From: a virus
Taxonomy: Duplodnaviria; Heunggongvirae; Uroviricota; Caudoviricetes
DNA: 33,995 nucleotides
Direction: 5' to 3' (one strand)
Virus record (IMG/VR): IMGVR_UViG_2778261513_000009
Coordinates: 1 to 33,995 of that record
Both the position numbers and the translations under genes were made by a program. The notes under the pieces were generated by a model. That model did no database searches and was not told the DNA's origin. It saw only the letters and a list, made by a program, of their open reading frames with translations. Shown here one piece after another: positions 1 through 33,995 of the stretch; positions within the stretch are counted from its first letter, which is position 1; each line of letters begins with the position of its first letter.

Positions 1-1362
1 ATGTTTAAACCGGAACTCCTTTCCCCGGCGGGAACGCTGAAAAATATGCGTTACGCTTTCGCTTATGGCGCAGATGCTGTTTATGCGGGCCAGCCGCGTT
101 ATTCCCTGCGTGTGCGCAACAACGAATTCAACCACGAAAATCTTCAGCTCGGCATCAATGAAGCCCACGCGCTGGGGAAAAAGTTTTATGTCGTGGTCAA
201 CATTGCACCGCACAACGCCAAGCTGAAAACCTTTATCCGTGACCTGAAACCGGTGGTGGAAATGGGGCCGGATGCGCTGATTATGTCCGATCCAGGGCTG
301 ATTATGCTGGTGCGTGAGCACTTCCCTGAAATGCCGATCCACCTTTCGGTGCAGGCTAACGCCGTGAACTGGGCGACGGTGAAATTCTGGCAGCAAATGG
401 GCCTGACCCGCGTGATCCTCTCTCGCGAGCTGTCGCTGGAAGAGATTGAAGAGATCCGCAATCAGGTGCCGGATATGGAGATCGAGATCTTCGTTCACGG
501 CGCGCTGTGCATGGCCTACTCCGGTCGCTGCCTGCTCTCTGGCTATATCAACAAGCGCGACCCGAACCAGGGCACCTGCACCAACGCCTGCCGCTGGGAG
601 TACAACGTCCAGGAAGGGAAAGAAGATGATGTTGGCAACATCGTACACAAGTACGAGCCGATTCCGGTGCAAAATGTTGAGCCGACGCTGGGTATCGGCG
701 CACCAACCGACAAAGTGTTTATGATCGAAGAGGCCCAGCGTCCGGGCGAGTATATGACCGCGTTTGAAGATGAGCACGGCACTTACATCATGAACTCGAA
801 AGATCTGCGCGCCATCGCCCATGTAGAACGCCTGACCAAAATGGGCGTGCATTCGCTGAAGATCGAAGGCCGTACTAAATCTTTCTACTATTGCGCACGC
901 ACCGCACAGGTTTATCGTAAAGCTATCGATGATGCCGCTGCGGGCAAACCGTTCGATACCAGCCTGCTGGAAACTCTGGAAGGTCTGGCGCATCGTGGCT
1001 ATACCGAAGGTTTCCTGCGTCGTCATACTCACGACGATTATCAGAACTACGAATACGGTTATTCGGTTTCTGACCGCCAGCAGTTTGTTGGTGAGTTTAC
1101 CGGTGAGCGCAAGGGGGACCTCGCGGCGGTAGCGGTGAAAAATAAATTCTCCGTTGGCGACAGCCTTGAGCTGATGACGCCGCAAGGCAACATTAATTTT
1201 ACCCTTGAGCACATGGAAAACGCCAAAGGCGAAGCTATGCCGATAGCACCAGGCGATGGTTATACTGTGTGGCTCCCGGTCCCGCAGGATCTTGAGCTCA
1301 ATTACGCGCTGCTGATGCGTAATTTCTCCGGGGAAACCACGCGTAATCCCCACGGTAAGTGA
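1..1362 (+). CDS. yegQ: Peptidase U32-family protein YegQ (RlhA, 23S rRNA 5-hydroxycytidine synthase), host gene
   Basis: Full-length 453-aa ORF whose translation (MFKPELLSPAGTLKNMRYAFAYGADAVYAGQPRY...) I recognise as E. coli YegQ; GC-rich host-like composition; lies immediately upstream of cyaR as in E. coli. Confidence 0.9.
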   Translation: MFKPELLSPAGTLKNMRYAFAYGADAVYAGQPRYSLRVRNNEFNHENLQLGINEAHALGKKFYVVVNIAPHNAKLKTFIRDLKPVVEMGPDALIMSDPGLIMLVREHFPEMPIHLSVQANAVNWATVKFWQQMGLTRVILSRELSLEEIEEIRNQVPDMEIEIFVHGALCMAYSGRCLLSGYINKRDPNQGTCTNACRWEYNVQEGKEDDVGNIVHKYEPIPVQNVEPTLGIGAPTDKVFMIEEAQRPGEYMTAFEDEHGTYIMNSKDLRAIAHVERLTKMGVHSLKIEGRTKSFYYCARTAQVYRKAIDDAAAGKPFDTSLLETLEGLAHRGYTEGFLRRHTHDDYQNYEYGYSVSDRQQFVGEFTGERKGDLAAVAVKNKFSVGDSLELMTPQGNINFTLEHMENAKGEAMPIAPGDGYTVWLPVPQDLELNYALLMRNFSGETTRNPHGK

Positions 1363-1396
1363 TTAATTTCGATTATTTTTCCCGGATGGAAAATTC

Positions 1397-1412
1397 TTAG
1401 AAACCGATCACA
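1397..1412 (+). promoter_or_regulatory. Putative CRP half-site pair (TTAGA-N6-TCACA) upstream of cyaR, with -10-like TATCAT at 1434-1439
   Basis: Sequence ttagaaaccgatcaca is centred about 42 bp upstream of the inferred cyaR 5' end; cyaR is known to be CRP-activated. The left half-site is a weak match. Confidence 0.4.
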
Positions 1413-1446
1413 TACAGCTGCATTTATTAAGGTTATCATCCGTTTC

Positions 1447-1533
1447 GCTGAAAAACATAACCCATAAAATGCTAGCTGTACCAGGAACCACCTCCTTAGC
1501 CTGTGTAATCTCCCTTACGCAGGCTTATTTTTT
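1447..1533 (+). ncRNA. cyaR: CyaR (RyeE) Hfq-dependent small RNA
   Basis: Sequence gctgaaaaacataacccataaaatgctagctgtaccaggaaccacctccttagcctgtgtaatctcccttacgcaggcttatttttt matches the cyaR sequence I recall, including the terminal hairpin and U-run; sits between yegQ and ogr as expected. Confidence 0.85.
1512..1533. repeat. attL core: left copy of the 22-bp imperfect direct repeat (cccttacgcaggcttatttttt) inside the cyaR terminator
   Basis: Matches 33498-33519 (cccttacacgggcttatttttt) at 20 of 22 positions. The right copy is the reverse complement of the P2 core AAAAAATAAGCCCGTGTAAGGG as I remember it. Confidence 0.7.
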
Positions 1534-1581
1534 GTCTGTAATTCACTGAAATAAAGGGATTTATTTCTTCCAATGTCCACA

Positions 1582-1598
1582 CATTGACCACATCGATA
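1582..1598. repeat. 17-bp perfect direct repeat cattgaccacatcgata, copy 1 (inside prophage, between att core and ogr)
   Basis: Identical 17-mer at 33552-33568; similarity extends upstream (tcttcca) with an 11-bp indel. Confidence 0.6.
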
Positions 1599-1600
1599 CA

Positions 1601-1631
1601 AAAAGCCCCGCAATTGCGGGGCTTTTCTTTT
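1601..1631. terminator. Bidirectional rho-independent terminator (stem gccccgc / gcggggc) at the 3' end of ogr
   Basis: Perfect 7-bp GC-rich inverted repeat with a 4-nt loop, flanked by A-run and T-run; lies just past the ogr stop. Confidence 0.6.
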
Positions 1632-1634
1632 GGC

Positions 1635-1856
1635 TCACAGCCAGGGCATTTGATGCTGACCGGTCATCGTCGGGTGCGGTGGAGCCGGTACGACTTCCCC
1701 CGGCGAAACGATGAAACGCTCAACGGTTTCAGTCGTGACAAAAGTACAACTGCAGTTGATGTTTGTGCACTGATGATACCGCTCTTTTGTGGTGTCAGAA
1801 AAATAGCGACTCGTGCGGGCATGGGCGGCGTAATGGCATTTCGGGCAGTGAAACAT
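1635..1856 (-). CDS. ogr: Ogr zinc-finger late transcription activator
   Basis: Translation MFHCPKCHYAAHARTSRYFSDTTKERYHQCTNINCSCTFVTTETVERFIVSPGEV... shows the Cys4 zinc-finger pattern and close similarity to P2 Ogr. The ORF track begins at an upstream GTG; ATG at 1856 is taken as the start. Confidence 0.9.
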   Translation of the reverse strand: MFHCPKCHYAAHARTSRYFSDTTKERYHQCTNINCSCTFVTTETVERFIVSPGEVVPAPPHPTMTGQHQMPWL

Positions 1857-1931
1857 GATGAGCACCTCTGAGCGTTTTCAATACAGTAATTTTACTCATT
1901 TTAACCTTATAAAACAAATACATATAGTAAA

Positions 1932-3101
1932 TTACTGCGCTATTTCTTCGCTCTCATACTCCACATCAGAAACCTTAACCTCAAGCTCTAAGCCCGTCGT
2001 GAAGCCGCTCCCGTTAAGGCTGTGCACCACACGGCTGATTATCCATGCCTGCTCGTCTATCACGCGCTTAAAGCCTTTCACGGCCACCGGCGTTTCGGGA
2101 AATAAATCAGCCCGGCCAGTGGCAAGCGTAATGGAAAACTCCGCCACGCCCCGCTGTATCTTGTCCCACTTTGCCTGAGCCGCGCGCATGGCCTGCGCAT
2201 TTGTGGCATAGATGGTCGTGAGCTCAAGAACGTTGTCCGACTCTCCGGCCATATACTCACCTTCCCGCGCTTCCTGCTCTTTTTTCTTCTTAGCCTTTGC
2301 TGATGTTTTGGTAGCTTTCGGGTGCTGCAGCGCGCGCAGGTGCTGCTCTTTGGGTTTACGTTTGAGCTTCACCTTTTGCTTTTGTGGTTTCGGGTCTCTG
2401 GTATGTAGCCATTTCGCCGTCACGCCGGTGTAAACCTCCCGGTCTGCAATGGCGAACTGATGGCGGTCGCCGTCGCCACGCTCGACGGTCATTTGAGGGA
2501 TCGGCTTACCACTGGCCGTCATCGCACTACCGGCTTTAAGGAATAATAATTTCCCGGCTTTCACCGACACGGATGCACCGTTACGCTCAGCAAGTCGGGA
2601 CAAAAACGCCGCGTCGGATTCCTGCGTCTGATCGATATGGGGAATGGCAATGGCTTTCAGGGCGTCAGCAACACTGGCCGTCAGCTTATTACGCTGCGCG
2701 ATGGTCTCCACAATCACCCCGAGCGTGGTGTCGTGCCATGACTGCTCGCGCCGCGAGTTTAGCGAGCCGCGAAAATCGGCGCTACGTCCCCGGATGGTCA
2801 GTGTATCAGGCGCACCCCGATGCTCGATTTCATCGACCGTGAAACTCCCCTTGTTGATCAGTGCGGAGCCCTGCCAGCCCAGCCACAGCGTCAGTGATGC
2901 CCCGCGCGGCGGCAGCTCAACCAGCCCGTCGGTATCATCGAGCGCGATATCGAGCTGGTCAGCCTCGAATCCGCGATTGTCGGTCATGGTCAGACCGATA
3001 AGCCGGTCGCTGAAATTCTGCGTGATATCCTCCCCGTCCAGCGTGAGCATATACGCAGGGGCAACACGCGCCCCGGCCTGAATATTCATTCCCGTTATCA
3101 T
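1932..3101 (-). CDS. D: Tail protein D (late control gene D family)
   Basis: About 388 aa, matches P2 gpD in size and position downstream of U. Start taken at ATG 3101, which overlaps the U stop (ATGA); an upstream in-frame start at 3122 is possible. Confidence 0.85.
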   Translation of the reverse strand: MITGMNIQAGARVAPAYMLTLDGEDITQNFSDRLIGLTMTDNRGFEADQLDIALDDTDGLVELPPRGASLTLWLGWQGSALINKGSFTVDEIEHRGAPDTLTIRGRSADFRGSLNSRREQSWHDTTLGVIVETIAQRNKLTASVADALKAIAIPHIDQTQESDAAFLSRLAERNGASVSVKAGKLLFLKAGSAMTASGKPIPQMTVERGDGDRHQFAIADREVYTGVTAKWLHTRDPKPQKQKVKLKRKPKEQHLRALQHPKATKTSAKAKKKKEQEAREGEYMAGESDNVLELTTIYATNAQAMRAAQAKWDKIQRGVAEFSITLATGRADLFPETPVAVKGFKRVIDEQAWIISRVVHSLNGSGFTTGLELEVKVSDVEYESEEIAQ

Positions 3102-3562
3102 CCTGCCAGCCCTCCCGCCCATTCACCGGCAGACGTGACCAGATTATCCGCCTGCGTTTTCAGGTCGCCATACATGGCCGCGAGCGACTCGTCGACGCGT
3201 TTCAGGGACAGAGTGAACTCGATTTTTCTCGCTGCACCGTCGCTGAAAAGCTCGGTGTGGTTATGAGTCACTTTATCGATAACGTACATCCCGTGGATCA
3301 TGCCGGTTCCGTCAATCAGTGGCCACGCACGCCCCTCGTCGGCCATCAGCTCAATCGCCTGCAACGACAGACGCCCGCCGGTGATTTCAGGGTAAAGCGT
3401 CCCCGACAGGGTGCGCGAGGTTTCCCCCTCCCCGAGAAACTGATAAGCCGGTCGTTTGCCGATACGGTCATTGGACACCCACCGGTAGTCCTTCGAATAC
3501 TGCATCGACTGATGCGGCAGGGTGCGCCGTTCAAACACAAAAAAGCCCAGCACCATTAACAT
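3098..3562 (-). CDS. U: Tail protein U
   Basis: 154-aa ORF between T and D, N-terminus MLMVLGFFVFERRTLP... resembles P2 gpU. Confidence 0.85.
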   Translation of the reverse strand: MLMVLGFFVFERRTLPHQSMQYSKDYRWVSNDRIGKRPAYQFLGEGETSRTLSGTLYPEITGGRLSLQAIELMADEGRAWPLIDGTGMIHGMYVIDKVTHNHTELFSDGAARKIEFTLSLKRVDESLAAMYGDLKTQADNLVTSAGEWAGGLAG

Positions 3563-3575
3563 TTTGCCCCCTCTC

Positions 3576-6014
3576 TCAGTCGAGTCTCATGTTGGATCGC
3601 TGACGCGCGCGCTTTTCACGGTCAAGTTTGTCGACGGCGTCGCGGAGCTGGCGGTCAAGGTCACCACCCGGCGCAACGCCACCCTGCAGGGTGATGTTGT
3701 ATTCGCTTTTGCTCTGGTCGATATAAGAGCGACCTGCAGGCGCAGTGACCGGCTGATACGCCTGATACCCACCATAACTCGCTGTCGCAGGGATATACCC
3801 GCCACCCGGTGAAGCCTTATCCGCGTTGGCTGCAGTCTGGTCGAGGTCGGTCGATTCTTTTTTGATAACGCCGAGTTTCTCCAGCAGCCAGTCAACCTTG
3901 CCGCTCAGGCTGTTAAACAGGTTGAGCGGCGTAATCAGCGCATCAGCCAGCGCCTGACCAAACGCCACGCCGACATTTTTGCAACTGTCGAGCGTGTCCT
4001 GCGTGGCTTTCACCGGTGCAAGCAGGTCTTTAAACCACTGGCAGACAACACCCAGCTTTTCCGCAATGGCATCAAACACCGGCGCAAGCGGGGTAAACAT
4101 TTCCCCCACCGGGGCAAAGGCGGCTTTTAGCCCCTCCACCACACCCGAGAAGAATGCGCCAATCGGCTCCCAGTATTTACGGATGAGCAGCGCACTGGCC
4201 ACCACCGCCCCGGCAACCGCCAGTACCGGCAGACTGATTGCGCCAATGGCCGTGACAATCGCGCCGCCGACCGTACTGAAAACCACACCGAGCACGCCAG
4301 CCGCCGCAATGATGGCATTAATCCCCATCACCACCGGCCATGCGATAAGGCCAATCCCGCCCATCACCCCGATCAGCGCCAGCGCGCCCCCGGCGACCAC
4401 GCCGAGGGTGGTCGCCAGCCCCTTATTTTTCTGGAGCCAGCCGTCAAGCCTGAGCACATACTGCGTGGCCGTCTGCGTCAGCTTACGCAGTGAGCCCTCC
4501 TGCTGGTCAAACAGGTCAGTCCCGACCGCCTCATAGGCTGACTGAAATTCTTTGAAGTCGCCGCCGAGGTTATCCTGCATAACCTTAACCAGCTCCTCAG
4601 TCTTGCCGTCCGAGGCTTTAAACGCGGCGGTGAGATTATCGAGCTTGCCGGTTGAGGCCGCCGTCATCAGCACGGCGGCCGCTGAGCTGGCCTCCTCCCC
4701 GAAAATGGTTTTCATGTATTCGGCTTTCTGGCCGGTTCCGAGATTATTTTTCTCAAAACTGCGCTGCATTTCTTTCAGGATGGAAAATATCGGGCGCGTG
4801 TTGCCCTTGCTGTCGGAGGTTTTGACCCCGAGCTCTTTGATGGCGTCGTAGGCTTTGCCGGTCGGTGCCTGCAGGCGACTCATGACCGCACGGCTTCCCG
4901 TTCCCGCCATCGAGCCGGTGATTCTGGAGTCGTGCAGCGCCCCCACCATCGCGGCGGTTTCCTCGATACTCACCCCGGCATTTTTCGCCACCGGCGCGGC
5001 ATAAGTCAGCGCATCGCTCATCCCGTCAAAATCGGCGGCGGTTTTGTTCATCGTCATCGAGAGAACATCGCCAATATGCGCGACCTTGTCGTTTGAAAGC
5101 TGAAACGCTGATTTCATCCCGGTCAGCAGCGCGGCGTTCTCTTCCATCGTGCGCCTGTTGGACAGCGCCATATTCAGCGTGACCGGCGTCGCCGCCTGAA
5201 TGGCCGCCGCATCCCCGCCACTTTTGGCGATAATAATCTGCGCCCCCGCCGCATCATCGGCAGAGGCCGCCGTATTGTCCCCGAGCTGGCGCGCCTGTTT
5301 GCGCAGCGCCTGCATTTCGGGTGACTGTTTGTCGACACCGAGCACCGCCTGCAGCTCTGAGTTCTTCTGCGCAAACTCATAGCCCGGCGTCAGCAGTTTA
5401 ACCCCGGCCATCGTTCCCGCCGTCGCAATACCGACACCGGCAGCGCCCGCCGCCGCGTTACCGGCCAGTGATTTACCGGCCTGATAACGTTCTTTCACCC
5501 GGCTTAACTTCGCCTGCTGTGCGCTGACTTTCGCCAGTGCCTCGCGCTGACGGTTGAGCTGGGCGGTGGTTTCACTGATACGGGATTTAAGCCCCCGCTC
5601 ATCATTTGCCAGATTACGGGTATTAATCCCCGCAGCACCGAGCTCGCGCTGCTGGCGCTTTATGGACTCCGTGAGGCTGTTGTATTTCGTCTGCAGCCCT
5701 TCGGCGGCACGCTTCGCGGATTCAAGTACCTGCGCCTGTGCGCGCGTCGGGCGCTCCGTATTTTTAAACTGCGTGGCGAGCGCTTCGGCCTCCTGTTTCG
5801 CTTTATCAAGCGCGTGACCGGTCACGGCAAGCTGTGCGCTGGCTTTTCGGAATCCGTCGATACGGGATGCCTGCGCATTCAGCTCGCGCAGGCTTTTCTG
5901 TGACGTGCGGATATCACCGGACAGGGATTTACTGGCGTTCTGAATCGCTTTGAGCGGTCGGCTTGCCCGGTCGACGGCATTCAGCAGCACCTCGATTCTG
6001 ACGTTATTGCTCAT
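3576..6014 (-). CDS. T: Tail tape measure protein T
   Basis: 812-aa ORF with a coiled-coil-rich N-terminal half and a Gly/Ala-rich hydrophobic segment; position after E/E' as in P2. Confidence 0.9.
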   Translation of the reverse strand: MSNNVRIEVLLNAVDRASRPLKAIQNASKSLSGDIRTSQKSLRELNAQASRIDGFRKASAQLAVTGHALDKAKQEAEALATQFKNTERPTRAQAQVLESAKRAAEGLQTKYNSLTESIKRQQRELGAAGINTRNLANDERGLKSRISETTAQLNRQREALAKVSAQQAKLSRVKERYQAGKSLAGNAAAGAAGVGIATAGTMAGVKLLTPGYEFAQKNSELQAVLGVDKQSPEMQALRKQARQLGDNTAASADDAAGAQIIIAKSGGDAAAIQAATPVTLNMALSNRRTMEENAALLTGMKSAFQLSNDKVAHIGDVLSMTMNKTAADFDGMSDALTYAAPVAKNAGVSIEETAAMVGALHDSRITGSMAGTGSRAVMSRLQAPTGKAYDAIKELGVKTSDSKGNTRPIFSILKEMQRSFEKNNLGTGQKAEYMKTIFGEEASSAAAVLMTAASTGKLDNLTAAFKASDGKTEELVKVMQDNLGGDFKEFQSAYEAVGTDLFDQQEGSLRKLTQTATQYVLRLDGWLQKNKGLATTLGVVAGGALALIGVMGGIGLIAWPVVMGINAIIAAAGVLGVVFSTVGGAIVTAIGAISLPVLAVAGAVVASALLIRKYWEPIGAFFSGVVEGLKAAFAPVGEMFTPLAPVFDAIAEKLGVVCQWFKDLLAPVKATQDTLDSCKNVGVAFGQALADALITPLNLFNSLSGKVDWLLEKLGVIKKESTDLDQTAANADKASPGGGYIPATASYGGYQAYQPVTAPAGRSYIDQSKSEYNITLQGGVAPGGDLDRQLRDAVDKLDREKRARQRSNMRLD

Positions 6015-6485
6015 GATGGTTTCCGCTTCGTTGCAGCGCCTTGTCGCGCCATGTCAGGAGCTCGGTCACGCTCAGGGAATATAACTCTGATGGCGGCCAG
6101 TGGAAAATCACCGCGATATCCGCCATCAGGTCATCGACCGACAGGTTTTTCGGAAAGGTCAGCGACCCGAAGCAGGCGACAAAAAACCGACCACCTTACC
6201 GGCCAGCGAAATCAGGTCAGAGGCATCGAGACGCGTGACCTCGTGCTCGGTCAGGGCGGGATACGTCATACGCGGCAGCACCTTAATCAGCGCATCAACG
6301 TCGGAATTCGCCAGCGAGGCCAGCGACACCCCGCGCAGGGTTCCGGCATTCGGTTTGGTCAGCGTGACCTGTTCAATTTTCTGCTCACCGCGCATCAGCG
6401 GGGTATCAAAAATCACCACATTCGGATTGACGGTTTCAGTATCAGCAACGGCAGTTTCATTGATATTTTTCATGGGTATTCTCAT
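6004..6485 (-). CDS. Tail assembly chaperone E+E' (fusion made by programmed -1 ribosomal frameshift)
   Basis: I translated the -1 frame by hand from the slippery site: it stays open through ...VACFGSLTFPKNLSVDDLMADIAVIFHWPPSELYSLSVTELLTWRDKALQRSGNHHEQ and stops at 6004-6006, overlapping the T start by 11 nt as in P2. Confidence 0.7.
6159..6485 (-). CDS. E: Tail assembly chaperone E (zero-frame product)
   Basis: 108-aa ORF ending ...GKVVGFLSPASGR; alternative start at ATG 6473 (MKNINETAV...). Located between FII and T. Confidence 0.8.
   Translation of the reverse strand: MRIPMKNINETAVADTETVNPNVVIFDTPLMRGEQKIEQVTLTKPNAGTLRGVSLASLANSDVDALIKVLPRMTYPALTEHEVTRLDASDLISLAGKVVGFLSPASGR
6180..6186 (-). 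other. Slippery heptamer T TTT TTG for the E/E' -1 frameshift
   Basis: Minus-strand sequence GGT TTT TTG read directly; 0-frame codons TTT TTG preceded by T, 7 codons before the E stop. This is the heptamer reported for the P2 E/E' frameshift. Confidence 0.75.
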
Positions 6486-6526
6486 CAGGAAAAGTGACCG
6501 GCCAGCCTCACTGACCGGGTAAGGGA

Positions 6527-7045
6527 TTACAGGCCAATCGCCCTGCGGTGTTCCGCCAGACGGTCGACGCCGTCGACTTTCAGCACCATGTTAACGACGT
6601 CAATCTCGATGACTTCGCGGCCATCAATCGTGAGCTGGTAATAGGCGCACTCGGTCGACATTTTGGTCGTGCCGCTTTCGCCCTGCTTGTTCTCACCGCC
6701 GTCATATTCTTTGTGACGGCCACGCATCACCACCTCGACGGCAGAAATCGCGCCGGTGTCATCACGCTGGAAAGAGCCGGTAAAGCGCAGCGGCACACTG
6801 TCAGCCCCCGGCGAGGCATACTGCGCCCACAGCTCAACGTCGGGCAGACCACCGAGCGTCCACTCCAGCGACAGCGCGTCGTCATCGAGGCCGAGGTCAA
6901 TTGACACCGCGCCCGGCATCCCGCCACCGCGATATTTCTCCAGCTTGCGGGTCAGCTTTGGCAGGGTGACGGACTCAACGACGCCCATGTGGCTGAGGCC
7001 ATCGTTGAACATATTCAGATATTTAAGTTTGCGGGGTAACGCCAT
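6527..7045 (-). CDS. FII: Tail tube protein FII
   Basis: 172-aa ORF immediately downstream of FI; size and order match P2 gpFII. Confidence 0.85.
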   Translation of the reverse strand: MALPRKLKYLNMFNDGLSHMGVVESVTLPKLTRKLEKYRGGGMPGAVSIDLGLDDDALSLEWTLGGLPDVELWAQYASPGADSVPLRFTGSFQRDDTGAISAVEVVMRGRHKEYDGGENKQGESGTTKMSTECAYYQLTIDGREVIEIDVVNMVLKVDGVDRLAEHRRAIGL

Positions 7046-7057
7046 GCTCTGAGCTCC

Positions 7058-8251
7058 TTAGCTGTTGACCGAGTCCGACAGATTCGCCAGATAGGTATCG
7101 GTGATGCGCTGGCGCAGGGTCAGGTTCTCCAGCGGCGGGACGGGGGTGTAGTCATAATCGATATACAGTTTCCCGACTTTCAGGGTCGCCGTCTCGTTTG
7201 ACTCCGGGTCATACCAACAGGAGCCGTCAACGATATACCCGTTATTTTTCAGCTCGCGGAATTTGGCATTGATACCCGATACGATGTCGCGAATGAGGGT
7301 CGGGGTAATGGGTTTATCCATCGCCCAGGCATGCGCCTCCGCCATTGTGTCGGCCAGTACCTGCGCGGTGCGGGTGTAGTTCTCATACAGGAAAAGCGGG
7401 TCATCTGAGCAGGTGCGGTTTCCCCAAAACTTGAAACCGTCATTGCGGATAAGCGTCGTAACACCGGCTTTGTTAAGCAGGTTGGCGTCGGTCGCGGGCT
7501 CCTGCAAATCCCACGACACCGAGGCGCTGACGCCGGTGACGCCATTCACGCCGACGTTTGACAGGGTTTTATGCCAGCCGACGGTCTGGTCAATTCTGGC
7601 ACGCAGACCGAGCGCGCGCGCCGTTGCCCAGGCTGTCGCAGTCTCATTCGCCGTTGTGTCCCATGCCAGAAAATCCGGGAAGATAACCATCAGCTCACGC
7701 TGGCTGAAATTCTCGCGGTAGTTAATGGCATCAGAAATGGTTTTGCAGCCCCACGCACTGACATAACCAAAGGCGCGCAGGCTCTGGCAGGTGGACGCGA
7801 GCGCCGTCGCCACTTCCTGTGAGTCCAGCCCCGGCACGCCGAGAATGCGTGGTTTCACGCCGGTGACGGTCTGCGCCGTCAGCAGCGCTTTCAGGCCGGT
7901 GTATTTGCCATTTTCGTCAGTCGTGCCGATGATGTTGGAAATGGTTTGTTTCTTCCCGGCCTCCGGATCATCCGGGTCTTCTGCGCCTTCGGCCACGCGC
8001 ACGGCCACAATGACCGGTTTGCACTGGTCAGCGATGGCCTGCAGGGATGTCGACAGCGTCCCCTTTTTGCCCGCCTTACCGATAGCGCTTTGCACGTTGG
8101 TAATGAGCACCGGCTCATTGAGGGGAAATGTCTTTTCGTCAGCATCGCTGGCCGTGCAGACCATGCCGATGATGGCCGTTGAGACGGTGGAAATGGTGCG
8201 CACGCCATCGTTAATCTCGATGACCTCTACGCCATGATGAAAATCACTCAT
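7058..8251 (-). CDS. FI: Contractile tail sheath protein FI
   Basis: 397-aa ORF (MSDFHHGVEVIEINDGVRTISTVSTAIIGMV...) matching P2 gpFI in size and position. Confidence 0.9.
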   Translation of the reverse strand: MSDFHHGVEVIEINDGVRTISTVSTAIIGMVCTASDADEKTFPLNEPVLITNVQSAIGKAGKKGTLSTSLQAIADQCKPVIVAVRVAEGAEDPDDPEAGKKQTISNIIGTTDENGKYTGLKALLTAQTVTGVKPRILGVPGLDSQEVATALASTCQSLRAFGYVSAWGCKTISDAINYRENFSQRELMVIFPDFLAWDTTANETATAWATARALGLRARIDQTVGWHKTLSNVGVNGVTGVSASVSWDLQEPATDANLLNKAGVTTLIRNDGFKFWGNRTCSDDPLFLYENYTRTAQVLADTMAEAHAWAMDKPITPTLIRDIVSGINAKFRELKNNGYIVDGSCWYDPESNETATLKVGKLYIDYDYTPVPPLENLTLRQRITDTYLANLSDSVNS

Positions 8252-8387
8252 CCGTTTAACTCCGTGGTTAAGGGTGAGTGTATTTTCTGTTGTGTGGTGG
8301 TGGCGGGCTATTTGTCAGGGTTGGATACGGTCTGACACAACCGGGGAGCAGGAAAGCGCGGGCAACCGCCCGCCTGAGTGATACCGG

Positions 8388-8966
8388 TTATGCGGGCAGT
8401 TCCGGCCATGTGATATCGGGTGCATCTTCGGGTTTGACCCTGTTGAGCATGACCCGATATTTTTTCCATTCATTAAGCGCGGTCGCTTCGTCTTCCGTTG
8501 CCATATCCAGATCAACGGCATCCTGCAGGGGGGCAATAGCCGATGTTGCAATCATCAGCAGGTTTGCTTTTTCCTGCGCCGCCAGCCCCTGACGAAATGT
8601 TTTTTCCGCTTCGGCATCGTGGATCCACTTAGCGCCATCCCATTTTACATACTCCCCGTCAGGAGCAACCGACACAACGTTATCAGGCAGAGCGCCCAGC
8701 TTTTCAATAACAACAGGCTGGCCTGTCTCGATGTCGTAGACAGTTGTCCCGCGATGGTCTTCAGTCTGCGACCACTTGCTGGCCTGTGCATCAAAAACAG
8801 CCACAAAACCCGCCGTCACTTTTGGGGGCGCAATATCGGTGCTGTATGCAGGCAGGCCTGTATTAGCCGGAATAAAGCCATCCCCTTTACCGATAAACTC
8901 ATTCGTGGCCGATGACAGGTTGTAAATCGTAATAACCCGGTTGGTGCTGGTCATTTTAAAAGCCAT
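8388..8966 (-). CDS. G: Tail fibre assembly protein G
   Basis: 192-aa ORF directly after the tail fibre gene; its ATG overlaps the H stop (TAATGG). Confidence 0.8.
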   Translation of the reverse strand: MAFKMTSTNRVITIYNLSSATNEFIGKGDGFIPANTGLPAYSTDIAPPKVTAGFVAVFDAQASKWSQTEDHRGTTVYDIETGQPVVIEKLGALPDNVVSVAPDGEYVKWDGAKWIHDAEAEKTFRQGLAAQEKANLLMIATSAIAPLQDAVDLDMATEDEATALNEWKKYRVMLNRVKPEDAPDITWPELPA

Positions 8967-10654
8967 TATGCAAGCCTCACTAAATAATTAAATGCGGTGT
9001 TTTTTACGGTGTTTTCTGCATTGCCCTCAGCATTGACCGTAATTGCGTGGTTGTGTGCGCCCAAAACAACATTATGGGTGTGAGCGCCGATGCCAACTGT
9101 ATGAGTATGAGCACCGATACCGACTGTATGGGCATGGTTGCCAGAGGTGCCTGTATTCAGGGTTCCCGTACCTGCCAATGCCTGGTTCCGGTCGCCATCT
9201 TTAACAGTCGTTGACGTTGGGGCTGTGTATGTATGAGCATGCGCCCCTGTGGTATTCGTTGTTTTTGTACCGTAGTCAAATGAACTGGTTGTTTTTGTCC
9301 CGTAATCAAATGCAGTCGCGGCCTTCGTACCGAGATCTGTATTTGCAGATGATGCTGAGTGCCCATGCGACTTAATACCATCCTGCTCCAGTGATAAAAC
9401 TGCACGACCGCTGGCTGGTTTGCCTTTGATGGTCTGACCGCGCATATCAGGAATCACCCCGGAGGGATACGCCACTGCAAGCAACGGATAGACTGATTTA
9501 TCAAAAGCCTGTCCCTGCATTAATCCATACCCTGCCGGGGGTGTATCAGACGGCCACGGAATCGGCGCCCCAACAGGAAAAGCATCATCGGGTGTCCACA
9601 TCGTCCACCGCTGCGTGGAATACTTGCTGCGTGAGTAGCTTCGTGAACTGCCATACACGCGATAAACCTGAGTCACTCCGGCACTTTTAAGTACCATCAG
9701 GGAGCCCGCTCTATTCTCCGGGTAATTCAGTGCTGCACTGGTATTCGCATTCATTGTCTGGTGATACAGACCCGGCGTCTGGTAATTATCCAGATTCTGG
9801 TCAGCACCAAGCTCGGTACACTGACCGTCAAAAATATCCTGTGAAGTGACGCTGATATCGCCCGTCAGCGGGTGTCCGTTAACGTTTCGCTCAGACGGGA
9901 CGCGACCATTCGCATTATCATTCACCGCCTTAACCGCTTTCGGCGTTGCGGCGAGCGCCTCAGACGTGCTGTCGGTGGCACTGCTGAGTTTCACCAGACC
10001 TTTCTGCGCTGTGCTCGCGTCCTGAGCCGTATATTTACCACTGGCAAGGTCATACACCGCCTTAACCGCTTTCGGCGTCGCTGCGAGACTCTCAGACGTG
10101 CTGTCGGTCGCATTGCTGAGTTGTACAAAGCCTTTTTCTTTCAGCGTGGCGTCAGGATGCCTGCGGGACTGCTCATGCTCTGCCAGTTTGTCGTCGACAT
10201 AATCCTGCGTCGCCATGACCGTTGTCGCGTCAATGGACAGCTCCACCGAGGCGATACTGCTGACAATAATCACCATGCGACAGGTCTGCGCACGCCCCGA
10301 GCCCTCCGCCAGCTCCGGCTTGTAGCTCTCCGCCATATTGGCAACGGCTATCAGCGTGCCTGCGTCATCATACAGACCCAGCTCACGCATCCAGAAGCCG
10401 CCCACCTCGGGAGGAATGACCAGCTCAGCCACGATATAGTTTTTATTTTTGTTGTCCTGGCTGATTTTATTCAGCGCATGACGCCAGACTTCATTGATGA
10501 GTTTTACCTGCCCGACGTTCGGCTCCGGCAGTGCGTCGCCGCCATCACCGACGGCCATCGCGGTAAGGTTCACTTTTTTACCACCCGGCACCGTCGCCGC
10601 CGCCAGTTTTGCAGCTCCGGCAGTGGTAATGATTGTTTTAAATTTCGTGCTCAT
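8966..10654 (-). CDS. H: Tail fibre protein H
   Basis: 562-aa ORF with a conserved N-terminus ([24 protein letters not shown]...), internal duplicated '[18 protein letters not shown]' segments and a C-terminal His-rich repeat ([30 protein letters not shown]). Confidence 0.85.
9923..9990. repeat. 68-bp imperfect direct repeat inside gene H, copy 1 (copy 2 at 10055-10122, offset 132 bp)
   Basis: caccgccttaaccgctttcggcg...cagacgtgctgtcggt...gctgagtt recurs with a few mismatches; encodes the duplicated [18 protein letters not shown] peptide. Confidence 0.7.
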
Positions 10655-10664
10655 TATTCCTCAC

Positions 10665-11195
10665 TCACCCGGGATAAACCGTAATAATGTCGCCGTCATA
10701 CACCACACCACCGACATACATATGACCGGGAATGTCCTGAATAATATTCAGACCAATCAGGTGACGGCTGGCGGGCTTCGCATCCGCAATCAGGCGCTCC
10801 ATTTCAAAATACATTTCCTCAGAAATACCGCTTTCCAGCACACCGATATCAAGCCGGAATGTGCCGGGCGGGTCGCTGGTCTCCCACCACTCCGTGACGT
10901 TGATGACATAGCCGAGCGGCTCCACCACCCGACGAACAGCGCCTATCGTCCCTTTGTGGCAGTGAATAAAGTACGCATCACGGATGACGGCGCGCTTCGT
11001 TTCCTCCGGCCAGTTCTCATCCCAGCGGTCGACAGAAAACGCCCACGCCAGCCACGGCAGCAAATTAGCCGGGCAGGTGTCAGGACTCCACAGACGACGC
11101 AGCGGGACGGGGGTGTTTTCTATATCCGCGCAGGCACGCGCCGCCGCCACCTCAAGCGGTGACGAGCCCACCGGCAGCAGACGGGTATCACTCAT
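10665..11195 (-). CDS. I: Baseplate/tail protein I
   Basis: 176-aa ORF between J and H; size and order as P2 gpI. Confidence 0.8.
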   Translation of the reverse strand: MSDTRLLPVGSSPLEVAAARACADIENTPVPLRRLWSPDTCPANLLPWLAWAFSVDRWDENWPEETKRAVIRDAYFIHCHKGTIGAVRRVVEPLGYVINVTEWWETSDPPGTFRLDIGVLESGISEEMYFEMERLIADAKPASRHLIGLNIIQDIPGHMYVGGVVYDGDIITVYPG

Positions 11196-12096
11196 CCGAG
11201 CCCCCGATCACAATGCTGTAATCAGTGCAAAATGACGCCTGCGCACTGCTGAGCACGAGGTCAGCCACCGGCGCGGCCAGTTCCACACGCTGGACACCCT
11301 CGACATGCAGCGCGGCATAAATGGCAGACAGGCGAATGTCACGCCCGAGACGATGCTGCGCACTGATATAGCCCTCCAGCTTTTTCACGGCAGCGGCGCG
11401 AATGGGTTCGCTTTCTGGACCGGGATAGAGATAAAGCGAGGCGGATATCTGGTAGTCAACAATGTCGGCTGACTGCACCGTCACACGGTCTGCGACCGGT
11501 CTGACATCTTCGGCGTTAAGCGCATTACGGACAACGGCGAGCAGCTCATCAGAGGCGACGCCGTTGTTTTCACGCGACAACACAGAAATCGTCACACAGG
11601 CGGGTGACGGGCTGGTCACTGAGATATCTGCGACCCGCCCGTCAGCGCTGCGGCCATGAAACTGATAAGCGCCGACAGACCCGGCCACGCTCATTCCTTC
11701 AAATGCCTGCTGAATACGCAGACGGTAATCGGTGTCCGACTCCATGACGGCAGGTGTGGGCGGCAGCGTGGTCTCATCGGCAGGGGTGATAACAAGACGC
11801 CCGACACTGAAATTTGCGCCGATATTATCGAGGTCTTTACCGGCGGCATACGCCAGCATGACCGCGCGCGCCGATTCATTCACGCGCTGACGCCAGATAA
11901 CCTCCCGGTAAGCATTCTCCTGCAGCAGCTTAACAATCGGCTCAGATTCAAGCGTCAGCGTGCGCGCAACCGCCTCCTGCTGTTCCTCCGGGTACAGTGA
12001 GACAAGCGTCGCCTTTCGCTCTGCCAGAATGGTTTCATAGTCCAGCTCATCCACCACATCAGGCGCAGCGAGCAGGCTCAGGTCAACAATAGCCAT
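11188..12096 (-). CDS. J: Baseplate assembly protein J
   Basis: 302-aa ORF; size and order as P2 gpJ. Confidence 0.85.
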   Translation of the reverse strand: MAIVDLSLLAAPDVVDELDYETILAERKATLVSLYPEEQQEAVARTLTLESEPIVKLLQENAYREVIWRQRVNESARAVMLAYAAGKDLDNIGANFSVGRLVITPADETTLPPTPAVMESDTDYRLRIQQAFEGMSVAGSVGAYQFHGRSADGRVADISVTSPSPACVTISVLSRENNGVASDELLAVVRNALNAEDVRPVADRVTVQSADIVDYQISASLYLYPGPESEPIRAAAVKKLEGYISAQHRLGRDIRLSAIYAALHVEGVQRVELAAPVADLVLSSAQASFCTDYSIVIGGSDE

Positions 12097-12101
12097 AGTG
12101 T

Positions 12102-12452
12102 TTAACTCAGTGGAATGGTGATAGAAAAAGGCTGGCCTGACGTCGACCGCGTGCCGGTGATATCGACATACATCGCGCCGTCATTCTCCCCGCGTTCAAA
12201 GGTGATGGTCGTCAGGCTGACGCGTGGCTCCCACTTCTGGATCGCGGAATAACACGCGGCCATAATCTGCAGGCGTAGCGCCGGGGTCTGCGGCTGGTCA
12301 ATAAGCGCCGACAGCAGCGAGCCGTAATCACGGCGCATGACGCGCGAGCCCACCGGCGTGACCAGAATGTCGCGCACACTCTGCCTGATATGCTCAACCT
12401 CAGAAATACTGAGTCCGGTCTGGCTGTTCATACCCAGATAGCGCGCCGTCAT
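12102..12452 (-). CDS. W: Baseplate protein W (gp25-like)
   Basis: 116-aa ORF; size and order as P2 gpW. Confidence 0.85.
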   Translation of the reverse strand: MTARYLGMNSQTGLSISEVEHIRQSVRDILVTPVGSRVMRRDYGSLLSALIDQPQTPALRLQIMAACYSAIQKWEPRVSLTTITFERGENDGAMYVDITGTRSTSGQPFSITIPLS

Positions 12453-13090
12453 TTTGTCCCCTGCGTCCAGTCATCCCCGCCTTTAACGCCGCCGTGGCCG
12501 TGGTCATCCACCTGCACGCCGTTTGATTTGAACGTACCGCCGTCATGCTCGATGTTGCCGCTCATCTTCCCGCCCTTTTGCACCTCAAGCGTGGCCGTGG
12601 TCAGTTTGTTGGTGCAGACCACCTCGGGGGTATCGAGCGTGATGCGGGTGGACGCTTTGACCAGTACCAGCGGCACCGTTGCGGTAATGGCGTCCGACGC
12701 GGTAACGTCAGCGGTTTTAATACCGCTCACCGTGAGCGCCCCGCTCTCGGGTTCGTACTCAATAACCGCCCCGTCAGGAAAGGAAACGTGAAAGGCATCA
12801 GGCGAGGTCGACGGCGCAGGATGGTCATCAGAGAAAATACCGGGCAGCACAAAGGCGGTATCGAGCTCGCCACCAATGGCAAGAATAAGCACCTGCTCGC
12901 CAACCGAGGGAGCCCACCAGACACGCGAGCGACCGGCGCGGCAGGTCAGCCAGTTTAACCAGGTGGTTTGCATCCCGCCGGTCTGGACACGACAGAGCCC
13001 CTCATCGGGATTGACTGCGGTCACAATGCCGGTGCGGATAAGGTTTCGGATCGCGCGGGCGATATCCTGAATGGAATTTAAAGTATTCAT
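12449..13090 (-). CDS. V: Baseplate spike/hub protein V
   Basis: 213-aa ORF; size and order as P2 gpV; start overlaps the W start region. Confidence 0.85.
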   Translation of the reverse strand: MNTLNSIQDIARAIRNLIRTGIVTAVNPDEGLCRVQTGGMQTTWLNWLTCRAGRSRVWWAPSVGEQVLILAIGGELDTAFVLPGIFSDDHPAPSTSPDAFHVSFPDGAVIEYEPESGALTVSGIKTADVTASDAITATVPLVLVKASTRITLDTPEVVCTNKLTTATLEVQKGGKMSGNIEHDGGTFKSNGVQVDDHGHGGVKGGDDWTQGTK

Positions 13091-13305
13091 AGATAAAGGA
13101 TGCCGAGGGGCAGAGAATCCAGCAACAAAATGGAGTTTGATGAGAGCTAAGACAACATACCCTAATACTATCTATCATTGATGAAAGCACATCAGAGCAA
13201 TGATGCTATTGTGAGCTAGCGCGAATTATCAACTTCCGCTTTTGCGGTAGGAATGCATATGTTTAAAATGTTATATTCAAGAAAAAATTGACTGAGAGAT
13301 CTTTA

Positions 13306-14502
13306 ATGTTTGATTCGATAGTATTAAAACGCTCAATAGATGGCCCAACATTGACGATTGGCGAAATTGCTGAAGCATTAATTTTCTATCAAAATGTTCA
13401 CGTTGTAATGGACACATCAACCCTCCTCGGCATCATTAGAGAAATAGGGAGCCATAATGTAATCAAGTTATTAACACTCCCTGGTATAAAAACTACTTTC
13501 ATTGAGGAGTTCGTAGGTGTGTATGGCCAAGACACGTACCATGGAAAAGAGTACGCATTAATAAGCGCTTACTTTGCCGGAAGTGAAACAGATGGGGAAT
13601 TAAAAAGCTGGAAAAAAAGATTGGCAAACATGATTTCACGCCAAGGTTATAGCAAAGTTGAATCTGACAATTTTGTCGAAAGATTCAAAAGATGCGTAAC
13701 GTTAAAGAAACTCTCCAGCGACTACTTCATTAAAGGCGGTATAATATCAGCTGCACGTAGTGATTTAAATGATAGTGATTTCGTTTCATCGGCCGCACTC
13801 ATTATCTTGGAAGATTTATTACCTAAAGAGGAAATTACGAGCGACCTCTTTTATAAAACATTCCCAACCAGAGAAACCTTCCAAATCTCGACAAATATTA
13901 ATTTTGAAAAAATAAACAACTATAATGCTAATAAATTCTCTGACATTGGTGAAACAACCCCTGCAAGCATTGCAGCGGGAATCCTTAGCGCTTCATACGG
14001 ACTTATTTTAGCTGCTCACTACGGTGGCGATTTCTATACATCAGCGACAGACTCAAAGATCATTCAGTTCAAAAATAAACAACTACTCACCAGAACTAAC
14101 GCAAACCGTAAAGAACTAGAAACCTTCAATGAGGTGATTTTGAAGGATTGCCCAAATATATCCTCAATCATAAATAAAAAAGAACGTTCCTTTGAGGAAT
14201 TTTTAGAGTTACTTTCAAAAGCTAATAAATTTAAAAACTGGCTAAAAAACAAATCCCCAGATAAAAATCTTCTATCGAACTATGTTGATGATATTTCGAA
14301 AACAGGATGGATGGGAAGTAGTTATGGGAAGGCCTTACGTTACATTGTAAGTACTGGTGCAGGAATCATTAGCCCAGCGAGCGGACTTGCCATATCCGCA
14401 CTAGATACATTTTTATTAGACAGACTTAGCGCAGGCTGGAAACCAAATCAATTCGTCACATCAAAACTAAAACCTTTTGTTGATGTTAATGATGAATTTT
14501 AA
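13306..14502 (+). CDS. Hypothetical 398-aa protein of unknown function (AT-rich cargo gene between V and S, opposite strand)
   Basis: Long uninterrupted ORF in a markedly AT-rich segment (GC-rich backbone on both sides), antisense to the late operon and followed by its own hairpin terminator. I recognise no family. The ORF track starts at TTG 13288; ATG 13306 is the likely start. Confidence 0.6.
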   Translation: MFDSIVLKRSIDGPTLTIGEIAEALIFYQNVHVVMDTSTLLGIIREIGSHNVIKLLTLPGIKTTFIEEFVGVYGQDTYHGKEYALISAYFAGSETDGELKSWKKRLANMISRQGYSKVESDNFVERFKRCVTLKKLSSDYFIKGGIISAARSDLNDSDFVSSAALIILEDLLPKEEITSDLFYKTFPTRETFQISTNINFEKINNYNANKFSDIGETTPASIAAGILSASYGLILAAHYGGDFYTSATDSKIIQFKNKQLLTRTNANRKELETFNEVILKDCPNISSIINKKERSFEEFLELLSKANKFKNWLKNKSPDKNLLSNYVDDISKTGWMGSSYGKALRYIVSTGAGIISPASGLAISALDTFLLDRLSAGWKPNQFVTSKLKPFVDVNDEF

Positions 14503-14507
14503 ATGCT

Positions 14508-14533
14508 CCTAGAGGCTCAATTGCGCCTCTAGG
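14508..14533. terminator. Hairpin (cctagagg / cctctagg) between the convergent cargo gene and S
   Basis: Perfect 8-bp inverted repeat with a 10-nt loop, 6 nt after the cargo gene stop. Confidence 0.5.
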
Positions 14534-14562
14534 TACTTCTTAACACTCACATCACTTTAAAA

Positions 14563-15009
14563 TTAGCTCAGCTGTTTTATAGCCATCTCATAAATAATAT
14601 TTTTATCCACTGGGCTTAACCCAATCAATTGCCGTTCTGCATACTGTACCTCATGTGCGTGTTGGTTTGGTCGGTCTTTAAGTCCGTACTGATGAATCCG
14701 CGCGATACGTTGCACCTTCCCGGTAAACTCCACCACAGCAGCATCATTACGGCCACTGGCTTTCATGTAGCGGCTTGTTCTCAGCTTCTGAAACATCGTC
14801 CGTTTTATTCGACCTCTTTTTGCCCTGAGCGGCTGTGGCTTTCGCGCCTGATACGGCGTGCCATCAGGCGCTTTTTGCTGTTTTATGCGTTGCTGTTGCG
14901 ATTTGCGCAGTTCCTTCGCAATCTCTGCGGCCAGCTTACGTCGCGAAGCCGGTGACAATGCCCCGATAAGTCCCGCTAGTTTGTCGTCAAAAGGTGTTAA
15001 TTCACTCAT
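14563..15009 (-). CDS. S: Tail completion protein S
   Basis: 148-aa ORF after R; size and order as P2 gpS. Confidence 0.85.
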   Translation of the reverse strand: MSELTPFDDKLAGLIGALSPASRRKLAAEIAKELRKSQQQRIKQQKAPDGTPYQARKPQPLRAKRGRIKRTMFQKLRTSRYMKASGRNDAAVVEFTGKVQRIARIHQYGLKDRPNQHAHEVQYAERQLIGLSPVDKNIIYEMAIKQLS

Positions 15010-15469
15010 CCCATTTACTCACCAGCTCACCATTGATATAGAGTTCGGTCGGACGGGGGACTGGCTCTGGCAGTGGCGGCTCCGGGGCATAGCTGACGTG
15101 TAGCGCGCCGTTTTCTTCCCGGACAAGAGCGCGCTCGGTCAGTTGCAGGCTGATACTGATATCAACATTATCCCCGTCATTTAAATCCATCTGGAATCGA
15201 TAGCCCTTTTTACGCCCCTCATCGAGCGTGCAGATATCCGGCTGATTTTCTCGCAGCCATGCAGCCACCGGCACAAAAATCAGGTCGGGGTCGCCTACAA
15301 AATCACACACGATCACATTCAGCGTGTATTTCTTTTCATGGGACAGCGAAGCAGCGAGACGCGCATCGATATTCCCCTCATCGGCAAAGATACGCATCAT
15401 CTCGGGGTTATTCAGAAGCTGCGGGACGGCGTCATTCAGCGCTTTGCGCAGGCTTTTCATTTTCTGCAT
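15002..15469 (-). CDS. R: Tail completion protein R
   Basis: C-terminus ...PVPRPTELYINGELVSKWDE closely resembles P2 gpR; start taken at ATG 15469 (MQKMKSLRKAL...) rather than the upstream ORF start. Confidence 0.85.
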   Translation of the reverse strand: MQKMKSLRKALNDAVPQLLNNPEMMRIFADEGNIDARLAASLSHEKKYTLNVIVCDFVGDPDLIFVPVAAWLRENQPDICTLDEGRKKGYRFQMDLNDGDNVDISISLQLTERALVREENGALHVSYAPEPPLPEPVPRPTELYINGELVSKWDE

Positions 15470-15722
15470 CGATTTTATCCTGACAGTCTTTGATGGTTTC
15501 GACCTTAATCGCACAGGCGGTGAGCGCGTGCTCAAGCCTGCGAATATCTACACTCAAATCACCGTTATTGACGGGGTCGCTTCCCGGCATCGGGCAGAGG
15601 CTCACCTTCGGGCAGGCGTTGTAAACAACGGGCAGCGGAGGCGCAGCCTGTTCGGATGTGCAACCGGCGCACAGCATCAGGCAGCTTATCGCTGTACCAG
15701 CGGCGTAACGTCTCGTTTTCAT
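15432..15722 (-). CDS. lysC: LysC / Rz1-like outer-membrane spanin lipoprotein (starts inside lysB in another frame)
   Basis: 96-aa ORF with lipobox-like LMLCAGC; begins within lysB and runs past its stop, the P2 lysB/lysC arrangement. Confidence 0.6.
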   Translation of the reverse strand: MKTRRYAAGTAISCLMLCAGCTSEQAAPPLPVVYNACPKVSLCPMPGSDPVNNGDLSVDIRRLEHALTACAIKVETIKDCQDKIDAENEKPAQSAE

Positions 15723-15990
15723 TCATCAGCCTCGTTATGGTTTCTTCGCGCCTTGCCGCCTGCTCACCGGCAACGGCCAGCTCATCACCGAGCCTGACCT
15801 GCGCATCTTCATTCGCCCTGGCGATTCGCCGCGATACGGCAAGCTGATTTTTCAGCATGCCAATCGTCATCTTTTGCTCACTTGCGACGCGGTTCGCTTT
15901 CTCAAATGACCGGGATAAGTTCGCGTTATCGTGGCGCAGCCACAGCACCGCGGCGAGCAACCCGGCCAGCAGAATTATCAGCACTTTCAT
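15565..15990 (-). CDS. lysB: LysB / Rz-like inner-membrane spanin
   Basis: 141-aa ORF with N-terminal TM segment (MKVLIILLAGLLAAVLWL) and coiled-coil remainder, directly after the endolysin gene. Confidence 0.75.
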   Translation of the reverse strand: MKVLIILLAGLLAAVLWLRHDNANLSRSFEKANRVASEQKMTIGMLKNQLAVSRRIARANEDAQVRLGDELAVAGEQAARREETITRLMNENETLRRWYSDKLPDAVRRLHIRTGCASAARCLQRLPEGEPLPDAGKRPRQ

Positions 15991-16496
15991 TGCATCCCCT
16001 TTACGCAGTAAGCCCGTTCCCGCGCGCGGCGGTTCTCCAGCCCTTTATTTTTTGTACCATTGACATACACCCAGCGGGTGAGCTGGTCGCACGCCTGCCA
16101 CCACTGGTGACGTTTGATAAACGAGACCAGCGTCGACCGGCAGGCCGCACCGGCTCCGACGTTAAACGCAAAACTGACCAGCGAGTCATAGACGCGCGGT
16201 GGCATATCCACCGGCACACAGACCGCGAGCCGTTGCTCGACGTTGAGCACATCGGCAACGAGATTCTCCGCCGCCTGTCGCTCTGTGATATCCCCTTTCG
16301 GGACCACCCCGGCAGTGTGGCCGATACCTGACGTCCACACTCCCGCGTTGCACTGGTAAGGTGTCAGGCGACATCCTTCGAGGTCGGCAATCAGCGCCAG
16401 CCCCTCGGGCGAGGTGTTAAGCAGACGAAAGTCAGGCATCAGTGCCGCCAGCGCCAGCACGGCGGCCACACTGCAGCGTTTAATGATTGAGCTCAC
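15987..16496 (-). CDS. K: Endolysin K (phage lysozyme)
   Basis: 169-aa ORF in the lysis cassette between holin and spanins; size as P2 gpK. Confidence 0.85.
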   Translation of the reverse strand: MSSIIKRCSVAAVLALAALMPDFRLLNTSPEGLALIADLEGCRLTPYQCNAGVWTSGIGHTAGVVPKGDITERQAAENLVADVLNVEQRLAVCVPVDMPPRVYDSLVSFAFNVGAGAACRSTLVSFIKRHQWWQACDQLTRWVYVNGTKNKGLENRRARERAYCVKGMQ

Positions 16497-16701
16497 GGGC
16501 AGCCCCCTTATCGAGTCCGAGTGAGGTCAGGTAGCGGTAGGTTTTGCGCTTAAACCAGTAATTCGTCAGCGCGGTAAAAATGGCGCAGGCACTCCCCACA
16601 TAGAGCGCCATCTTTTCAGGGGACATCGCCCCGAAATACGCCAGCCCCACGGCCAGCCAGTAAGCGATAAACGTCGTGATTTTTTCCACACTCAGTCCCA
16701 T
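16480..16701 (-). CDS. Putative holin (Y-like), 73 aa with two predicted TM helices
   Basis: Two hydrophobic stretches (ITTFIAYWLAVGLAYFGA and ALYVGSACAIFTALTNYWF) and a charged C-terminus; located between X and K. Shorter than P2 Y, so the assignment is positional. Confidence 0.55.
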   Translation of the reverse strand: MGLSVEKITTFIAYWLAVGLAYFGAMSPEKMALYVGSACAIFTALTNYWFKRKTYRYLTSLGLDKGAARELNH

Positions 16702-16895
16702 AAATTCACCGTCTCGGTTTTCGGGGCGCTGTCAGTTTCGGGCAGTTCTATTGCCGTGCCGTGCGGCAGAATAACGCCCAGCTCCGACAGCCCCGGATTC
16801 GCCTGCAGCACCGTTTCAACGACGCCCCCAGTGCGCCCGTAATACCGGGCGCAAATCGCATCGAGGGTGTCGCCCTGCATAGCCCTGACCTTCAT
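16692..16895 (-). CDS. X: Tail protein X
   Basis: Translation from ATG 16895 (MKVRAMQGDTLDAICARYYGRTGGVVETVLQANPGLSELG...) closely matches P2 gpX; the upstream ORF extension is not used. Confidence 0.85.
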   Translation of the reverse strand: MKVRAMQGDTLDAICARYYGRTGGVVETVLQANPGLSELGVILPHGTAIELPETDSAPKTETVNLWD

Positions 16896-17401
16896 CAGAT
16901 TTGGCCGACAATACAGCGCGGCTTGTCCTGAATACGCGCCACAGACCAGCGCATGTCCCGCCACAGCTCATCGATAACCGCCTCGGTGCTTTCCGCCTTA
17001 CGGTCGCCTTTCGCCGTCGCATCGATGCCGCGATAACGCTCAAACAGCGTGGCACTGGTCATGGCGCAGACAGCGCGGAAATAGTGGAAACAGCGCACGC
17101 TTTCGCCATCGATGTCATCGGCAGGCACATCAGCCAGCGTGTCATGCCCTGCGGTCATCTGCTCAACCCGCCACAGAGCAAGCTCCGCATTGGTTTCAGC
17201 CATACCGGCTTTAATCGCATCATTCAGGCGTAGCGCAGAAACGGTCTGCTCCAGACGCATCAACTCGCGCACACGCTTCGGATCCACATCAGGGAAAAAG
17301 AAGGTGTTTTTTATTACCGGCTCGCTCACTTCCGGTGGCGGAATGACCACGCCCGGCACGTCCTGCGGCTCTTTTTTTGGCTCAATAATCACTGTCGTCA
17401 T
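16895..17401 (-). CDS. L: Capsid completion protein L
   Basis: 168-aa ORF after M; size and order as P2 gpL. Confidence 0.85.
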   Translation of the reverse strand: MTTVIIEPKKEPQDVPGVVIPPPEVSEPVIKNTFFFPDVDPKRVRELMRLEQTVSALRLNDAIKAGMAETNAELALWRVEQMTAGHDTLADVPADDIDGESVRCFHYFRAVCAMTSATLFERYRGIDATAKGDRKAESTEAVIDELWRDMRWSVARIQDKPRCIVGQI

Positions 17402-17500
17402 GACAACCTCGGATAATGGGTGGGCGGTGGACGCCGGTCGCAGTCAGGGCAATCAATACCCGCATTGACCGGCGTGCCGCCCGGCTCGGGGAGCGCTCAG

Positions 17501-18256
17501 TTAACCTGCGGCTTTTGCCGCTTTCGGGGGACGCCCGCGCCGTGCCGCCGGTTTAGCGGCAGGTTTGCGCGTGCGCGGTTTATTCTGTTTTGGTGCGGGT
17601 TCTGCTTTGGGTTTCAGCGCGCGCTCGAGCTGTTCAATATCCTTTTTCACACCGACAGTTCGCTCTAACTGGATCGCACGCTGCAGGTGCGCCAGCGCAT
17701 CAGTCAGGCGGCCAGCCTCACGCAGCACGTAGCCGGTAATTTTGTGCAGCTTCGCGCGCACGATATCCGGCATGTCTGCCCGTTCGGTCAGTGCAATGGT
17801 GTCGAGCAGGAGCAGCAGCCCGACAGGCTGTTTCGCATCGAGCAGGCGCTGCGCTGACAGGGCGACTTCTTCGGCCAGCAGATACGGCGTGGTGCGCCGG
17901 TGGCCGCCGGTCGGCATGGTCAGGCCATAGGTCATCGCATAGCGGGCAATCTCCAGCGCACCGGCGATATCATCCGCATCGAGACGCCACAGCATGACGG
18001 TCATGACAATGTCATCCTGCGCCCCTTTTCCGGCGCTGAGGACACCCGACACCCACGGCAGATAGAACGGCAGCAGCTCACGCTTTTTGTCTGCCTTGCG
18101 TTCATTGGAGCGGATTTGTTTTAACGTGCGACAGTCTGCGGCCAGCTTGACGAGCATCTGCTCATAGGCAGTTGCATTGCGCAGCGGAGCAGCAGCCCGC
18201 CGCGCAGTTTCAGAGGCCGAGACCCGCATCATGTGACGCGCTGCGGGACTCGTCAT
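17501..18256 (-). CDS. M: Terminase small (endonuclease) subunit M
   Basis: 251-aa ORF with a basic C-terminal tail; follows N as in P2. Confidence 0.85.
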   Translation of the reverse strand: MTSPAARHMMRVSASETARRAAAPLRNATAYEQMLVKLAADCRTLKQIRSNERKADKKRELLPFYLPWVSGVLSAGKGAQDDIVMTVMLWRLDADDIAGALEIARYAMTYGLTMPTGGHRRTTPYLLAEEVALSAQRLLDAKQPVGLLLLLDTIALTERADMPDIVRAKLHKITGYVLREAGRLTDALAHLQRAIQLERTVGVKKDIEQLERALKPKAEPAPKQNKPRTRKPAAKPAARRGRPPKAAKAAG

Positions 18257-18259
18257 GGC

Positions 18260-19327
18260 TTATTCCCCGCTTTCCGGTGCGGCAGGTGCAGTGAAGTCAC
18301 CGAGATTGATGTTTTCAATCAGGCAACCGGCGGCGTAAGCCTCGACCACATAGTCAATATTCATCGACTCGTAGTTTTCGACGCGGTCTTTCTTCGGCTC
18401 CTCGATGATGGCGCGGCGGTGTGCGTCATCCATGAAGTAAATCGACAGGTTATCGAGACGCGTCACCATCAGGGCATTCGCCGGGAAGTACGGCACACGC
18501 ACAGCAGGCAGGTTGCCGATACGCTTCTGGCTGATGATGATGTCAGCGGCCAGCGTTTCGCTGTTTTCCTGCGCCTTGTTAACCAGCGGGAAATATTTAT
18601 CTGCCATCAGCTTACGGCCAGTGATAACGACGAGCTCCGGGTCATCCTGATAAATCTCATCAATCAGGTTGGTGGTCGAATCCATCACCAGCGCATCGAG
18701 GTTTTCATAGTCACCGTTTTTACCCACGCGGATCACATCGGAAATGACCTTGCCGTCATCATCAGTGACTTTCGACATCACACGCGCGGCAGCTTCATTG
18801 CGGTATTTCTGCAGCCAGCCCACCGCGACATCCTGCAGCATCGGGTTCGTTTTGCGGTTGGATGTCTCCGCGCGGGTGATACCGTTGAAACCGGCCATGA
18901 TGTAATCGAGCGACTGACGCTTGATAATCGCGTCACGGATACGGGTCTGAAAGTCCTGGAAACGCGCCCACAGGTCGAGCTGTTTGTAACGAATATGGAA
19001 ATCAAAGTTGATTTGTGCGCATTCGTATTTGTTGGATTCGAGCGCAGTGAAATCAGCGGTCTTACGCTCGTCATCGGCGGCGGTGTCCGTGGTGCTCGCA
19101 ATCGTACCGTTGACGCCGACCCCGACTTTTTCGCCTTTCAGCTCGTCGACCGGCACGATATTGATTTTGGTCAGAAACGCGGATGACGCCTGCAGGGTGG
19201 TCATCAGGGTCTGCGTCACGGACGGCTCAACGGTGAATTTTTTCGCCACGTCATCGGTGTCGACGCCGTTCAGCTCCGCCACGCGGGACAGGTAAGCATT
19301 GAATTTAAAGCGGGTATCTTTACGCAT
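18260..19327 (-). CDS. N: Major capsid protein N
   Basis: 355 aa from ATG 19327 (MRKDTRFKFNAYL...), preceded by an AGGA ribosome-binding site. Confidence 0.9.
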   Translation of the reverse strand: MRKDTRFKFNAYLSRVAELNGVDTDDVAKKFTVEPSVTQTLMTTLQASSAFLTKINIVPVDELKGEKVGVGVNGTIASTTDTAADDERKTADFTALESNKYECAQINFDFHIRYKQLDLWARFQDFQTRIRDAIIKRQSLDYIMAGFNGITRAETSNRKTNPMLQDVAVGWLQKYRNEAAARVMSKVTDDDGKVISDVIRVGKNGDYENLDALVMDSTTNLIDEIYQDDPELVVITGRKLMADKYFPLVNKAQENSETLAADIIISQKRIGNLPAVRVPYFPANALMVTRLDNLSIYFMDDAHRRAIIEEPKKDRVENYESMNIDYVVEAYAAGCLIENINLGDFTAPAAPESGE

Positions 19328-19388
19328 TGTTATTCCTGTTTTTCTACAAAGGGGCATCAGGCCGGGTGACGCGCACCCGGCAGGTCTG

Positions 19389-20243
19389 TCAGCAGTTGGT
19401 CAGCAGCTCGTCGCCCGTTCCGCCTTTCGACTTCTCGCGGCGCGGCTGGCGATAGCTTTCAGTGTTATCGAGGGAGCTTTTCAGGGCGTTAAGCGCCTGC
19501 GCGCTCTGCGTGGTCTGGCTGGTCACGTCCTGCTTTAGCTGTGCAAAGGCGGTTTCCAGCTCAGTGACGCGCGTTTCGGTGGCGGTCAGGTTGGTCTGTA
19601 CCTGCTCAGAGACGGCGGTCACCGCCTCATGCACATCAGCAAGACGGGCGTCATCGCTGACCTGTTTGCGGCTGAAAATCGATTTGACCTTGTCGGTCAG
19701 GCTGTTGAGCATGGTCTCGGGAACATCCTCGAATTCCAGCTCAGCAAGGGAGGCCACAGAGAAGAGGTCGCCCGGCTGGTCTTTTTTACCGGCGAGCGGG
19801 TTCTGCACCGCACGGCTGCAGAATTCGAGGTATTCCGTGCCGAGGCTTGCCGGGTCATCGGTCACGGCGAGACCAATCAGATAGCATTTACCGGTATTTG
19901 AGAAATTCGGGCGAATTTCCATGGAGGTGTAAACCTTCTGACCGGCACGCACCATGCTCACCAGTTCATCGAGCGGTGCAATCTTGCCGAACAGCGCTTT
20001 TTTGCCGTTCAGCGCAGAGTCATCACTGATGATTTCCGCTTTCACTTCGGTCACGTCGCCATAGCGTTTAAACGGACTGTCAGGCCAGAGGCTTTTGATG
20101 TGTTCGAGGTTAATGCGGCAACCGTAGACGCGCGGGTCAAAGGTATCCGCCATGTCCTGAATGTCATCCCCGTTGATGACACGGCCATCGCAGGTGTCAC
20201 CCTCGACGCCGATGCGAAACCATTTAGAAACTTTCTTTGCCAT
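19389..20243 (-). CDS. O: Capsid scaffolding protein O
   Basis: 284-aa ORF, same length as P2 gpO; first gene of the O-N-M-L operon, divergent from P. Confidence 0.9.
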   Translation of the reverse strand: MAKKVSKWFRIGVEGDTCDGRVINGDDIQDMADTFDPRVYGCRINLEHIKSLWPDSPFKRYGDVTEVKAEIISDDSALNGKKALFGKIAPLDELVSMVRAGQKVYTSMEIRPNFSNTGKCYLIGLAVTDDPASLGTEYLEFCSRAVQNPLAGKKDQPGDLFSVASLAELEFEDVPETMLNSLTDKVKSIFSRKQVSDDARLADVHEAVTAVSEQVQTNLTATETRVTELETAFAQLKQDVTSQTTQSAQALNALKSSLDNTESYRQPRREKSKGGTGDELLTNC

Positions 20244-20409
20244 TGTTCAGGTGTCCTGATGTTGGGTTTTAGGTTCGGGTGTAGTTTCCCGACTCCGCCC
20301 CGCATCAGCCACCGCTTGCAGACGTGTCCCCCCTGACACAACAGGGGGTTAGCGATAATGCCCCGCTATTTCCTTAGCCTTGCCCCGTATTCACTGACAC
20401 GAGGCAACC
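20244..20409. promoter_or_regulatory. Divergent intergenic region between O and P, expected to carry the Ogr-dependent late promoters
   Basis: Location by analogy to P2. Contains a dyad tgtcccccctgacacaacaggggg at about 20325-20348, but I did not find a canonical TGT-N12-ACA. Confidence 0.4.
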
Positions 20410-22179
20410 ATGACCATTTCAACTGACCTCTCCCTTTTGCACGACCCGCGACGACAGGCGCGCCTGCTGTTCTGGCAGGGGTTTTCCGTGCCACAAATCG
20501 CCGACACGCTGCAGGTCAAGCGCCCGACCGTGCAGAGCTGGAAACAACGTGACGGCTGGGAGGAAACCGCCCCGCTTAACCGCGTGGAATCCACGCTCGA
20601 GGCGCGCCTGATTCAGCTTTATGCAAAGCCTGACCTGACGCCGCATGATTTCAAGGTCGCTGATTTTCTGTCACGCCAGATGGAACGGCTCGCGCGTGTC
20701 AGCCGCTACGGCCAGACCGGAAACGAGGCAGATTTAAATCCCAACATTGCCAGCCGCAAAAAAGGCGACCGCCGCAAGCCAAAACGTAATTTTTTCAGCG
20801 ATGAGGCTATCGAAAAGCTCGAAGAGATTTTCTTCGATCAGTCCTTTGAGTATCAGCTCAACTGGCACAAGGCCGGTATCGCGCACCGTATTCGCCACAT
20901 CCTCAAATCGCGCCAGATTGGCGCAACATTCTACTTTGCCCGCGAGTCACTGCTGCGCGCCCTGAAAACCGGGCAAAACCAGATATTTTTGTCGGCCAGT
21001 AAGACGCAGGCTTACGTGTTCCGAAAGTACATCATCGCCTTTGCGCGCATGGTCGAGGTTGACCTGTCAGGCGACCCGATTGTCATCGGCAACAACGGCG
21101 CAGAGCTGATTTTTCTCGGGACAAATTCCAACACAGCGCAGAGTCATAACGGCGACCTGTATGTCGATGAAATCTTCTGGATCCCTAACTTTCAGAAACT
21201 GCGCAAAGTCGCCTCGGGGATGGCGTCACAGTCGCACCTGCGCACCACCTACTTTTCAACCCCCTCGACGCTGGCACATGGCGCCTATCCGTTCTGGTCA
21301 GGCGAGCTGTTTAACCGGGGACGCAGCAGCGCCGCCGAGCGTGTCGACATCGATATCAGTCATAAGGCGCTGGCCGGGGGCGTGCTGTGCCCGGACGGAC
21401 AGTGGCGGCAGATTGTCACCATCGAGGATGCGCTCGCCGGGGGATGCACGCTGTTTAATCTGGATCAACTGAAACAGGAAAACAGCGCCGATGATTTCCG
21501 CAACCTCTTCATGTGCGAGTTTGTCGACGACAAGGCGTCGGTATTCCCGTTCGAGGAGCTGCAGCGCTGCATGGTCGATGCGATGGAAGAATGGGAGGAC
21601 TTCGAGCCGTTTTCTGACCGTCCGTTTAACTGGCGTCCGGTCTGGATTGGCTATGCCCCGTCACATACCGGCGACAGCGCAGGCTGCGCGGTACTGGCTC
21701 CGCCACTGGTTGCCGGTGGCAAGTTCCGCATCCTTGAGCGTCACCAGTGGAAAGGCATGGATTTTGCGACGCAGGCCGAGGCCATCCGCGAGCTGACCGA
21801 AAAATACTGCGTCGAGTATATCGGCATCGATGCGACCGGCATAGGCCAGGGTGTTTACCAGCTCGTGCGCTCGTTCTTCCCGGCGGCGCGCGCCATTCGC
21901 TACACGCCGGAAATGAAAACCGCGATGGTGCTGAAAGCGAAAGACACCATCCGACGCGGGTGTCTGGAATACGACACCGGCGCAACCGACATCACACAGT
22001 CATTTATGGCTATCCGTAAAACCATGACCAGCAGTGGGCGAAGCTCCACCTATGAGGCCAGCCGCAGTGAAGAGGCCAGCCACGCGGATATTGCATGGGC
22101 AACCATGCACGCCCTGTTAAACGAGCCGCTTTCCGCCGGTAGCGGTATGCATTCAACGTCAATTCTGGATATTAACTGA
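20410..22179 (+). CDS. P: Terminase large (ATPase) subunit P
   Basis: 589-aa ORF, size as P2 gpP; divergent from O and followed by Q. Confidence 0.9.
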   Translation: MTISTDLSLLHDPRRQARLLFWQGFSVPQIADTLQVKRPTVQSWKQRDGWEETAPLNRVESTLEARLIQLYAKPDLTPHDFKVADFLSRQMERLARVSRYGQTGNEADLNPNIASRKKGDRRKPKRNFFSDEAIEKLEEIFFDQSFEYQLNWHKAGIAHRIRHILKSRQIGATFYFARESLLRALKTGQNQIFLSASKTQAYVFRKYIIAFARMVEVDLSGDPIVIGNNGAELIFLGTNSNTAQSHNGDLYVDEIFWIPNFQKLRKVASGMASQSHLRTTYFSTPSTLAHGAYPFWSGELFNRGRSSAAERVDIDISHKALAGGVLCPDGQWRQIVTIEDALAGGCTLFNLDQLKQENSADDFRNLFMCEFVDDKASVFPFEELQRCMVDAMEEWEDFEPFSDRPFNWRPVWIGYAPSHTGDSAGCAVLAPPLVAGGKFRILERHQWKGMDFATQAEAIRELTEKYCVEYIGIDATGIGQGVYQLVRSFFPAARAIRYTPEMKTAMVLKAKDTIRRGCLEYDTGATDITQSFMAIRKTMTSSGRSSTYEASRSEEASHADIAWATMHALLNEPLSAGSGMHSTSILDIN

Positions 22180-22180
22180 C

Positions 22181-23188
22181 ATGAAAAAACAACAGAATAA
22201 ACCCGCCACAACGACCGCCAGCGCGCCGCAAAAAATGGAGGCGTTCACCTTTGGCGAGCCCTCCGCCGTTCTGGATCGCCGCGATATCCTCGATTATGTC
22301 GAGTGCATCAATAACGGGAAGTGGTACGAGCCGCCGGTCAACTTCTCTGGTCTAGCAAAAAGCCTGCGAGCCGCCGTGCATCACAGCTCGCCGATTTACG
22401 TAAAACGAAATATTCTGACGAGCACCTACATCCCGCACCCGCTCCTGTCGCGTCAGGATTTCAGCCGCCTCGTGCTGGATTATCTGGTCTTTGCCAACGG
22501 CTATCTTGAGAAACGCATGAGTGTTACCGGCCAGCTTTTAAAACTGGAAACATCACCGGCTAAATATACCCGTCGTGGCGTCGAGGATGGCGTTTACTGG
22601 TACATATCGAGCTTTAACAACCCCCACCAGTTCGCACCCGGCTCGGTGTTTCACCTGCTGGAGCCTGACATCAATCAGGAGCTGTACGGCATGCCGGAAT
22701 ATCTGAGCGCATTGAATTCGGCATGGCTAAATGAATCCGCCACCCTGTTTCGTCGCAAGTATTACCAGAATGGCGCGCACGCGGGTTACATCTTGTATGT
22801 CACCGACGCTGCACAAAGCAGCACTGATGTTGAAGCACTACGCAAGGCAATGCGTGACTCAAAAGGACTCGGCAATTTCAAGAACCTATTTTTTTATGCA
22901 CCGAATGGAAAAGCTGATGGGATCAAAATTGTGCCACTCAGCGAAGTAGCAACGAAAGATGATTTCTTTAACATCAAAAAGGTTAGTGCAGAAGATTTGT
23001 TGAGTGCTCATAGGGTACCTCCACAAATGATGGGAATTATGCCTAACAATGTTGGCGGTTTTGGTGATGTTGTAAAAGCTGCACAAGTTTTTGTCCGAAA
23101 TGAGTTAACTCCTTTACAGGAACGGTTCAAAGAACTAAACAACTGGTTAGAAATGGACGTTATAAGATTTAAAAAATATTCACTTTGA
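22181..23188 (+). CDS. Q: Portal protein Q (3' third encoded by AT-rich DNA)
   Basis: 335-aa ORF starting 2 nt after the P stop; composition shifts to AT-rich near 22800. Confidence 0.9.
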   Translation: MKKQQNKPATTTASAPQKMEAFTFGEPSAVLDRRDILDYVECINNGKWYEPPVNFSGLAKSLRAAVHHSSPIYVKRNILTSTYIPHPLLSRQDFSRLVLDYLVFANGYLEKRMSVTGQLLKLETSPAKYTRRGVEDGVYWYISSFNNPHQFAPGSVFHLLEPDINQELYGMPEYLSALNSAWLNESATLFRRKYYQNGAHAGYILYVTDAAQSSTDVEALRKAMRDSKGLGNFKNLFFYAPNGKADGIKIVPLSEVATKDDFFNIKKVSAEDLLSAHRVPPQMMGIMPNNVGGFGDVVKAAQVFVRNELTPLQERFKELNNWLEMDVIRFKKYSL

Positions 23189-23253
23189 TTTTCGAAATAA
23201 ACATCTCAACATTATATTCAGCCCTGTAACTCAAGAACCACATATAATAACGT

Positions 23254-23278
23254 CACAGCCCACTTTATCGGGGCTGTG
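23254..23278. terminator. Bidirectional hairpin (cacagccc / gggctgtg) between convergent Q and the 370-aa cargo gene
   Basis: 8-bp perfect inverted repeat with a 9-nt loop and A/T-rich flanks. Confidence 0.5.
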
Positions 23279-23283
23279 ATAAT

Positions 23284-24396
23284 TTAACCAACCCTTGCTT
23301 TTTTATATGGACCACAACTCCAACTAAAGAAATTCTTACCTAACTTATACCATTTATCAGAAAGCACTGGTGTTAGGTGAGGATTATATTTTTTTAAACT
23401 TCCCTTTTGTATATATTTCAATGTATTGCTGAGCAAATTCTCTCCAAAACCATCATAACTTACACAAGCAGTGTTGCAGCTACAGCGTTTTGAGTCGATA
23501 TACTCACAATCATATTTTATATCAAGCTTCTTTAATATCGGACGCCAATATGCACCATGTTTTCGATCGAGTTCAAGGGCTGTTTTAAAATCAAAACCTT
23601 TTTTATGGTCAATGTAAAATTTTACTGATTCATCTACGGAGCAAAGATGCTTAAAGAAAATGAGAGATTTTTCTTTTTGTTGAAATTGACTTTGACTTCT
23701 TAATACATCTTCAATTGTCGATAAAGGAACTAGAGATTCTATTTCATGTACATCTAAAATCTCAACGAAACCTGAGCGAGTGATTTGTGAGCCCAAAAAA
23801 TGTGAGCAAGTACCCCCGAATGGGGCTCTAGGATGTTTTTTGTCATTATCCACAATACAAAAAACTATCTCATTATTTTGAATTGCACGCTCGAATACAT
23901 CCTTAGTACTACCCCCACCGCCATTTAGAGCGATAAAACCCATTTCGCAGCGAGATAAGTTAATACCTTCGGCATAATGAGCCGCTATAACTCTAAAAAA
24001 ATCAGAATCCAAAGGATTTTCACATACTATTTTCGTTTTTTGCAATTGTGCCGAGTCATTAAAATACAATGGACCACAAACAAATTTAAAAGATTCACCG
24101 TTCTGAACCCATCTAAATGATTTATCACTAATATTAAAGTCGACAGTTACATAAAATGAGACCTGGTTCAAGATAGCATAGTACTCTGTTAGACCCGACA
24201 AAGCCTCTTGCGCGTAACTTTTTGATGAAAGGCTATAAAGCCCGCTTTGATCATTGATAATAGTTTTAAAAAAAACCCTTGTCCCTATAACCAAGTGTTT
24301 TTGTTCAGCAAATGCCCGAAGTATATTCTCAACCGCTATGGCAAATGAATTATTTAGCACCTGCTCAGGTGTCGCATTTTCGATATGAATCAACAT
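23284..24396 (-). CDS. 370-aa protein with Toprim-like E...DxD core (putative nuclease effector), partner of the upstream ATPase
   Basis: Start codon 2 nt after the ATPase stop. Motifs read by eye: KIVCENPLDSDFF (E126), Gly-rich LNGGGGS, IVFCIVDNDKK (D183/D185) about 57 residues after the Glu, and a Cys-rich C-terminus. The Toprim assignment is unverified. Confidence 0.7.
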   Translation of the reverse strand: MLIHIENATPEQVLNNSFAIAVENILRAFAEQKHLVIGTRVFFKTIINDQSGLYSLSSKSYAQEALSGLTEYYAILNQVSFYVTVDFNISDKSFRWVQNGESFKFVCGPLYFNDSAQLQKTKIVCENPLDSDFFRVIAAHYAEGINLSRCEMGFIALNGGGGSTKDVFERAIQNNEIVFCIVDNDKKHPRAPFGGTCSHFLGSQITRSGFVEILDVHEIESLVPLSTIEDVLRSQSQFQQKEKSLIFFKHLCSVDESVKFYIDHKKGFDFKTALELDRKHGAYWRPILKKLDIKYDCEYIDSKRCSCNTACVSYDGFGENLLSNTLKYIQKGSLKKYNPHLTPVLSDKWYKLGKNFFSWSCGPYKKARVG

Positions 24397-24398
24397 AA

Positions 24399-25955
24399 CT
24401 ACTTACCAGAGAAAAAGCCAACCGGCCAATTTTGTAGGAAACCATTCTCGTCAAAATAAGATTTCTTAACTATGGTCTGCTGCTTTTCATCTTTTTCAAA
24501 TACCAGTATTGAAATATCATCCTGTGAAAGATTTTCATTTTCCTCAATATATTCACCAAGTGCTTCAATCATGGTCTGGCTATGTGTCTCAAAAATTATC
24601 TTCAAATCCACATTGTTTTCTTTTGCTTTAGTTACTACTTTTGCAAAAATACTTGCTAAATTATGTTGATATGACGGATGTAAATGCAATTCTGGCTGCT
24701 CAATGATAAATGTTATAGGTTTTCTAACCGTGGTAGCACGACGTTCTGTCTCAAGCCAAATGGCTGTAACTATCGGCAAAACCTGAGAGTAACCAAACCC
24801 CATATCACTAACATTATAGTTCTCACTATTTTCACCGGTATTTATTAAAATTGCAAAGTGAGAGCCACTTTGTTCAACCTTAATAATGAAATCAAAATTT
24901 AACTTTGTCCAATCTTCAAATTTTGATTTATCAGCCGGCCTTAATGAATTCAAAAGCATTGCAAGATTGGAACCAGTATGATCTATCTCATTAACCTGTA
25001 AATCTTGAAAGCGATAAAATCTTTCTGATGTAGCACGCAGTGGAGCTATGTACTTTACATTTCTGAATGAATCTGACAAGGATGTATTTATTATATCTAT
25101 AAGATTATTAATATTCCATCCAATTATAAATGGATATAACTCATTCATTATTTCATCATGTTGAAGTTCAAAGTTTCTACTAAAAACTTTTTGTTCCTTG
25201 AATAGAAAAGCAACTAATTTACTGGCGTACGCTTTGGGTATAAAGCCAATTCTTTTGAATGCCTCTGTCACTTGATTTATATCAGATTTAGTATGGAAAT
25301 ATTTCTTTATATATTTCGCTGCTGAATCAATAAATGACAATTCTAATGCCCTGTCATGCCTAGAATGTCTCAAATAGAATGATGTGCTTGGAGGAGGACT
25401 ATCTTCCTTACCCTTCAAAATTAGATTGGGTATGAACTGCCCAAGATTTTTAGCTATTATCCCATCACGCTCTATTGTTTTATCATCTGATTCAATGAGT
25501 AACTTAACATTACTGTTCTCATCCATTGAAATAAATATTGTTAAATCAGCCAATATAAGCTTAATCGTTTTTGTTTTTGTTTTTTTATCTTTAGAGTAAA
25601 CAGTCAACTCTGCTTCAACATCTGTTGGTTGCTTTGCTAAATCAGTAAAACGATAATATGTATATCTTTGTGAAACCTCTGGCGGAATTGAGAGTGAAAA
25701 ACTGAACGTAATTTCTTTTTTTTCAGAGTTTCGGGAAAGTACATCTGTAAAATCGCCAAAATCCACATATCGCCCATACCATAGTATTGGACCAGTAGTA
25801 TTTTCTTCTACAGATTGACGAAGTAAAGGAAATGTACGCAATAGGGAACTTTTACCACTGCTGTTCTTACCAACAAATACTGTAATTGGTTTTAAATCAA
25901 TAAAAGTTTTGTTGACAAAGCTCCTGAAGTTTTGAAGACCTATACCCTTAATCAT
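24399..25955 (-). CDS. ABC-type (AAA_15/AAA_21-like, OLD/AriA-like) P-loop ATPase, 518 aa
   Basis: Walker A VFVGKNSSGKSSLL; Walker B-like FIIEQPELHLHP; H-loop-like IFETHSQ. Start taken at ATG 25955 (MIKGIGLQNFRSF), which has GGAG 8 nt upstream; the ORF track extends to 26042 across the GC/AT junction. Confidence 0.8.
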   Translation of the reverse strand: MIKGIGLQNFRSFVNKTFIDLKPITVFVGKNSSGKSSLLRTFPLLRQSVEENTTGPILWYGRYVDFGDFTDVLSRNSEKKEITFSFSLSIPPEVSQRYTYYRFTDLAKQPTDVEAELTVYSKDKKTKTKTIKLILADLTIFISMDENSNVKLLIESDDKTIERDGIIAKNLGQFIPNLILKGKEDSPPPSTSFYLRHSRHDRALELSFIDSAAKYIKKYFHTKSDINQVTEAFKRIGFIPKAYASKLVAFLFKEQKVFSRNFELQHDEIMNELYPFIIGWNINNLIDIINTSLSDSFRNVKYIAPLRATSERFYRFQDLQVNEIDHTGSNLAMLLNSLRPADKSKFEDWTKLNFDFIIKVEQSGSHFAILINTGENSENYNVSDMGFGYSQVLPIVTAIWLETERRATTVRKPITFIIEQPELHLHPSYQHNLASIFAKVVTKAKENNVDLKIIFETHSQTMIEALGEYIEENENLSQDDISILVFEKDEKQQTIVKKSYFDENGFLQNWPVGFFSGK

Positions 25956-26327
25956 TCCTAGCTCCATTAGTTCAATAAAATCAATCGATTTTGAGACAAT
26001 CTTAATATCTTTGACAGGCGCGCGCAATGCTATCCCCGCCACGCCTGCCCGCTTAACGGGTCGCTTTTAATGCAGTTGCATGACCACACAGGATCCGCGC
26101 CAGCTCTGGCGGCGCGCGGCCAGAACGGGCAACCCTGACGCATGCAAAGCAATGCACCTGTTGCATGCGCGGCTAAAAAACCGGGAAATTGTGGGAAAAT
26201 GGCATAATAAAACCGGCTTTAATCGTGCCGGTTGAGGTTGGTCTCTACGGGACAGGCTAACGCCTCGCGGGGCTCGTTGTTCAACCCCGCAGGCACTGAA
26301 AACAAGTTTCAGCACCGGCGGCGTTTG

Positions 26328-26576
26328 CTAAGGTCGACGCGGTGGTGGCTTCGACATATTTGGTTGCCGAAACGCCTCAATTTTCGGATTGCTGATATCG
26401 CTGTATTTGCGGTGATTATCCCGGACGACACCGGCACATCCGACCAGTTCGTCAGGGGTCAGATTCTCGTTGATCATAATTTGCTGCAGGCGATGCACGA
26501 CGGCCATCAGCTTAATGTTTTGCGTTGAATGTACCGGCGGCACTGGCATCATTCGCATATGACTCATTTTAACCAC
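26328..26576 (-). CDS. Hypothetical small protein (82 aa) downstream of the ASCH-like gene
   Basis: ORF only; position corresponds to small early-operon ORFs of P2-like phages. No motif recognised. Confidence 0.3.
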   Translation of the reverse strand: MVKMSHMRMMPVPPVHSTQNIKLMAVVHRLQQIMINENLTPDELVGCAGVVRDNHRKYSDISNPKIEAFRQPNMSKPPPRRP

Positions 26577-27028
26577 CCATTTTTTTTAGCATATGCGACC
26601 ATCTTGTCGGAATATTGCCAGACACCATCATCAGCGACGTAAGCCCCACCCGAAACGCCGTTAAGCGTTTCATATCCAATAGCCAGCCCTAACGGATGTA
26701 GAATTTCGTGATTAATTCTGAAAACAAGCCCTTTCTCGCTTAACTCTTTCCAGTTCATTAGTGACATACCGCACTGGACATCTGGCATCATTAACTGAAA
26801 ACTCAGCATCACATAATTTTCCGCCCATTCAGCTAAATCAGTAACGTTTGTCACCCTCACTGATACACGTTTCCCGGTATATCCGTTTACCGGTTCCCAT
26901 TCATGCAACCCGAGAATATCACCACTAGAATAATCGCGGTCATTGAAACGAAATTCAGCACGTTTTTCCTGAGATATCACCGCTTTAAAATGCTCAGGTG
27001 CAATTTTTAACTGATGGATTTTGCTCAT
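26564..27028 (-). CDS. Hypothetical protein with N-terminal ASCH/DUF3850-like domain and a C-terminal extension
   Basis: Start ATG 27028 with AGGAG 8 nt upstream, 5 nt after the A stop. N-terminus MSKIHQLKIAPEHFKAVISQEKRAEFRFNDRDY resembles DUF3850-type proteins as I recall them. Confidence 0.5.
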   Translation of the reverse strand: MSKIHQLKIAPEHFKAVISQEKRAEFRFNDRDYSSGDILGLHEWEPVNGYTGKRVSVRVTNVTDLAEWAENYVMLSFQLMMPDVQCGMSLMNWKELSEKGLVFRINHEILHPLGLAIGYETLNGVSGGAYVADDGVWQYSDKMVAYAKKNGWLK

Positions 27029-27033
27029 TAACT

Positions 27034-29319
27034 TTACTCCTCTTGCATTGAGAATCCCGGCCACTCATCAGCAGCCGCGTATTTGAATTTTTTATCGCCA
27101 TAAATCACCGTTGCCCCACGCGCCAGCGCTTCAAGCTCCCACCGTTCCGGGGTAATGCTCTCCTGAGCCAAATCGAAACGAATTTTCGCTATGCGATCCC
27201 TTTCTGGTTTTGTCATCCTGGCTGATGGCGCTTGCTCGCTCGTTTTGAGTGGAGCATGGCTTCTTTGCTGGCGATTTTTGCGAGGGATACCAGCTTTTAA
27301 CGCGCCGTTAAGCACCTTCATGACGTCTGGCTCATTCCAGCCGATAACCCCGCGCTCAATCAGATTTAACACCGCTGCGGCTTGCTCAGACGGTGTGGGT
27401 GTCATAACTGGAGCATCACCGCCGGTGAGCTTTCCACAGTTATTGACAGGACTCCGAGGCGCGGCAGAGCCGCTTTTTAAGGTCAAAGGCTCAACGGCCA
27501 AAATCTTTGGAACAATGCGCCATTCGGCTGTACGGGTTACATGTATGCGACTCGCCCCGAGGTGAGGGGCATAAATGCCGACCACTCTCTCGATATCTTC
27601 CTCATATTCGTTGACCTCATCAGTCACCTTACGGGCGACCCTAACGGCCTGCGCATCACGCGGCATGTTTGCCCCACCCTGTGCGATGATATACAGGTTA
27701 AATTCACCTTCATCAGCAGCAGCCCGGACAGCCTCGACCCGGTCGTCAAACTCACTGGCGATACTCACGCCGCGCGGCAGCTTGCGCAGTTCGCGGTAAG
27801 CGCCCATTGTCGGTAGGCCAATTGGTTTAAACTGCGGGATGCGCCATGTAGACGCCCATGCAGTTACGGCTGCGGCGGTATCTTTCAGAGGCTTTCCGGT
27901 GTCGTGGTCGATCTGGCCGTCGAGTGCGTAGCCGTCGATATTTTTGGCAATGTATTTAGCGATATAACCCGCCGCACCGCCCTGATTAAGATGACGTGAC
28001 TCAAAGCGCTGTTTTGCCGCTCCCTTTTCGTGCCCGTCCTCTTTGAGAGCATAACGACGCATAATTTCGTTAATAGCTTTACGCTGACCGGGTTTGCAAA
28101 ACAGCATCATGTGCCAGTGTGGCGTCCCGTCGTGGTGCGGTTCGACAACACGCATCCCGTAAACCTCTAAATCGTTATCTTTGAAAGCGGTGCGTATCAG
28201 GCTCCAGATTCGGCACAGATAGCGCTGGCCGTCTTTGGGGGTAAATGCGGTTTCATTCCAGCCATGATTGAGCTACACAGTTTTGTTTTCACCTTTGCCG
28301 ACCTGTCGGGTCGGGTGATACTTCGATGGCGTGGTCAGCGTGATAAACATCCCCACGTCACCAACGCAGGCCGCGTAGCGTTCAATCCCGGCGATAGTGT
28401 TCATCAGTTCCATACGCCGTATTTCAGGGTTAGAAATACTCCCCATTACCTTACTGATGAGGTCGATACGTTCGCCGGTGACTTTGTTTTCCAGCTCGCA
28501 GGATTTCAGGTATTCGAGATTAGCCAGGCGGCGCGCGTGCACATCGCGGATCGCCATTTTGCTTGCGTAAGGTGAGCGGTCTTTGTTGACCTCGCCAGCC
28601 GCAATAAGCAGCGCCTCGCGCCAGCGCATCCGCTGCGCCTTGAGCTGGCTGACCCACCACTCATCTTTTATCAGACGGGAAATAGCAGAAAATGCCATGC
28701 GGATCGTCATCTGACCCTTACGGTATTTTTTCCAGTACATCGGGGTGAAGTTAAAAGCGCGAGCAATACCGGCCACCTGACCGTATAAATGCGCCTGCGC
28801 CTCATCGGTGAATAAAGTGTCTTTCCCGCCGTGCGCCTCCTCCCATGCGTCGCTTAACTCCTCGTATTTGCTCCAGAGTTGAGAAGCAATTCTGGCCGCA
28901 AACTTCTTAAGCTCTTTGTCATTCATATCCGGCAGGCGCACATACTGGTCACGCTCGGACAAAAAACCAATCGAGGCGGATTCATTCATTCCGCACAGCT
29001 CATTAACACGCTCAAGACGCGGCAGCAACTTGCGCTCAAACGTGTTTTTGAGGAAATACAGCCCACCCAAGGGGCTCTTTGTGCGGCGGATGAAGTTATA
29101 ACGCGAGGTAAACAGCGTTTGCAGGAAAAACGGCAGGCGATCAATCCGGTTTAAAACACCTTGCACCTGACGGAGTTCGGCACGTGTAAGGGGTCTGTCG
29201 CGGCCAACTGCCTCGCGGGATTTATTCCACGGATAAGCACCGACGAAATTATCACCGGTGCTTTTTGGTAGTGGCGGAGGTGGCGAGGGGGCAACGCGCC
29301 CCCGAGTTTCAACGGCCAT
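27034..29319 (-). pseudogene. A: Replication initiation protein A (rolling-circle HUH endonuclease) interrupted by an in-frame amber codon at 28273-28275
   Basis: ORFs 28273-29397 and 27034-28155 are in the same frame; the 117 nt between them has no stop other than TAG at 28273-28275. The joined product would be about 761 aa from ATG 29319, carrying the HUH motif (HWHMMLF) and a tandem-tyrosine motif (YIAKYIAK). Confidence 0.8.
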
Positions 29320-29584
29320 CTGCAGCAAACGCAATCTGACATTGCTGACCAATGCGCTCGACCTGCTCGCCAATGTCCGCAAAACTAGCCGCCTCACCGG
29401 TCAGAATGCCATGTAATATCAGACCAGATACGAGTCTGGAAACTGTTGGATAATAGCCAATTACACCGAGCCACTCTTTACCGGCGCTCTTTCCTGATTT
29501 TGCGGTTTTCTTTTCCTGCAAAATAAATTGAAACTGGTCACTAGTGACGACGAAACGGTCGCCCACCTCAATATAAATTGACAT
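29309..29584 (-). CDS. Hypothetical early-operon protein (orf82/83-like position)
   Basis: 91-aa ORF immediately upstream of A, overlapping its start by 11 nt. Confidence 0.55.
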   Translation of the reverse strand: MSIYIEVGDRFVVTSDQFQFILQEKKTAKSGKSAGKEWLGVIGYYPTVSRLVSGLILHGILTGEAASFADIGEQVERIGQQCQIAFAADGR

Positions 29585-29883
29585 TATTTACCACCTTTCC
29601 GATTTAATTTTTTTAGCTCACACGCACAATATGTAGATTGTTCAGCCATGAATTGTATTAATTCATCCACAGTGGTTATTTTCTTGCGATAAATAGCACG
29701 TTTGACAATTAGGTCGACAACATCAGAAAACAGATTTAACTCATTCGAATAAATAGCGATAACTGACCCAACCATCAAGCCAGATTCTTTATCACTTTTG
29801 AGGTCAGACAGAGATAAATCACCATTTTTGAGAACGGCAACTTTTAACCAGCCATTGAGAATCACAGATTTCAGCACAGACAT
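29584..29883 (-). CDS. Hypothetical early-operon protein (99 aa, AT-rich)
   Basis: ORF tightly packed in the early operon; about 38% GC. Confidence 0.5.
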   Translation of the reverse strand: MSVLKSVILNGWLKVAVLKNGDLSLSDLKSDKESGLMVGSVIAIYSNELNLFSDVVDLIVKRAIYRKKITTVDELIQFMAEQSTYCACELKKLNRKGGK

Positions 29884-30140
29884 TAAACAGCCTCCCCACG
29901 GGCGAGACCTGCGTTATGAAGTACCGTTGATTCCTGGCTGAGTAACTCGACAATCTCAACACGCCCCAACTCCTGCGTAACGATATGTTGAATCAGTTTA
30001 TCCAGATGAAATGAGAATATAGTCGCTGCGTCGGCCTGCGCTTCTGCTCTGGCCTGCTGAAGCAATAAAGAAAAATTGCTGCTTTGCTTTTCCGTTCCTG
30101 TAAGCATGACTTTCTCCAGACAAAAAGAAGTCCCGCACAA
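29883..30140 (-). CDS. Hypothetical early-operon protein
   Basis: 85-aa ORF between B and the downstream small ORFs; start uncertain. Confidence 0.45.
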
Positions 30141-30170
30141 TCAAGTGCGTTTAAAATTTAGATTATTTAA

Positions 30171-30671
30171 TTAATGCAAATATTGCTCAGGCTTGACCGA
30201 TGTTAATATCGTCGGCGCGTACTCAAACAGGCTAAACAACTCACGTAAAGCACGAAATAAATTTTCACGCCAATAACATGATTCTTCATTAATACGCCAG
30301 TAAGGCTGATTAAATTCAACCTCACTTAACCCTGCATGTAAAAACAATGACCGCCGTTGGCTAACCGTTAGAAAACTAATATATGCGGACTCACTTGAGC
30401 CAACCTGACGACGTTTTGAAAATGCAGCACGTAGCTCGTCGATAGCGCACACCAGACGCTCCCGGTCTACATCGTTCATTTCTTCAAGACGCATCGTCGC
30501 ATGACGCTGTTTTAATTGAGCATGAAAACAGACCGTCAGGCGGTCGCGTTCCATCATTTGATTATAGAAATCACAGCTATCCTGCCAGCGGGGCGCTGCA
30601 AGATATTTACCAATCAGACTACGTAATCCTTCTGGCTGCTTGTCCACAATGGCAAGGGTCATAACCGTCAT
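30171..30671 (-). CDS. B: Replication protein B (helicase-loader-like)
   Basis: 166-aa ORF, same length as P2 gpB, with an N-terminus (…TLAIVDKQPEGLRSLIGKYLAAPRWQDSCDFYNQM…) that I recall as resembling P2 B. Confidence 0.7.
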   Translation of the reverse strand: MTVMTLAIVDKQPEGLRSLIGKYLAAPRWQDSCDFYNQMMERDRLTVCFHAQLKQRHATMRLEEMNDVDRERLVCAIDELRAAFSKRRQVGSSESAYISFLTVSQRRSLFLHAGLSEVEFNQPYWRINEESCYWRENLFRALRELFSLFEYAPTILTSVKPEQYLH

Positions 30672-30838
30672 AACGATACCCCTATGGATTTTATGAAGCG
30701 TTTAGTCATGGCAAAAAATCCCGGCTTACGGGTGCGGATGATGATGCCTTTACGTCCCTTACCGTGAGTAATCTTGAACGTCATCGGCTGGGGACTTTCC
30801 TTACGAAGTAGCTGCGCAATACAACGTGGTTCTTGCAT
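30668..30838 (-). CDS. Small basic hypothetical protein (56 aa)
   Basis: ATG 30838 preceded by a GGAGG ribosome-binding site; translation MQEPRCIAQLLRKESPQPMTFKITHGKGRKGIIIRTRKPGFFAMTKRFIKSIGVSL. Confidence 0.5.
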   Translation of the reverse strand: MQEPRCIAQLLRKESPQPMTFKITHGKGRKGIIIRTRKPGFFAMTKRFIKSIGVSL

Positions 30839-30937
30839 AAATCCTCCATTAAGTAGCCGGGTTTTGCCCATGCCCGGCACATGGTCTTGTGGTAGGATTG
30901 AATCGCCAAAAACAACTCCACCACTAAGAGGTAAAAA

Positions 30938-31129
30938 GTGAACAATCAAAAACTTAATGAATTAATTACCACTCTTGAACAAGCCGTAGCATTAATTGAG
31001 TCTCTACCAACCCCAATGGGTGACGTGGAAAAATCGAATCAAGTCGATGTATTGACAATTAAGTTAAGAGAATTAGCTCACTCAAAAAAACCAAATCATC
31101 TTCAAGGGTTTATTGATATAAACGACTAA
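30938..31129 (+). CDS. Small 63-aa predicted helical protein, convergent with the 139-aa gene (AT-rich cargo)
   Basis: GTG start with AAGAGG 6 nt upstream; AT-rich; stop overlaps the stop of the convergent 139-aa gene. Confidence 0.45.
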   Translation: MNNQKLNELITTLEQAVALIESLPTPMGDVEKSNQVDVLTIKLRELAHSKKPNHLQGFIDIND

Positions 31130-31545
31130 GCGTCTAATTCATGTGGTGCGGCTTTTTTGGGACGATGCGACCGCACCATCACATTAAAAATGTCATCCCA
31201 ATCATCTTTGCTCATTAGCGTAATACCCAGCTCCCGAGCCTTTTCTCTTACACAGCGCGCCAGATATAAACGATTATCAATACTTATCCCTATAGCCCTT
31301 TCTTTCATGCGGCCGTAGTTATCAGAAAGAAGCTGTATCAAGTCAAGGCGTAGTATTTCAACTGAGCCATCAGTGCTGCGAAAAACTAAATCATCACCAT
31401 CAATAAACACTGGTTCACTTTTGAGCTCTTCGCTACTCACCCACTTACGCAGACTTCGTGGAACAACAAGACTATTTGAAGGTGTCATTTCGTCTAATTC
31501 ACCACTGAATAAAGCCACTTTTATGGTTTTCAACTGATGTTCCAT
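31126..31545 (-). CDS. 139-aa hypothetical protein directly downstream of cox (AT-rich cargo)
   Basis: ATG 31545 with AAGGGGG ribosome-binding site; about 38% GC against a roughly 55% backbone; N-terminal segment LVVPRSLRKWV is faintly AbrB/SpoVT-like. Confidence 0.6.
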   Translation of the reverse strand: MEHQLKTIKVALFSGELDEMTPSNSLVVPRSLRKWVSSEELKSEPVFIDGDDLVFRSTDGSVEILRLDLIQLLSDNYGRMKERAIGISIDNRLYLARCVREKARELGITLMSKDDWDDIFNVMVRSHRPKKAAPHELDA

Positions 31546-31609
31546 TTCTACCCCCTTATGCCGACTGGTCAGCTAGCCATTCACAAACTGAGCGATGTAT
31601 TTCAACCGG

Positions 31610-31879
31610 TTAAGACCCTAAGCCCAACCACATTAGCCACCCTTCCCTAATTTCTTTCGGGCGACTTTCATATGCGAGTTTCATGCCGTTGTTCCATGCT
31701 GGGAGGTAAACCCAGTATTCACCTACTGTTCCGCTGGTTGACTGCGGATCAGTCATTTTAATAATGGGTAGCTTCCCTTTATCAATCATTCCCCGAACAG
31801 CCATGGGAGTCTTACCAATAAGCCTTGCGAACTCTTGATAAGGGACTGCATCAGTTACACTTACAAGCTGTTTGCTCAT
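31610..31879 (-). CDS. cox: Cox (excisionase / repressor of Pc)
   Basis: 89-aa translation MSKQLVSVTDAVPYQEFARLIGKTPMAVRGMIDKGKLPIIKMTDPQSTSGTVGEYWVYLPAWNNGMKLAYESRPKEIREGWLMWLGLG is near-identical to P2 Cox as I recall it. Confidence 0.85.
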   Translation of the reverse strand: MSKQLVSVTDAVPYQEFARLIGKTPMAVRGMIDKGKLPIIKMTDPQSTSGTVGEYWVYLPAWNNGMKLAYESRPKEIREGWLMWLGLGS

Positions 31880-31904
31880 CTGTTACGATTCTCCTTTAGT
31901 GCTA

Positions 31905-31941
31905 TTAATTGCTCTTAATGGGGTTTAATTGCTCTTAATGG
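31905..31941. promoter_or_regulatory. Two 17-bp direct repeats ttaattgctcttaatgg spaced 20 bp apart (putative operator at the early promoter)
   Basis: Perfect copies at 31905-31921 and 31925-31941 in the cox-C divergent region; P2 C repressor is known to bind direct repeats flanking the early promoter. Confidence 0.55.
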
Positions 31942-31971
31942 TGATTCACCCATCGGAAAGATAAATCTACG

Positions 31972-32000
31972 ATAGGTGATAATATTCAACTATAGGTGAT
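31972..32000. promoter_or_regulatory. Two 9-bp direct repeats ataggtgat spaced 20 bp apart, just upstream of C (putative Cox or C binding site at Pc)
   Basis: Copies at 31972-31980 and 31992-32000, ending 3 nt before the C start codon. Confidence 0.45.
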
Positions 32001-32003
32001 TTT

Positions 32004-32303
32004 ATGTCAATAGAGATTCATGAAAAAATCAAGCTCATCAGAGAGTCTGAAAGACTAAATAGAAGAGAATTCAGTGAGTTAACAGGGATCGTTTACGGTT
32101 CTTTTTGTAGCTATGAGGCTGGCGATAAAAAACCAGGTGTGGAGCAAATAATGAAAATCCTTCAACACCCGCGCTTCACCAAGTACACGATGTGGTTTAT
32201 GACTGATCAAATAACACCTGAAGCTGGGCAGATTGCACCGGCTCTCGCGCACTTTGGGCAGCCGACAACAACGTCACCCCACTCAGACCAGAAAACTGGC
32301 TAA
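32004..32303 (+). CDS. C: Immunity repressor C
   Basis: 99 aa, same length as P2 C; C-terminal ...FTKYTMWFMTDQITPEAGQIAPALAHFGQPTTTSPHSDQKTG strongly resembles P2 C. Confidence 0.85.
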   Translation: MSIEIHEKIKLIRESERLNRREFSELTGIVYGSFCSYEAGDKKPGVEQIMKILQHPRFTKYTMWFMTDQITPEAGQIAPALAHFGQPTTTSPHSDQKTG

Positions 32304-32399
32304 CAATTTACGGCGCTTTTTTGTGCAGTAAATGCACTGTGAGTTTTTGTTATTTAAATCAGGAAATTGAAGTACGCAGTAACATCATCGGGAGGCTTT

Positions 32400-33413
32400 A
32401 TGTCTGTTAAAAAGCTCGATGATGGTCGATATGAAGTGGACGTCAGACCTGCAGGGCGCAACGGAAAGCGCATCCGCAGGAAGTTCGATAAGAAAAGTGA
32501 AGCTATCGCTTTTGAAAAATATACTCAGTACAACCATCACAACAAAGATTGGTTGGCTAAACCGACAGATAAGCGGCATCTGTCAGAATTAACAAAAGTC
32601 TGGTGGGATTTGAAGGGCAAGCATGAGACTCATGGTCGAGATTATCTAGGAAAAATTGAGTTATTCACAAGGATTACAAGTGACCCATGCGCATTTCAGA
32701 TTACTAAATCATTGATTAGCCAGTACGGCACGGTGCGCCGTTCTCAGGGCATCAAACCATCGAGCATCAACCGCGATTTGACTTGCCTTAGCGGAATGTT
32801 TACCTCGTTGATAGATGCAGAGCTATTTTTCGGTGAACACCCTTTCAGAGGTGTTAAGCGACTGAAAGAGGACAAACCTGAAACTGGCTACCTCACGCAA
32901 GAGGAGATCGCTGATCTACTGTCGAAAGTCGATGGGGATAATAAGAAAATAGCGATTCTTTGTCTTAGCACCGGCGCGAGATGGAGTGAGGCTGCAAAAT
33001 TGAAAGCTGAAAACATCATCCAAAATCGCGTCACGTTCGTTAAGACAAAAACCAACAAACCGCGAACCGTTCCGATATCCGAGGAGCTGGCAACAATGAT
33101 CACATCAGGAAAGCGTGGCTATCTGTTCACGAACGCTAACTATCCTGCATTCAGACGATTAATGAAAGAGTTGAAACCGGACTTGCCACCGGGTCAGGCG
33201 ACGCACGCATTGCGTCACAGCTTTGCCACTCACTTTATGATTAACGGAGGCAGCATTATCACGCTTCAACGGATACTCGGGCACTCACGAATTGAGCAGA
33301 CAATGACCTATGCACATTTCGCCCCTGAGTACCTGCAGGACGCGGTAACGCTTAATCCTTTACGCGGTGGCACTGATGCTCTGAGTGTCCACACAATGTC
33401 CACGCTTGAATGA
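32400..33413 (+). CDS. int: Tyrosine integrase (P2 Int family)
   Basis: MSVKKLDDGRYEVDVRPAGRNGKRIRRKFDKKSEAIAFEKY... and C-terminal ...HALRHSFATHFMINGGSIITLQRILGHSRIEQTMTYAHFAPEYL match P2 Int as I recall it, including the catalytic R/H/Y region; GGGAGG ribosome-binding site. Confidence 0.9.
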   Translation: MSVKKLDDGRYEVDVRPAGRNGKRIRRKFDKKSEAIAFEKYTQYNHHNKDWLAKPTDKRHLSELTKVWWDLKGKHETHGRDYLGKIELFTRITSDPCAFQITKSLISQYGTVRRSQGIKPSSINRDLTCLSGMFTSLIDAELFFGEHPFRGVKRLKEDKPETGYLTQEEIADLLSKVDGDNKKIAILCLSTGARWSEAAKLKAENIIQNRVTFVKTKTNKPRTVPISEELATMITSGKRGYLFTNANYPAFRRLMKELKPDLPPGQATHALRHSFATHFMINGGSIITLQRILGHSRIEQTMTYAHFAPEYLQDAVTLNPLRGGTDALSVHTMSTLE

Positions 33414-33497
33414 TTTATAGTGGCTTTCAGTGGTCTTGCGTGCCGCGCAAACCCGCATTGCACCGCTGAAAGCCCCTGTTGTAGGGGTATAAAAACG

Positions 33498-33519
33498 CCC
33501 TTACACGGGCTTATTTTTT
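33498..33519. repeat. attR core: right copy of the 22-bp att core (cccttacacgggcttatttttt)
   Basis: Direct repeat of 1512-1533 with 2 mismatches; lies 85 bp past the int stop. Confidence 0.7.
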
Positions 33520-33551
33520 ATGCATAAGCCCTATCCCTGGTCACCGTCTTC

Positions 33552-33568
33552 CATTGACCACATCGATA
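33552..33568. repeat. 17-bp direct repeat cattgaccacatcgata, copy 2 (outside prophage on the yegR side)
   Basis: Identical to 1582-1598. Confidence 0.6.
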
Positions 33569-33677
33569 GAATCTCCCTTCATAGCACGATGCCTTTCACG
33601 TAACGGCATCGTGCTCGCACAGGTTCCGGCTAAGCACAACCAGAACGCGCATGTTTGACGCTTACCAAAAAATATTC

Positions 33678-33995
33678 TCACTCTCCACATTTGAATGTCA
33701 GACGAGCGACGCCATGTAATCCTGCACCTTCTGTCTTCAGGTCAACTATCTGCATTTTTTTGCCCTGAGTAACACAGAAATGGGCTGCATCATTTTTTAC
33801 TATATTTTCTGCACCAGATATTCTGCCCCTGGCTAAAGAAGCTTCGGCTTCGGTGTAGTATTGGTTATCGAGTTTACGCTGAATATTACTTTTATATGCA
33901 AGACCAAATTTACCGATACTTGTCTCATCATTATGCACAGCACAACCAGACATAATAAAAATACTAATTAATGATATAGCAGCTATCTTTTTCAT
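33678..33995 (-). CDS. yegR: Lipoprotein YegR (host gene)
   Basis: 105-aa ORF with signal peptide and lipobox (ISLISIFIMSGC); matches E. coli YegR as I recall it, and the cyaR...yegR synteny fits. Confidence 0.8.
   Translation of the reverse strand: MKKIAAISLISIFIMSGCAVHNDETSIGKFGLAYKSNIQRKLDNQYYTEAEASLARGRISGAENIVKNDAAHFCVTQGKKMQIVDLKTEGAGLHGVARLTFKCGE

Follow-up and report, generated by a model that had tools for sequence, protein, structure and literature searches.

A P2-family prophage in the cyaR terminator of Escherichia coli whose attachment cores very probably differ by a Citrobacter-type allele

Why do the two attachment cores of a prophage differ from each other, and what becomes of a small RNA gene whose terminator serves as the attachment site? 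Both questions are raised by the 33,995-nt stretch of DNA analyzed here (the window), which holds a 32-kb P2-family (Peduoviridae) prophage with a P2-type tyrosine integrase at the classical E. coli P2 site. Sites of this type are not new: P2 classically attaches at cyaR/ryeE (PMC3603311), Wphi2, ogr-D' and P2*B are listed there (PMC3032704), and K-12 carries an ogrK-yegZ remnant at the locus. We consider it very likely that a Citrobacter-type P2 phage sits in an E. coli cyaR terminator, that its cores differ by allele, and that strand exchange took place within the bases CCCTTAC. Little changes in the overall picture, P2-type prophages being common at cyaR and the sRNA being predicted to stay intact; what is added to it is the Citrobacter-type core allele, the 7-bp limit on exchange, the equal terminator stems, an amber codon in gene A and a PARIS-like cargo.

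Junctions and gene content of the element

A repeat search of the window returned one 27-bp family, with attL at 1507-1533 (AATCTCCCTTACGCAGGCTTATTTTTT) and attR at 33493-33519 (AAACGCCCTTACACGGGCTTATTTTTT), both given on the plus strand, identical at 23 of 27 positions and spaced 31,986 bp apart. Within it, the inner 22-mer CCCTTAC[G/A]C[A/G]GGCTTATTTTTT (1512-1533 and 33498-33519) is identical at 20 of 22 positions, and its two differences (1519 G versus 33505 A; 1521 A versus 33507 G) are those that a sequence-only reading of this DNA had described; that reading gave no cause for them. No further match to the 22-mer core with three or fewer mismatches occurs in the window, nor did any occur in 100 shuffles. 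Joining positions 1101-1512 to 33499-33995 yields a sequence present in one piece and identical at 909 of 909 positions in E. coli E2865 and others, which bears out the earlier placement of the prophage at an att site in the cyaR terminator, attB being the 3' half of that terminator. Alignment to an empty site, the check then proposed, puts the junctions at the cyaR 3' end, in the 27-bp P2 core. The empty-site query was covered over at least 80% of its length in 4,565 of 5,424 genomes, and about 16% of complete E. coli genomes have a P2-type prophage at cyaR. A 17-mer repeated exactly close to either end (CATTGACCACATCGATA, 1582-1598 and 33552-33568) offers a competing pair of junctions, yet the empty-site alignment refutes it: empty sites continue unbroken out of cyaR, across the core and on to ATGCATAAGCC...CATTGACCACATCGATA, so the right copy is host DNA, a P2-type P-arm relic.

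The left host flank carries yegQ/trhP (1..1362, plus strand; a 453-aa ORF, annotated as yegQ in the lysogen UTAK-6), matched by all E. coli genomes at 95-99%. To the right lie the P-arm relic (33520..33575), with one TGACCAC and the right 17-mer copy and likewise present in empty sites, and yegR (33678..33995, minus strand; ORF and annotation). We rejected yegR as a phage-borne gene, since tblastn matched it in just two records, both with host flank included; nor do we claim a remnant of the core where the yegR segment ends on the right, at which about 10 of 22 positions match by eye.

Between the junctions the P2-type order ogr-D-...-Q/P-...-A-B-cox-C-int is present, as read from ORFs and from how the UTAK-6 locus, 99.9% identical, is annotated, and 160 peduovirus records matched. 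The P arm (1534..1600) holds a homologue of the P2 IHF site and the repeats TGTCCAC (1574) and TGACCAC (1585), 11 bp apart, and is followed by a terminator hairpin of ogr and the tail operon (1598..1622, minus strand; GCCCCGCAATTGCGGGGC and then a T run) homologous to the annotated P2 terminator. On the minus strand follow ogr (1635..1856; zinc-finger late-gene activator, NCBIfam PRK09678, 5e-39, and UTAK-6 annotation) and the tail genes D, U, T, E/E', FII, FI, G, H, I, J, W and V (1932..13090; ORFs and UTAK-6 annotation), among which H encodes an intact 562-aa tail fibre; the tail region DNA is about 78% identical to Salmonella phages FSLSP004 and SEN1. The segment 14563..23188 contains S, R, the lysis genes, X, L, M, N and O on the minus strand and terminase P and portal Q on the plus strand (ORFs and UTAK-6 annotation). 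Early genes (29309..31545, minus strand; UTAK-6 annotation) comprise two DUF5405 genes, one DUF2732 gene, a gpB-like gene of 166 aa and small ORFs, with 30171-30671 matching phrog_235. The switch and integrase region (31610..33413, UTAK-6 annotation) consists of cox (31610-31879, minus), the C repressor, annotated as an HTH repressor (32004-32303, plus), and int (32400-33413, plus; Pfam Int_N and Phage_integrase). The P' arm (33386..33492) opens with TGTCCAC at 33386 and 33397 and continues into a region homologous to the P2 Cox-binding stretch, so that direct repeats of arm type stand on both sides of the core. A cos site was not located.

P2 itself, at locI in the 3' end of cyaR/ryeE, uses the same attB and shares the gene order and the layout of int, P' arm, core, IHF site, P arm and ogr; the Int proteins are 83.1% identical over 337 aa, no record in the phage collection has a closer Int than 83%, and the arm repeats fit the consensus tgTGGaCa (PMC3448106). 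The binding regions align with the annotated P2 attP, and dependence on Int, IHF and Cox is putative. In contrast, the DNA of int-attP-ogr is only about 73% identical to that of P2, the closest sequenced phages reach only about 78% in late-region DNA, the attP cores of P2 and of the prophage differ at 4 of 27 positions, and the prophage has different cargo as well as the gene A amber codon. K-12 PR-X, Wphi2 of E. coli W and P2*B of strain B share the locus, the orientation and an attL inside cyaR (PMC3032704). The earlier statement that K-12 keeps only a remnant was right: ogrK and the yegZ pseudogene are all that is annotated there, as cryptic prophage PR-X, of which 629 bp are left, with a truncated attR and an attL of the native ACACGGG type, whereas here the whole 32-kb element is present and attL is heterologous.

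Strand exchange and the origin of the core difference

Four heterologies mark the att copies. In attL, core positions 3 and 5 (1509 and 1511, both T) are of host type and positions 13 and 15 (1519 G and 1521 A) of phage type, and attR shows the opposite, its leftmost five nucleotides (AAACG) being of phage type and 33505 and 33507 (A, G) of host type. Given this reciprocity, both strand exchanges would fall inside the seven shared bases CCCTTAC (1512-1518 and 33498-33504), bracketing exchange by a P2-type integrase to 7 bp without an experiment, though heteroduplex repair could blur these limits. The attP AAACGCCCTTACGCAGGCTTATTTTTT was inferred from two lysogens, the search having yielded neither a virion nor an excised-circle sequence for this phage. 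The viral contigs L074 and L075, considered as P'-core-P attP sequences, proved to be attR and P-arm relic followed by host genes. P2 has an attP core equal to E. coli attB in the alignment with its annotated attP; by comparison, the attP deduced for the prophage (AAACGCCCTTACGCAGGC...) differs from E. coli attB (AATCTCCCTTACACGGGC...) at 4 of 27 positions and equals Citrobacter cyaR over the 22-bp inner core.

That phage core is the cyaR allele CCCTTACGCAGGC... of Citrobacter and many other enterobacteria, as against the E. coli host allele CCCTTACACGGGC...; where the site is empty in Citrobacter, Atlantibacter, Kosakonia, Lelliottia and other genera, CCCTTACGCAGGCTTATTTT is the native 3' half of cyaR and pairs with a 5' arm of GCCTGCGTAA. 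Window positions 29523-33519 are matched at 99.7% identity by the viral contig UViG_2773857889_000004, which bears ACGCAGG at both ends and has a host flank 99.3% identical to Citrobacter portucalensis. This prophage and that of C. youngae CCUG 30791, both at cyaR, share 97% identity with the window in the late region and 91-99.7% in int and the switch, as well as an identical P' arm and the core ACGCAGG; they differ in that their two att copies are identical, because there attB equals attP, and in mosaic tail-fibre and P-arm segments. Among 5,426 complete E. coli genomes, the int/switch region occurs at 99% identity or more in only one. Taken together, the Citrobacter allele in the phage core, the near-identical Citrobacter prophage and the rarity of the element in E. 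coli suggest that the core mismatches would be attP/attB heterology from a cross-genus integration, the att copies differing because the phage carries a Citrobacter-type cyaR allele. As part of the same reading, we propose that in all likelihood a Citrobacter phage crossed into E. coli, which would make this a clean natural case of a temperate phage moving between the two via a diverged attB.

A host natively carrying ACGCAGG is possible in principle, and the two bases would then have another source: with a phage attP of ACACGGG and exchange to the right of core position 15, the left copy would be all host. Three E. coli empty sites do carry ACGCAGG beside a right flank identical to that of the window, P2 itself has ACACGGG, and the APEC O1 prophage, with P2-type arms, likewise pairs an ACGCAGG attL with an ACACGGG attR. 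We nevertheless find this account improbable. The 99.7%-identical Citrobacter prophage needs an ACGCAGG attP under either model, and E2865, which has an ACACGGG empty site, shares its flank haplotype with the lysogen, its flanks matching those of UTAK-6, a near-identical lysogen. We rejected the three ACGCAGG empty sites as the window's own lineage, their yegQ haplotype differing at about 27 sites. In a census of genomes that are not phylogenetically independent, ACGCAGG follows E. coli cyaR in 26 of 5,426, and 23 of these 26 sites (about 88%) are occupied, against about 16% overall; ACGCAGG adjoins the host right flank in only four genomes, three with empty sites and one lysogen.

In that lysogen, O121 201805972, the arrangement is reversed (attL ACACGGG, attR ACGCAGG). 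Since both arrangements thus occur in E. coli, the window and APEC O1 representing the other, positions 13-15 might instead lie inside the integrase overlap, with replication or mismatch repair of a heteroduplex fixing either reciprocal outcome. We hold this to be less probable still: the outcomes are skewed about 23 to 1, and the lone reverse case has P2-type arms and flanks identical at 1399 of 1400 positions to the ACGCAGG empty sites. Heterology in the overlap region, moreover, strongly inhibits tyrosine integrases, as with lambda Int. The cross-genus reading accommodates O121 201805972 only on the condition that the rare allele was already present in its host. Two later point mutations in one of two originally identical copies have nothing specific in their favor beyond the tendency of old prophages to gather such changes, and seem hardly credible: each copy is exactly a widespread natural allele (ACGCAGG of Citrobacter and relatives; ACACGGG of E. 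coli), two changes within three bases recreating a known allele by chance are very unlikely, and UTAK-6 has the same att pair with only 25 differences over the 34-kb locus.

The hybrid cyaR terminator

The cyaR gene occupies 1447..1533 on the plus strand, collinear with K-12 cyaR (b4438), and its last 15 nt (1519-1533) are phage-derived. The Rfam model of CyaR (RF00112) matches 1445-1530 with 100.2 bits (E 4e-19; gathering score 47), all 11 terminator pairs form, and the terminator helix of the match includes the left core copy. The hybrid hairpin (1498..1525, plus strand) joins a host 5' arm (1498-1508) through a loop (1509-1514) to the 3' arm (1515-1525), followed by UAUUUUUU. Folding predicts -16.2 kcal/mol for the hybrid and -15.9 for the native form, with an 11-bp stem in both, and all four natural allele combinations keep that stem at -15.9 to -18.1 kcal/mol. 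In the lysogen U1502-A1521 is a Watson-Crick pair and U1504.G1519 a wobble, and the native 3' arm moves the wobble to the other U. Folding of both variants thus agrees with the earlier claim of a G-U pair shifted by two positions. Of the view that integration had reshaped, not destroyed, the terminator, the second part stands, the terminator being kept, and "reshaped" is too strong for a predicted stability change of 0.3 kcal/mol.

We propose that attP would bring its own terminator half, integration swapping the host 3' arm and U-tract for those of the phage, so that cyaR would keep a complete terminator. Either allele would form one U-A and one G.U pair because the two variable bases face uridines of the 5' arm, which would leave the stem the same; by these folding predictions, CyaR is left with a normal terminator. 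Integrases that target the 3' ends of tRNA or tmRNA genes (P4 at leuX, 186 at tRNA-Ile, Fels-2/SopE-phi at ssrA) likewise restore the RNA gene by a surrogate 3' end, a logic treated in PMC3448106 and PMC3603311, and cross over at the boundary of hairpin loop and stem, as here; the present case differs in that the target is an sRNA terminator and the identity block is short (22-27 bp).

A wider proposal is that P2-family phages crossing genera overwrite the 3' terminator half of the recipient's cyaR with the donor allele, such traffic being a source of cyaR-terminator polymorphism in E. coli. We offer it tentatively and regard it as rather doubtful. The three empty ACGCAGG sites could be footprints of lost prophages, and, if the proposal is true, the uridine-rich 5' arm, tolerating A or G at both positions, would offer a cross-genus landing site.

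State of the prophage and its cargo

The element had been described as a full P2-like prophage, which holds for its gene content, complete for P2, and must be qualified for gene A. This replication endonuclease gene (27034..29319, minus strand) has an in-frame amber codon at 28275-28273 (...GENKTV*LNHGW...), TAG here versus CAG in UTAK-6. A viable phage has its essential genes intact; the other P2 core genes are all open, and with the amber codon in gene A the prophage would probably be unable to replicate. It is thus structurally complete but probably defective.

The prophage carries two cargo loci. Between gpV and gpS, on the opposite strand, lies an ORF of 404 aa (13288..14502, plus) that had no match in Pfam, PADLOC, PHROGs or NCBIfam. 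The second is a two-gene cassette (23284..26042, minus) that encodes an ABC-type ATPase of 547 aa (24399-26042) together with a Toprim-like partner of 370 aa (23284-24396). The ATPase matches Pfam AAA_15 (1.6e-26) and AAA_21 (7e-19) and carries DUF3696; among PADLOC profiles it matches AriA at 3.6e-31, with NsnB and PDC-M55A scoring higher. The partner matched neither DUF4435, AriB nor any other profile in Pfam, PADLOC, PHROG or NCBIfam, and the profile search did not recover AriB among PDB sequences, though the predicted fold of the partner resembles the Toprim domains of OLD and AriB. PARIS, which joins the ABC ATPase AriA to the DUF4435/Toprim nuclease AriB, is likewise a two-gene ATPase and Toprim-like pair in P2/P4 hotspots, and its detection rule asks for a DUF4435 (AriB) partner (PMC9122126). 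The cassette has an AAA_15/AAA_21 ABC ATPase, as in AriA, and a partner that lacks DUF4435; the pair resembles PARIS. This rare, unannotated ATPase and Toprim-like pair, lying in a known defence hotspot, is a candidate anti-phage system.

Core repeat and junctions

A single direct repeat encloses everything between the host flanks, yegQ/trhP on the left (1-1362) and yegR on the right (33678-33995, minus strand), with a spacing of 31,986 bp and 23 of 27 positions identical. The left copy (attL, AATCTCCCTTACGCAGGCTTATTTTTT) occupies 1507-1533 and the right copy (attR, AAACGCCCTTACACGGGCTTATTTTTT) 33493-33519; Rfam places cyaR at 1445-1530 (100.2 bits). The limits proposed by the sequence-only reading, 1507 and 33519, fall at the outermost bases of the two 27-mers, and the inner 22-mers, with no further occurrence in the window at three or fewer mismatches and none in 100 shuffles, differ at two positions exactly as it had described. 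An empty-site query joining window positions 1101-1512 to 33499-33995 was searched against complete E. coli genomes (5,426); 4,565 of 5,424 matched over 80% or more of its length, so about 16% of E. coli genomes carry a large insert at the cyaR site. Alignment to empty sites put the junctions at the 27-bp core and not at an exact 17-mer (CATTGACCACATCGATA, 1582-1598 and 33552-33568), which was ruled out because its right copy runs on as contiguous host DNA in empty sites. The E. coli attB, AATCTCCCTTACACGGGCTTATTTTTT, is identical to the attP core annotated in P2. K-12 has the order cyaR, native-type core, ogrK, yegZ pseudogene, and truncated second core, annotated as cryptic prophage PR-X, which bears out the sequence-only reading, in which only an ogrK/yegZ remnant is left there.

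The right flank of attB in E. coli (window 33520-33575; 2331-2390 in the K-12 locus, L001) is a P-arm relic of P2 type that contains the 17-mer and a single TGACCAC arm repeat, and the "empty" E. coli site has therefore already been scarred by an older P2-like element. In E. albertii, E. whittamii, and Escherichia sp. E1V33, a segment of ~0.8 kb comprising the relic and yegR is missing, and the cyaR core runs directly into the region upstream of yegS (loci L013, 2477-2500, L025, and L050). This segment is E. coli-specific and lies exactly at the P2 att site (window 33520-33995 and beyond); among phage records, YegR was found only in two that include host flank.

Prophages at cyaR are of a kind already well known: ryeE/cyaR has been cited as a target of phage P2 (PMC3603311), P2-type elements at cyaR have been tabulated for E. 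coli W, K-12, and B (PMC3032704), and cores, few mismatches included, have been deduced from attL and attR of P2-like prophages (PMC3448106). The observation is confirmed and its first interpretation supported, to which we add, modestly, a putative Citrobacter origin, a proposed 7-bp exchange segment, tolerance of wobble pairing, and three E. coli attB alleles.

Origin of the core mismatches

Two mismatches between att cores could reflect decay after integration or a difference already present between attP and attB. When the left-copy core, CCCTTACGCAGGCTTATTTT, was scanned in one genome per bacterial species and in IMG/VR, it proved to be the native 3' half of the cyaR terminator at unoccupied sites of many Citrobacter species, and likewise of Atlantibacter, Kosakonia, Lelliottia, Enterobacter, Siccibacter, Franconibacter, and Salmonella enterica subsp. 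arizonae and diarizonae, taxa in which it pairs perfectly with the 5' arm GCCTGCGTAA. Prophages of Citrobacter lysogens share the P' flank of the window (...GTAGGGGTATAAAAACG) and carry ACGCAGG at both ends. One such relative, UViG_2773857889_000004, is 99.7% identical to the window at 29523-33519 and 95-97% at 1596-13109, and its host flank matches Citrobacter portucalensis A60 at 99.3%; since ACGCAGG stands in its attL and attR alike, its attP must hold that allele, whichever side the crossover took. In the E. coli set (5,426 complete genomes), this int/switch region at 99% identity or more was confined to UTAK-6, a near-identical lysogen. The native Citrobacter core, the 99.7% relative, and this near-absence from E. 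coli argue that the element is a Citrobacter phage, that it carries the cyaR allele of Citrobacter as its attP core, and that the two mismatches represent attP/attB heterology rather than decay.

The host allele can be read from E. coli E2865, whose empty site reads ACACGGG; it has the UTAK-6 flank haplotype, its sole departures from the window being nine positions in yegQ that set UTAK-6 apart as well. These nine SNPs are clustered at 861-1065 in flanks otherwise identical among the three, and look like a short recombination patch. With ACGCAGG assigned to the phage and ACACGGG to the host, positions 13 and 15 of the core would derive from the phage in attL (G, A) and from the host in attR (A, G), while positions 3 and 5 would be of host type in attL (T, T) and of phage type in attR (A, G). 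This arrangement would confine the exchange to seven common bases, CCCTTAC (1512-1518 and 33498-33504), the last three loop bases and first four bases of the terminator 3' arm. Read from lysogens rather than from an excised circle, the attP core is predicted to be ...GTAGGGGTATAAAAACGCCCTTACGCAGGCTTATTTTTTGTCTGTAATTC..., and the attB restored by excision would read AATCTCCCTTACACGGGCTTATTTTTTATGC.

Counts across E. coli, where genomes are phylogenetically non-independent, agree with a phage origin of the attL allele: ACGCAGG follows cyaR in 26 genomes, only 3 of them with empty sites, and directly precedes the host right flank in four, namely the same three empty sites and the lysogen O121 201805972. 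APEC O1 and ATCC 11775 have P2-type arms with ACGCAGG in attL and ACACGGG in attR. O121 201805972, also with P2-type arms, has ACACGGG (the allele of P2 itself) in attL and ACGCAGG in attR, and its flanks are identical to the ACGCAGG empty sites at 1399 of 1400 positions, an arrangement that the model would predict for a P2-type phage entering a rare-allele host. The rare empty-site allele itself may be ancestral or the footprint of a lost prophage.

The cyaR terminator

Unoccupied E. coli sites carry at least three alleles of the terminator 3' arm: ACACGGG (K-12 type), ACACAGG (ST131, giving a perfect stem), and ACGCAGG (rare, 3 genomes), as seen in K-12 (L001), JJ1887 (L107), 510016 (L119), and LH13-b (L120). 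Uridines in the 5' arm face both variable positions, so either the phage or the host allele yields one U-A and one G.U pair. In RNA folding, all natural allele combinations formed an identical 11-bp stem with UAUUUUUU after it, consistent with the sequence-only proposal that the terminator survives integration with a G.U wobble. Predicted stabilities were -18.1 kcal/mol for native Citrobacter, -16.6 for ST131-type E. coli (ACACAGG), -16.2 for the hybrid attL of this window, and -15.9 for K-12-type E. coli (ACACGGG), and the full-length CyaR fold was unaltered. No functional effect on termination would be predicted from these models.

State and cargo of the prophage

Gene order is that of P2: ogr and tail genes D to V; S, R, lysis genes, X, L, M, N, and O; P and Q on the opposite strand to the S-O block; a cargo segment; A, small early genes, and a gpB-like gene; then cox, C, and int. 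The Int of this prophage and that of P2 share 83.1% identity across all 337 residues, and DNA identity to P2 over the collinear int-attP-ogr segment is ~73%. Alignment with the annotated P2 attP assigned a P' arm (TGTCCAC at 33386 and 33397), a Cox-binding region, the core, an IHF-site homologue, and a P arm (TGTCCAC at 1574, TGACCAC at 1585), with binding predicted; the arm repeats match the published P2-type consensus tgTGGaCa (PMC3448106). The nearest sequenced phages are only ~78% identical, in the late region, and the prophage is therefore an undescribed family member.

The same prophage in UTAK-6 shows 25 differences across 34 kb. One lies in replication gene A (27034-29319, minus strand), where an in-frame amber TAG at 28275-28273 replaces the CAG of the 99.9%-identical UTAK-6 prophage. 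The earlier description of a "full" P2-like prophage thus holds for its P2 gene content but not for gene A: with its gene set complete, the prophage is probably unable to replicate, or else the amber codon is a sequencing error. Relative to UTAK-6, the tape-measure gene has a 3-bp deletion at 5447. The tail-fiber gene (8966-10654, minus strand), with an internal 99-nt repeat (9905-10003 and 10037-10135, 82% identity), is one intact 562-aa ORF here; the UTAK-6 annotation splits it into four pseudogene fragments, though only a single SNP separates the two in this stretch.

Flanked by baseplate gene V and gene S, a likely cargo gene on the plus (opposite) strand is a 404-aa ORF (13288-14502) with no match in Pfam, PADLOC, PHROGs, or NCBIfam. 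The P2 hotspot separating gene A from portal gene Q contains a two-gene cassette (23284-26042, minus strand) of a 547-aa ABC-type ATPase (24399-26042; Pfam AAA_15, AAA_21, and DUF3696; PADLOC NsnB 7e-55, AriA 4e-31) and a 370-aa partner (23284-24396) that had no match in the same four databases. The partner belongs to a very small family (31 clusters in 5.8 billion proteins), and in Pectobacterium, P4-like satellites carry this ATPase-partner pair in their hotspot. The partner's invariant DxD, E, and H residues are compatible with a Toprim-type site, and its predicted fold resembles the OLD/AriB Toprim nucleases. The cassette may work like PARIS or OLD-family systems, although it falls outside PARIS under the DUF4435 membership rule (PMC9122126). 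It is a candidate PARIS-like defense system overlooked by current models. Near the 3' end of the partner gene, the window has one extra base at 23389 relative to UTAK-6, and the partner is 370 aa long here, the usual family length, versus 340 aa as annotated in UTAK-6.

Follow-up and report, generated by a model that had tools for sequence, protein, structure and literature searches.

The question raised by this locus is what is contained in the short interval between the late genes G and FI of a P2-like prophage. The TO-region, the Z-region and the orf30 region are loci of horizontally acquired genes in P2-like phages, as described in PMC3091744, and in P2 (AF063097) the Z-region takes up 2,377 nt from G to FI and carries fun(Z) on the opposite strand. 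In the stretch of DNA analysed here (33,995 nt, referred to as the window), the corresponding interval measures 136 nt. A preliminary description, made from the sequence, had called this variable site empty and had also noted the absence of lysA and the presence of cargo at other sites. In our reading, to which we give a probability of about 0.93, positions 8252-8387 would represent an ordinary unoccupied Z-region lying at the boundary of two late operons, with a predicted terminator and a predicted Ogr-dependent promoter as in phage 186.

The window contains a complete P2-like (Peduoviridae) prophage of approximately 32 kb, and a tblastn search with all P2 proteins gave the canonical gene order. 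On the minus strand, the genes are arranged in the order ogr, D, U, T, E, FII, FI, G, H, I, J, W, V, cargo, S, R, lysC and lysB, continuing with an endolysin gene, a holin gene, X, L, M, N and O; next come P and Q, which are plus-strand genes. Beyond Q are cargo, cos, small ORFs, A, ORFs similar to orf83/81/80, B, orf78, further cargo, cox, C and int. The prophage is situated just downstream of the host sRNA gene cyaR (1445-1530; full-length match to Rfam CyaR, 100 bits), and a U32 peptidase gene occupies 1-1362 in the flank. A 20-nt direct repeat, identical at 19 of 20 positions, was found at 1582-1601 and 33552-33571 and is likely the att core.

Based on the gene coordinates, the spacer between FI and G is exactly 136 nt (8252-8387), in agreement with the length given earlier. 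Both neighbours lie on the minus strand and are strongly supported: FI (7058-8251), the tail sheath gene, matched PHROG 23 at 4.7e-150 and its product shares 79% identity with P2 gpFI; G (8388-8966), encoding a tail fibre assembly protein, matched PHROG 105 at 3.4e-82 and Pfam Caudo_TAP and shares 39% identity with P2 G over residues 92-174. An occupied Z-region usually has an AT-rich protein gene between G and pF; the spacer contains no such gene, and tblastn with the P2 proteins detected no similarity to fun(Z) anywhere in the window. The GC content of the spacer is 0.56, similar to that of the core genes, and that of the cargo islands ranges from 0.30 to 0.42. The spacer aligned end to end with the 186 region containing t45, the B-activator site and pJ, a spacer of 128 nt, and also aligned with P2 pF. 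The ORF map, the tblastn search and these alignments point to an unoccupied Z-region with regulatory elements only; the site is free of cargo, as had been proposed, and its 136 nt are filled with a predicted terminator, promoter and ribosome-binding site. Synteny with P2 and 186, the comparison suggested in the preliminary description, likewise gave an unoccupied Z-region and no lysA.

Reading along the minus strand from G, a GC-rich hairpin (GCGGGC-GGTT-GCCCGC) at 8358-8373 starts 14 nt past the G stop codon, has a dG of -11.7 kcal/mol and aligns with the annotated t45 of 186; it is the putative terminator of the V-W-J-I-H-G operon. The tail following it, GCTTTCC (8351-8357), is weak, with just three consecutive T in GCTTTCCTG, and the hairpin was missed by a generic terminator scan because this T-run is short; most relatives have a stronger T-run. 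The fold z-score of the 56-nt stretch containing the hairpin was only -1.6. Termination at such a weak-tailed hairpin may be partial.

Four late promoters of P2 depend on Ogr, and their consensus is TGT-N12-ACA (PMC3931495). Searching for the strict consensus was non-discriminating, with 18 exact matches on the two strands of the window, and alignment to the annotated features of 186 and P2 was used instead. A predicted Ogr/B activator site, GTTGTGTCAGACCGTATCCA, was thereby located at 8322-8341 (minus strand), with TGT-N12-CCA at 8322-8339. It matches the B-protein site of 186 (14091-14110) column for column and falls within the annotated activator site of P2 pF (17555-17583). With its CCA right half, the site has one mismatch to TGT-N12-ACA, and the same deviation is found in P2 pF, P2 pO/pP and 186 pJ. 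GAAAAT at 8282-8287 (minus strand) would be the -10 element of a late promoter equivalent to pF/pJ; GA(A/C)AAT or CAAAAT is present at the same position in 37/37 spacers. No -35 match was found, and a sigma-70 consensus scan gave no complete two-hexamer promoter on the minus strand; this is expected of an activator-dependent promoter, for which, as for the weak-tailed hairpin, the generic scan was uninformative.

The predicted transcription start of the FI-FII-E-T-U-D operon (8274-8276, minus strand) was assigned by homology to the P2 start at 17626-17628 and the 186 pJ initiation point at 14159. Activator sites of this class, which form a partial dyad, are expected to be centred about 55 nt upstream of the start; the one in the window has its centre approximately 56 nt away from position 8274 of the predicted start. 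The sequence GGAG at 8260-8263 (minus strand), 8 nt ahead of the ATG, is the probable ribosome-binding site of FI, and ACGGAGTT is nearly invariant across the spacers compared. Relative to the FI ATG, the predicted promoter site as a whole occupies positions 23-90 nt upstream, and the genes that follow it, FI, FII, E, T, U and D, are in the same order as in P2.

A cognate activator of the Ogr/Delta family is encoded by the prophage itself: ogr (1638-1856, minus strand) is intact, and its product, a zinc-finger late activator with 66% identity to P2 Ogr and a match to Pfam Ogr_Delta at 6.7e-20, is presumed to act at 8322-8341. By homology, transcription of V-W-J-I-H-G would end at the GC hairpin with its short T tail; the prophage's own Ogr would bind the TGT-N12-CCA site and recruit RNA polymerase to a promoter having a -10 element and no -35 element; and transcription of FI-FII-E-T-U-D would start approximately 23-25 nt before the FI ATG, with the GGAG ribosome-binding site following.

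The spacer was compared with those of P2, 186 and 34 relatives (n = 37, including the window). A GC hairpin was observed in 35 of the 37, a T-rich tail in 34, TGT-N12-NCA in 31 and a -10-like element in all; the distance of each feature to the FI ATG is fixed, and the hairpin sequences can be sorted into at least three types that are unrelated. Fixed spacing combined with unrelated hairpin sequences speaks for conserved function rather than mere sequence inheritance. From this homology we infer that the spacer holds a terminator and an Ogr-dependent promoter that would be active in this prophage.

The orf45-J region of 186 (U32222) lies at the same place, between the genes for tail fibre assembly and tail sheath, and has the same element order in 128 nt as the window has in 136 nt. 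This spacer is annotated with t45 (14058-14081), the B-protein site, pJ and the initiation point; the 20-nt B site is GTTGTGCCAGACATCATCCA in 186 compared with GTTGTGTCAGACCGTATCCA in the window, and the -10 element, start site and ribosome-binding site also align. The pF region of P2, counted from the conserved hairpin up to the ATG of FI, shows approximately 80% identity to the window, and the activator site, -10 element and start context are common to both. P2 differs from the window in having a separate annotated V-operon terminator (15639-15666) and approximately 2.25 kb of extra AT-rich DNA, with fun(Z), inserted after the G stop and ahead of the conserved hairpin. Since this hairpin persists just upstream of pF in P2, the fun(Z) insert site is equivalent to positions 8374-8387 of the window.

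An FI-based survey covered 80 loci, each species being represented by a single genome; a G-like gene on the same strand was located in 58, so that the proportions are approximate. Among these 58, the spacer was 122-152 nt in 35, 161-450 nt in 18 and more than 450 nt in 3, and an invertase was present in 2; the 122-152-nt spacer is the commonest state among relatives. Of all 80 loci, 5 had a resolvase-type invertase directly before FI, including the 2 just counted. No fun(Z) homologue was found at any of the 80 FI loci, and in complete E. coli genomes fun(Z) was detected in 13/5,426 as opposed to 1,717/5,426 for P2-type FI. The short spacer is probably the basal state, with P2 as the exception.

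Three other explanations of the spacer were weighed. The earlier statement that the gap has no ORF holds for genes, none being conserved, but not for mechanically called ORFs, which are present at 8274-8381 (plus strand, 35 aa from a GTG), 8234-8335 (plus strand, 33 aa) and 8308-8469 (minus strand, 53 aa). One of the two plus-strand frames, of 35 and 33 codons, might encode a small unannotated protein and represent minimal Z-region cargo, but the 35-codon antisense frame carries a stop in a Citrobacter youngae prophage (L002), the closest relative identified, which has a nearly identical spacer and an FI that is 99% identical; translated matches in other relatives represent orthologous spacer DNA only and are mostly interrupted by stops; and 10 of 36 scanned spacers have no ORF of at least 20 codons. 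These ORFs moreover lie antisense to the conserved columns, passing through hairpin, activator site and -10 element. A small gene with homologues within 8252-8387, named in the preliminary description as the finding that would speak against it, was looked for and not found; a small gene in the spacer was rejected upon comparison across 250 fetched loci, the ORFs being unconserved and interrupted by stops in relatives, and we consider its probability close to nil. An extra regulatory or RNA element in addition to terminator and promoter, such as an inverted-repeat site or an antisense small RNA, is very unlikely. A perfect inverted repeat, TGTCAG-N13-CTGACA, is present at 8313-8337, with 6-bp arms that are perfect in the window, and P2, 186 and many relatives keep the motif GACAAATAGCC, located downstream of the site for Ogr. 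However, the left arm of the repeat overlaps the Ogr half-site and is unconserved in P2 and most relatives; no match to Rfam was obtained within the spacer even at E <= 1; and a sigma-70-like promoter is absent from both strands of the spacer, the two plus-strand scan matches lying at 8434-8463, inside G. A structured RNA in the spacer was also rejected, as Rfam at the gathering threshold found only CyaR, in the host flank.

It is also unlikely, though less so than a gene or an extra element, that the short spacer is a secondary deletion scar, left in a lineage that once had cargo in the Z-region (and lysA) and then lost it. The G-FI site is variable, as the 18 and 3 longer spacers among the 58 placed loci illustrate; resolvase-type invertases, an acyltransferase and small ORFs occupy it elsewhere; and 19 of 78 close relatives have a lysA-like gene. 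Against a scar, distant lineages (186, Enterobacter, Citrobacter, Kosakonia and Rouxiella) show the 122-152-nt form with its elements ordered and spaced alike, and the spacer contains no foreign or AT-rich remnant. The pattern fits a basal state that receives inserts, as in P2, where the conserved hairpin persists downstream of the insert. The reading of an ordinary unoccupied Z-region is preferred, and since it is P2, the reference carrying fun(Z) and lysA, that is out of the ordinary, genes that are "missing" by comparison with P2 should not be read as losses. The analysis fixes a predicted functional map of the G-FI junction, consisting of terminator, Ogr site, late promoter and ribosome-binding site, and has little import beyond annotation; the finding at this junction adds nothing beyond the published variable loci of P2-like phages.

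In the neighbouring gene G, a sub-threshold match to Rfam IS009 was observed at 8425-8623 (minus strand; 55 bits compared with a gathering score of 117, E = 1e-11, full model). It was the only Rfam match at E <= 1, lies wholly within the conserved 3' half of G and may reflect conservation of the coding sequence rather than an RNA.

The lysis cassette (15435-16701, minus strand) has no lysA, as judged from PHROG and Pfam matches and reading of the sequence. It consists of a gene for a predicted class II holin (16480-16701; 73 aa, with two hydrophobic stretches and sub-threshold matches to HP1/P21 holins), a gene for a predicted SAR endolysin of family GH24 (15987-16496; Pfam Phage_lysozyme at 4.3e-37), the Rz-like lysB (15565-15990; 59% identity to P2 lysB) and the Rz1-like lysC (15435-15722; 64% identity to P2 lysC), which is embedded as in P2; all are on the minus strand. 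The endolysin has a SAR-like N-terminus, CSVAAVLALAALM, and an E-x8-C-x5-T motif read from the sequence as E-GCRLTPYQ-C-NAGVW-T, and close homologues of the two genes are annotated as "SAR endolysin" and "holin class II". As stated earlier, no lysA-sized gene precedes lysB; the endolysin stop and the lysB start overlap by 4 nt (ATGA at 15987-15990). Searching the window by tblastn with P2 Y, K and LysA gave nothing better than E = 2, and with P2 LysA and the antiholin of Escherichia phage Midge nothing better than E = 0.65. P2 has Y, K and lysA, and the window has no homologue of any of them. The preliminary description was right in placing lysB directly after the gene that it called "K", but the names do not stand, since "Y" and "K" are non-orthologous replacements without similarity to P2 Y/K.

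In 186, the endolysin gene is likewise followed directly by a LysB homologue without lysA, the same layout as in the window; the endolysin P and the holin of 186 are K/Y homologues of P2 according to the record notes, whereas the window has a predicted GH24 SAR endolysin and class II holin. Cassettes of the Eganvirus type, represented by Yersinia phage vB_YpM_MDG94-186 and Klebsiella phage RCIP0057, encode SAR endolysins 82-86% identical to that of the window and have the same order (X, HP1-family holin, SAR endolysin, Rz, Rz1, R, S); the endolysin stop overlaps the Rz start and no antiholin gene is present, as in the window. The endolysins of Escherichia phage Midge and Erwinia phage EtG are 87-89% identical to that of the window, and in these two isolated phages a lysA-like putative antiholin gene lies between endolysin and i-spanin.

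Seventy-eight close relatives (R at least 88% identical) could be scored, with both endolysin and lysB placeable; all have this endolysin type, and a lysA-like gene was absent from 59 and present in the 19 mentioned above. For this lineage the lysA-like antiholin gene counts as an optional addition, and its absence is a common polymorphism of the 186-like lysis module. With this distribution, the absence of lysA is not a matter of hotspot occupancy; the preliminary description was correct about the absence itself but not in treating it as a sign of uneven cargo occupancy. A tie between the lack of lysA and the SAR-endolysin cassette was rejected, because Midge, EtG and the 19 relatives combine this endolysin with a lysA-like gene.

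Cargo at V-S, at cox-B and beside Q was confirmed, and none of it has a P2 counterpart. The S-V gap (13091-14562), at the position of P2 orf30, is 1,472 nt long and occupied, in contrast to 186, where this junction is empty (69 nt). It contains an AT-rich gene (GC 0.37) on the opposite strand (13306-14502, plus strand) for a 398-aa protein with no match in Pfam, PHROG or PADLOC. The 82 homologue clusters of this protein include none with a functional name, the named ones all being "hypothetical protein"; it belongs to an uncharacterised gammaproteobacterial family and has a confident predicted structure with no convincing fold match in PDB. Of the 71 relatives compared, 66 had an insert in the gap (771-3,913 nt, median 1,740) and only 5 had it empty (74 nt); the 398-aa protein was present in none of them. 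The S-V gap is a very busy hotspot in this lineage (loci L086-L165). The cargo between cox and orf78/B is an ORF of 139 aa (31126-31545, minus strand) without a P2 counterpart and without a match in Pfam, PHROG or PADLOC.

The third cargo site (23284-26042, minus strand) has a GC content of 0.30-0.39, the figure for the two-gene cassette being 0.30-0.36, and comprises a gene for a 370-aa protein (23284-24396), which had no match in any library searched, and a gene for an ATPase of 547 aa (24399-26042). The ATPase is of the AAA_15/AAA_21/DUF3696 type (Pfam AAA_15 at 1.6e-26), is AriA-like and matched PADLOC NsnB at 7e-55 and PDC-M55A at 3.5e-46. A comparison with 80 relatives collected by way of Q turned up no copy of either protein. 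The pair is a candidate two-gene defence system, as suggested by these matches.

A cos core with 16/19 matches to that of P2 and the conserved right-end flank of P2 was identified at 26027-26045 (minus strand). Because the cos core lies there, 2,838 nt from the Q stop, the ATPase and 370-aa genes are located between cos and Q, in the stretch 23189-26056; "beside Q" was literally right, and the slot is not that of old/tin in P2. This cargo lies at the left end of the virion DNA, and old/tin of P2 are on the A side of cos. The A-to-cos interval, corresponding to the old/tin slot, is approximately 980 nt in the window and near the minimum seen. Among 79 relatives with a detectable cos, the distance from Q to cos was 162-189 nt (mostly approximately 175) in 56; another 8 had 386-581 nt, and 15 (approximately 19%) had at least 1 kb. 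The last group indicates that the gpA-gpQ hotspot has two sub-slots flanking cos.

Defence hotspots have been placed at gpA-gpQ, in the integrase-to-primase region and "within the tail genes" in PMC9122126 and PMC13586616. The cargo of the window falls in the described variable loci of P2-like phages (TO-region or gpA-gpQ, Z-region, orf30 and int-to-A); a distinction between the Q side and the A side of cos in the gpA-gpQ hotspot was not found stated in the passages of PMC3091744, PMC9122126 and PMC13586616 consulted. It is possible, although doubtful, that the lineage uses the S-V gap and the cos-Q slot in place of the Z-region and that the 398-aa protein is a new single-gene anti-phage defence. 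For mining cargo or defence genes in this lineage, the S-V gap and the two flanks of cos would be better targets than the Z-region.

Several minor observations were made in other parts of the prophage. The replication initiator gene A (27034-29397, minus strand) is interrupted in frame by an amber codon, TAG, at 28273-28275, where P2 gpA has Gln (KTVQLNHGW). It splits A into ORFs of 374 and 373 aa, the remainder being 75% identical to P2 A without frameshifts; either the prophage may be replication-defective or the amber codon may be a sequencing error. The tail fibre module is mosaic, H (8966-10654) matching P2 H at residues 1-261 only (79%) and G matching P2 G in the C-terminal half only (39%), and the C. 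youngae prophage, otherwise the closest, differs in its H/G pair. Within H, an imperfect direct repeat of 99 nt was noted, with copies at 9905-10003 and 10037-10135. Finally, two tandem 20-nt direct repeats (TTAATTGCTCTTAATGGGGT and a copy ending in GGTGA) are present at 31905-31944 between cox and C, the same position as that of the direct-repeat operators O1 and O2 of the P2 C repressor.

Follow-up and report, generated by a model that had tools for sequence, protein, structure and literature searches.

Why should a P2-like prophage carry, between its baseplate gene V and its tail gene S, an AT-rich gene that runs antisense to the late genes on either side of it, and what might its 398-aa product be for? 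The window in which the gene lies (the whole stretch of 33,995 nucleotides that was analysed) matches, at 100% identity, an E. coli UTAK-6 prophage sited between yegQ and yegR, where RefSeq labels the product 'hypothetical protein'. The gene and its immediate surroundings comprise the following features, given with the evidence for each.

12449-13090, minus strand: gpV baseplate spike gene, the conserved left flank of the slot (ORF list, RefSeq, Pfam)
13091-13160, minus strand: putative PV late-promoter region of the V operon, with an Ogr-type activator-site element (alignment with P2 and four related prophages)
13161-13305, plus strand: cassette-specific upstream region of the 398-aa gene (read from the sequence)
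13306-14502, plus strand: gene for the 398-aa protein (ORF list, alignment of homologues)
14508-14533, no strand assigned: G+C-rich hairpin between the convergent stops of the 398-aa gene and S (terminator-like call, folding z-scores)
14563-15009, minus strand: gpS tail-completion gene, the conserved right flank of the slot (RefSeq, Pfam)

In the program-made ORF list the frame opens at a TTG (13288), giving 404 aa. An MF(D/E) N-terminus (MF(D/E)xIVL) is common to every homologue aligned, which places the true start at the ATG (13306) and the length at 398 aa. All 398 codons are kept in eight close homologues and dN/dS against the Enterobacter orthologue is 0.06, which marks it as a genuine gene kept by purifying selection. 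Its composition sets it apart from its surroundings: GC is 0.36-0.39 over 13001-14500 compared with 0.59-0.62 in the adjoining late genes, and 0.368 for the gene itself compared with 0.522 for the remainder of the window. RefSeq names the V and S flanks in the UTAK-6 prophage 'phage baseplate assembly protein V' and 'phage virion morphogenesis protein', respectively, and at the orthologous locus in Enterobacter the flanking genes carry Pfam Phage_base_V/Phage_spike and Phage_tail_S. The first-pass annotation, which had described an AT-rich 398-aa gene lying antisense between V and S, was thus correct as to what is present here.

It was less fortunate in viewing the gene as an insertion within a tightly packed late operon, since the V-S slot is not the interior of such an operon but an operon boundary, at which the O-operon terminator and the PV promoter adjoin. 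The P2 record gives the order S, 'putative rho-independent terminator for O operon', an antisense Orf30 described as 'nonessential', the pV activator site, and V. Foreign genes are described in P2-like phages at three regions (PMC6823313, PMC3091744): the 'TO region' of tin and old, the Z/fun region, and the S-V interval that holds orf30. An antisense gene at this position is therefore not anomalous, as the slot is a known moron site at an operon boundary.

Comparison with E. coli genomes shows that the cargo of the slot is exchanged. The 398-aa gene is present in one of 5,426 complete E. coli genomes, whereas flanks 85-95% identical to those of the window occur in 52 E. coli genomes. Homology to sister prophages with other cargo stops at 13105-13160 and restarts at 14593-14621; the differing segment (13106/13161 to 14592/14620) reaches 30-58 nt into the 3' end of S, and the last 10-19 codons of gpS fall within it. 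When the slot was read in a sample of the 52 genomes with matching flanks, at least four other, unrelated types of cargo were found in the sister prophages, among them these:

V-S slot of a sister prophage, plus strand: 309-aa hypothetical protein
V-S slot of sister prophages: HEPN_RiboL-PSP protein together with a GmrSD_N/DUF262 protein
V-S slot of a sister prophage: 327-aa hypothetical protein
V-S slot of a sister prophage: 543-aa hypothetical protein

These alternative cargos have a GC of 0.31-0.35 and show no relationship to the 398-aa family. The DUF262 protein matches the PADLOC models NsnA (7e-80) and PD-T4-2_A (9e-43), and PD-T4-2 is a defence system validated by experiment (PMC9519451); the presence of this PD-T4-2/NsnA-type pair in sister prophages means that the V-S slot holds defence-type cargo. 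The presence/absence polymorphism of the V-S interval that had been suggested as a check is thus evident, with four other cargos in the sampled genomes that share the flanks, and this position is not invariably filled by the gene. In the accessible text of the hotspot papers, which analyse the Q-A and Z/fun loci, an experimental test of S-V cargo was not found.

The AT-rich region upstream, which had been credited as a whole to the 398-aa gene, falls into two parts: 13161-13305 is specific to the cassette, and for this part the claim stands, whereas 13091-13160 appears to belong to the divergent PV promoter. The P2 record annotates the equivalent stretch as 'activator binding site; activation of pV promoter'. 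In the window the element TGTTGTCT lies at 13150-13157 on the minus strand, 67 nt from the V ATG, the annotated activator-binding site of P2 being 68 nt from the P2 V ATG, and in P2 and four related prophages the TGTTGT core, with an AAA downstream of it, recurs unchanged at equal distance from the V start codon. No exact TGT-N12-ACA Ogr site occurs in the spacer between V and the ORF; alignment with P2 PV yields this related element instead. Because the PV element is kept there, 13091-13160 would be the V-operon promoter and lie outside the inserted gene, and the TGTTGTCT region probably acts as that promoter in this prophage.

Within the cassette-specific part a putative extended -10 promoter can be discerned (TG at 13269-13270, TATATT at 13272-13277), with a Shine-Dalgarno-like GAGAGA at 13294-13299, and the stretch directly 5' of the ATG is partly conserved among six cassettes. 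A consensus promoter scan, whose one entry was a weak 9/12 site at 13149-13178, left the extended -10 site uncalled because of its poor -35; to judge from its letters, the TG/TATATT site may have promoter activity. The downstream hairpin that had been noticed at first pass is confirmed by folding, in that its 9-bp stem with 6 G-C pairs gives z = -5.0 on the plus strand and -4.3 on the minus strand, values equalled by 0 of 200 shuffles. The annotated O-operon terminator of P2 occupies the equivalent place, a hairpin-like inverted repeat after the stop is also present in other cassettes, and the hairpin at 14508-14533 is a probable bidirectional terminator.

The cassette contains this single ORF. 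Around it only short chance repeats were found in a search for transposon-like ends, with no terminal repeats. The 398-aa gene is best described as a self-contained moron cassette of ~1.45 kb, roughly 13161-14540. The attributes of a moron are its location between S and V, the polymorphism of the slot, a deviant GC (0.37 vs 0.52-0.60), a hairpin of its own and a putative promoter. The proposal that it was horizontally acquired is strongly upheld by the outlying GC, the hairpin, the rarity of the gene relative to its flanks, the other cargos, and the precedent of P2 Orf30.

The protein was compared with family libraries and with solved structures. The earlier statement that it has no recognisable motif is borne out: Pfam gave no match above threshold, NCBIfam gave 0, PHROGs gave sub-threshold matches only, and PADLOC-DB v2.0.0 gave 0 families at E<=1 among 5,027 models. 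No transposase, integrase or nuclease signature was found in the 398-aa protein. A phycobilisome-linker match (PF00427, aa 235-281) reached 17.5 bits, below the Pfam gathering threshold of 28.7, and the likeness (aa 232-292) was rejected; the A1 profile matched ApcE at E = 3e-6 with repeats summed, and at 0.019 when a broader profile was used. Two AF2 models (pLDDT 79 and 82, pTM 0.76 and 0.79) both predict confident alpha/beta N-terminal and central regions and a helical C-terminal region, with low confidence at residues ~330-378. Foldseek searches against the PDB (two models) and BFVD returned no match at E<=1e-3 and none at E<0.018 with TM>0.4. The best alignments, with TM<0.4, were to Rossmann-like, TIR and PIN-like folds, and may be no more than generic alpha/beta resemblance. 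Homology to a structural or housekeeping protein, which had been named as the outcome that would speak against an accessory role, was thus found in none of Pfam, NCBIfam, PHROGs, PADLOC and Foldseek.

The hydrophobic C-terminal segment pointed out in the first-pass annotation was located at aa 351-371, between the invariant R345 and D367, where conservation across the family is strongest; it has a high content of Gly, Ala and Ser. A transmembrane anchor was rejected, as the most favourable 19-mer has an insertion free energy of +3.95 kcal/mol when the whole protein is scanned and of +5.5 within the C-terminal segment, and an energy below 0 occurs in 0 of 326 family members (computed with the scale values of Hessa et al. 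2005). The KD19 maxima, at 1.3-2.0, are borderline. No signal peptide-like or transmembrane segment was found in the 398-aa protein, and the product is a cytoplasmic protein of 44 kDa.

The gene had been called an orphan, and this description fails, since its relatives form ~2,260 clusters at 50% identity spread over many bacterial phyla. A word-indexed homology search with the window protein returned 82 clusters at 90% identity, the most distant being 25% identical, and a search of the same kind started from a 21%-identical member returned 135 further clusters; an exhaustive profile search gave 2,261 representatives at 50% identity with E<=1e-3, and 792 at E<=1e-30. Among the best 150 of the 2,261, length is roughly 240-500 aa, mostly ~400, and nearly all alignments run end to end. 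Every source that names a listed family member calls it 'hypothetical', and a precomputed Pfam domain is present in one of ~200 proteins among the matches listed. The search started from the 21%-identical member produced no usable relatives with annotated domains (one PF12959 match in 120 was disregarded). The hosts include Enterobacterales, Vibrio, Methylomonas, many Burkholderiales, Rhodobacterales, Nitrospirota, Desulfobacterota and Chloroflexota, and a few of the family-bearing bins carry an archaeal label. Megablast and tblastn found no homologue among 50,697 records of isolated phages, a literature search on the protein accession found nothing, and none of the novel P4 systems named in PMC13586616 fits the 398-aa protein by description.

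Taken over 327 members, whose median identity to the query is 28%, conservation peaks at both ends of the protein, with M1, F2, G19, A22, E23, L25, F27 and Y28 at the N-terminus, and F274, F296, F309, W312, D319, Y326, W335, K342, R345, D367, G377, W378, P380 and F383 in the C-terminal third. The stretch that AlphaFold fails to place (~330-378) is also the best conserved, which suggests that its structure may require a partner, oligomerisation or a conformational switch. What is already known about this locus is the slot itself, the moron in a P2 variable slot and the notion of a candidate defence gene; what is new is the family, with its large size, its lack of annotation and of a recognisable fold, and its unusual promiscuity among P2 slots, a P4-like satellite and a probable phage-plasmid.

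This promiscuity emerges from the genomic company of family members, which was clustered over five genes per side at 50 loci. No neighbour is conserved in these loci save P2 core genes in the P2-like ones, Pfam and PADLOC scans of 138 immediate neighbours gave no family in more than two loci, and a toxin-antitoxin test found no adjacent conserved partner gene at the 50 loci. As no partner is conserved, the gene is a single-gene unit, in agreement with what had been proposed. In 47 of 48 loci the gene has a lower GC than the DNA around it, and in 42 of the 48 the gap is 5 points or more (median difference -12.8 points). The settings in which members were found are given below, with locus numbers.

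V-S slot of six further P2-like phages, 61-81% identical (L044-L047, L049, L065)
Q-A tin/old hotspot (L048)
Directly after gpD (L057, L058)
Prophage end, beside ogr (L072)
P4-like satellite, just after the primase (L071)
IncFIB plasmid with phage-plasmid features, a probable phage-plasmid (L064)
Integrase island with an OLD-like TOPRIM/PRTase protein (L069)
Vibrio island with pyocin, HEPN and ParE genes (L073)
Pseudomonas genome, adjoining DUF4238 genes (~0.9 kb) (L076)
Within toxin-antitoxin clusters (L077, L078)
Alone among housekeeping genes, without mobile or defence neighbour (L074, L075)

The family thus uses four P2 sites (V-S, Q-A, after D, and the ogr end). Of the neighbours listed, the DUF4238 domain defends against T7 (PMC9122126). 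The gene provides a single-gene accessory function, mobile and kept by selection, which moves among the defence slots of temperate phages and satellites.

P2-like prophages and P4 satellites rank with the richest sources of E. coli immune systems, and most of the validated ones come from the A-Q and Z/fun regions. On the basis of its association with hotspots and islands that hold defence genes, the 398-aa protein is read here, with a probability of about 0.5, as a prophage-expressed single-gene exclusion or abortive-infection protein. P2 old, tin and fun are expressed from their own promoters in the lysogen. The 398-aa protein would be made in the lysogen from its own promoter as well, and would shield it, infection by unrelated phages being either excluded or aborted. 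As a guess, the variable N-terminal and central alpha/beta part would sense a phage cue and the conserved C-terminal region would be an effector or oligomerisation module, the proposed effector region comprising D319, Y326, K342, R345, the Gly/Ala/Ser-rich stretch 346-366, D367 and the GWKPNQF motif. Lysogen expression, anti-phage activity and this mode of action are all predicted from the sequence and its context. The probability reflects two figures from PMC13586616: six of eight randomly chosen P4-hotspot loci without known function protected against phages, yet only 15-32% of P2 proteins of unannotated function are predicted by machine learning to be antiviral.

Some results count against an anti-phage role, namely that the PADLOC models and the Foldseek searches gave no significant match, that no recognisable nuclease, NTPase, TIR, HEPN or pore-forming domain was found in the protein and that the scan called no classical -35/-10 promoter for the gene. 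The housekeeping-gene surroundings of some members count against it as well, as does the absence of the family from the 50,697 isolated-phage records.

The several members among housekeeping genes would fit a lysogenic-conversion or host-fitness gene outside defence (e.g. stress, metabolic or envelope), which would ride in the P2 slots as the only sites at which genomes of P2 type put up with cargo. Such a gene has a precedent in the cytolethal distending toxin genes that occur in the tin/old region (PMC6823313), and the failure to find a defence-type domain in the family libraries or in the Foldseek search of the PDB is consistent with it. However, the recurrent company of the family (toxin-antitoxin modules, HEPN, OLD-TOPRIM/PRTase, DUF4238, pyocin, satellites) is a pattern typical of conflict systems, and there is neither a signal peptide-like or transmembrane segment, nor a link to a metabolic operon, nor a pathway common to the neighbourhoods; a role of this kind is accordingly considered unlikely, although it is the best-placed of the competing explanations.

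The variable regions of phages hold counter-defence as well as defence genes, and the 398-aa protein might on that account serve the phage itself in lytic growth, as an anti-defence factor or one engaged in the conflict between P2 helper and P4 satellite. The occurrence of the family both in P2-like phages and in a P4-like satellite, and the position of the gene next to the Ogr-activated PV promoter region, are consistent with this. Its orientation is nevertheless opposite to that of the late operons and its upstream region is separate from theirs, the family is absent from isolated phage genomes (50,697 records), and many members are chromosomal, with no phage genes nearby, where anti-defence would be of no obvious use. 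These facts make a phage-serving role rather improbable. More improbable still is a selfish stabilisation gene of the addiction or toxin-like kind, or a remnant of another mobile element, kept since it is hard to lose rather than for any benefit to host or phage: an AT-rich single gene found beside toxin-antitoxin modules and transposases in some genomes might suggest as much, but it has no conserved small partner gene, no terminal repeats and no transposase, integrase or nuclease signature, and strong purifying selection over its full length, with a size that stays at ~400 aa in different phyla, speaks for a cellular function on which selection acts.

Beyond the reading of the 398-aa protein as an exclusion or abortive-infection protein stands a wider proposition, held tentatively and at somewhat less than even odds: that it is the founding member of a new anti-phage family, with a fold that has no solved relative, mobile over four P2 slots, P4-like satellites, phage-plasmids and islets of many phyla, and that S-V is the third P2 defence hotspot. 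If the anti-phage activity is real, a defence family without a recognisable domain is added, and the orf30 slot, whose cargo has gone without an assigned function ever since the sequencing of P2, becomes a defence hotspot; if it is not, the case calibrates how far residence in a hotspot alone predicts defence. The large unannotated family, the four P2 slots, the P4-like satellite and the probable phage-plasmid make the gene a well-justified candidate for cloning.

Among known systems the closest in position is P2 Orf30 (NP_046770), which likewise occupies the S-V slot in antisense orientation, with the O-operon terminator on one side and the PV activator site on the other, and is also AT-rich (GC 0.34 vs 0.37 for the 398-aa gene). 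The two proteins are nevertheless unrelated in sequence, the profile of the 398-aa family scoring -2.9 bits against Orf30, and they differ in character: Orf30 has 261 aa and several TM-like hydrophobic segments (maximum KD19 2.59), whereas the 398-aa protein has none on the membrane-insertion scale. The PD-T4-2/NsnA-type pair of DUF262 (GmrSD_N) and HEPN proteins occupies the identical V-S slot, between flanks 87% identical in the sister prophage, but consists of two genes of unrelated sequence with nuclease-type domains, co-directional with the late genes.

DUF4238 (Rousset 2022, PMC9122126) resembles the 398-aa gene in being a single gene in P2 hotspots without known mechanism. It belongs to another protein family, and a T7 defence phenotype is shown for it in that paper, whereas the role of the 398-aa protein is predicted. 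The widest likeness is with old, tin and fun(Z) and the P2/P4 hotspot genes, as these are described in Rousset 2022 (PMC9122126), Vassallo 2022 (PMC9519451) and PMC13586616. Although the PADLOC search shows the 398-aa protein to be unlike Old and every PADLOC model, it shares with them the status of AT-rich accessory cargo in swap-prone slots, and one member of its family resides in the tin/old (Q-A) slot itself (L048) and another in a P4-like satellite.

The V–S slot, the variable site between the genes for gpV and gpS that holds the 398-aa gene in the window, is a reservoir of AT-rich, uncharacterised genes. Among the other cargo genes that occupy it in the comparison loci are these four:

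L059 (phage P2), 2440-3225, P2 Orf30
L060, 1625-2554, V–S cargo gene
L062, 1721-2707, V–S cargo gene
L063, 5414-7045, V–S cargo gene

Pfam and PADLOC scans of these four genes returned no matches; strongly hydrophobic, TM-like segments are present in three of them (P2 Orf30, a 309-aa protein and a 327-aa protein). Exchange at the slot extends into the neighbouring tail-completion gene: at the 3' end of S (window 14563-14620), similarity to sister prophages with different V–S cargo restarts only 30-58 nt into S, so the final 10-19 codons of S are swapped along with the cargo.

Members of the family to which the 398-aa protein belongs were also found in two other settings:

L071, 8001-9188, 59%-identical family member in a P4-like satellite of Pantoea ananatis
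L064, 12001-13197, 65%-identical family member on the Buttiauxella IncFIB plasmid p1WJP83

The satellite encodes Psu, Delta/Ogr, AlpA, Ash and primase, and the plasmid, with its phage-plasmid-like genes (DnaE, exonuclease, cobT-like), is probably a phage-plasmid; thus one cargo family is common to helper phage, satellite and probable phage-plasmid.

The prophage backbone has a GC content of 0.55-0.62 throughout the late region of the window, higher than in E. coli, for which about 0.51 is typical, and the closest relative with the same cargo (78.6% nucleotide identity from V to S) resides in Enterobacter; together these suggest that Enterobacteriaceae of higher GC share this phage lineage. The prophage is integrated between yegQ-cyaR on one side and yegR on the other, and immediately beyond its ogr end lies:

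1445-1530 (+), CyaR/RyeE sRNA gene (Rfam RF00112, 100 bits)

The tail-fibre region (~8966-10654, -) is annotated by RefSeq in the identical UTAK-6 prophage as several partial pseudogenes, whereas ORF calling gives one 562-aa ORF covering the whole region; this discrepancy may reflect either a true rearrangement or an artefact in how a mosaic fibre gene was annotated.

A second AT-rich island is located in the P2 Q–A (tin/old) hotspot:

23284-26042 (-), AT-rich island, GC 0.32-0.36

Pfam and PADLOC scans of a 370-aa protein adjoining the island's 547-aa ATPase (AAA_15/AAA_21/DUF3696) gave no matches. Together the two genes probably make up a defence system whose type is incompletely described, the ATPase itself matching the PADLOC models NsnB (7e-55), PDC-M55A (3.5e-46) and AriA (3.6e-31).

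What the first reader, a model, noticed from the sequence alone, without database searches (positions are those of the whole stretch)
22780..26012. Compositional island whose left junction lies inside portal gene Q
GC-rich backbone switches to AT-rich DNA near 22800, inside Q, and back to GC-rich near 26010, inside the N-terminal extension of the ATPase ORF. The last third of Q is therefore encoded by foreign-looking DNA contiguous with the ATPase/Toprim cargo. This is the signature of cassette exchange by homologous recombination using conserved flanking genes as arms.
Basis: seen in the sequence. Interest (0 to 1): 0.45.

Follow-up and report, generated by a model that had tools for sequence, protein, structure and literature searches.

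The report
Swapped defence cassette reaching into portal gene
This AT-rich stretch is the known swappable accessory-gene slot beside the packaging site of a P2-like E. coli prophage; its left edge really lies inside the portal gene, which shows that these cassettes are exchanged by recombination within that gene.

Summary
GC falls from 0.53 to 0.346 over 22800-26012, the lowest-GC stretch of that length in the window. Inside portal gene Q only third-codon GC drops, from about 22810.

The island is the cos-proximal accessory/defence hotspot of a P2-like E. coli prophage (Rousset 2022). This cargo is already listed in that paper's tables.

Left junction: the near-isogenic S42 prophage, which carries different cargo, loses identity at about 22825. 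The DR28 prophage has a different backbone and the same cargo, and becomes 97-100% identical from about 22973 to cos.

Right junction: it is not inside the ATPase gene. The "N-terminal extension" is an ORF-calling artefact running over the cos site (19-mer at 26027-26045). All relatives regain homology at 26020.

The pattern is general. In 17 P2-like loci with at least 1 kb of cargo between Q and cos, the Q tail is AT-shifted over 25-125 codons. It often carries a distinct C-terminal allele. In 56 loci without such cargo it is not shifted.

The cargo is an NsnB/AriA-like ABC ATPase (DUF3696) plus a 370-aa OLD-type Toprim protein from a large family with no Pfam model. It is probably an anti-phage system, but this is untested.

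The cassette-exchange reading is supported. This is a known kind of system with a modest new fine-scale detail.

The parts
20410..22179 (+). gpP terminase large subunit: conserved backbone left of the island
   Evidence: 589-aa ORF. It is 95-100% identical to the S42 prophage and annotated as terminase ATPase subunit in relatives.
22181..22824 (+). Portal gene Q, segment I: backbone-type, GC-rich (GC3 0.47-0.73)
   Evidence: Mismatch rate is 0.05 per nt against S42 and against L010. ML breakpoints are 22828 and 22825. GC3 profile.
22825..22972 (+). Portal gene Q, segment II: AT-shifted, with no close relative outside the four near-identical E. coli strains. Inferred to be donor-derived DNA that DR28 lacks.
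   Evidence: Identity is 75-85% to every compared Q, including S42 and DR28. GC3 is 0.33-0.40.
22973..23188 (+). Portal gene Q, segment III: AT-rich C-terminal tail co-inherited with the cargo (class B allele, ...PPQMMGIMPNNVGGFGDVVKAAQ...)
   Evidence: 98-99% identical to DR28 despite an 88-95% backbone. Protein identity of the last 68 aa is 0.985 to DR28 but 0.70 on average to 45 no-cargo relatives with similar heads. The class B motif is associated with Q-cos cargo.
23252..23281 (.). GC-rich hairpin between the convergent Q and cargo genes; probably a bidirectional terminator
   Evidence: Predicted fold of -19.9 kcal/mol, z = -3.6 against shuffles. P2 and 186 have annotated tQ/tW terminators at the equivalent place. 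Function is inferred.
23284..24396 (-). Cargo gene 2: 370-aa protein with an OLD-type Toprim fold, predicted nuclease effector
24399..25955 (-). Cargo gene 1: ABC-type ATPase (AAA_15) with a C-terminal DUF3696 helix, NsnB/AriA-like
   Evidence: Pfam AAA_15 1.6e-26, AAA_21 7e-19, DUF3696 6e-7. PADLOC NsnB 7e-55, PDC-M55A 3.5e-46, AriA 3.6e-31. RefSeq orthologue is 518 aa, 'DUF3696 domain-containing protein'. An alternative in-frame ATG lies at 25967.
25956..26019 (.). AT-rich leader of the cargo operon, which ends the island
   Evidence: Sequence. No convincing sigma-70 consensus was found. It is unalignable with S42, A38, ENT4 and P2.
26020..26074 (.). cos core. The 19-nt cohesive-end sequence is at 26027-26045 (reverse complement GGCGTGGCGGGGATAGCAT) and is preceded by the conserved GCGCGCA. 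This is the right junction of the island.
   Evidence: One mismatch to the annotated 186 cos and three to P2 cosL/cosR. P2, ENT4, A38, S42 and DR28 all regain homology here. The 26-nt core (19-mer plus flanking GCGCGCA) is identical next to the same cargo in a Pectobacterium element.
26075..27064 (-). Backbone right of cos: spacer, an 82-aa ORF and the DUF3850 (P2 orf91-like) gene. There is no cargo on this side.
   Evidence: Identity to S42 rises from 90% just right of cos to 100%. Pfam DUF3850. The cos-to-A distance is 992 bp, near the minimum seen among relatives.

Best explanation
The island is the accessory/defence cargo slot next to the cos packaging site of a P2-like (Peduoviridae) prophage of E. 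coli.

In this phage the cargo lies on the Q side of cos, so it would be at the extreme left end of the packaged genome. In P2 itself, old and tin lie on the A side of cos.

The cargo is a two-gene operon transcribed towards Q. Gene 1 is an ABC ATPase with a DUF3696 tail. Gene 2 is a separate OLD-type Toprim protein. By analogy with PARIS, Septu and Menshen, the ATPase most likely holds or regulates the Toprim nuclease and releases or activates it on phage infection. This step is inferred.

The island was installed by replacement, not insertion. One crossover fell inside the 3' third of Q. It falls at the downstream edge of codons 201-267, the most conserved part of Q. The other crossover fell in or beyond the ~55-bp cos core.

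Because the left crossover can fall anywhere in the Q tail, a variable length of the donor's Q tail travels with the cassette. That tail is AT-rich and has a distinct protein sequence. Here it is about 364 nt, made of two nested pieces (22825-22972 and 22973-23188).

Shown here: the composition shift, the breakpoints, the cos position, the linkage of the tail to the cargo, and the generality across relatives. Inferred: which recombination enzymes act, the order of events, the identity of the donor, and the defence function.
For: Composition.

P2-like context: gpP, Q, DUF3850 and gpA. The same island occurs in 39 of 5426 complete E. coli genomes, always on the chromosome.

cos: the 19-mer is at 26027-26045 and matches the annotated 186 and P2 cos sites. 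All relatives regain homology at 26020.

Cassette swap between near-isogenic backbones: S42. Same cassette on another backbone: DR28.

Generality: 56 unique loci have 150-177 bp between Q and cos, and their Q tail GC3 differs from the head by -0.02. Seventeen loci have at least 1 kb of AT-rich cargo there (GC 0.33-0.43), and their tail differs by -0.18 (Mann-Whitney p = 1.8e-7). The AT tract reaches 25-125 codons into Q.

Tail allele: the class B C-terminal allele occurs in 9 of 19 sampled loci (duplicates included) with at least 1 kb of Q-cos cargo and in 1 of 57 without. AT-rich class B tails sit on A-type heads with at least six unrelated cargos and group together in a tree.

No transposase, terminal inverted repeats or target duplications lie at the boundaries.

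Literature: the gpA-gpQ region next to cos is a described hotspot with rapid swapping, and recombination has been proposed (PMC9122126; PMC13586616). This cargo's partner protein, WP_000906719, is listed in Rousset's locus table.

Cargo identity.
Against: No donor with a wholly AT-rich Q was found among about 120 distinct Q tail sequences or in the sequenced-phage collection. The source of the AT-rich tail therefore remains open.

The loci are not phylogenetically independent, so the p-values overstate the support.

Identity between donor-type and recipient-type Q tails is only 54-81%, which is low for RecA-dependent exchange. The actual parents may have been more alike, or a phage recombinase or cos-end pathway may be involved.

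In this copy gpA carries an amber codon, so the prophage may no longer replicate.
Confidence: 0.85

Rival explanations
1. The cassette is exchanged by recombination started at the cohesive end itself. A cos end cut by terminase, or a freshly injected one, invades another P2-like or P4-like genome, and a second homologous crossover in Q completes the swap. This is Rousset et al.'s speculation. It is a variant of the best explanation that differs only in how the right-hand crossover arises.
For: In every comparison the heterologous DNA starts only 7 nt from the 19-nt cohesive-end sequence. The same gene pair, in the same polarity relative to cos, lies next to cos in P4-like satellites of Pantoea and Pectobacterium, which have no Q. 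The proposal is made in PMC9122126.
Against: The sharp boundary is equally expected from ordinary homologous recombination, because the cos core is the first conserved sequence on that side. Window and DR28 identity falls only gradually across cos, from 0.98 to 0.90-0.94, which does not pinpoint a crossover at the nick. The P2 and P4 copies are only 65-70% identical in protein, so no recent exchange is documented.
Confidence: 0.3
2. The AT-rich Q tail is not imported DNA. It arose in place, either by AT-biased mutation or by selection on sequence next to an AT-rich, H-NS-type silenced island. On this view the junction inside Q is a composition gradient, not a recombination breakpoint.
For: No wholly AT-rich donor Q was found. 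GC3 declines progressively towards the stop codon in several loci. Within the more distant class B clade, tails next to cargo are mildly AT-shifted compared with tails without cargo.
Against: Mismatch density against near-isogenic S42 and L010 jumps five- to six-fold at 22825-22828 rather than rising gradually. The tail also differs in protein sequence: 0.70 versus 0.92 identity to relatives with similar heads, and it carries a distinct shared motif. DR28, on another backbone, carries the identical tail at 98-99%. AT-rich tails from different backbones group together.
Confidence: 0.06
3. The cargo was inserted between Q and cos by a site-specific or transposition event, and the divergence of the Q tail is unrelated allelic variation of a fast-evolving portal C-terminus.
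For: The Q-cos interval is a fixed 150-177 bp in 57 loci and is expanded in others, which looks like an insertion site.
Against: There is no recombinase or transposase gene, and there are no flanking direct or inverted repeats. The native ~165-bp spacer is replaced rather than split. Among 45 no-cargo relatives with similar heads the Q tail is as conserved as the head (0.96 versus 0.95 pairwise), so it is not intrinsically fast-evolving. Tail allele and cargo presence are associated.
Confidence: 0.04

Closest known systems
P2 cos-proximal hotspot between gpA and gpQ (old/tin locus of P2; Rousset et al. 2022, PMC9122126; Moura de Sousa et al. 2026, PMC13586616)
   Same: It is a P2-like prophage with AT-rich accessory cargo directly adjacent to cos, between Q and A. 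Unrelated cargos occur in near-identical backbones. This very gene pair is listed in Rousset's locus table.
   Different: In P2 the cargo (old, tin) lies on the A side of cos. Here it lies on the Q side, 7 nt from the cohesive-end sequence. In the sample the two sides are rarely both occupied: 2 of 14 versus 32 of 50, Fisher p = 0.0017. The published work treats linkage between defence and core genes as near zero at whole-gene level. Here a short-range linkage covers the last 25-125 codons of Q.
PARIS (AriA ABC ATPase + AriB DUF4435 Toprim nuclease)
   Different: The ATPase scores higher with NsnB, PDC-M55A and HEC-03B models and has a DUF3696 tail. The partner matches no DUF4435 or AriB model. 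The partner is 370 aa, with an extra N-terminal domain and a Cys-rich C-terminal region.
Menshen (NsnA DUF262 + NsnB ABC ATPase-DUF3696 + NsnC adaptor-effector; PMC12065111)
   Same: The best PADLOC match of the ATPase is NsnB (7e-55), and it has the DUF3696 tail that is predicted to bind NsnC. Some NsnC effectors are Toprim-family nucleases.
   Different: There is no NsnA/DUF262 gene: only two genes lie between Q and cos. The partner matches no NsnC model.
OLD-family nucleases (P2 Old; class 1 and class 2) and Gabija GajA
   Different: The ATPase and Toprim domains are on two polypeptides. There is no GajB-type helicase. Sequence similarity to Old and GajA models is confined to the P-loop or ATPase C-terminus.
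P4-like satellite hotspot (between cos/psu and int)
   Same: The same ATPase-plus-partner pair, in the same orientation relative to cos, is found in a Pantoea P4-like element (psu-delta-psu, cos-like site, pair, int) and in a degraded Pectobacterium one.
   Different: Those copies are 65-70% identical in the partner protein and have no Q gene, so there is no chimeric portal junction. P2-to-P4 exchange is reported as rare.

Membership tests
P2-like cos-proximal accessory/defence hotspot (gpA-gpQ) | Lies between portal gene Q and replication gene A of a P2-like phage | tested here: met
   The order is P, Q, cargo, cos, DUF3850, A. Relatives are annotated the same way.
P2-like cos-proximal accessory/defence hotspot (gpA-gpQ) | [quoted passage not shown] | tested here: met
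   The 19-mer at 26027-26045 matches the annotated 186 and P2 cos sites. The cargo ends 7 nt from it.
P2-like cos-proximal accessory/defence hotspot (gpA-gpQ) | Unrelated cargo in closely related backbones | tested here: met
   S42 has a 93-100% identical backbone with DUF262 cargo. At least 12 distinct cargo sets were seen among 17 loci.
P2-like cos-proximal accessory/defence hotspot (gpA-gpQ) | Cargo confers protection against other phages | not testable with these tools
   Listed in Rousset 2022 Table S5A but not among the systems cloned and tested.
PARIS | AriA: AAA_15/AAA_21 ABC ATPase | tested here: inconclusive
   The PADLOC AriA model matches at 3.6e-31, but NsnB (7e-55), PDC-M55A and HEC-03B score higher.
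PARIS | AriB: DUF4435 Toprim protein | tested here: not met
PARIS | Triggered by Ocr-type anti-restriction proteins; effector cleaves tRNA | not testable with these tools
   This needs experiments.
Menshen | NsnB: ABC ATPase with C-terminal DUF3696 | tested here: met
   Pfam AAA_15 plus DUF3696. PADLOC NsnB 7.3e-55.
Menshen | NsnA: DUF262/ParB-like sensor gene in the operon | tested here: not met
   Only two ORFs of at least 80 aa lie between Q and cos, and neither has DUF262. The same two-gene layout is seen in six other genomes.
Menshen | NsnC: N-terminal adaptor plus C-terminal nuclease effector | tested here: inconclusive
   The partner has an N-terminal alpha/beta domain followed by a Toprim-like domain. 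It matches no NsnC model.
OLD-family nuclease | Toprim catalytic Glu and DxD motif | tested here: met
OLD-family nuclease | ATPase and Toprim on one polypeptide | tested here: not met
   There are two separate ORFs, 24399-25955 and 23284-24396.
Gabija | GajB UvrD-type helicase partner | tested here: not met
   There is no helicase gene in the island.

The most novel reading that the evidence does not exclude
The distinct portal C-terminal allele (class B, ...PPQMMGIMPNNVGGFGDVVKAAQ...) that travels with cargo placed between Q and cos may not be a passive hitch-hiker. It could be functionally co-adapted. One possibility is that it lets the phage package or eject a genome whose left end begins with foreign DNA 7 nt after the cohesive end. 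Another is that it makes the phage's own portal invisible to a linked defence system that senses the portals of competing P2-like phages. On this reading 'portal tail plus cargo' would be a co-selected module.
Probability: 0.07. Interest if true: 0.65.

Novelty: new member of a known kind. Interest (0 to 1): 0.36.

Why it matters
Two recent studies show that P2 and P4 hotspots swap defence systems very fast. Both leave the mechanism open.

This window, together with its S42 and DR28 relatives, gives a base-level picture of one such swap. One crossover lies inside the portal gene, and the other boundary lies at the edge of the cos core.

The survey shows a consequence: part of an essential structural gene is dragged along with the cargo and becomes chimeric.

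There are also three practical points. ORF callers will extend the first cargo gene across cos. Whole-gene measures of linkage between defence and core genes will miss a linkage that spans only ~75-375 nt. The cargo itself is a widespread ATPase-plus-Toprim pair with no Pfam model for the Toprim partner, and it is a reasonable candidate for defence-system testing.

Tried and rejected
Donor search. I looked for a P2-like phage with a wholly AT-rich Q or a near-identical tail.
- blastn and tblastn against 50,697 phage records gave at best 72% nt and 81% aa identity.
- An exact AT-wobble DNA pattern in IMG/VR found only the same cassette.
- A tail-only protein search listed only truncated portal ORFs, at 91% identity or less.
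- Two of their contigs were further chimeric Q genes with other cargo.
- A tail-ranked IMG/VR scan found class B tails in a more distant clade, but no fully AT-rich Q.
The donor remains unidentified.

Other checks.
- The promoter scan found no more matches than shuffled sequence, so the cargo promoter was not located.
- The repeat search found no boundary repeats.
- Rfam found nothing in the island.
- I considered that gpA was split by an insertion. It is a single CAG-to-TAG change.
- pro483 and PhiR44_1 were checked as possible isolated phages with Q-side cargo, but their annotated Q-cargo spacing suggests A-side cargo (cos was not located in them).


Full report
**1. The observation**

Sliding-window GC is 0.52-0.61 up to 22799. 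It is 0.30-0.39 from 22800 to 25999, and 0.56 again at 26000-26399. Two-segment likelihood fits place the change-points at 22874 and 26013, with likelihood-ratio statistics of 153 and 102. GC is 0.346 inside 22800-26012 and 0.533 outside.

The lowest-GC 3233-bp window of the whole sequence starts at 22784. No non-overlapping window of that size falls below 0.423.

Q is 22181-23188 (+), 335 aa, and matches Pfam Phage_portal. Within Q, third-codon GC falls from 0.53-0.73 to 0.23-0.40 from about 22811. GC at codon positions 1+2 barely changes.

**2. Layout and the right junction**

The gene order is:
- gpP, 20410-22179 (+)
- Q, 22181-23188 (+)
- a hairpin at 23252-23281
- a 370-aa ORF, 23284-24396 (-)
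- an ATPase ORF ending at 24399 (-)
- GC-rich DNA, then DUF3850 at 26564-27064 (-) and gpA

The sequence ATGCTATCCCCGCCACGCC at 26027-26045 is the reverse complement of GGCGTGGCGGGGATAGCAT. That is one mismatch from the annotated cos of phage 186 and three from P2 cosL/cosR.

I aligned the window with S42, DR28, A38, phage ENT4 and P2. All of them regain homology at 26020, at GCGCGCA followed by the 19-mer. P2 stays similar only to about 26074, which marks a cos core of roughly 55 bp.

The 547-aa ORF begins at a GTG at 26042, inside the cos 19-mer. The AAA_15 match begins at ORF residue 30. RefSeq calls the orthologue 518 aa, which corresponds to an ATG at 25955. The right junction is the edge of cos.

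In P2 the cargo genes old and tin lie on the other side of cos, in the order A-orf91-tin-old-cos-Q. Here the cargo lies between Q and cos.

**3. The left junction is a recombination breakpoint**

The same island occurs in 39 of 5426 complete E. coli genomes. Four match at 99% or more and the rest at about 96.5%.

*S42.* The E. coli S42 prophage is 93-100% identical to the window across P and Q up to about 22790. Identity is then 79-80%, then 66% in the last 100 nt of Q. Its cargo is unalignable: a DUF262 protein plus a 202-aa protein. Identity returns to 90-100% from cos rightwards. Mismatch density jumps from 0.05 to 0.25 per nt at 22828. Against the cargo-less relative L010 the jump is at 22825.

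*DR28.* The DR28 prophage has an 88-95% backbone. It is about 80% identical over 22790-22970, and then 97-100% identical from 22973 through the whole cargo to cos.

Q is therefore a three-part mosaic:
- Segment I, 22181-22824: backbone.
- Segment II, 22825-22972: AT-shifted, with no close relative outside the same prophage.
- Segment III, 22973-23188: linked to the cargo.

No repeats, transposase or integrase mark the boundaries.

**4. Generality**

I compared 80 unique P2-like loci from IMG/VR and E. coli.
- Fifty-six have 150-177 bp between the Q stop codon and cos. Their tail-minus-head GC3 difference is -0.02.
- Seven have 380-566 bp.
- Seventeen have 1.0-3.2 kb of AT-rich DNA there (GC 0.33-0.43). 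Their tail GC3 is 0.505 against a head GC3 of 0.68. The Mann-Whitney p-value against the first group is 1.8e-7, but the loci are not independent.

The AT tract reaches 25-125 codons into Q. The window has the longest tract seen.

The tails also differ in protein sequence.
- Class A (HRVPFQLMGGKPEN...) is found in P2, in 186 and in 55 of 57 loci without cargo.
- Class B (HRVPPQMMGIMPNN.GGFGDV.KAAQ) is found in the window.
- Nine of the 11 class B loci have at least 1 kb of cargo between Q and cos.

Among 45 no-cargo relatives with similar heads the tail is as conserved as the head (0.96 versus 0.95 pairwise). The window's tail is only 0.70 identical to them.

AT-rich class B tails sit on A-type heads beside at least six unrelated cargos, and they group together in a protein tree. 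Class B is also the native, GC-rich tail of a more distant Q clade at 71-78% identity. No wholly AT-rich Q was found, so the ultimate donor is unresolved.

Cargo on the Q side and cargo on the A side of cos rarely coexist: 2 of 14 versus 32 of 50, Fisher p = 0.0017.

**5. The cargo**

*ATPase.* It matches Pfam AAA_15 (1.6e-26), AAA_21 and DUF3696. In PADLOC it matches NsnB (7e-55), PDC-M55A, HEC-03B and AriA (3.6e-31).

Foldseek gave nothing significant. E126, D183, D185 and E220 are invariant over 50 members at 18-70% identity. That is the Toprim Glu plus DxD signature.

The partner family has 1869 representatives at E <= 1e-3 and no Pfam model. The gene pair is conserved in Pectobacterium, Pantoea, Klebsiella aerogenes, Providencia, cyanobacteria and a Lachnoanaerobaculum. 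It is AT-rich in all of them.

*Classification.* The architecture is PARIS-like or Menshen-like. It is not a member of either family by their defining models, because it has no DUF4435/AriB match and no NsnA gene. The Menshen literature predicts that the DUF3696 tail docks the effector. By that analogy I infer an ATPase-gated Toprim nuclease that acts on phage infection. This is untested.

**6. What is already known**

Rousset et al. 2022 defined the gpA-gpQ locus next to cos as a hotspot and speculated about recombination mediated by the cos ends. Their locus table lists this very partner protein, WP_000906719, as "AAA_15/AAA_21 + hypothetical".

Moura de Sousa et al. 2026 showed very fast swapping and near-zero linkage between defence genes and core genes at whole-gene level.

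So the kind of feature, and this locus itself, are known. What this analysis adds is:
- the base-level anatomy of a swap
- a short-range linkage that reaches into Q
- two alternative cargo sites flanking cos
- the Toprim assignment of the partner protein

**7. Verdict**

This is a new member of a known kind and is of modest interest.

Noticed in passing
window 28273-28275: Replication gene A is colinear with relatives (97% aa identity over 761 residues) but carries an in-frame amber codon at codon 349: TAG here, CAG in S42 and DR28. The prophage may therefore be replication-defective.
   Followed up: yes
window 1445-1530 (+): A full-length CyaR/RyeE sRNA (Rfam RF00112, 100 bits) lies near the left end of the window. 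It suggests host chromosome and a prophage integration site next to cyaR.
   Followed up: no
window ~13100-14560: There is a second AT-rich island (GC 0.39-0.42) between baseplate spike gene V (12449-13090, -) and tail gene S (14563-15009, -). It holds one 404-aa ORF on the opposite strand (13288-14502, +) with no significant Pfam hit and no PADLOC hit. From my memory of the P2 map, this is where P2 carries orf30.
   Followed up: partly
L102 (Pantoea ananatis) 2901-9255; L089 (Pectobacterium sp. PL152) 5235-9396: The same ATPase-plus-partner pair sits in P4-like satellite hotspots, in the same polarity relative to cos. In Pantoea the order is psu-delta-psu, a cos-like site, the pair, then int. 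In Pectobacterium the 26-nt cos core (19-mer plus flanking GCGCGCA) is identical to the window's, and the adjacent integrase is split into two ORFs. P2-to-P4 sharing of defence genes is reported as rare.
   Followed up: partly
80 related loci (L001-L088): Cargo on the Q side of cos and cargo on the A side of cos are nearly mutually exclusive: 2 of 14 versus 32 of 50, Fisher p = 0.0017. This would fit a packaging-size limit.
   Followed up: partly
L090 (Morganella psychrotolerans) 5436-8068: A copy of the same gene pair is broken by frameshifts in both genes and has no cos, Q or A nearby. This is a decayed chromosomal copy.
   Followed up: no
L097 5522-6540; L098: Some relatives have a frameshifted or truncated Q next to other Q-side cargo: DUF4325 plus a 371-aa protein in L097, and a NACHT protein in L098. 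The protein database holds many 130-240-aa portal fragments.
   Followed up: no
window 24399-25955 (-): The ATPase Walker B region reads FIIEQPELHLHP, with EQ in place of the usual DE. This recalls the atypical Walker B reported for NsnB.
   Followed up: no
window 29400-33000: The early and regulatory region right of gpA has lower GC (0.38-0.47) and contains several small DUF5405/DUF2732-type ORFs. I did not examine it.
   Followed up: no

What the first reader, a model, noticed from the sequence alone, without database searches (positions are those of the whole stretch)
23284..25955. Two-gene ATPase plus Toprim-like operon in an AT-rich island beside portal gene Q: candidate anti-phage system
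An ABC-type ATPase (Walker A GKNSSGKS, Walker B-like IIEQPELHLHP, H-loop ETHS) is translationally coupled to a 370-aa protein with a Toprim-like E...DxD core (E126, D183/D185). The ATPase plus Toprim combination is the logic of OLD, Gabija GajA and PARIS (AriA/AriB). Here the putative Toprim sits mid-protein behind an unrecognised ~120-aa N-terminal domain and before a Cys-rich C-terminus, which does not match my recollection of AriB. The pair lies in markedly AT-rich DNA in the variable region where P2 itself carries old and tin, a known defence hotspot of P2-like prophages. I read this as a divergent or undescribed OLD/PARIS-family defence module.
Basis: partly seen in the sequence, partly recalled or inferred. 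Interest (0 to 1): 0.85.

Follow-up and report, generated by a model that had tools for sequence, protein, structure and literature searches.

The report
ATPase plus Toprim-nuclease phage-defence candidate
A P2-like E. coli prophage carries, right next to its packaging site, a two-gene cassette (an ATP-binding switch protein plus a very divergent OLD-type nuclease) that has all the hallmarks of an anti-phage defence system; it has been catalogued before but never annotated or tested.

Summary
Two tightly linked minus-strand genes (ATPase 24399-25955, 518 aa; partner 23284-24396, 370 aa) fill a 34% GC island between the prophage cos site and the stop codon of portal gene Q.

- **ATPase.** It is an OLD-type ABC ATPase with a DUF3696 tail. 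Its closest model is Menshen NsnB, not AriA or Old, and it shares NsnB's unusual motifs.
- **Partner.** It matches no Pfam family. A confident AlphaFold model finds OLD-family Toprim nucleases as its best structural matches, at modest scores. The Toprim Glu, Gly and DxD motifs are invariant in 108 homologues. The protein also has a variable Rossmann-like N-domain and a Cys-rich C-terminal part.
- **Conservation of the pair.** The ATPase sits directly upstream in all 17 related loci checked, and no NsnA gene is present.
- **Prior record.** The pair is system #36 in the Rousset 2022 P2-hotspot table (105 occurrences, no comment). Distant relatives are PADLOC's untested candidate PDC-M55.

Best reading: an ATPase-controlled Toprim nuclease acting in abortive infection or defence. 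It is a new variant of a known kind. Defence itself has not been tested.

The parts
24399..25955 (-). ABC ATPase gene (518 aa), OLD-ABC/NsnB-like, with a C-terminal DUF3696 tail (residues 477-515, nt 24411-24527)
   Evidence: Pfam AAA_15 1.3e-26, AAA_21 8.4e-19, DUF3696 30.1 bits against a cut-off of 22. PADLOC NsnB 5.8e-55, PDC-M55A 3.1e-46, HEC-03 ATPase 8e-37. BLASTP to an E. coli NsnB: 29% identity over 176 aa, E=3e-16.
25848..25871 (-). Walker A motif GKNSSGKS (ATPase residues 29-36)
   Evidence: Read from the sequence; conserved in 10 homologues.
25011..25043 (-). PLRATSERFYR: an arginine-containing motif that I take to stand in for the ABC Q-loop
   Evidence: P-LRA..ER.YR is conserved in 10 homologues. 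NsnB also has Arg in place of the Q motif (PMC12065111).
24771..24806 (-). Signature-motif equivalent DMGFGYSQVLPI (GxG in place of SGG)
   Evidence: DMGFG.SQ.LPI is invariant in 10 homologues. The same substitution is described for NsnB and aligns with the NsnB sequence.
24675..24707 (-). Walker B variant IIEQPELHLHP (E419-Q420 in place of the canonical D-E)
   Evidence: IEQPELHLHP is invariant in 10 homologues. NsnB has EN at the same place.
24579..24590 (-). H-loop ETHS (ATPase residues 456-459)
   Evidence: Invariant in 10 homologues.
23284..24396 (-). Partner (effector) gene, 370 aa; a family with no Pfam model
   Evidence: Full-length homologues: 31 clusters at 90% identity and 1111 representatives at 50% identity with E<=1e-3. 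No Pfam hit in any of 108 members. 74 of 108 members hit PADLOC PDC-M55B. AF2 pLDDT 94.8, pTM 0.92.
24043..24396 (-). Partner N-terminal domain (residues 1-118): variable Rossmann-like alpha/beta domain, proposed adaptor or recognition domain
23692..24042 (-). Toprim core (residues 119-235): E126-x3-D130 after beta1, G159-G161 after beta2, D183-x-D185 at the end of beta3, E218/E220 after beta4
23287..23691 (-). C-terminal helical region: D263-x-K265-x-G267 motif, Cys cluster (C297/Y299, C305, C311; nt 23464-23508) and C361
   Evidence: D263 105/108, K265 105/108, G267 107/108; Cys columns 103, 101, 98 and 94 of 108. pLDDT drops to 65-71 around residues 291-310. Zinc binding and a K562-like role for K265 are inferences.
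26027..26045 (-). cos-like site GGCGTGGCGGGGATAGCAT, marking the upstream boundary of the island
   Evidence: 16/19 match to P2 cos; 0.01 matches expected by chance. Flanks align to the P2 right end, and similarity to the P2 left end stops about 7 bases after cos.
23254..23278 (.). Inverted repeat CACAGCCC-N9-GGGCTGTG between the convergent stop codons of the partner gene and portal gene Q; possible bidirectional terminator
   Evidence: Read from the sequence. The terminator scan did not flag it because the T-run is weak.
23189..26017 (.). AT-rich island (GC 0.339) between the Q stop codon and cos
   Evidence: The cassette has the same position in four other P2-like viral contigs, with 38-96% partner identity.

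Best explanation
This is a two-gene accessory ('moron') cassette of a P2-like prophage that most likely works as an anti-phage or abortive-infection system.

Gene 1 encodes an OLD-clade ABC ATPase of the NsnB type. It has variable inserts, which are the probable sensor, and a C-terminal DUF3696 tail. Gene 2 encodes the effector, a two-metal Toprim nuclease of the OLD/AriB kind. That nuclease is preceded by a fast-evolving Rossmann-like N-domain and followed by a helical, Cys-rich (probably zinc-stabilised) region.

Proposed mechanism, all of it inferred:
1. ATPase oligomers hold the nuclease inactive, probably by clamping its N-domain with the DUF3696 tails.
2. A phage cue sensed by the ATPase changes its nucleotide-bound state. 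The Walker B is E-Q rather than D-E, which suggests an ATP-binding switch more than a fast hydrolase.
3. The nuclease is released or activated.
4. It cuts nucleic acid, with tRNA as the leading guess by analogy with AriB and P2 Old. This stops the growth of the infecting phage at the cost of the cell.

Shown here: the gene pair, the domain identities, the catalytic motifs, the conserved linkage and the hotspot location. Inferred: defence itself, the physical complex, the trigger and the substrate.
For: **ATPase identity.** Pfam and PADLOC matches. Motif pattern shared with NsnB. Direct BLASTP to an E. coli NsnB, E=3e-16, covering the signature motif, Walker B, H-loop and the WPxGFF tail.

**Effector identity.**
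- High-confidence model, pLDDT 94.8.
- Best Foldseek matches are XccOLD and GajA.
- Weak HMM hits to the GajA Toprim region.
- hhalign places E126/D130, GGG and DxD in register with the Old ExxxE, G and DxD motifs.
- These residues are invariant in 108 homologues.
- They correspond to the catalytic set defined for OLD nucleases (PMC6755086).

**Linkage.** The ATPase is immediately upstream on the same strand in all 17 related loci examined:
- three complete E. coli genomes;
- Thiothrix, a cyanobacterium and four metagenome contigs (in L003 and L007 the upstream ORF is cut by the contig end and was not scored against the ATPase);
- eight viral contigs.

**Defence context.**
- AT-rich island in the cos-proximal gpA-gpQ hotspot, where old, tin and many validated systems sit.
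- Same position in P2-like contigs even where partner identity is only 38%.
- Directly downstream of a Kiwa KwaB-like gene in another phage contig.
- Relatives were picked as candidate PDC-M55 because they are embedded in BREX, DISARM or type I RM loci.
- Patchy presence: 39 of 5426 complete E. coli genomes.

**Precedents for the mechanism.**
- PARIS: AriA sequesters AriB, which is a tRNase (PMC11464382, PMC12409363; listed).
- Predicted NsnB DUF3696 tails binding the NsnC N-domain.
- HEC-03 (ABC ATPase plus PIN protein) is validated, with both genes required.
- P2 OLD is reported to be an abortive tRNase (bioRxiv 10.64898/2026.07.10.737580; title and abstract as listed).
Against: - No experiment shows defence, toxicity or nuclease activity for this pair or any close relative. 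PDC systems are explicitly untested, and Rousset's entry #36 carries no comment and is absent from their table of cloned systems.
- Sequence-profile support is weak: hhalign P=0.016; no hit to Pfam OLD-like_TOPRIM or DUF4435; nothing in PDB by HMM.
- The proposed tail-to-N-domain contact is only an analogy. The N-domain shows no PIN similarity and no similarity to an E. coli NsnC.
- No promoter-like site was found between cos and the ATG.
- The E. coli lineage has Tyr at a Cys column conserved in 103 of 108 homologues.
- HEC-01, another split ATPase plus Toprim pair, gave no defence in its authors' assays.
Confidence: 0.62

Rival explanations
1. Same components, but a Gabija-like mechanism. 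The ATPase and nuclease form a constitutive complex whose Toprim domain cuts DNA. Bound ATP restrains the nuclease, and nucleotide depletion or a DNA-end signal during infection switches it on. Nothing is released and tRNA is not the target.
For: The Walker B E-Q variant suggests nucleotide binding without fast hydrolysis. The best fold match is a class 2 (Gabija-type) OLD Toprim, which cleaves DNA in vitro. The only sequence-model hits of the partner are to the GajA Toprim region. NsnB is predicted to form a GajA-like tetramer.
Against: No GajB-like helicase gene is adjacent in any locus. The nuclease is a separate polypeptide with its own variable N-domain, as in the release-type systems PARIS and predicted Menshen. 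OLD and AriB are now reported to be tRNases.
Confidence: 0.18
2. A toxin-antitoxin or addiction module that stabilises the prophage, with the nuclease as toxin and the ATPase as antitoxin, and no role against other phages.
For: The genes are tightly coupled and the effector is potentially toxic. Relatives sit near BrnT/BrnA and nucleotidyltransferase genes. AAA_21 carries an 'AbiEii/type IV TA' label in Pfam.
Against: The cassette occupies a hotspot where cargo is exchanged rather than fixed. One natural copy (UTAK-6) carries a frameshifted nuclease next to an intact ATPase. The Thiothrix copy has an IS-disrupted ATPase with an apparently intact nuclease gene, which a simple toxin-antitoxin model would not tolerate. 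In PARIS, deleting either gene was not toxic.
Confidence: 0.1
3. A degenerate Menshen system that has lost its NsnA (ParB-DUF262) sensor gene and is now non-functional or only partly functional.
For: The ATPase is NsnB-like in motifs, tail and best PADLOC hit. Some NsnC effectors carry Toprim-fold nuclease domains behind an N-terminal adaptor.
Against: No DUF262 gene is present in the window or in any of the 17 related loci across distant taxa. The two-gene form is therefore the ancestral state of a family with 1111 representative clusters, not a recent loss. The partner shows no similarity to an E. coli NsnC. The ATPase is about 160 aa longer than that NsnB.
Confidence: 0.05
4. A housekeeping phage function linked to cos, such as DNA-end processing, priming or packaging, carried out by a Toprim enzyme and an ATPase.
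For: The cassette starts about 10 bp from cos. Toprim domains also occur in primases and topoisomerases.
Against: P2 itself and most P2-like prophages lack it: it is in 39 of 5426 E. coli genomes, and P2 has only 167 bp between cos and Q. Its base composition is foreign. The same pair occurs in bacterial chromosomes and in unrelated phage backbones far from any cos site.
Confidence: 0.03

Closest known systems
PADLOC candidate system PDC-M55 (Payne et al. 2024, bioRxiv 10.1101/2024.01.29.577857)
   Same: Same two protein families. The ATPase hits PDC-M55A at 3.1e-46, and 74 of 108 partner homologues hit PDC-M55B, best 6.4e-13. Both are ABC ATPase plus an unannotated partner of about 370 aa.
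   Different: The window's own partner does not reach the PDC-M55B model even at E<=1, so it belongs to a divergent enterobacterial or phage-borne branch. PDC-M55 was defined from cassettes embedded in BREX, DISARM or RM loci and was listed with a third family, FAM_00004. PDC-M55 is itself untested.
Rousset et al. 2022 P2-hotspot system #36, 'AAA_15/AAA_21/AAA_23' (PMC9122126, Table S5B)
   Same: This is the same system. The listed protein sequences are near-identical to the window's two proteins, with 105 occurrences in E. coli P2-like hotspots. The partner WP_000906719 appears in Table S5A.
   Different: Only the ATPase domain is annotated there. The partner has no annotation and the entry has no comment. 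It does not appear among the cloned and tested systems.
Menshen (NsnA-NsnB-NsnC)
   Same: NsnB-type ATPase: best PADLOC hit, DUF3696 tail, Walker B DE replaced by E-Q (E-N in NsnB), Q-loop replaced by Arg, SGG replaced by GxG, and 29% identity to an E. coli NsnB over the C-terminal half. Effector layout of a variable N-domain followed by a nuclease, and some NsnC proteins carry Toprim-fold nucleases.
   Different: No NsnA sensor gene anywhere in the family. The N-domain is not detectably PIN-like. The Toprim is OLD-like rather than DUF4276 or RloB, with no Pfam hit. The ATPase has about 160 aa of extra inserts.
PARIS (AriA/AriB; 'class 4 OLD')
   Different: The partner is not DUF4435. Its Toprim sits mid-protein behind an extra domain. 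The ATPase has a DUF3696 tail and a non-canonical Walker B. The generic 'AriA' PADLOC model scores lower than NsnB, 107 against 185 bits.
OLD-family nucleases (P2 Old, class 1; GajA/BpOLD, class 2)
   Same: OLD-ABC ATPase combined with a two-metal Toprim. The best fold matches are BpOLD, TsOLD and XccOLD. ExxxD/E, Gly and DxD align in register with the Old family. Both are prophage accessory genes in the same P2 region.
   Different: Two polypeptides rather than one. No match to Pfam OLD-like_TOPRIM PF20469, which every Old homologue carries. Extra N-domain and Cys cluster. No helicase partner. Located on the other side of cos from old.
HEC-03 (ABC ATPase plus PIN protein; Payne et al. 2024)
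   Same: The ATPase's C-terminal half resembles the HEC-03 ATPase model, 8.1e-37. HEC-03 is a two-gene system that is experimentally active and needs both genes.
   Different: The HEC-03 effector is a VapC-like PIN nuclease, not a Toprim.

Membership tests
Toprim superfamily | Four-stranded parallel beta-sheet flanked by helices (as summarised in PMC6755086) | tested here: met
Toprim superfamily | Invariant glutamate next to beta1 | tested here: met
   E126 directly follows strand 121-125 and is present in 108/108 homologues. It aligns to the Old-family Toprim Glu.
Toprim superfamily | Invariant glycine after beta2 | tested here: met
   G159 in 107/108 and G161 in 108/108, following strand 154-158.
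Toprim superfamily | DxD motif at beta3 | tested here: met
   D183 and D185 in 108/108, at the end of strand 178-183. They align to the Old-family DxD.
OLD-family nucleases (classes 1-3) | ABC ATPase and Toprim fused in one polypeptide | tested here: not met
   Separate genes in the window and in all related loci.
OLD-family nucleases | Sequence match to the OLD-like Toprim model (Pfam PF20469) | tested here: not met
   No Pfam hit for the protein or for any of 108 homologues. All listed full-length P2 Old homologues carry PF20469.
OLD-family nucleases | Second metal site and catalytic lysine (BpOLD E404, T506/E508, K562) | tested here: inconclusive
   D130 (E-x3-D) aligns with the second Glu of ExxxE. 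E218/E220 after beta4 and K265 are conserved in 100-108 of 108 homologues. Three-dimensional equivalence could not be checked because no coordinates were available.
PARIS (AriA/AriB) | AriB is a DUF4435 (PF14491) Toprim protein | tested here: not met
   No DUF4435 hit at E<=10. The only PADLOC hit of the partner is a weak match to GajA.
PARIS (AriA/AriB) | AAA_15/AAA_21 ABC ATPase encoded next to the nuclease | tested here: met
   AAA_15 94.6 bits and AAA_21 69.2 bits. This feature is generic to the whole OLD-ABC clade.
PARIS (AriA/AriB) | Triggered by anti-restriction proteins such as Ocr; AriB released to cleave tRNA | not testable with these tools
   Needs infection and biochemical experiments.
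Menshen (NsnABC) | NsnA gene (ParB-DUF262 plus ParBDB) in the operon | tested here: not met
   No such gene in the window or in 17 related loci.
Menshen (NsnABC) | NsnB: ABC ATPase with DUF3696 tail and altered Walker B, Q-loop and signature motifs | tested here: met
   PADLOC NsnB 5.8e-55. DUF3696 above its Pfam cut-off. E-Q, Arg and GFG variants parallel the E-N, Arg and GxG of NsnB. BLASTP to an E. coli NsnB, E=3e-16.
Menshen (NsnABC) | NsnC: N-terminal inactive-PIN domain followed by an effector domain | tested here: inconclusive
PADLOC PDC-M55 | Both component HMMs (A and B) matched | tested here: inconclusive
   A is met at 3.1e-46. B is not matched by the window protein itself but is matched by 74 of 108 of its homologues. 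This is transitive rather than direct membership.
Gabija | GajB UvrD-like helicase gene adjacent to the OLD-type gene | tested here: not met
   No helicase ORF in the island or in related loci.

The most novel reading that the evidence does not exclude
The pair may represent a distinct, widespread branch of ABC-ATPase/Toprim immunity. It has 1111 representative clusters and no Pfam model. On this reading an NsnB-type ATPase works without the NsnA DNA sensor and senses infection itself through its enlarged inserts. It would control a new OLD-like nuclease through a DUF3696-tail to Rossmann-domain contact. That would link Menshen, PARIS and OLD in one modular scheme (interchangeable sensor, ATPase switch, adaptor and nuclease) and would amount to a fifth 'class' of OLD-type systems.
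Probability: 0.35. Interest if true: 0.6.

Novelty: new variant of a known kind. Interest (0 to 1): 0.45.

Why it matters
- **An unannotated family gets a fold and an active site.** RefSeq calls the partner 'hypothetical protein'. It has no Pfam family, although it has more than a thousand representative clusters. This analysis gives it a testable fold (OLD-like Toprim), catalytic residues and a functional partner.
- **The ATPase module looks portable.** An NsnB-type ATPase with a DUF3696 tail appears here without NsnA and with a different class of nuclease. If confirmed, this supports the idea that OLD-clade ABC ATPases are interchangeable switches that can be wired to many effectors.
- **Current tools would probably miss it in E. 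coli.** The window's partner does not reach PADLOC's PDC-M55B model. The pair is present in 39 complete E. coli genomes.
- **It is easy to test.** The cassette is compact, about 2.8 kb, and sits in a well-studied hotspot.

Tried and rejected
- **Sequence searches of the partner that found nothing useful.** Pfam and NCBIfam on the single protein and on 16 and 108 homologues. HMM profiles A1 and A2 against all PDB sequences gave only noise. hhalign of A2 against the single P2 Old sequence gave nothing; a weak in-register alignment appeared only after I built an Old-family profile.
- **Promoter.** The consensus scan found no sigma-70-like site between cos and the ATG, and its total count equals the shuffled expectation. 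The promoter is unassigned.
- **Systems considered and rejected.** Gabija: no helicase gene. HEC-01, MADS and AbiL: only the N-terminal P-loop region of the ATPase matches. PD-T4-4: no partner hit, and no PD-T4-4 model among the 25 best ATPase hits shown of 101.
- **Literature search for an experimental test.** I searched for DUF3696, PDC-M55, DefensePredictor and prophage ABC-ATPase/Toprim terms and found none. The library is incomplete, so this is not proof of absence.


Full report
**1. What is in the sequence**

The window is a P2-like prophage of E. coli, 99.9% identical over this region to strain UTAK-6. On the minus strand lie two ORFs. One is 518 aa (24399..25955 from its ATG; a GTG further upstream at 26042 extends it to 547 aa). 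The other is 370 aa (23284..24396).

The TAG stop of the first and the ATG of the second are 2 nt apart. In relatives the two genes overlap by 1-11 nt or are 1-3 nt apart, apart from a 48-nt gap in the cyanobacterial locus L004.

GC is 0.339 across 23189-26017 and 0.531 elsewhere.

The ATG at 25955 is the more credible start for three reasons. It is preceded by GGAG/AGGA. It matches position 1 of the AAA_15 profile. RefSeq uses it in other genomes. The GTG start would run across the cos site.

**2. Exact location**

A 19-nt sequence at 26027-26045 on the minus strand matches P2 cos at 16 of 19 positions, with 0.01 matches expected by chance. Its upstream flank aligns with the P2 right end. Similarity to the P2 left end stops about 7 bases after cos, where the AT-rich DNA begins.

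In P2, the interval between cos and the Q stop codon is 167 bp, and old and tin lie on the other side of cos. Here that interval is about 2.8 kb and consists of the cassette.

Both positions fall within the gpA-gpQ 'cos-proximal' hotspot of Rousset et al. (PMC9122126). At the old/tin position this prophage has only an 82-aa ORF.

The cassette occupies the same slot in four other P2-like viral contigs, with partner identity from 96% down to 38%.

**3. The ATPase**

Family matches:
- Pfam: AAA_15 1.3e-26, AAA_21 8.4e-19, and DUF3696 at residues 477-515 with 30.1 bits against a cut-off of 22.
- PADLOC, best to worst: NsnB (Menshen) 5.8e-55, PDC-M55A 3.1e-46, HEC-03 ATPase 8.1e-37, then a generic AriA model at 3.4e-31. 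GajA and Old score far lower.

An alignment of ten homologues shows these invariant motifs:
- Walker A G(K/Q)NSxGKS.
- P-LRA..ER.YR, with an arginine where I place the Q-loop.
- DMGFGxSQxLPI, with GxG in place of SGG.
- Walker B IEQPELHLHP, with E-Q in place of D-E.
- ETHS.
- A C-terminal NWPxGFF.

The Menshen study describes the same departures for NsnB: E-N, Arg and GxG (PMC12065111).

I took an E. coli NsnB sequence from Rousset's supplement. It aligns with the window ATPase at 29% identity over 176 aa (E=3e-16), covering the signature motif, Walker B, H-loop and tail. The window protein is about 160 aa longer, and the extra length lies in the poorly conserved middle region.

**4. The partner**

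No Pfam, NCBIfam or PDB sequence match exists for it, or for profiles of its homologues.

The family is nevertheless large. It has 31 clusters at 90% identity, mostly Enterobacterales. It has 1111 representatives at 50% identity with E<=1e-3, nearly all about 370 aa and matching end to end.

An AlphaFold2 model built on 108 sequences is confident, with pLDDT 94.8 and pTM 0.92.

Structural searches:
- Foldseek ranks the XccOLD C-terminal region first (E=0.024), followed by GajA.
- These scores are moderate, but the top of both lists is consistently OLD-family Toprim.

The three motifs that define Toprim (PMC6755086) sit where the model predicts:
- E126 follows strand 121-125 (108/108).
- G159 and G161 follow strand 154-158 (107/108 and 108/108).
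- D183-x-D185 ends strand 178-183 (108/108).

Further conserved residues parallel the OLD second-metal site and catalytic lysine: D130 (E-x3-D), E218, E220, and D263-x-K265-x-G267.

A profile of 115 P2 Old homologues aligns with the family profile with ExxxE, G and DxD all in register. The statistics are weak, P=0.016. Weak HMM hits to the GajA Toprim region point the same way.

I conclude that residues about 119-235 are an OLD-like Toprim nuclease core, too diverged for current sequence models to detect.

**5. The flanking domains of the partner**

*C-terminal part.* It is helical and carries Cys columns conserved in 94-103 of 108 sequences. A structural zinc site is a reasonable guess, nothing more.

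In the E. coli lineage, including a cluster of 134 sequences, the first of these Cys is Tyr299, with a Cys two residues earlier at 297. Two relatives lack the loop altogether.

**6. The pair is a conserved unit**

In every related locus I examined, the ATPase gene is directly upstream on the same strand:
- E. coli genomes.
- Thiothrix, where an IS element splits the ATPase.
- A cyanobacterium.
- Metagenome contigs.
- Eight viral contigs.

No DUF262/NsnA-like gene and no helicase gene accompany it.

The ATPase diverges more slowly than the partner. For example, identities are 51% against 38% in L016 and 41% against 25% in L005.

**7. Evidence for a defence role (contextual only)**

- The cassette is foreign in composition and patchy in distribution, in 39 of 5426 complete E. 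coli genomes.
- It sits in a hotspot that carries old, tin, retrons, restriction enzymes and several validated systems.
- In one unrelated phage contig it lies directly after a Kiwa KwaB-like gene. In another it is an AT-rich insert in a lambda-type backbone.
- Its relatives were nominated as candidate PDC-M55 because they are embedded inside BREX, DISARM or type I RM loci.

**8. Prior knowledge**

The pair is already listed as system #36, 'AAA_15/AAA_21/AAA_23', with 105 occurrences in Table S5B of Rousset et al. The entry has no comment and does not appear in their table of cloned systems.

PDC systems are stated to be untested. I found no paper that tests or names this pair. The library is incomplete, so a test may exist elsewhere.

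**9. Mechanism**

By analogy with three systems, I propose that the ATPase holds the nuclease in check and frees or activates it on sensing infection:
- PARIS, where AriA sequesters the tRNase AriB.
- The predicted clamping of the NsnC N-domain by NsnB DUF3696 tails.
- HEC-03, where both genes are needed.

The E-Q Walker B suggests a nucleotide-binding switch. The substrate is unknown. tRNA is favoured by the recent AriB and P2 OLD work, and DNA by the in vitro activity of class 2 OLD. A Gabija-like constitutive complex that responds to nucleotides is the main mechanistic rival.

My confidence by step:

| Step | Confidence |
|---|---|
| Regulated nuclease | fairly high |
| Defence function | moderate |
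| Physical arrangement, trigger and substrate | low |

**10. Verdict**

The cassette fails the membership tests for OLD (fused polypeptide, PF20469), PARIS (DUF4435), Menshen (NsnA) and Gabija (GajB). It works like all of them.

It is best filed as a new variant of the ABC-ATPase plus Toprim kind, distantly within PADLOC's PDC-M55 candidate family. Interest is moderate. The theme is familiar, but the partner family is large, unannotated and now has a clear, testable active site.

Noticed in passing
window 13000-14500 (ORF 13288..14502, + strand): A second AT-rich island (GC 0.36-0.39) inside the tail/baseplate gene block holds a 404-aa ORF on the strand opposite to its neighbours. It has no Pfam or PADLOC match and may be another accessory or hotspot gene.
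   Followed up: partly
window 27034-29397 (- strand): The replication endonuclease gene A is split by an in-frame stop into ORFs of 373 and 374 aa. The UTAK-6 copy is intact at 761 aa and differs by only 2 substitutions and no gaps. The prophage may be replication-defective, or this may be a sequencing error.
   Followed up: partly
L001 6000-7210 (E. coli UTAK-6): The 99.9% identical UTAK-6 copy has a 1-bp indel that truncates the partner protein after residue about 335, removing W349, W359 and C361. The ATPase is intact. This is a natural nuclease-defective allele.
   Followed up: yes
window 23500-23502 (partner residue 299): The E. coli lineage has Tyr at a column that is Cys in 103 of 108 homologues, with a lineage-specific Cys two residues earlier (C297). 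Two relatives (P0004, P0028) lack the whole Cys loop.
   Followed up: partly
window 25956-26042: RefSeq annotates the ATPase of UTAK-6 from a GTG 87 nt upstream (547 aa), which overlaps the cos-like site. Other genomes use the ATG (518 aa). The long start is probably an annotation artefact.
   Followed up: yes
window 26328-26576 (- strand) and 26046-26327: At the position where P2 carries tin and old, this prophage has only an 82-aa ORF with no Pfam match, followed by about 280 bp of GC-rich non-coding DNA leading to cos. This stretch includes a hairpin plus T-run around 26200-26228.
   Followed up: partly
L017 2320-3956: In an unrelated viral contig, the homologous pair lies directly downstream of a Kiwa KwaB-like gene (Pfam 3e-21) and a 205-aa ORF that could be KwaA.
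   Followed up: partly
L002 3338-6001 (Thiothrix unzii): The ATPase gene of the Thiothrix copy is interrupted by an IS element (HTH plus DDE_3 transposase), while the nuclease gene is still a full-length ORF. A BrnT/BrnA pair lies just downstream.
   Followed up: no

What the first reader, a model, noticed from the sequence alone, without database searches (positions are those of the whole stretch)
24690..24701. Catalytic glutamate of the ATPase Walker B motif is naturally replaced by glutamine (EQPE instead of DEPE)
In the AAA_15/AAA_21 family the Walker B region normally reads hhhhDEPExxLHP. Here it reads FIIEQPELHLHP, with CAG (Gln) at 24696-24698 where the catalytic Glu would be and Glu where the Asp would be. 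E-to-Q at this position is the classic ATP-binding, hydrolysis-dead variant of ABC ATPases. If my alignment is right, this ATPase may act as a nucleotide-bound sensor or clamp rather than a turnover enzyme, or be inactivated.
Basis: partly seen in the sequence, partly recalled or inferred. Interest (0 to 1): 0.5.

Follow-up and report, generated by a model that had tools for sequence, protein, structure and literature searches.

The report
Defence ATPase lacking its catalytic glutamate
A prophage-borne ATPase really does carry glutamine where related enzymes carry the glutamate that splits ATP, but this is the fixed signature of a very large family of anti-phage ATPases paired with a nuclease, not a private mutation, so it probably binds ATP and hydrolyses it slowly or not at all.

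Summary
Window 24690-24701 (minus strand) reads GAG CAG CCA GAA, which is E-Q-P-E, and CAG (Gln) lies at 24696-24698. Profile alignments to Thermus OLD, retron PtuA and the Eco8 effector put Gln420 at the catalytic Walker B glutamate and Glu419 at the Walker B aspartate.

It is not a lesion. All 331 distinct full-length homologues (27-100% identity, many phyla) have EQPE. The Gln codon alternates CAA/CAG and is never GAA/GAG. The ATP-binding residues are equally invariant. More distant DUF3696-tailed ATPases carry EQ or EN, and EN was published for Menshen NsnB in 2025.

The gene is the first of a two-gene AT-rich cassette in the P2 prophage tin/old hotspot. This cassette type is the untested PADLOC candidate PDC-M55. 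The second gene, an orphan in Pfam, encodes an OLD/AriB-type Toprim nuclease whose acidic residues are invariant.

"Inactivated" is refuted. "ATP-bound sensor or clamp" is the best reading, with precedent in Septu PtuA, but it is untested. A family-invariant Glu456 next to the H-loop histidine leaves residual or alternative catalysis open.

The finding is moderately interesting: a variant of a known kind of system.

The parts
24399..25955 (-). ABC ATPase gene (518 aa from ATG 25955; RefSeq-style annotation starts at GTG 26042, giving 547 aa). AAA_15/AAA_21 core plus a DUF3696 C-terminal tail.
   Evidence: ORF. Start site. Pfam AAA_15 1.6e-26, AAA_21 7.4e-19, DUF3696 6.1e-7 (30 bits against a cut-off of 22). 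PADLOC NsnB 7.3e-55 and PDC-M55A 3.5e-46. AF2 model pLDDT 82. Foldseek top hits are Rad50, retron PtuA, GajA and Ts OLD.
25848..25871 (-). Walker A / P-loop, GKNSSGKS (G29-S36; Lys35).
   Evidence: Translation. G29, G34, K35 and S36 are each present in 331/331 family members.
24783..24806 (-). Degenerate ABC signature motif, DMGFGYSQ (D384-Q391; the 'GxG' form).
   Evidence: Translation. D384, G386 and G388 are 331/331. The same SGG-to-GxG change is reported for NsnB.
24675..24716 (-). Walker B strand plus D-loop, ITFIIEQPELHLHP (I414-P427). E419 is the Mg-site acid, Q420 sits at the catalytic-Glu position, and H424/H426 are D-loop histidines.
   Evidence: Alignments to Ts OLD, PtuA and Eco8. 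Strand 414-419 in the model. E419, Q420, P421, E422, H424, H426 and P427 are each 331/331.
24690..24701 (-). The reported EQPE tetrapeptide. GAG (E419) at 24699-24701, CAG (Q420) at 24696-24698, CCA (P421) at 24693-24695, GAA (E422) at 24690-24692.
   Evidence: Codon spectrum at Q420 is CAA 50 / CAG 39.
24579..24590 (-). H-loop, ETHS (E456-S459). H458 is the switch histidine. E456 is a clade-specific invariant Glu two residues upstream.
   Evidence: Translation. E456 is 331/331 and H458 is 330/331. Ts OLD, PtuA and Eco8 have S or T at this position. EE-type relatives also have ETHS.
24411..24527 (-). DUF3696 C-terminal tail (about residues 477-515, ending ...NWPVGFF). It is the predicted effector-docking element in Menshen NsnB.
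   Evidence: Pfam PF12476 hit. W510, P511, G513 and F514 are >=97% conserved. The role as NsnC-binding element was predicted by AlphaFold 3 in PMC12065111.
23284..24396 (-). Partner gene (370 aa). It has an N-terminal alpha/beta domain (about 1-118), an OLD/AriB-type Toprim nuclease core (about 120-225) and a helical, Cys-containing C-terminal region. It starts 2 nt after the ATPase stop codon (TAG-TT-ATG).
23722..24039 (-). Toprim core with the acidic residues E126 (24019-24021), D130 (24007-24009), D183 (23848-23850), D185 (23842-23844) and E220 (23737-23739), plus a GGG loop at 159-161.
   Evidence: Translation. E126, D183, D185, E220 and G161 are 77/77, and D130 is 73 D plus 4 E. They are invariant again in the 46-sequence alignment A3. 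The spacing +4/+53/+2/+35 resembles AriB E26/D30/D88/E90/E122, which is +4/+58/+2/+32.
23190..26000 (.). AT-rich cargo island (GC 32-36%) inside a P2-like prophage backbone (GC 52-60%). It lies between the portal gene (22181-23188, +) and the replication-gene side (DUF3850 gene 26564-27064; gpA 27034-29397). This is the P2 tin/old hotspot.
   Evidence: Composition. RefSeq annotation of the 99.95%-identical UTAK-6 locus. The same hotspot position in a Rahnella P2-like prophage.

Best explanation
EQPE is the fixed active-site signature of a very large clade of DUF3696-tailed (NsnB-like) ABC ATPases. It is not a mutation of this gene.

Here the ATPase is gene 1 of a translationally coupled, horizontally acquired two-gene anti-phage cassette. 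The cassette type is the untested PADLOC candidate PDC-M55. It sits in the tin/old hotspot of a P2-like prophage. Gene 2 encodes an OLD/AriB-type Toprim nuclease.

Shown:
- Gln420 occupies the catalytic-glutamate position and Glu419 the Mg-site position.
- Every nucleotide-binding and dimerisation element is invariant: Walker A Lys35/Ser36, the signature GxG motif, D-loop His424/His426 and H-loop His458.
- The partner keeps a complete Toprim acidic site and is always co-inherited with the ATPase.

Inferred:
- The ATPase binds Mg-ATP and closes into the usual head-to-head ABC dimer. A higher oligomer is possible, as predicted for NsnB.
- A carboxamide (Gln here, Asn in NsnB) replaces the general base, so hydrolysis is very slow or absent and the ATP-bound closed state is long-lived.
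- In that state the ATPase holds the Toprim nuclease inactive, probably through the paired DUF3696 tails.
- A phage trigger, or a fall in ATP during infection, opens the dimer and frees or activates the nuclease. This gives abortive-infection-type defence against phages that superinfect the lysogen.
For: Position and alignment: together with the published residue assignments.

Selection: Q420 is present in 331/331 members (median identity 35%) with CAA/CAG turnover and no Glu codon. The ATP-binding residues are equally invariant.

Clade-wide amide: distant DUF3696 ATPases with other partners read EQPE, and a Menshen-type NsnB next to a DUF262 gene reads ENPE. The 'DE to EN' change in NsnB is published. 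Menshen defends experimentally, as cited. HEC-03, whose PADLOC model matches this ATPase at 1e-36, needs both of its genes for defence. An amide at this position is therefore compatible with function.

E-to-Q effect in relatives: AriA E393Q and PtuA E396Q lose or strongly reduce hydrolysis while still binding nucleotide. PtuA E398, the equivalent of E422, does not rescue the E396Q mutant.

Precedent for non-hydrolysing, ATP-sensing defence ABC ATPases: stand-alone Septu PtuAB traps ATP, lacks ATPase activity and is inhibited by ATP. The GajA nuclease is inhibited by ATP.

Against: No ATPase, binding or defence assay exists for any member of this family, so 'slow or no hydrolysis' is inference by analogy.

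Engineered E-to-Q is not an absolute block. PtuA E396Q complexes contained ADP in three of four sites.

The family keeps an invariant H-loop His458 and an unusual invariant Glu456 beside it. Together they could support catalysis.

Two relatives in the wider DUF3696 clade have a canonical EE pair on the same ETHS background. In a crude NJ tree they fall among the EQ/EN types. The scaffold therefore tolerates a catalytic Glu, and hydrolysis may matter in some lineages.

In PARIS and retron Eco7 the E-to-Q mutation abolishes defence and effector release. An ATP-locked ATPase therefore cannot work in the PARIS way, and the release step proposed here is hypothetical.

The ATPase-partner contact through DUF3696 is extrapolated from AlphaFold 3 models of a different partner type, NsnC.
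Confidence: 0.55

Rival explanations
1. The ATPase is a genuine turnover enzyme that uses a rebuilt catalytic centre. The invariant Glu456, two residues before H-loop His458, would polarise the histidine (a Glu-His dyad), or would itself activate the water. This would replace the lost Walker B glutamate, and Gln420 would only position the water and the gamma-phosphate. ATP hydrolysis would then drive release of the nuclease, as in PARIS.
For: E456 is 331/331 and H458 is 330/331. Ts OLD, Eco7 PtuA and Eco8 have S or T at the E456 position. Every EQ- or EN-type sequence examined has E-[TS]-H-S. In PARIS and Eco7, hydrolysis is needed for effector release and defence. PtuA E396Q still accumulates ADP. 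OLD-type ATPases already tolerate non-canonical catalytic residues: Glu for the Walker B Asp, and His or Arg in the Q-loop.
Against: ETHS also occurs in relatives that keep a canonical EE Walker B (L093, L096). Glu456 therefore did not arise as compensation for the loss. The alternation of Gln with Asn, which conserves the amide and never gives Asp or Glu, argues for selection against a carboxylate rather than indifference. No biochemical data exist.
Confidence: 0.27
2. The alignment is off by register, and Glu422 (the E of 'PE') is the real catalytic base. Nothing would then be missing.
For: E422 is invariant and lies only two residues from the canonical position.
Against: Canonical relatives carry both glutamates: Ts OLD E-E-P-E, Eco8 D-E-P-E, PtuA D-E-I-E. 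E422 therefore aligns with their second Glu, not with the catalytic one. In PtuA the E396Q mutant loses function even though E398 is present. The predicted beta-strand ends at E419, which puts Q420 at the canonical post-strand position.
Confidence: 0.05
3. The glutamine marks a dead or decaying gene (a pseudo-enzyme remnant in a defective prophage) or a sequencing error.
For: The prophage does carry a premature TAG in its replication gene A, so this copy of the phage may be defective.
Against: Q420 and the whole nucleotide-binding apparatus are invariant in 331 sequences from many phyla, with synonymous codon turnover. Both ORFs are intact and full length here. The same codon is present in 99.9%-identical genomes.
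Confidence: 0.02
4. The two-gene cassette is primarily a toxin-antitoxin or addiction module, or serves a phage-intrinsic function, rather than being an anti-phage defence system. The EQ ATPase would be simply a stable antitoxin or chaperone for the nuclease.
For: PARIS behaves formally as a type II TA pair in which AriA sequesters AriB. The family also occurs on plasmids beside TA and Abi genes. No defence phenotype has been reported for PDC-M55-type cassettes.
Against: The location in the P2 tin/old hotspot and next to other conflict systems, relatives embedded in type I RM loci, and homology to the validated systems Menshen and HEC-03 all point to defence. The TA-like and defence roles are not mutually exclusive.
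Confidence: 0.1

Closest known systems
Menshen NsnB (DUF3696-tailed ABC ATPase of the NsnABC system; Millman 2022; analysis in PMC12065111)
   Same: It is the best PADLOC match (7.3e-55). Both proteins have an AAA_15 core plus a DUF3696 tail. They share the same active-site remodelling: the Walker B DE pair becomes E plus an amide, and the SGG signature becomes GxG. A plasmid NsnB next to a DUF262 gene reads IIENPESHLHP / IVESHS. The tail is predicted to dock the effector.
   Different: This protein has Gln rather than Asn. It is about 150 aa longer, with a larger insert. There is no NsnA (DUF262) gene in the cassette. The partner is a Toprim nuclease, not an inPIN-plus-toxin NsnC.
PADLOC candidate PDC-M55 (untested 'phage defence candidate')
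   Same: The ATPase hits PDC-M55A at 3.5e-46. Of 46 members of the partner family, 32 hit PDC-M55B, with a best E-value of 4.7e-17. The two-gene order is the same.
   Different: The window's own partner falls below the PDC-M55B threshold (no hit at E<=0.01), so PADLOC would not call this copy as a complete system. Nothing is published on the function or active site of PDC-M55.
PARIS (AriA ABC ATPase + AriB DUF4435 Toprim nuclease)
   Different: AriA has a canonical D392-E393 pair, and the E393Q mutant abolishes hydrolysis, trigger response and defence. There is no DUF3696 tail in AriA. None of 46 partner-family members hit Pfam DUF4435, so the PARIS detection rule is not met. The partner here has an extra N-terminal domain of about 118 aa.
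Stand-alone Septu PtuA (with PtuB HNH nuclease)
   Same: It is a defence ABC ATPase reported to bind and trap ATP without hydrolysing it, with nuclease activity inhibited by ATP. This is the functional precedent for a 'sensor, not motor' reading. The ELHLHP-type D-loop is shared with the retron PtuA.
   Different: Its partner is an HNH nuclease, not a Toprim. Sequence similarity is only marginal (8ee4, E=0.041). I could not establish the reason for its lack of hydrolysis or its Walker B sequence.
OLD-family nucleases (P2 Old, Thermus scotoductus OLD, Gabija GajA, retron Eco8 effector)
   Same: The ABC ATPase subfamily is the same: 6p74 is the best PDB sequence hit, at 5.6e-8. They share Glu at the Walker B Asp position and a His D-loop. 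The Toprim fold of the partner is the same. P2 old occupies the same prophage hotspot.
   Different: In OLD proteins the ATPase and Toprim are fused in one polypeptide, and the catalytic Glu is present (IIEEPE). Here they are two genes and the Glu is replaced by Gln.
HEC-03 and HEC-01 (Hma-embedded candidates, bioRxiv 10.1101/2024.01.29.577857)
   Same: HEC-03 is an ABC ATPase plus a PIN protein that was validated in defence, with both genes required. Its PADLOC model matches residues 385-545 of this ATPase at 1e-36. HEC-01 is an ABC ATPase plus a TOPRIM protein.
   Different: The HEC-03 effector is a PIN domain, not a Toprim. HEC-01 matches only the N-terminal P-loop region (3e-17) and showed no defence in the published tests. 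The Walker B residues of both are not stated in the paper.

Membership tests
ABC ATPase, OLD/AAA_15 subfamily | Pfam AAA_15/AAA_21 match above the gathering score, and an ABC (Rad50/SMC/OLD-like) fold | tested here: met
   AAA_15 scores 94.3 bits (cut-off 32.1) and AAA_21 scores 69.4 bits (cut-off 27). Foldseek probability is 1.00 to Rad50, PtuA, GajA and Ts OLD.
ABC ATPase, OLD/AAA_15 subfamily | Walker A GxxxxGK[ST], H-loop His and D-loop His | tested here: met
   GKNSSGKS, ETH458S and ELH424LH426P are each invariant in 331 sequences.
ABC ATPase, OLD/AAA_15 subfamily | Walker B hhhh[D/E] followed by the catalytic Glu | tested here: not met
   The acidic Mg-site residue is present (E419), but the next residue is Gln420 in 331/331 sequences. 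The aligned relatives have Glu there.
DUF3696-tailed / NsnB-like ATPase clade | C-terminal DUF3696 (PF12476) helix or tail | tested here: met
   30.0 bits against a cut-off of 22, at residues 506-544 of the 547-aa ORF. RefSeq annotates the identical gene as a DUF3696 domain-containing protein.
DUF3696-tailed / NsnB-like ATPase clade | Remodelled motifs as reported for NsnB: Walker B E plus an amide, and a GxG signature | tested here: met
   EQ at 419-420 and G386-F-G388. NsnB is reported as EN and GxG. A plasmid NsnB reads ENPE.
DUF3696-tailed / NsnB-like ATPase clade | Q-loop glutamine replaced by arginine | tested here: inconclusive
   An invariant R307 follows strand 300-303, which is where a Q-loop is expected. 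That segment has pLDDT below 50, and no residue-level structural alignment was available.
Menshen (NsnABC) | An adjacent NsnA gene with a ParB-like DUF262 domain | tested here: not met
   The island 23190-26000 holds only the two genes. The flanking ORFs are the portal gene, an 82-aa phage ORF and a DUF3850 gene. No DUF262 domain was found.
Menshen (NsnABC) | An NsnC-type effector (inactive PIN N-domain plus a toxin C-domain) | tested here: not met
PARIS (AriAB) | An AAA_15 or AAA_21 ATPase next to a DUF4435 (PF14491) protein scoring at least 27 bits (rule quoted) | tested here: not met
   The ATPase half of the rule is met. For DUF4435 there are 0 hits among 46 partner-family members, even at E<=1. 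Only 1 of 46 members gives a weak PADLOC AriB hit, at 1e-4.
PARIS (AriAB) | A hydrolysis-competent AriA (D392/E393) whose activity is needed for AriB release | tested here: not met
   The Walker B pair here is E-Q. In AriA the E393Q mutant is non-functional.
OLD-type Toprim nuclease (partner protein) | A Toprim fold with a conserved Glu, a DxD motif and further acidic metal ligands | tested here: met
OLD family nucleases, Classes 1/2 | ATPase and Toprim domains in a single polypeptide | tested here: not met
   There are two ORFs, separated by a stop codon plus 2 nt. The same split is found in 79/80 loci.
PADLOC PDC-M55 | Both PDC-M55A and PDC-M55B models matched by adjacent genes | tested here: inconclusive
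   The A model matches at 3.5e-46, although NsnB scores higher. The window's own partner does not hit the B model, but 32 of 46 homologous partners do, with a best E-value of 4.7e-17. The family corresponds to PDC-M55, and this copy is a divergent member.
Septu (PtuAB) | An HNH nuclease PtuB partner | tested here: not met
   The partner is Toprim-like. The NCBIfam PtuA match is only 21 bits against a cut-off of 500.
Non-hydrolysing, ATP-sensing ABC ATPase (functional class) | Binds ATP but shows no or very slow turnover, and ATP level controls the nuclease | not testable with these tools
   This needs ATPase and binding assays. Only sequence-level inference is available.

The most novel reading that the evidence does not exclude
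A whole, very widespread clade of defence ABC ATPases has turned the classic laboratory 'E-to-Q trap' into its native state. This clade comprises the DUF3696-tailed ATPases of this Toprim-partnered family, of Menshen, probably of HEC-03, and of several unnamed cassettes with RNA-ligase, DUF2325 or RM-embedded partners.

These proteins would be ATP-locked clamps, or cellular ATP-level gauges, that keep diverse nucleases silent. They would release the nucleases when a phage trigger pries the dimer open or when ATP collapses.

That would give one common mechanism for several currently unexplained systems. A sharper sub-variant is that catalysis has moved to a Glu456-His458 dyad, which would be a new catalytic arrangement for ABC ATPases.
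Probability: 0.35. Interest if true: 0.65.

Novelty: new variant of a known kind. Interest (0 to 1): 0.45.

Why it matters
ABC ATPase plus nuclease pairs (PARIS, Septu, Gabija, OLD, Menshen, retron effectors) are among the commonest anti-phage modules. A central open question for all of them is whether ATP binding or ATP hydrolysis carries the signal. In PARIS and retron Eco7 the engineered E-to-Q mutant is dead.

Here nature has fixed Gln (or Asn) at that very position. The family has more than 1,100 50%-identity clusters at E<1e-30 and about 17,000 detectable relatives. It is spread over most bacterial phyla and is always linked to an intact nuclease.

That makes the question directly testable on a natural system, using the Q420E, E456Q and K35A mutants. 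It flags a shared active-site signature (E-[Q/N]-P-E ... E-[T/S]-H-S) that can be used to classify these ATPases. It also assigns a fold and a likely activity (Toprim nuclease) to a partner protein family that currently has no Pfam, PHROG or NCBIfam annotation.

The finding is not categorically new. The EN variant was noted for NsnB in 2025, and the cassette type is already a database candidate.

Tried and rejected
1. Natural 'DQ' precedent in solved structures. The profile search returned retron I-A PtuA chains reading IVLIDQIELHLHP (9nnb, 9nnk). Reading the papers showed these are engineered E396Q constructs, and the wild type is IVLIDE. They are rejected as a natural precedent.

3. The word-indexed homologue search found only 31 partner homologues, which wrongly suggested a polymorphic partner. 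Locus-based HMM searches showed that the partner is conserved next to the ATPase everywhere.

4. Glu456 as a compensatory substitution that arose together with E-to-Q. This idea is weakened because two EE-type relatives also have ETHS.

5. A polarity or history for E-to-Q from a quick NJ tree of core motifs. The tree is too crude (239 columns, midpoint root) to decide whether the change happened once or several times. It is reported only as a hint.

6. I looked for published tests of this cassette in the P2/P4 hotspot papers and in the Hma-embedded-candidates paper and found none. The Krishnan et al. 2020 classification of ABC ATPases is not held in the library.

7. I could not obtain model coordinates, so the distances between Gln420, Glu456, His458 and the nucleotide site were not measured. 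No multimer prediction tool was available.

8. I could not recover the Walker B sequences of Septu PtuA (8ee4), GajA or HEC-03A from the tools.
Full report
**1. The observation**

On the minus strand, window 24690-24701 reads GAG CAG CCA GAA, which is E-Q-P-E. CAG (Gln) is at 24696-24698, inside the peptide ITFIIEQPELHLHP.

The ORF is listed as 24399..26042 (547 aa, GTG start). Homologues are 516-520 aa and begin at MIKGIG. The ATG at 25955 has a GGAG-containing Shine-Dalgarno sequence. I therefore use the 518-aa numbering:
- Walker A: G29-KNSSG-K35-S36
- Signature: D384-MGFGYS-Q391
- Walker B and D-loop: I414...E419-Q420-P421-E422-L-H424-L-H426-P427
- H-loop: E456-T-H458-S

**2. Is Gln really at the catalytic position?**

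The protein is an AAA_15/AAA_21 ABC ATPase with a C-terminal DUF3696 domain. HMMER aligns FIIEQPELHLHP with three relatives:
- VIIEEPEMYLHP of Thermus scotoductus OLD (6p74)
- LIDEIELHLHP of wild-type retron Eco7/Ec78 PtuA
- IDEPEVGLHP of the Eco8 effector

The literature fixes the register. Ts OLD E276 is the essential residue that replaces the Walker B Asp, and H283 is the D-loop residue. PtuA D395/E396 and AriA D392/E393 are the Walker B pairs, and their E-to-Q mutants lose hydrolysis.

So E419 is the Mg-site acid, which is a normal OLD-family variant. Q420 replaces the catalytic Glu. E422 aligns with the second Glu that canonical members also have, so it is not a shifted catalytic residue.

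The AlphaFold2 model (pLDDT 82, pTM 0.84) has a beta-strand at 414-419 that ends at E419. It matches Rad50, PtuA, GajA and Ts OLD with Foldseek probability 1.0.

One trap was avoided. The PDB PtuA chains that read 'IDQIE' (9nnb, 9nnk) are engineered E396Q mutants.

**3. It is a family signature, not a lesion**

- EQPE is present in 119/119 full-length homologues from the 90%-cluster search.
- It is present in 142/142 full-length representatives from the exhaustive 50%-cluster search. That search counts 1,153 representatives at E<=1e-30 and 17,382 at E<=1e-3.
- Pooling these with 80 genome loci from Proteobacteria, Firmicutes, Bacteroidota, Cyanobacteria, Chloroflexota, Myxococcota and others gives 331 distinct full-length sequences, 27-100% identical to the window protein (median 35%).
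- In these sequences K35, S36, D384, G386, G388, E419, Q420, P421, E422, H424, H426, P427 and E456 are each 331/331, and H458 is 330/331.
- At the DNA level the Gln codon is CAA in 50 and CAG in 39 of 89 distinct loci, and is never GAA or GAG. The site has mutated many times while Glu, one base away, has been excluded.

The 'inactivated' reading and a base-call error are therefore out. The 99.95%-identical E. coli UTAK-6 locus has no difference at this codon.

**4. Beyond the family**

Distant DUF3696 ATPases on plasmids were sampled by tblastn, and their loci were read.
- The Bacillus, Rhodococcus, Aeromonas, Deinococcus, Paracoccus, Leclercia and Methylocella proteins all read EQPE.
- A Menshen-type NsnB next to a DUF262 gene reads ENPE. 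[quoted passage not shown]
- All of them read E-[T/S]-H-S at the H-loop.
- Two relatives (Acinetobacter L093, Hymenobacter L096) keep a canonical EE pair with the same ETHS. In a crude NJ tree they fall among the EQ/EN types.

So the amide at the catalytic position is a clade-level trait. It alternates between Gln and Asn, coexists in the wider clade with lineages that keep Glu, and is absolutely fixed in the family found here.

**5. What the gene belongs to**

The ATPase and the next ORF (23284..24396, 370 aa) are separated by TAG-TT-ATG. Together they form a 32-36% GC island in a 52-60% GC P2-like prophage. The island lies between the portal gene and the replication-gene side, which is the tin/old hotspot.

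The same pair occupies the same hotspot in a Rahnella prophage, and sits in a non-prophage conflict island in Frischella. The partners there are 42% and 28% identical to the window's partner.

In 79 of 80 genome loci a partner homologue of about 345-400 aa follows the ATPase directly. The one exception is a contig end. In E. coli the cassette is in 39 of 5,426 complete genomes, always chromosomal and single-copy.

**6. The partner**

The partner has no Pfam, NCBIfam, PADLOC or PHROG hit, and none of 46 family members hits DUF4435.

Across 77 diverse partners E126, D183, D185, E220 and G161 are invariant, and D130 is D or E (again). The spacing resembles the AriB active site E26/D30/D88/E90/E122.

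In PADLOC terms the ATPase hits PDC-M55A (3.5e-46), and 32 of 46 partners hit PDC-M55B. The cassette is a divergent member of that untested candidate system. Its architecture parallels PARIS, but it fails the PARIS definition on both the DUF4435 partner and the hydrolytic AriA.

**7. Mechanism**

Shown:
- The ATP-binding and dimerisation apparatus is under strong purifying selection.
- The general base is replaced by an amide.
- An intact nuclease is always co-inherited.

Inferred: the ATPase binds ATP and dimerises but hydrolyses very slowly or not at all. It acts as an ATP-dependent clamp or sensor that keeps the nuclease silent until a trigger or an ATP drop releases it. By analogy with the NsnB-NsnC models, it probably holds the nuclease through its DUF3696 tails.

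Support by analogy:
- E-to-Q abolishes hydrolysis in AriA and strongly reduces it in PtuA.
- Stand-alone Septu PtuAB lacks ATPase activity, traps ATP and is inhibited by ATP.
- The GajA nuclease is ATP-inhibited.
- Menshen (EN) and HEC-03 are active defence systems.

Cautions:
- E-to-Q is leaky, because PtuA E396Q complexes hold ADP.
- In PARIS and Eco7 the E-to-Q mutant is non-functional, so the release step must differ here.
- The invariant Glu456 next to His458 could sustain catalysis. This is the main rival reading. It is weakened, though not excluded, by the presence of ETHS in EE-type relatives.

I put about 0.55 on the clamp/sensor reading and about 0.27 on a rebuilt catalytic centre. 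Misalignment, decay and a non-defence role are minor.

**8. Novelty and score**

The feature, however, is a known-type clade signature. EN in NsnB was published in 2025, and the cassette type is already listed as a PADLOC candidate.

What appears not to be described in the literature I could search:
- the absolute fixation of Gln across this family;
- the pairing of an EQ-type DUF3696 ATPase with a Toprim nuclease;
- the co-invariant ETHS motif;
- the fold assignment of the orphan partner.

The finding gives a clean natural test of the binding-versus-hydrolysis question. I rate interest at 0.45, and novelty as a new variant of a known kind.

Noticed in passing
window 28273-28275 (within gpA, 27034..29397, minus strand): The P2-type replication endonuclease gene A is a single reading frame interrupted by one TAG. 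The 99.95%-identical E. coli UTAK-6 prophage has CAG there (window 28275 is A, UTAK-6 has G) and an intact 761-aa protein. So this prophage copy carries an amber/nonsense mutation in its replication gene, or a sequencing error, and may be replication-defective.
   Followed up: partly
window ~13100-14500 (ORF 13288..14502, + strand): There is a second AT-rich island (GC 36-39% against 52-60% in the flanks). It carries a 404-aa ORF on the strand opposite to the surrounding tail and baseplate genes. The ORF has no Pfam, PADLOC or PHROG hit. It looks like cargo in another P2 variable position (the orf30-like site), and its function is unknown.
   Followed up: partly
window 24588-24590 (Glu456) and 24582-24584 (His458): A Glu two residues before the H-loop histidine (E-T-H-S) is invariant in 331/331 family members, and is present in all more distant DUF3696 ATPases examined. 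That includes two relatives that keep a canonical EE Walker B. Ts OLD, PtuA and Eco8 have S or T at this position. Its role (a dyad with His458, or a structural salt bridge) is unexplained.
   Followed up: partly
window 23389; L005 (E. coli UTAK-6) 6090-7112: Compared with the window, the UTAK-6 copy of the Toprim partner lacks one T. It is annotated as a 340-aa protein instead of 370 aa. The window copy matches the length of homologues, so the UTAK-6 copy is the frameshifted one.
   Followed up: yes
L086, L088, L089, L091, L092, L094, L095 (plasmid loci): EQ- or EN-type DUF3696 ATPases are paired with quite different downstream genes. The partners seen are an NsnC-like protein with an upstream or downstream DUF262 gene, a small protein plus an RNA-ligase-family protein (Rhodococcus, Aeromonas), and a DUF2325 protein. 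One is embedded between type I RM subunits and a SIR2 gene (Methylocella). This suggests a modular 'EQ ATPase plus swappable effector' design.
   Followed up: partly
PDB entries 9nnb, 9nnk (retron I-A PtuA): These chains read IVLIDQIELHLHP and look like a natural Gln precedent in profile searches. They are engineered E396Q constructs, which is a pitfall for anyone checking this motif against solved structures.
   Followed up: yes
window 24399-26042 versus 24399-25955: RefSeq/PGAP annotates the identical gene from an upstream GTG (547 aa). Homologue lengths and a GGAG Shine-Dalgarno sequence point to the ATG at 25955 (518 aa). The 29-aa N-terminal extension is probably an annotation artefact.
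   Followed up: yes
window 1-1362 (+) and 32367-33413 (+): The left end of the window encodes a Peptidase_U32 protein, which is probably a host gene flanking the prophage. The phage integrase lies near the right end. The window therefore spans essentially a whole P2-like prophage. The att sites were not mapped.
   Followed up: no
phage record AM157364.1 (Enterobacteria phage P2-EC5, 3,023 bp fragment): This fragment, sequenced from a P2-like prophage of E. coli ECOR5, contains a distant relative of this ATPase (29% identity over the C-terminal 42%). I did not inspect which region of the prophage the fragment covers or what its Walker B residues are.
   Followed up: no

Follow-up and report, generated by a model that had tools for sequence, protein, structure and literature searches.

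Phage P2 carries its origin of replication within gene A itself, and the tyrosines of the gene product are catalytic (PMC3986222); the title of Liu et al. 1993 (cited in PMC5694545) calls gene A cis-acting. Laboratory Aam mutants of P2 have a single amber codon in A in an otherwise intact P2-type genome. They are expected to show no DNA replication in non-suppressing hosts. The cyaR gene is an insertion site for P2-like prophages in Escherichia coli W, B, and K-12, and the ogr-D′ remnant of K-12 lies at this attachment locus (PMC3032704).

The 33,995-base stretch of DNA analysed here (the window) is an E. coli chromosomal segment with a full-length P2-like prophage of about 32 kb at the same locus, and its gene A contains one amber codon. 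In K-12 only a small fragment is left, the end point of prophage decay, whereas this element is full-length with a single lesion, the earliest recognisable stage. It also resembles the laboratory Aam mutants, but the allele is a natural one in a wild prophage lineage and belongs to a different P2-like phage. Our analysis indicates that the amber codon is most likely a recent, ordinary pseudogenisation, the first step of prophage decay.

The Prophage and Its Insertion Site

The gene map was obtained by moving the annotation gene by gene from E. coli UTAK-6 (NZ_CP157151.1, bovine), the closest complete genome. It begins with ogr, D, U, T, E/E′, FII, FI, G, H, I, J, W, and V, and continues through an inserted gene to S, R, lysC/B, K, Y, X, L, M, N, O, P, and Q. 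Two cargo genes and two small open reading frames (ORFs) follow, then A, two DUF5405 genes, a DUF2732 gene, and B, and finally small ORFs, cox, the repressor gene C, and int. This is the gene order of P2, and it is flanked by att repeats, as in P2-like (Peduovirus-type) prophages; the coordinates of the main features are collected in Table 1.

The element is bounded by two pairs of imperfect, att-like direct repeats (1507–1533/33493–33519 and 1582–1601/33552–33571). The left boundary repeat of the first pair begins at the end of cyaR, and its copy at the right end is a diverged 27-mer. Integration is at the cyaR 3′ end, for which the phage brings a substitute terminator.

The UTAK-6 prophage is 99.93% identical to the window over 34 kb (21 substitutions and two indels), with the same insertion site (cyaR/yegQ–yegR) and the same gene order; a sister prophage at this site in strain EC11 (NZ_CP027255.1) is about 95% identical. 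The host gene yegQ has nine substitutions within 205 bp (861–1065) relative to both UTAK-6 and EC11, with no amino acid difference. The cluster suggests a short tract acquired by recombination, or else a different host background; the prophage itself is nearly identical.

The 39 other coding sequences annotated in the UTAK-6 prophage were checked in the window and have no internal stop, nor does the tail-fibre H ORF, which was checked separately; the original prediction that almost every morphogenesis gene looks intact thus holds. One cargo gene (23284–24396) has a stop that differs from that of its UTAK-6 counterpart. ARAGORN detected no tRNA gene within the window, hence no window-encoded suppressor tRNA, and a phage-borne suppressor was rejected as a candidate on this result.

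Table 1. Principal features of the prophage, its insertion site, and gene A (positions in the window)
Feature	Position	Strand	Basis or remark
yegQ	1–1362	+	
cyaR sRNA gene	1445–1530		Rfam RF00112, 100 bits
Whole P2-like prophage, between yegQ/cyaR and yegR	1507–33519	.	Repeats and UTAK-6 gene comparison
yegR	33678–33995	-	
Gene A, P2-type HUH replication endonuclease (rolling-circle initiator)	27034–29319	-	Translation, 761 codons plus terminal stop
N-terminal fragment encoded by gene A, 348 aa, including motif 1	28273–29319	-	
Motif 1 FITLT, codons 325–329, just ahead of the stop	28333–28347	-	
In-frame amber TAG, codon 349 of gene A	28273–28275	-	+ strand reads CTA
Downstream in-frame ORF from Met389, 373 aa, with HUH and tyrosine motifs	27034–28155	-	ORF list
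HUH motif HWHMMLF, codons 401–407, past the stop	28099–28119	-	
Tandem-tyrosine motif YIAKYIAK, codons 452–459, past the stop	27943–27966	-	
ori nick sequence GCGCCTCG/GAGTCCTGTCAA, gene A nt 1858–1877, codon 620	27443–27462	-	Exact single match

A Single Amber Codon within the Catalytic Domain of Gene A

Translation from 29319 to 27034 bears out the claim that the two halves of gene A share one frame and are split by the TAG: this is the single internal stop, and the rest of the frame is open. The codon differs from CAG (Gln) by a C to T transition on the coding strand, which corresponds to G to A at + strand position 28275. An ORF on the + strand (28264–28575) also covers the mutated base, which there changes CTG to CTA (Leu to Leu); it was considered as a gene and found to have no support.

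Like gpA of P2 (NP_046795.1), the gene A product when read without the stop has 761 amino acids, belongs to PF05840, and has the same three motifs of the HUH superfamily: an FxTLT-like motif 1, the HUH motif 2, and motif 3 with two tyrosines spaced YxxxY. All three lie in the gene A frame, and the stop parts motif 1 from motifs 2 and 3; the HUH and tandem-tyrosine motifs, which had been predicted to lie within this frame, do so, and both come after the stop. In the intact UTAK-6 allele the Pfam profile for Phage_GPA (PF05840) matches residues 135–464 over the whole domain (profile positions 1–321; 370.5 bits; E = 8.5e-111). The N-terminal fragment of the window gene matches profile positions 1–207 of 321 only (208 bits), and the ORF beginning at Met389 matches positions 241–321 of 321 only (106 bits). 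By these coordinates the single catalytic domain is interrupted by the stop after motif 1 and before the HUH motif, and the 348-residue fragment comprises an N-terminal region and the first two thirds of the GPA domain. Pfam also gave a weak hit to PF23343 (REP_ORF2-G2P). A search for PDB chains related by sequence to the gene A product detected none, the best hit being spurious (E = 0.33).

Relatives of this protein are encoded as one uninterrupted frame of about 760 codons (757–765 amino acids), which the window copy lacks. Because of the internal TAG at codon 349 we regard it as a pseudogene of the PF05840 family rather than a functional member.

The Met389 ATG is preceded by TTAGAGGTTTACGGG, with GAGG 8 nt upstream of the ATG. 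A product restarted at this codon is conceivable from the sequence, but it would be made without residues 1–388.

The replication origin has been retained. The 20-nt nick sequence has one exact match in the window, where none is expected by chance, and it lies inside gene A, as in P2-type replicons. The annotated nick site at ori in RefSeq P2 (NC_001895, position 29892) falls in the identical 20-mer, the equivalent base in the window being 27455, and the sequence occupies the same place in both genes (P2 codon 618, window codon 620). The site is intact and lies 810 nt downstream of the amber codon. The neighbourhood of A is shared with P2 as well (B, DUF2732, DUF5405, A, and an orf91-like DUF3850 gene). 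The two A genes differ in that they are only about 77% identical at the DNA level and in the nonsense codon of the window copy.

The Amber Codon Is Derived

The original prediction called for the ancestral codon to be sought in orthologous A genes, and the comparison gave a uniform answer: the codon is CAG in UTAK-6, S42, EC11, KV7, P2, and L-413C, and glutamine is aligned to codon 349 in seven of seven orthologues, Enterobacter phage ENT4 included. The residue (P2 codon 347) sits in a stretch, KTVQLNHGWN, that is strongly conserved across the aligned orthologues, and it is kept as far out as P2 and Yersinia phage L-413C, whose DNA is about 77% identical. The annotations of UTAK-6 and EC11, both of which have this CAG, list A as an intact replication endonuclease.

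Gene A is 99.9% identical to the gene for the UTAK-6 "replication endonuclease" (WP_347947819.1), with two nucleotide differences, one at 28275 (A in the window, G in UTAK-6; TAG versus CAG) and one at 28812 (Phe170 versus Leu170). Rooting on EC11, which is about 95% identical, places the TAG on the window lineage as a derived state and shows Phe170 to be ancestral, so that Leu170 arose in UTAK-6. The idea that A has undergone accelerated change in the window lineage was rejected for this reason. Over the whole prophage the lineage has acquired about five derived substitutions (2434, 21656, 25224, 28275, and 33086): two synonymous, two missense, and one nonsense. Roughly 4%–5% of random substitutions in coding sequence produce a stop codon, and to find a single nonsense change in five requires no special explanation.

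Gene A is also widespread. It matches 86 phage records, mostly Peduovirus and P2-like, and a homologue is present in 1,605 of 5,426 complete E. coli genomes; with about 30% of such genomes carrying A, lesions of this kind are to be expected.

Recurrence of the Amber across Independent Datasets

Amber-bearing loci were found by exact-sequence look-up of the truncated products and then compared base by base. Seven fetched loci, drawn from six independent NCBI and Logan datasets, share this TAG with the window. The NCBI locus (L007; GCA_002225595.1, contig NLHR01000182.1) and those from Logan SRR3993832 (L006) and SRR22535148 (L016) have the TAG; those from SRR9668754 (L008) and SRR13673771 (L015) combine it with an A to C change at 31550; and two loci from SRR17825277 (L009 and L014) combine it with the ancestral A at 25224. 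The loci thus fall into three haplotypes (window-identical, 31550C, and ancestral 25224A), two of which have private single-nucleotide polymorphisms (SNPs), and so they are not copies of one assembly. Since L009 and L014 have the TAG together with the ancestral 25224A, the amber is older than at least the 25224 change. Judged from these sequences, it is a real allele, inherited in a small clonal group of E. coli that is diversifying.

The truncated N-terminal product is on record as a 348-residue call on three contigs and as a 359-residue call of the same ORF on seven. The repaired window protein with Gln349 (P0031) has exact matches on 35 public contigs, and the exact UTAK-6 protein is found on 13. 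By these counts the immediate intact ancestor of the amber allele is still circulating and is commoner than the mutant. In the amber lineage no further decay was seen in A or in other genes (0–1 SNP per 6–17 kb compared); the elapsed time is too short for this absence to be informative either way.

The contigs of L006, L008, and L015, three independent short-read assemblies, all stop at window position 27436, 7 nt from the ori nick motif. A 44-nt block at ori is identical between the window and P2, and the breaks are likely to reflect a branch in the de Bruijn graph caused by a second P2-like prophage in those strains that shares this block.

Probable Consequences for the Phage and Alternative Explanations

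A recent CAG to TAG transition at codon 349 made A a pseudogene, which has since passed by vertical inheritance through a small E. coli clone. The 348-residue product is predicted to be unable to nick the intact ori, since neither the metal-binding HUH motif nor the pair of catalytic tyrosines is part of it; failure to nick would in turn abolish rolling-circle replication and productive lytic growth. From the gene structure we consider it very probable that the prophage cannot replicate autonomously. The suggestion that the amber is the lesion behind a replication defect fits the evidence well, in that the stop falls within the catalytic domain, before the HUH and tyrosine motifs, and A is the only disrupted gene among those checked, and the defect itself is what we infer from this.

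Because A of P2 acts in cis, a co-resident P2-like prophage should not rescue the defect. After derepression the element might at most be excised and lost, and no phage would be made. Normal P2 late transcription needs replication as well as Ogr, and for this reason virion production and lysis would be expected to fail too. The repressor and immunity functions, integrase and cox, the defence-type cargo, and the complete set of morphogenesis and lysis genes are all intact, so that protection of the host could persist. The prophage could in principle also help a P4-type satellite, which can turn on the P2 late genes without P2 replication.

The loss of A may have been favoured rather than accidental: it would disarm a potentially lethal prophage and keep its immunity, its defence cargo, and its capacity as a helper. 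Such selected domestication is compatible with the explanation preferred here and differs from it only in cause, selection instead of drift. The persistence of the allele across at least three haplotypes with all else intact, and the presence of a cargo gene for an NsnB-like/DUF3696 ATPase, would accord with it. We nonetheless consider selection unlikely, as the window lineage has about five derived substitutions in all and selection is not needed to account for one of them, and intact alleles are commoner than the mutant (35 plus 13 contigs versus about 10). To our knowledge P2-type phages are not inducible by the SOS response, and the cost of carrying an intact copy should accordingly be small.

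A related and distinctly improbable picture is that of a naturally maintained "disarmed helper", which neither replicates nor kills on its own and is kept for its immunity, its NsnB-like cargo, and its late genes, and which may escape now and then when glutamine is inserted at a low level at the UAG-C to give a few wild-type A proteins.

It is likewise improbable that the amber is functionally silent or leaky, with a suppressor tRNA or UAG readthrough by tRNA-Gln giving enough A protein for replication, perhaps attenuated. The ancestral residue is glutamine, which is also what supE-type suppression or near-cognate readthrough inserts; the codon stands in the context UAG-C, and a UAG with a 3′ C is not a strong termination context. 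Little A protein might suffice, given that A acts catalytically and in cis. Against this, the window encodes no suppressor tRNA, wild E. coli do not often carry amber suppressors, and the basal level of readthrough usually lies well under 1%. The classical A amber mutants of P2, moreover, are tight and do not grow on non-suppressing hosts.

We give very little credence to the idea that the 348-residue N-terminal fragment and the 373-residue fragment from Met389, jointly or separately, provide initiator activity, in the manner of the A* protein that phage phiX174 makes from an internal start. In its favour, the ORF beyond the stop shares the frame, opens after 118 nt behind a plausible ribosome-binding site, and keeps the HUH and tyrosine motifs. 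However, residues 349–388 (profile positions about 208–240) are missing from both pieces, a single folded domain is divided so that motif 1 is on one piece and motifs 2 and 3 are on the other, and all close relatives encode a single protein of 757–765 residues; as far as we know, A* of phiX174 does not itself initiate at ori. A sequencing or assembly error, with CAG as the true codon and gene A intact, was left as an escape route by the original prediction and would agree with the single-base difference from UTAK-6, the closest complete genome, but its probability is negligible now that the identical base has been found in seven loci from six independent datasets, and the change is a substitution and not a homopolymer indel.

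Taken as a recent pseudogenisation, the amber allele is a clean, datable case of the first step in prophage decay, in which one transition removes autonomous replication and leaves a 32-kb phage otherwise intact; intact ancestor and amber mutant both circulate in public genomes. Prophage-prediction tools would call the amber-bearing element intact, though it is probably unable to make phage. Strains that carry it would be natural A-minus helpers of the P2 type, potentially useful for helper-free P4 or cosmid particles. The gene A amber opens no new biological question.

Variable Slots and Repeats in the Prophage

The hotspot that holds tin and old in P2, between Q/cos and A, is occupied in the window by a two-gene cargo on the - strand (23284–26042), and downstream of A the two phages thus differ, a DUF3696/NsnB-like ATPase pair standing where P2 has tin/old. 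One product (547 aa) is an AAA_15/AAA_21/DUF3696 ATPase; its top PADLOC hit is NsnB (7e-55), with PDC-M55A, HEC-03B, and AriA ranked next. Its partner (370 aa) has no match in Pfam or PADLOC; the UTAK-6 version is shortened to 340 aa by the loss of 1 nt from a run of T (window position 23389). Strain S42 has a DUF262 gene in place of the two-gene cargo.

A second insertion, at a known P2 insertion position between the baseplate gene V and S, is an ORF of 404 aa encoded on the opposite strand (13288–14502, +). It has no Pfam or PADLOC match, and EC11 has a different, unrelated gene there.

The tail-fibre gene H (8966–10654, -) is one open ORF of 562 aa in both the window and UTAK-6, whereas RefSeq presents it in UTAK-6 and EC11 as several "incomplete" pseudogene pieces; this splitting is probably an annotation artefact of a mosaic fibre. 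Gene H contains an internal repeat (9905–10003 and 10037–10135) of 99 nt, with a 132-nt period and 82% identity. The product of the tape-measure gene T has 812 aa, versus 813 aa in UTAK-6, owing to an in-frame indel of 3 bp (GCC-type) at 5447, within a GC-rich repeat.

The interval between cox and the repressor gene C contains two tandem 20-nt direct repeats at 31905–31944 (TTAATTGCTCTTAATGGGGT and a copy ending in GGTGA), which resemble the paired operator half-sites of a P2-type immunity switch. Between cox and B (30938–31545), two small ORFs (63 aa on the + strand and 139 aa on the - strand) have no family match. Both are present in UTAK-6 and EC11 and absent from the S42 relative, a distribution that marks this region as another putative variable slot in the early operon.

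Follow-up and report, generated by a model that had tools for sequence, protein, structure and literature searches.

P2-like prophages are a well-studied anti-phage reservoir, and attention has so far been given to the hotspots located between gpA and gpQ (old/tin) and in the tail region (Z/fun). Lysogenic-conversion hotspots have been documented in P2-like phages (PMC9122126; PMC13586616), and a minor hotspot was placed somewhere between the integrase and gpA in a study with 8165 P2-like prophages (PMC13586616). In P2, old and tin are encoded on the strand opposite to that of the early operon and converge with A-orf91, and transcript starts of their own have been mapped. In 186-type phages, the region after cII is a site of non-essential early genes. 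Cargo hotspots are, in fact, already known; the position between cox and orf78, the bipartite convergent design and the shared leader that we describe here are not described in the literature found, and the literature search retrieved neither the accession of either protein nor a described cox-orf78 hotspot. Our finding points to one more cargo slot, small and sparsely occupied, inside the early operon, with a recurrent and unusual design.

We analysed a stretch of DNA of 33,995 nucleotides (IMG/VR record IMGVR_UViG_2778261513_000009), hereafter the window, which corresponds to a P2-like prophage whose right end matches E. coli UTAK-6 with 100% identity and adjoins yegR/yegS. A first-pass annotation, made from the sequence alone, had pointed to an AT-rich pair of convergent genes in the early region, coding for proteins of 139 and 63 amino acid residues (aa), and the two ORFs are present with the coordinates, strands, lengths and start codons given there (Table 1). 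The ribosome-binding sites are also as described, AAGGGGG being located 5 nt before the ATG at 31545 and AAGAGG 6 nt before the GTG at 30938, and the two genes converge with overlapping stop codons (TAA at 31127-31129 on the + strand and TAG at 31126-31128 on the - strand), sharing 4 nt. The GC content, put at 38% in the first reading, is 39.8% for positions 30938-31545 and 51.5% for the window; by gene, it amounts to 33.9% in the 63-aa gene, 42.4% in the 139-aa gene and 45-47% in cox, orf78, B and int. The placement of the 139-aa gene right after cox in the early operon stands, with a 64-nt spacer that contains no terminator-like site. The pair had been described as lying between cox and B, and here the left neighbor needs amending, as it is the orf78 homologue, which precedes B. 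The ORF list contained at this place a 93-aa ORF starting at TTG 30949, which we consider to extend orf78 too far upstream, given that its PHROG match is confined to residues 38-92 and that PGAP starts the gene at 30838.

Table 1. Features of the insertion and of the neighboring genes in the window.
Feature	Position	Strand	Basis or remark
int	32367-33413	+	
C	32004-32303	+	
cox (backbone flank, gene 1 of the early operon)	31610-31879	-	PF10743, E = 5e-41
139-aa gene (gene 2 of the early operon, after cox)	31126-31545	-	ATG start; WP_047090186.1 (E. coli UTAK-6)
63-aa gene (antisense to the early operon)	30938-31129	+	GTG start; WP_047090185.1; same orientation as C and int
orf78 homologue, 56 aa (backbone flank)	30668-30838	-	phrog_273, E = 9e-28; P2 orf78; PGAP start
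B (next after orf78)	30171-30671	-	phrog_235 / Phage_RepB
Shine-Dalgarno sequence AAGAGG of the 63-aa gene	30926-30931	+	Sequence reading
Candidate extended -10-like element TGTGGTAGGAT	30888-30898	+	TG at 30890-30891, TAGGAT at 30893-30898
Conserved junction/leader element, travels with the cargo	30856-30924		Alignment of 20 loci
Leader palindrome 1	30856-61 / 30873-78		GCCGGG / CCCGGC
Leader palindrome 2	30868-72 / 30880-84		CCATG / CATGG
Candidate 3' stem-loop of the 63-aa mRNA	31143-31179	+	GTGGTGCGG, 19-nt loop, CCGCACCAT
Whole insertion, 771 bp	30839-31609		Comparison with P2 and with the empty-slot relative L041

Comparison with related phages indicates that the insert is accessory and rare. 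The gap between cox and orf78 is of 10 bp in P2, and the homology of the window to P2 ends exactly at the ATG of orf78 (30838/30839). We compared the 80 IMG/VR contigs with the B proteins most similar to that of the window: the cox-orf78 gap is of 0-21 nt in 74, and cargo is present in the other six. In one relative (L041), whose B is 98% identical, the junction is empty and homology breaks at 30838 and inside the 3' end of cox, which fixes the limits of the insertion. Only four of the 5426 complete E. coli genomes carry the insert, no relative was found among the GTDB species-representative genomes, and neither the 139-aa nor the 63-aa protein has a tblastn match in 50,697 phage records. The view of the pair as an accessory insertion, put forward at first reading, is thus borne out by its absence from P2, from 74 of the 80 close relatives and from all those phage records. 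The phages that host the cassette are of different immunity and cox types and use different attachment sites, from which we conclude that the cassette moves by recombination.

On the evidence of their conservation, the 139-aa and 63-aa ORFs are real genes, more than would be expected by chance. PGAP annotates both of them in the four E. coli genomes and both are retained in at least 11 independent loci; homologues of the 139-aa protein form 16 clusters (54-99% identity) and those of the 63-aa protein 12 clusters (40-98% identity). All loci recovered for this pair (cassette A) present the same genes in the same order, namely cox, the 139-aa gene, a convergent gene of 62-63 aa, orf78 and B, and they come from E. 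coli, Salmonella (L003), Yersinia ruckeri (L004-6), Citrobacter braakii (L007-9) and metagenomes (L011, L034-37). The overlap of the convergent genes is of 4 nt across cassette-A loci and of 17 nt in L011, and a purine-rich sequence similar to a Shine-Dalgarno sequence (AAGAGG/AAAGAG/AAGG) is observed at the equivalent position in most of the 20 loci aligned. By the Nei-Gojobori method, dN/dS is of 0.16-0.25 in the 139-aa gene and of 0.09-0.50 in the 63-aa gene, and the synonymous sites are close to saturated. We therefore gave next to no credit to the alternative that the 63-aa ORF is a chance antisense ORF, or that the 139-aa protein is a conserved core early protein, for which, at first sight, only the GTG start and the short length speak, no further support having been found. 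That alternative is already contradicted by the comparative data: the small gene starts with ATG in most other loci, the annotated frame is the only one open along the 63-aa stretch in every locus compared, dN/dS is well below 1 and PGAP annotates the gene. The antisense ORF, whose coding nature the first-pass annotation had left to be checked, behaves as a protein-coding gene by its dN/dS, its sole open frame and its recurrence across loci. The core-protein possibility, also raised there, does not agree with the distribution of the 139-aa gene, since P2 and nearly all relatives lack it.

The profile and structure searches that had been recommended at first reading retrieved the homologues of the family, and no known family, fold or defence match. 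Scans of Pfam, PHROGs, PADLOC and NCBIfam gave no match for either protein, PDB sequence profiles gave only noise, and an exhaustive HMM search against 1.84 billion representatives returned five matches, corresponding to the family itself and to one spurious ferredoxin-repeat protein. In the databases searched, neither protein bears likeness to a known effector, immunity protein, toxin or regulator. The 139-aa protein is acidic (pI 5.6) and hydrophilic, and its AF2 model is poor (pLDDT 48). The 63-aa protein is also acidic (pI 5.2) and hydrophilic (GRAVY -0.35), with no membrane segment; its AF2 model (mean pLDDT 68) contains two helices, at residues 3-22 and 30-47, arranged as an amphipathic helix-loop-helix, followed by a C-terminal tail (...GFIDIN) that is predicted to be disordered (pLDDT <50). 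A BFVD structure search with this model yielded generic matches, none with E <0.1; the model is that of a generic helical hairpin, and the models of both proteins are too weak or generic for a fold assignment. Within the predicted tail, the motif (S/G)F(I/N)DIN is kept even at 40-50% identity, and a conserved motif in a disordered tail would be typical of a partner-binding peptide. We also considered an activator of the 186 CII type (or pE), and rejected this explanation because, in 186-type loci, a separate cII gene already precedes the slot; neither protein has an HTH or CII family match in Pfam and PHROGs.

The stretch of approximately 70 nt that precedes the small gene (30856-30924) shows near-identity across 20 loci, irrespective of the cargo. 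This leader is composed of two overlapping palindromes, the -10-like box and then CGCCAAAAACAA...CCAC (Table 1). The TGTGGTAGGAT element is invariant in loci with unrelated cargo, and its variants, TACTAT (L013) and TGATAGGAT (L093), both keep T1, A2, A5 and T6. The box is located around 39 nt before the start codon of the 63-aa gene, a position from which an mRNA would start around 32 nt before that codon; there is no -35 match, and a scan with consensus promoters did not call the box. The TGTGGTAGGAT element may nevertheless act as a promoter for the 63-aa gene. The leader pattern is present in its strict form in five of the six occupied slots, as a variant in the sixth and in none of the 74 empty slots and, in E. 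coli, the leader is only found in the same four genomes that carry the insert. Each palindrome shows one compensatory change (GCCGA/TCGGC in L004 and CCACG/CGTGG in L022). We do not claim a structured RNA for the leader, because the covariation term given by RNAalifold for this junction element is negligible; no Rfam family matches within 30000-32400, and a reading of the two overlapping palindromes as a pseudoknot is ruled out by the loop length. The left half of the leader alone is also observed upstream of gpB in the Yersinia phage vB_YenM_42.18.

At the other end of the 63-aa unit, a stem-loop begins 14 nt past the stop codon, within the poorly conserved last codons of the 139-aa gene (Table 1). 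Across 11 loci, 92% of the cells are paired, compared to 18-54% in controls with a slid register, and none of 500 shuffles reached the observed score. Three pairs are altered on both sides (GC to UA, UA to CG and GC to AU), and nearly all single-sided changes are G-U wobbles, compatible with pairing in the + strand only, which has the sense of the small gene. In L011, whose large protein is 39% identical, a hairpin with another sequence is observed in the same place, and a GC stem-loop directly follows the + strand gene in other slot alleles, that of L017 being a canonical terminator. In the window, the stem-loop has no U-tract and its folding energy is no better than that of shuffled sequences (z = -0.38); for these reasons, we rejected its assignment as a canonical intrinsic terminator and call it only a candidate 3'-end or stability element. 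It is, in this sense, a candidate 3'-end or stabilizer hairpin of the 63-aa mRNA. Downstream of the hairpin, the + strand is C-rich and G-poor (GC skew of -0.23 to -0.25). With a promoter-like leader at one end and, at the other, a stem-loop that covaries, the 63-aa gene has the appearance of a separate transcription unit.

We noticed that the leader precedes a small + strand gene in at least five other, unrelated cassettes. These correspond to pairs of 199-203 aa with 62-64 aa (L018, L022, L023, L024 and L026, located after cII in 186-type phages), 141 aa with ~67 aa (L017), 62 aa with 58 aa (Yersinia phage vB_YpM_115 and L090), 63 aa with ~91 aa (L093) and 158 aa with 60 aa (Salmonella phage SEN5). 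A forward gene facing a convergent small gene is the design of every occupied slot examined. Since the same leader precedes unrelated convergent pairs in other P2/186-like prophages, the pair of the window can be placed as one allele of a multi-allelic slot and, as far as the aligned loci tell, this is what the 771-bp insert is: one allele of a multi-allelic cargo slot in P2/186-like prophages. The proteins of the other slot alleles have no match in Pfam, PHROGs, PADLOC or NCBIfam. Homology between the small proteins of cassettes A, B and SEN5 was not supported, the hhalign alignments being collinear but non-significant (probability 2-6%), and the comparison of the 139-aa profile with SEN5_33 was also non-significant.

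Taking the architecture of the slot as a guide, we propose, with a probability of roughly 40%, that the two proteins antagonize each other and are made on opposite sides of the lysis-lysogeny switch. In the working that we infer for the pair, from promoter activity and expression timing to interference, protein-protein antagonism and any phenotype, the 139-aa gene, with no promoter of its own, would be read together with cox from the early promoter Pe, so that its product would be made only during infection or induction. The 63-aa unit would be self-contained on the opposite strand, comprising the leader with its -10-like box, the ribosome-binding site, the ORF and the stem-loop within the end of the 139-aa gene. 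As this unit has the orientation of C and int, a situation comparable to that of P2 old and tin, its expression most likely takes place in the lysogen, where Pe is silent. Its transcription would start from the extended -10-like promoter and its transcript would end at the hairpin, with Rho possibly aiding on the C-rich antisense stretch.

Transcription from Pe must traverse the small unit in antisense to reach orf78-B-A, and the mRNAs of the two genes would be complementary at their 3' ends, so that expression of the two proteins should be mutually exclusive. Activity of Pe would silence the 63-aa unit by transcriptional interference and antisense pairing, and the two proteins would, in consequence, be made in opposite states of the life cycle. 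We hypothesize that the small acidic helix-loop-helix protein, by means of its conserved and putatively disordered tail, neutralizes the early effector of 139 aa, or else the same target. This would guard lysogens against expression that is leaky or due to superinfection, and lytic growth would release the block. The evidence equally allows the reversed roles, as to which protein is the effector and which the neutralizer.

A possible, if somewhat doubtful, alternative to this antagonism is that the genes are morons with no functional link, brought together only by the slot, the 63-aa gene serving lysogenic conversion from a promoter of its own and the 139-aa gene being an early accessory (host take-over or help in replication, as for 186 fil and dhr), with the overlap reflecting compaction. 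The reshuffling of partners argues for this independence. The Kluyvera homologue of the 139-aa protein (L010) is longer, reaching 216 aa, and its gene lies opposite an unrelated small gene, of the D type, which also occurs in L017 (34% identity between the two) with a different forward partner; D-type small genes face, thus, unrelated forward genes. Obligate pairing is weakened by this related slot allele, which keeps the small gene with a different forward partner. L011 is itself a mosaic, with 39% identity in the large protein and 70% in the small one, and it is on account of this mosaic and of the partner change between L010 and L017 that we keep independence as a possible reading. Also in its favor, the leader and the small gene seem to form a conserved anchor while the forward genes vary, and in 186-type phages the cargo sits after cII, where non-essential early genes are located. 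However, cassette A keeps both genes in all of at least 11 loci, down to 40-54% identity and with the same overlap, and the forward-plus-convergent design recurs in every occupied slot, which would be unexpected for independent insertions. Loci with a more similar large protein also tend to have a more similar small one (r = 0.75 for the identities, L011 excluded), for which common ancestry and linkage are a sufficient explanation.

The opposite-strand unit could also be mainly regulatory, with a promoter directed against Pe and an RNA that pairs with the 3' end of the cox-139 mRNA, in the manner of lambda OOP and cII, damping leaky expression of early and replication genes and stabilizing lysogeny, the small ORF being secondary. 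In line with such a device, no part of the alleles is as conserved as the shared leader, conservation extends to the convergent 3' overlap and to the hairpin, and the unit sits between Pe and the replication genes orf78-B-A. We nevertheless consider it improbable, as the 63-aa ORF is selected as a protein (dN/dS 0.09-0.5 at synonymous near-saturation, with a conserved ribosome-binding site), 92% of the close relatives do without the element and no Rfam match exists. Classical toxin-antitoxin systems, either of type II or of type I with 3'-overlapping convergent genes, are a still more remote prospect. Two small, adjacent, low-GC genes on a mobile element, one of them coding for a small acidic protein with a disordered tail, would fit such a system, and convergent 3' overlap resembles some type I toxin-antitoxin loci; here, the two reading frames share 4 nt, and the small gene has its candidate hairpin within the large one. 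The genes are, however, neither co-directional nor co-transcribed, Pfam, PADLOC and NCBIfam show no match to a toxin or antitoxin family, and what the small gene encodes is a hydrophilic protein, neither a small RNA nor a membrane peptide. We rejected type II because the genes are convergent on opposite strands and have no known fold or family (Pfam, PADLOC, NCBIfam and PDB-sequence searches), and type I because there is no hydrophobic membrane peptide and both strands encode proteins under purifying selection.

If the two proteins are indeed antagonists toggled by the lysis-lysogeny switch, the locus would be a compact model of how lysogens can be armed without harm to lytic growth, and several protein families without known relatives would join the catalogue of defence and counter-defence. 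A broader proposal, that the slot between cox (or cII) and orf78 holds a family of allelic convergent two-gene cassettes under one promoter leader, each pairing a small protein of the lysogen with its cognate early-lytic protein, seems to us unlikely; such cassettes would provide phage-versus-phage exclusion together with self-immunity, as an effector and its antidote placed on either side of the lysis-lysogeny switch, with a diversity driven by competition between related temperate phages, and would constitute a defence or counter-defence architecture not yet described. Should the two genes be independent morons, what is gained is a clean annotation of two real genes and a candidate portable promoter.

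As in P2-type lysogenic conversion, the insert is variably present among similar phages, being absent from P2, from 74 of 80 relatives and from L041. With respect to an own promoter, the 63-aa unit shares the orientation of old and tin and has a conserved -10-like box, with no -35 match and no call in the promoter scan. Like old/tin, between A and Q, and Z/fun, it is non-essential, variable and low-GC cargo of a P2-like phage, and old/tin follow the same orientation logic as the 63-aa unit. The insert described here differs in being located between cox and orf78, inside the early operon, and in being much smaller. It is, moreover, bipartite, with one gene on the lytic strand and another on the lysogenic strand whose 3' ends overlap, and a leader of ~70 nt is common to its unrelated alleles; in PADLOC, no homology to known defence systems was found.

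In phage 186, the region after apl-cII (fil, dhr) is the equivalent place of the 139-aa gene, after the switch and before the replication genes. The 139-aa protein differs from the proteins of that region in having no similarity to any sequenced phage protein among the 50,697 records, and phage 186 is not known to have a convergent partner gene at the fil/dhr place. Type I toxin-antitoxin loci (par of pAD1, txpA/RatA) are also compact two-gene mobile modules with a convergent 3' overlap, and type II antitoxins resemble the 63-aa protein in being small acidic partners with a disordered tail; in contrast to both types, the locus lacks a hydrophobic toxin, a non-coding antitoxin RNA, a shared operon and any known toxin or antitoxin domain. 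A short transcript from the opposite strand, set against a lytic promoter and extending over the 3' end of an early gene, is a feature of lambda OOP/cII, P2 Pe/Pc and 186 pR/pL, and a putative one here. Unlike lambda OOP, the opposite-strand transcript predicted for this locus encodes a protein under selection.

An element of approximately 70 nt, hereafter the junction element, is conserved 5' of the plus-strand small gene in the loci L002-L036, L090 and L093 (prophages and phages compared in alignment A5), and is kept in both P2-type and 186-type prophages, independently of the cargo, being present in none of the 74 empty slots. It contains two overlapping palindromes, with one compensatory change in each, and resembles a portable promoter or leader. 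In Yersinia phage vB_YenM_42.18 (L028), the left, palindrome-bearing half of the element is found alone, upstream of gpB, and the plus-strand gene is absent, so that this half may have a role in the expression of the downstream early genes rather than of the small gene.

The same slot, which in 186-type phages lies directly 3' of cII, holds at least five further unrelated cassettes, each composed of a forward gene and a convergent small gene. The small proteins of cassette A (the pair in the window), of cassette B (the allele of L018 and others) and of the Salmonella phage SEN5 have in common a collinear N-terminal helix, finishing in a turn that resembles (E)(S/P)(L/I)P and reads ESLPT in cassette A and SEN5. 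We make no claim of homology among these proteins, since hhalign probabilities of just 2-6% do not support it. Two homologues of the 139-aa protein (L010/P0013 and P0010) carry an additional C-terminal extension of approximately 77 aa, for a total of 216-219 aa, and are encoded opposite an unrelated 67-aa convergent gene; together, the extension and the unrelated partner show that recombination has taken place within the tail and hairpin region.

Coordinates of features in the window and in the compared loci
Feature	Location	Strand	Details
Junction element	window 30856-30924		~70 nt; GCCGGG..CCATG..CCCGGC.CATGG..TGTGGTAGGAT..CGCCAAAAACAA..CCAC
Left half of junction element	L028 2500-2545
SEN5 small gene	L027 2607-2789
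Other cassettes	L013 2586-2951; L090 1780-2360; L093 1940-2520; L027 2607-3287		also L017, L018, L022, L023, L026
Extended 139-aa homologue	L010 5001-5884		Kluyvera intermedia; P0013; P0010 likewise
L017 terminator	~604-640 (hot-region coordinates)		canonical, apparently bidirectional; AAAACGGCAT...ATGCCGTTTTTT
orf78 homologue	start 30838, within window 30668-30949		56 aa
Second low-GC stretch	window 29500-29900		34-39% GC
DUF5405-family gene	window 29584-29883
Sigma-70-like site	window 31738-31765	+	10/12 match: TTGACT, 16-nt spacer, AATAAT
Tandem direct repeats	window 31905-31944		two, 20 nt each; TTAATTGCTCTTAATGGGGT and TTAATTGCTCTTAATGGTGA

The terminator of L017 falls inside the forward ORF (141 aa) of this allele, in the 3' portion of that ORF, which poses the question of the route by which early transcription reaches the replication genes in L017. 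Next to the slot in the window, a mechanically called 93-aa ORF (TTG 30949), overlapping the start of the 63-aa gene, was rejected, the real gene being the orf78 homologue. A second low-GC stretch of the early operon, which covers a DUF5405-family gene, may be another variable segment.

The sigma-70-like site, which lies within cox but is read from the antisense strand, shares positions with a terminator-like hairpin (31739-31755); sites of this kind are about as numerous in the region as chance would give. Between cox and C, the tandem direct repeats are positioned much as the operator repeats for the repressor are in the Pe/Pc switch of P2.
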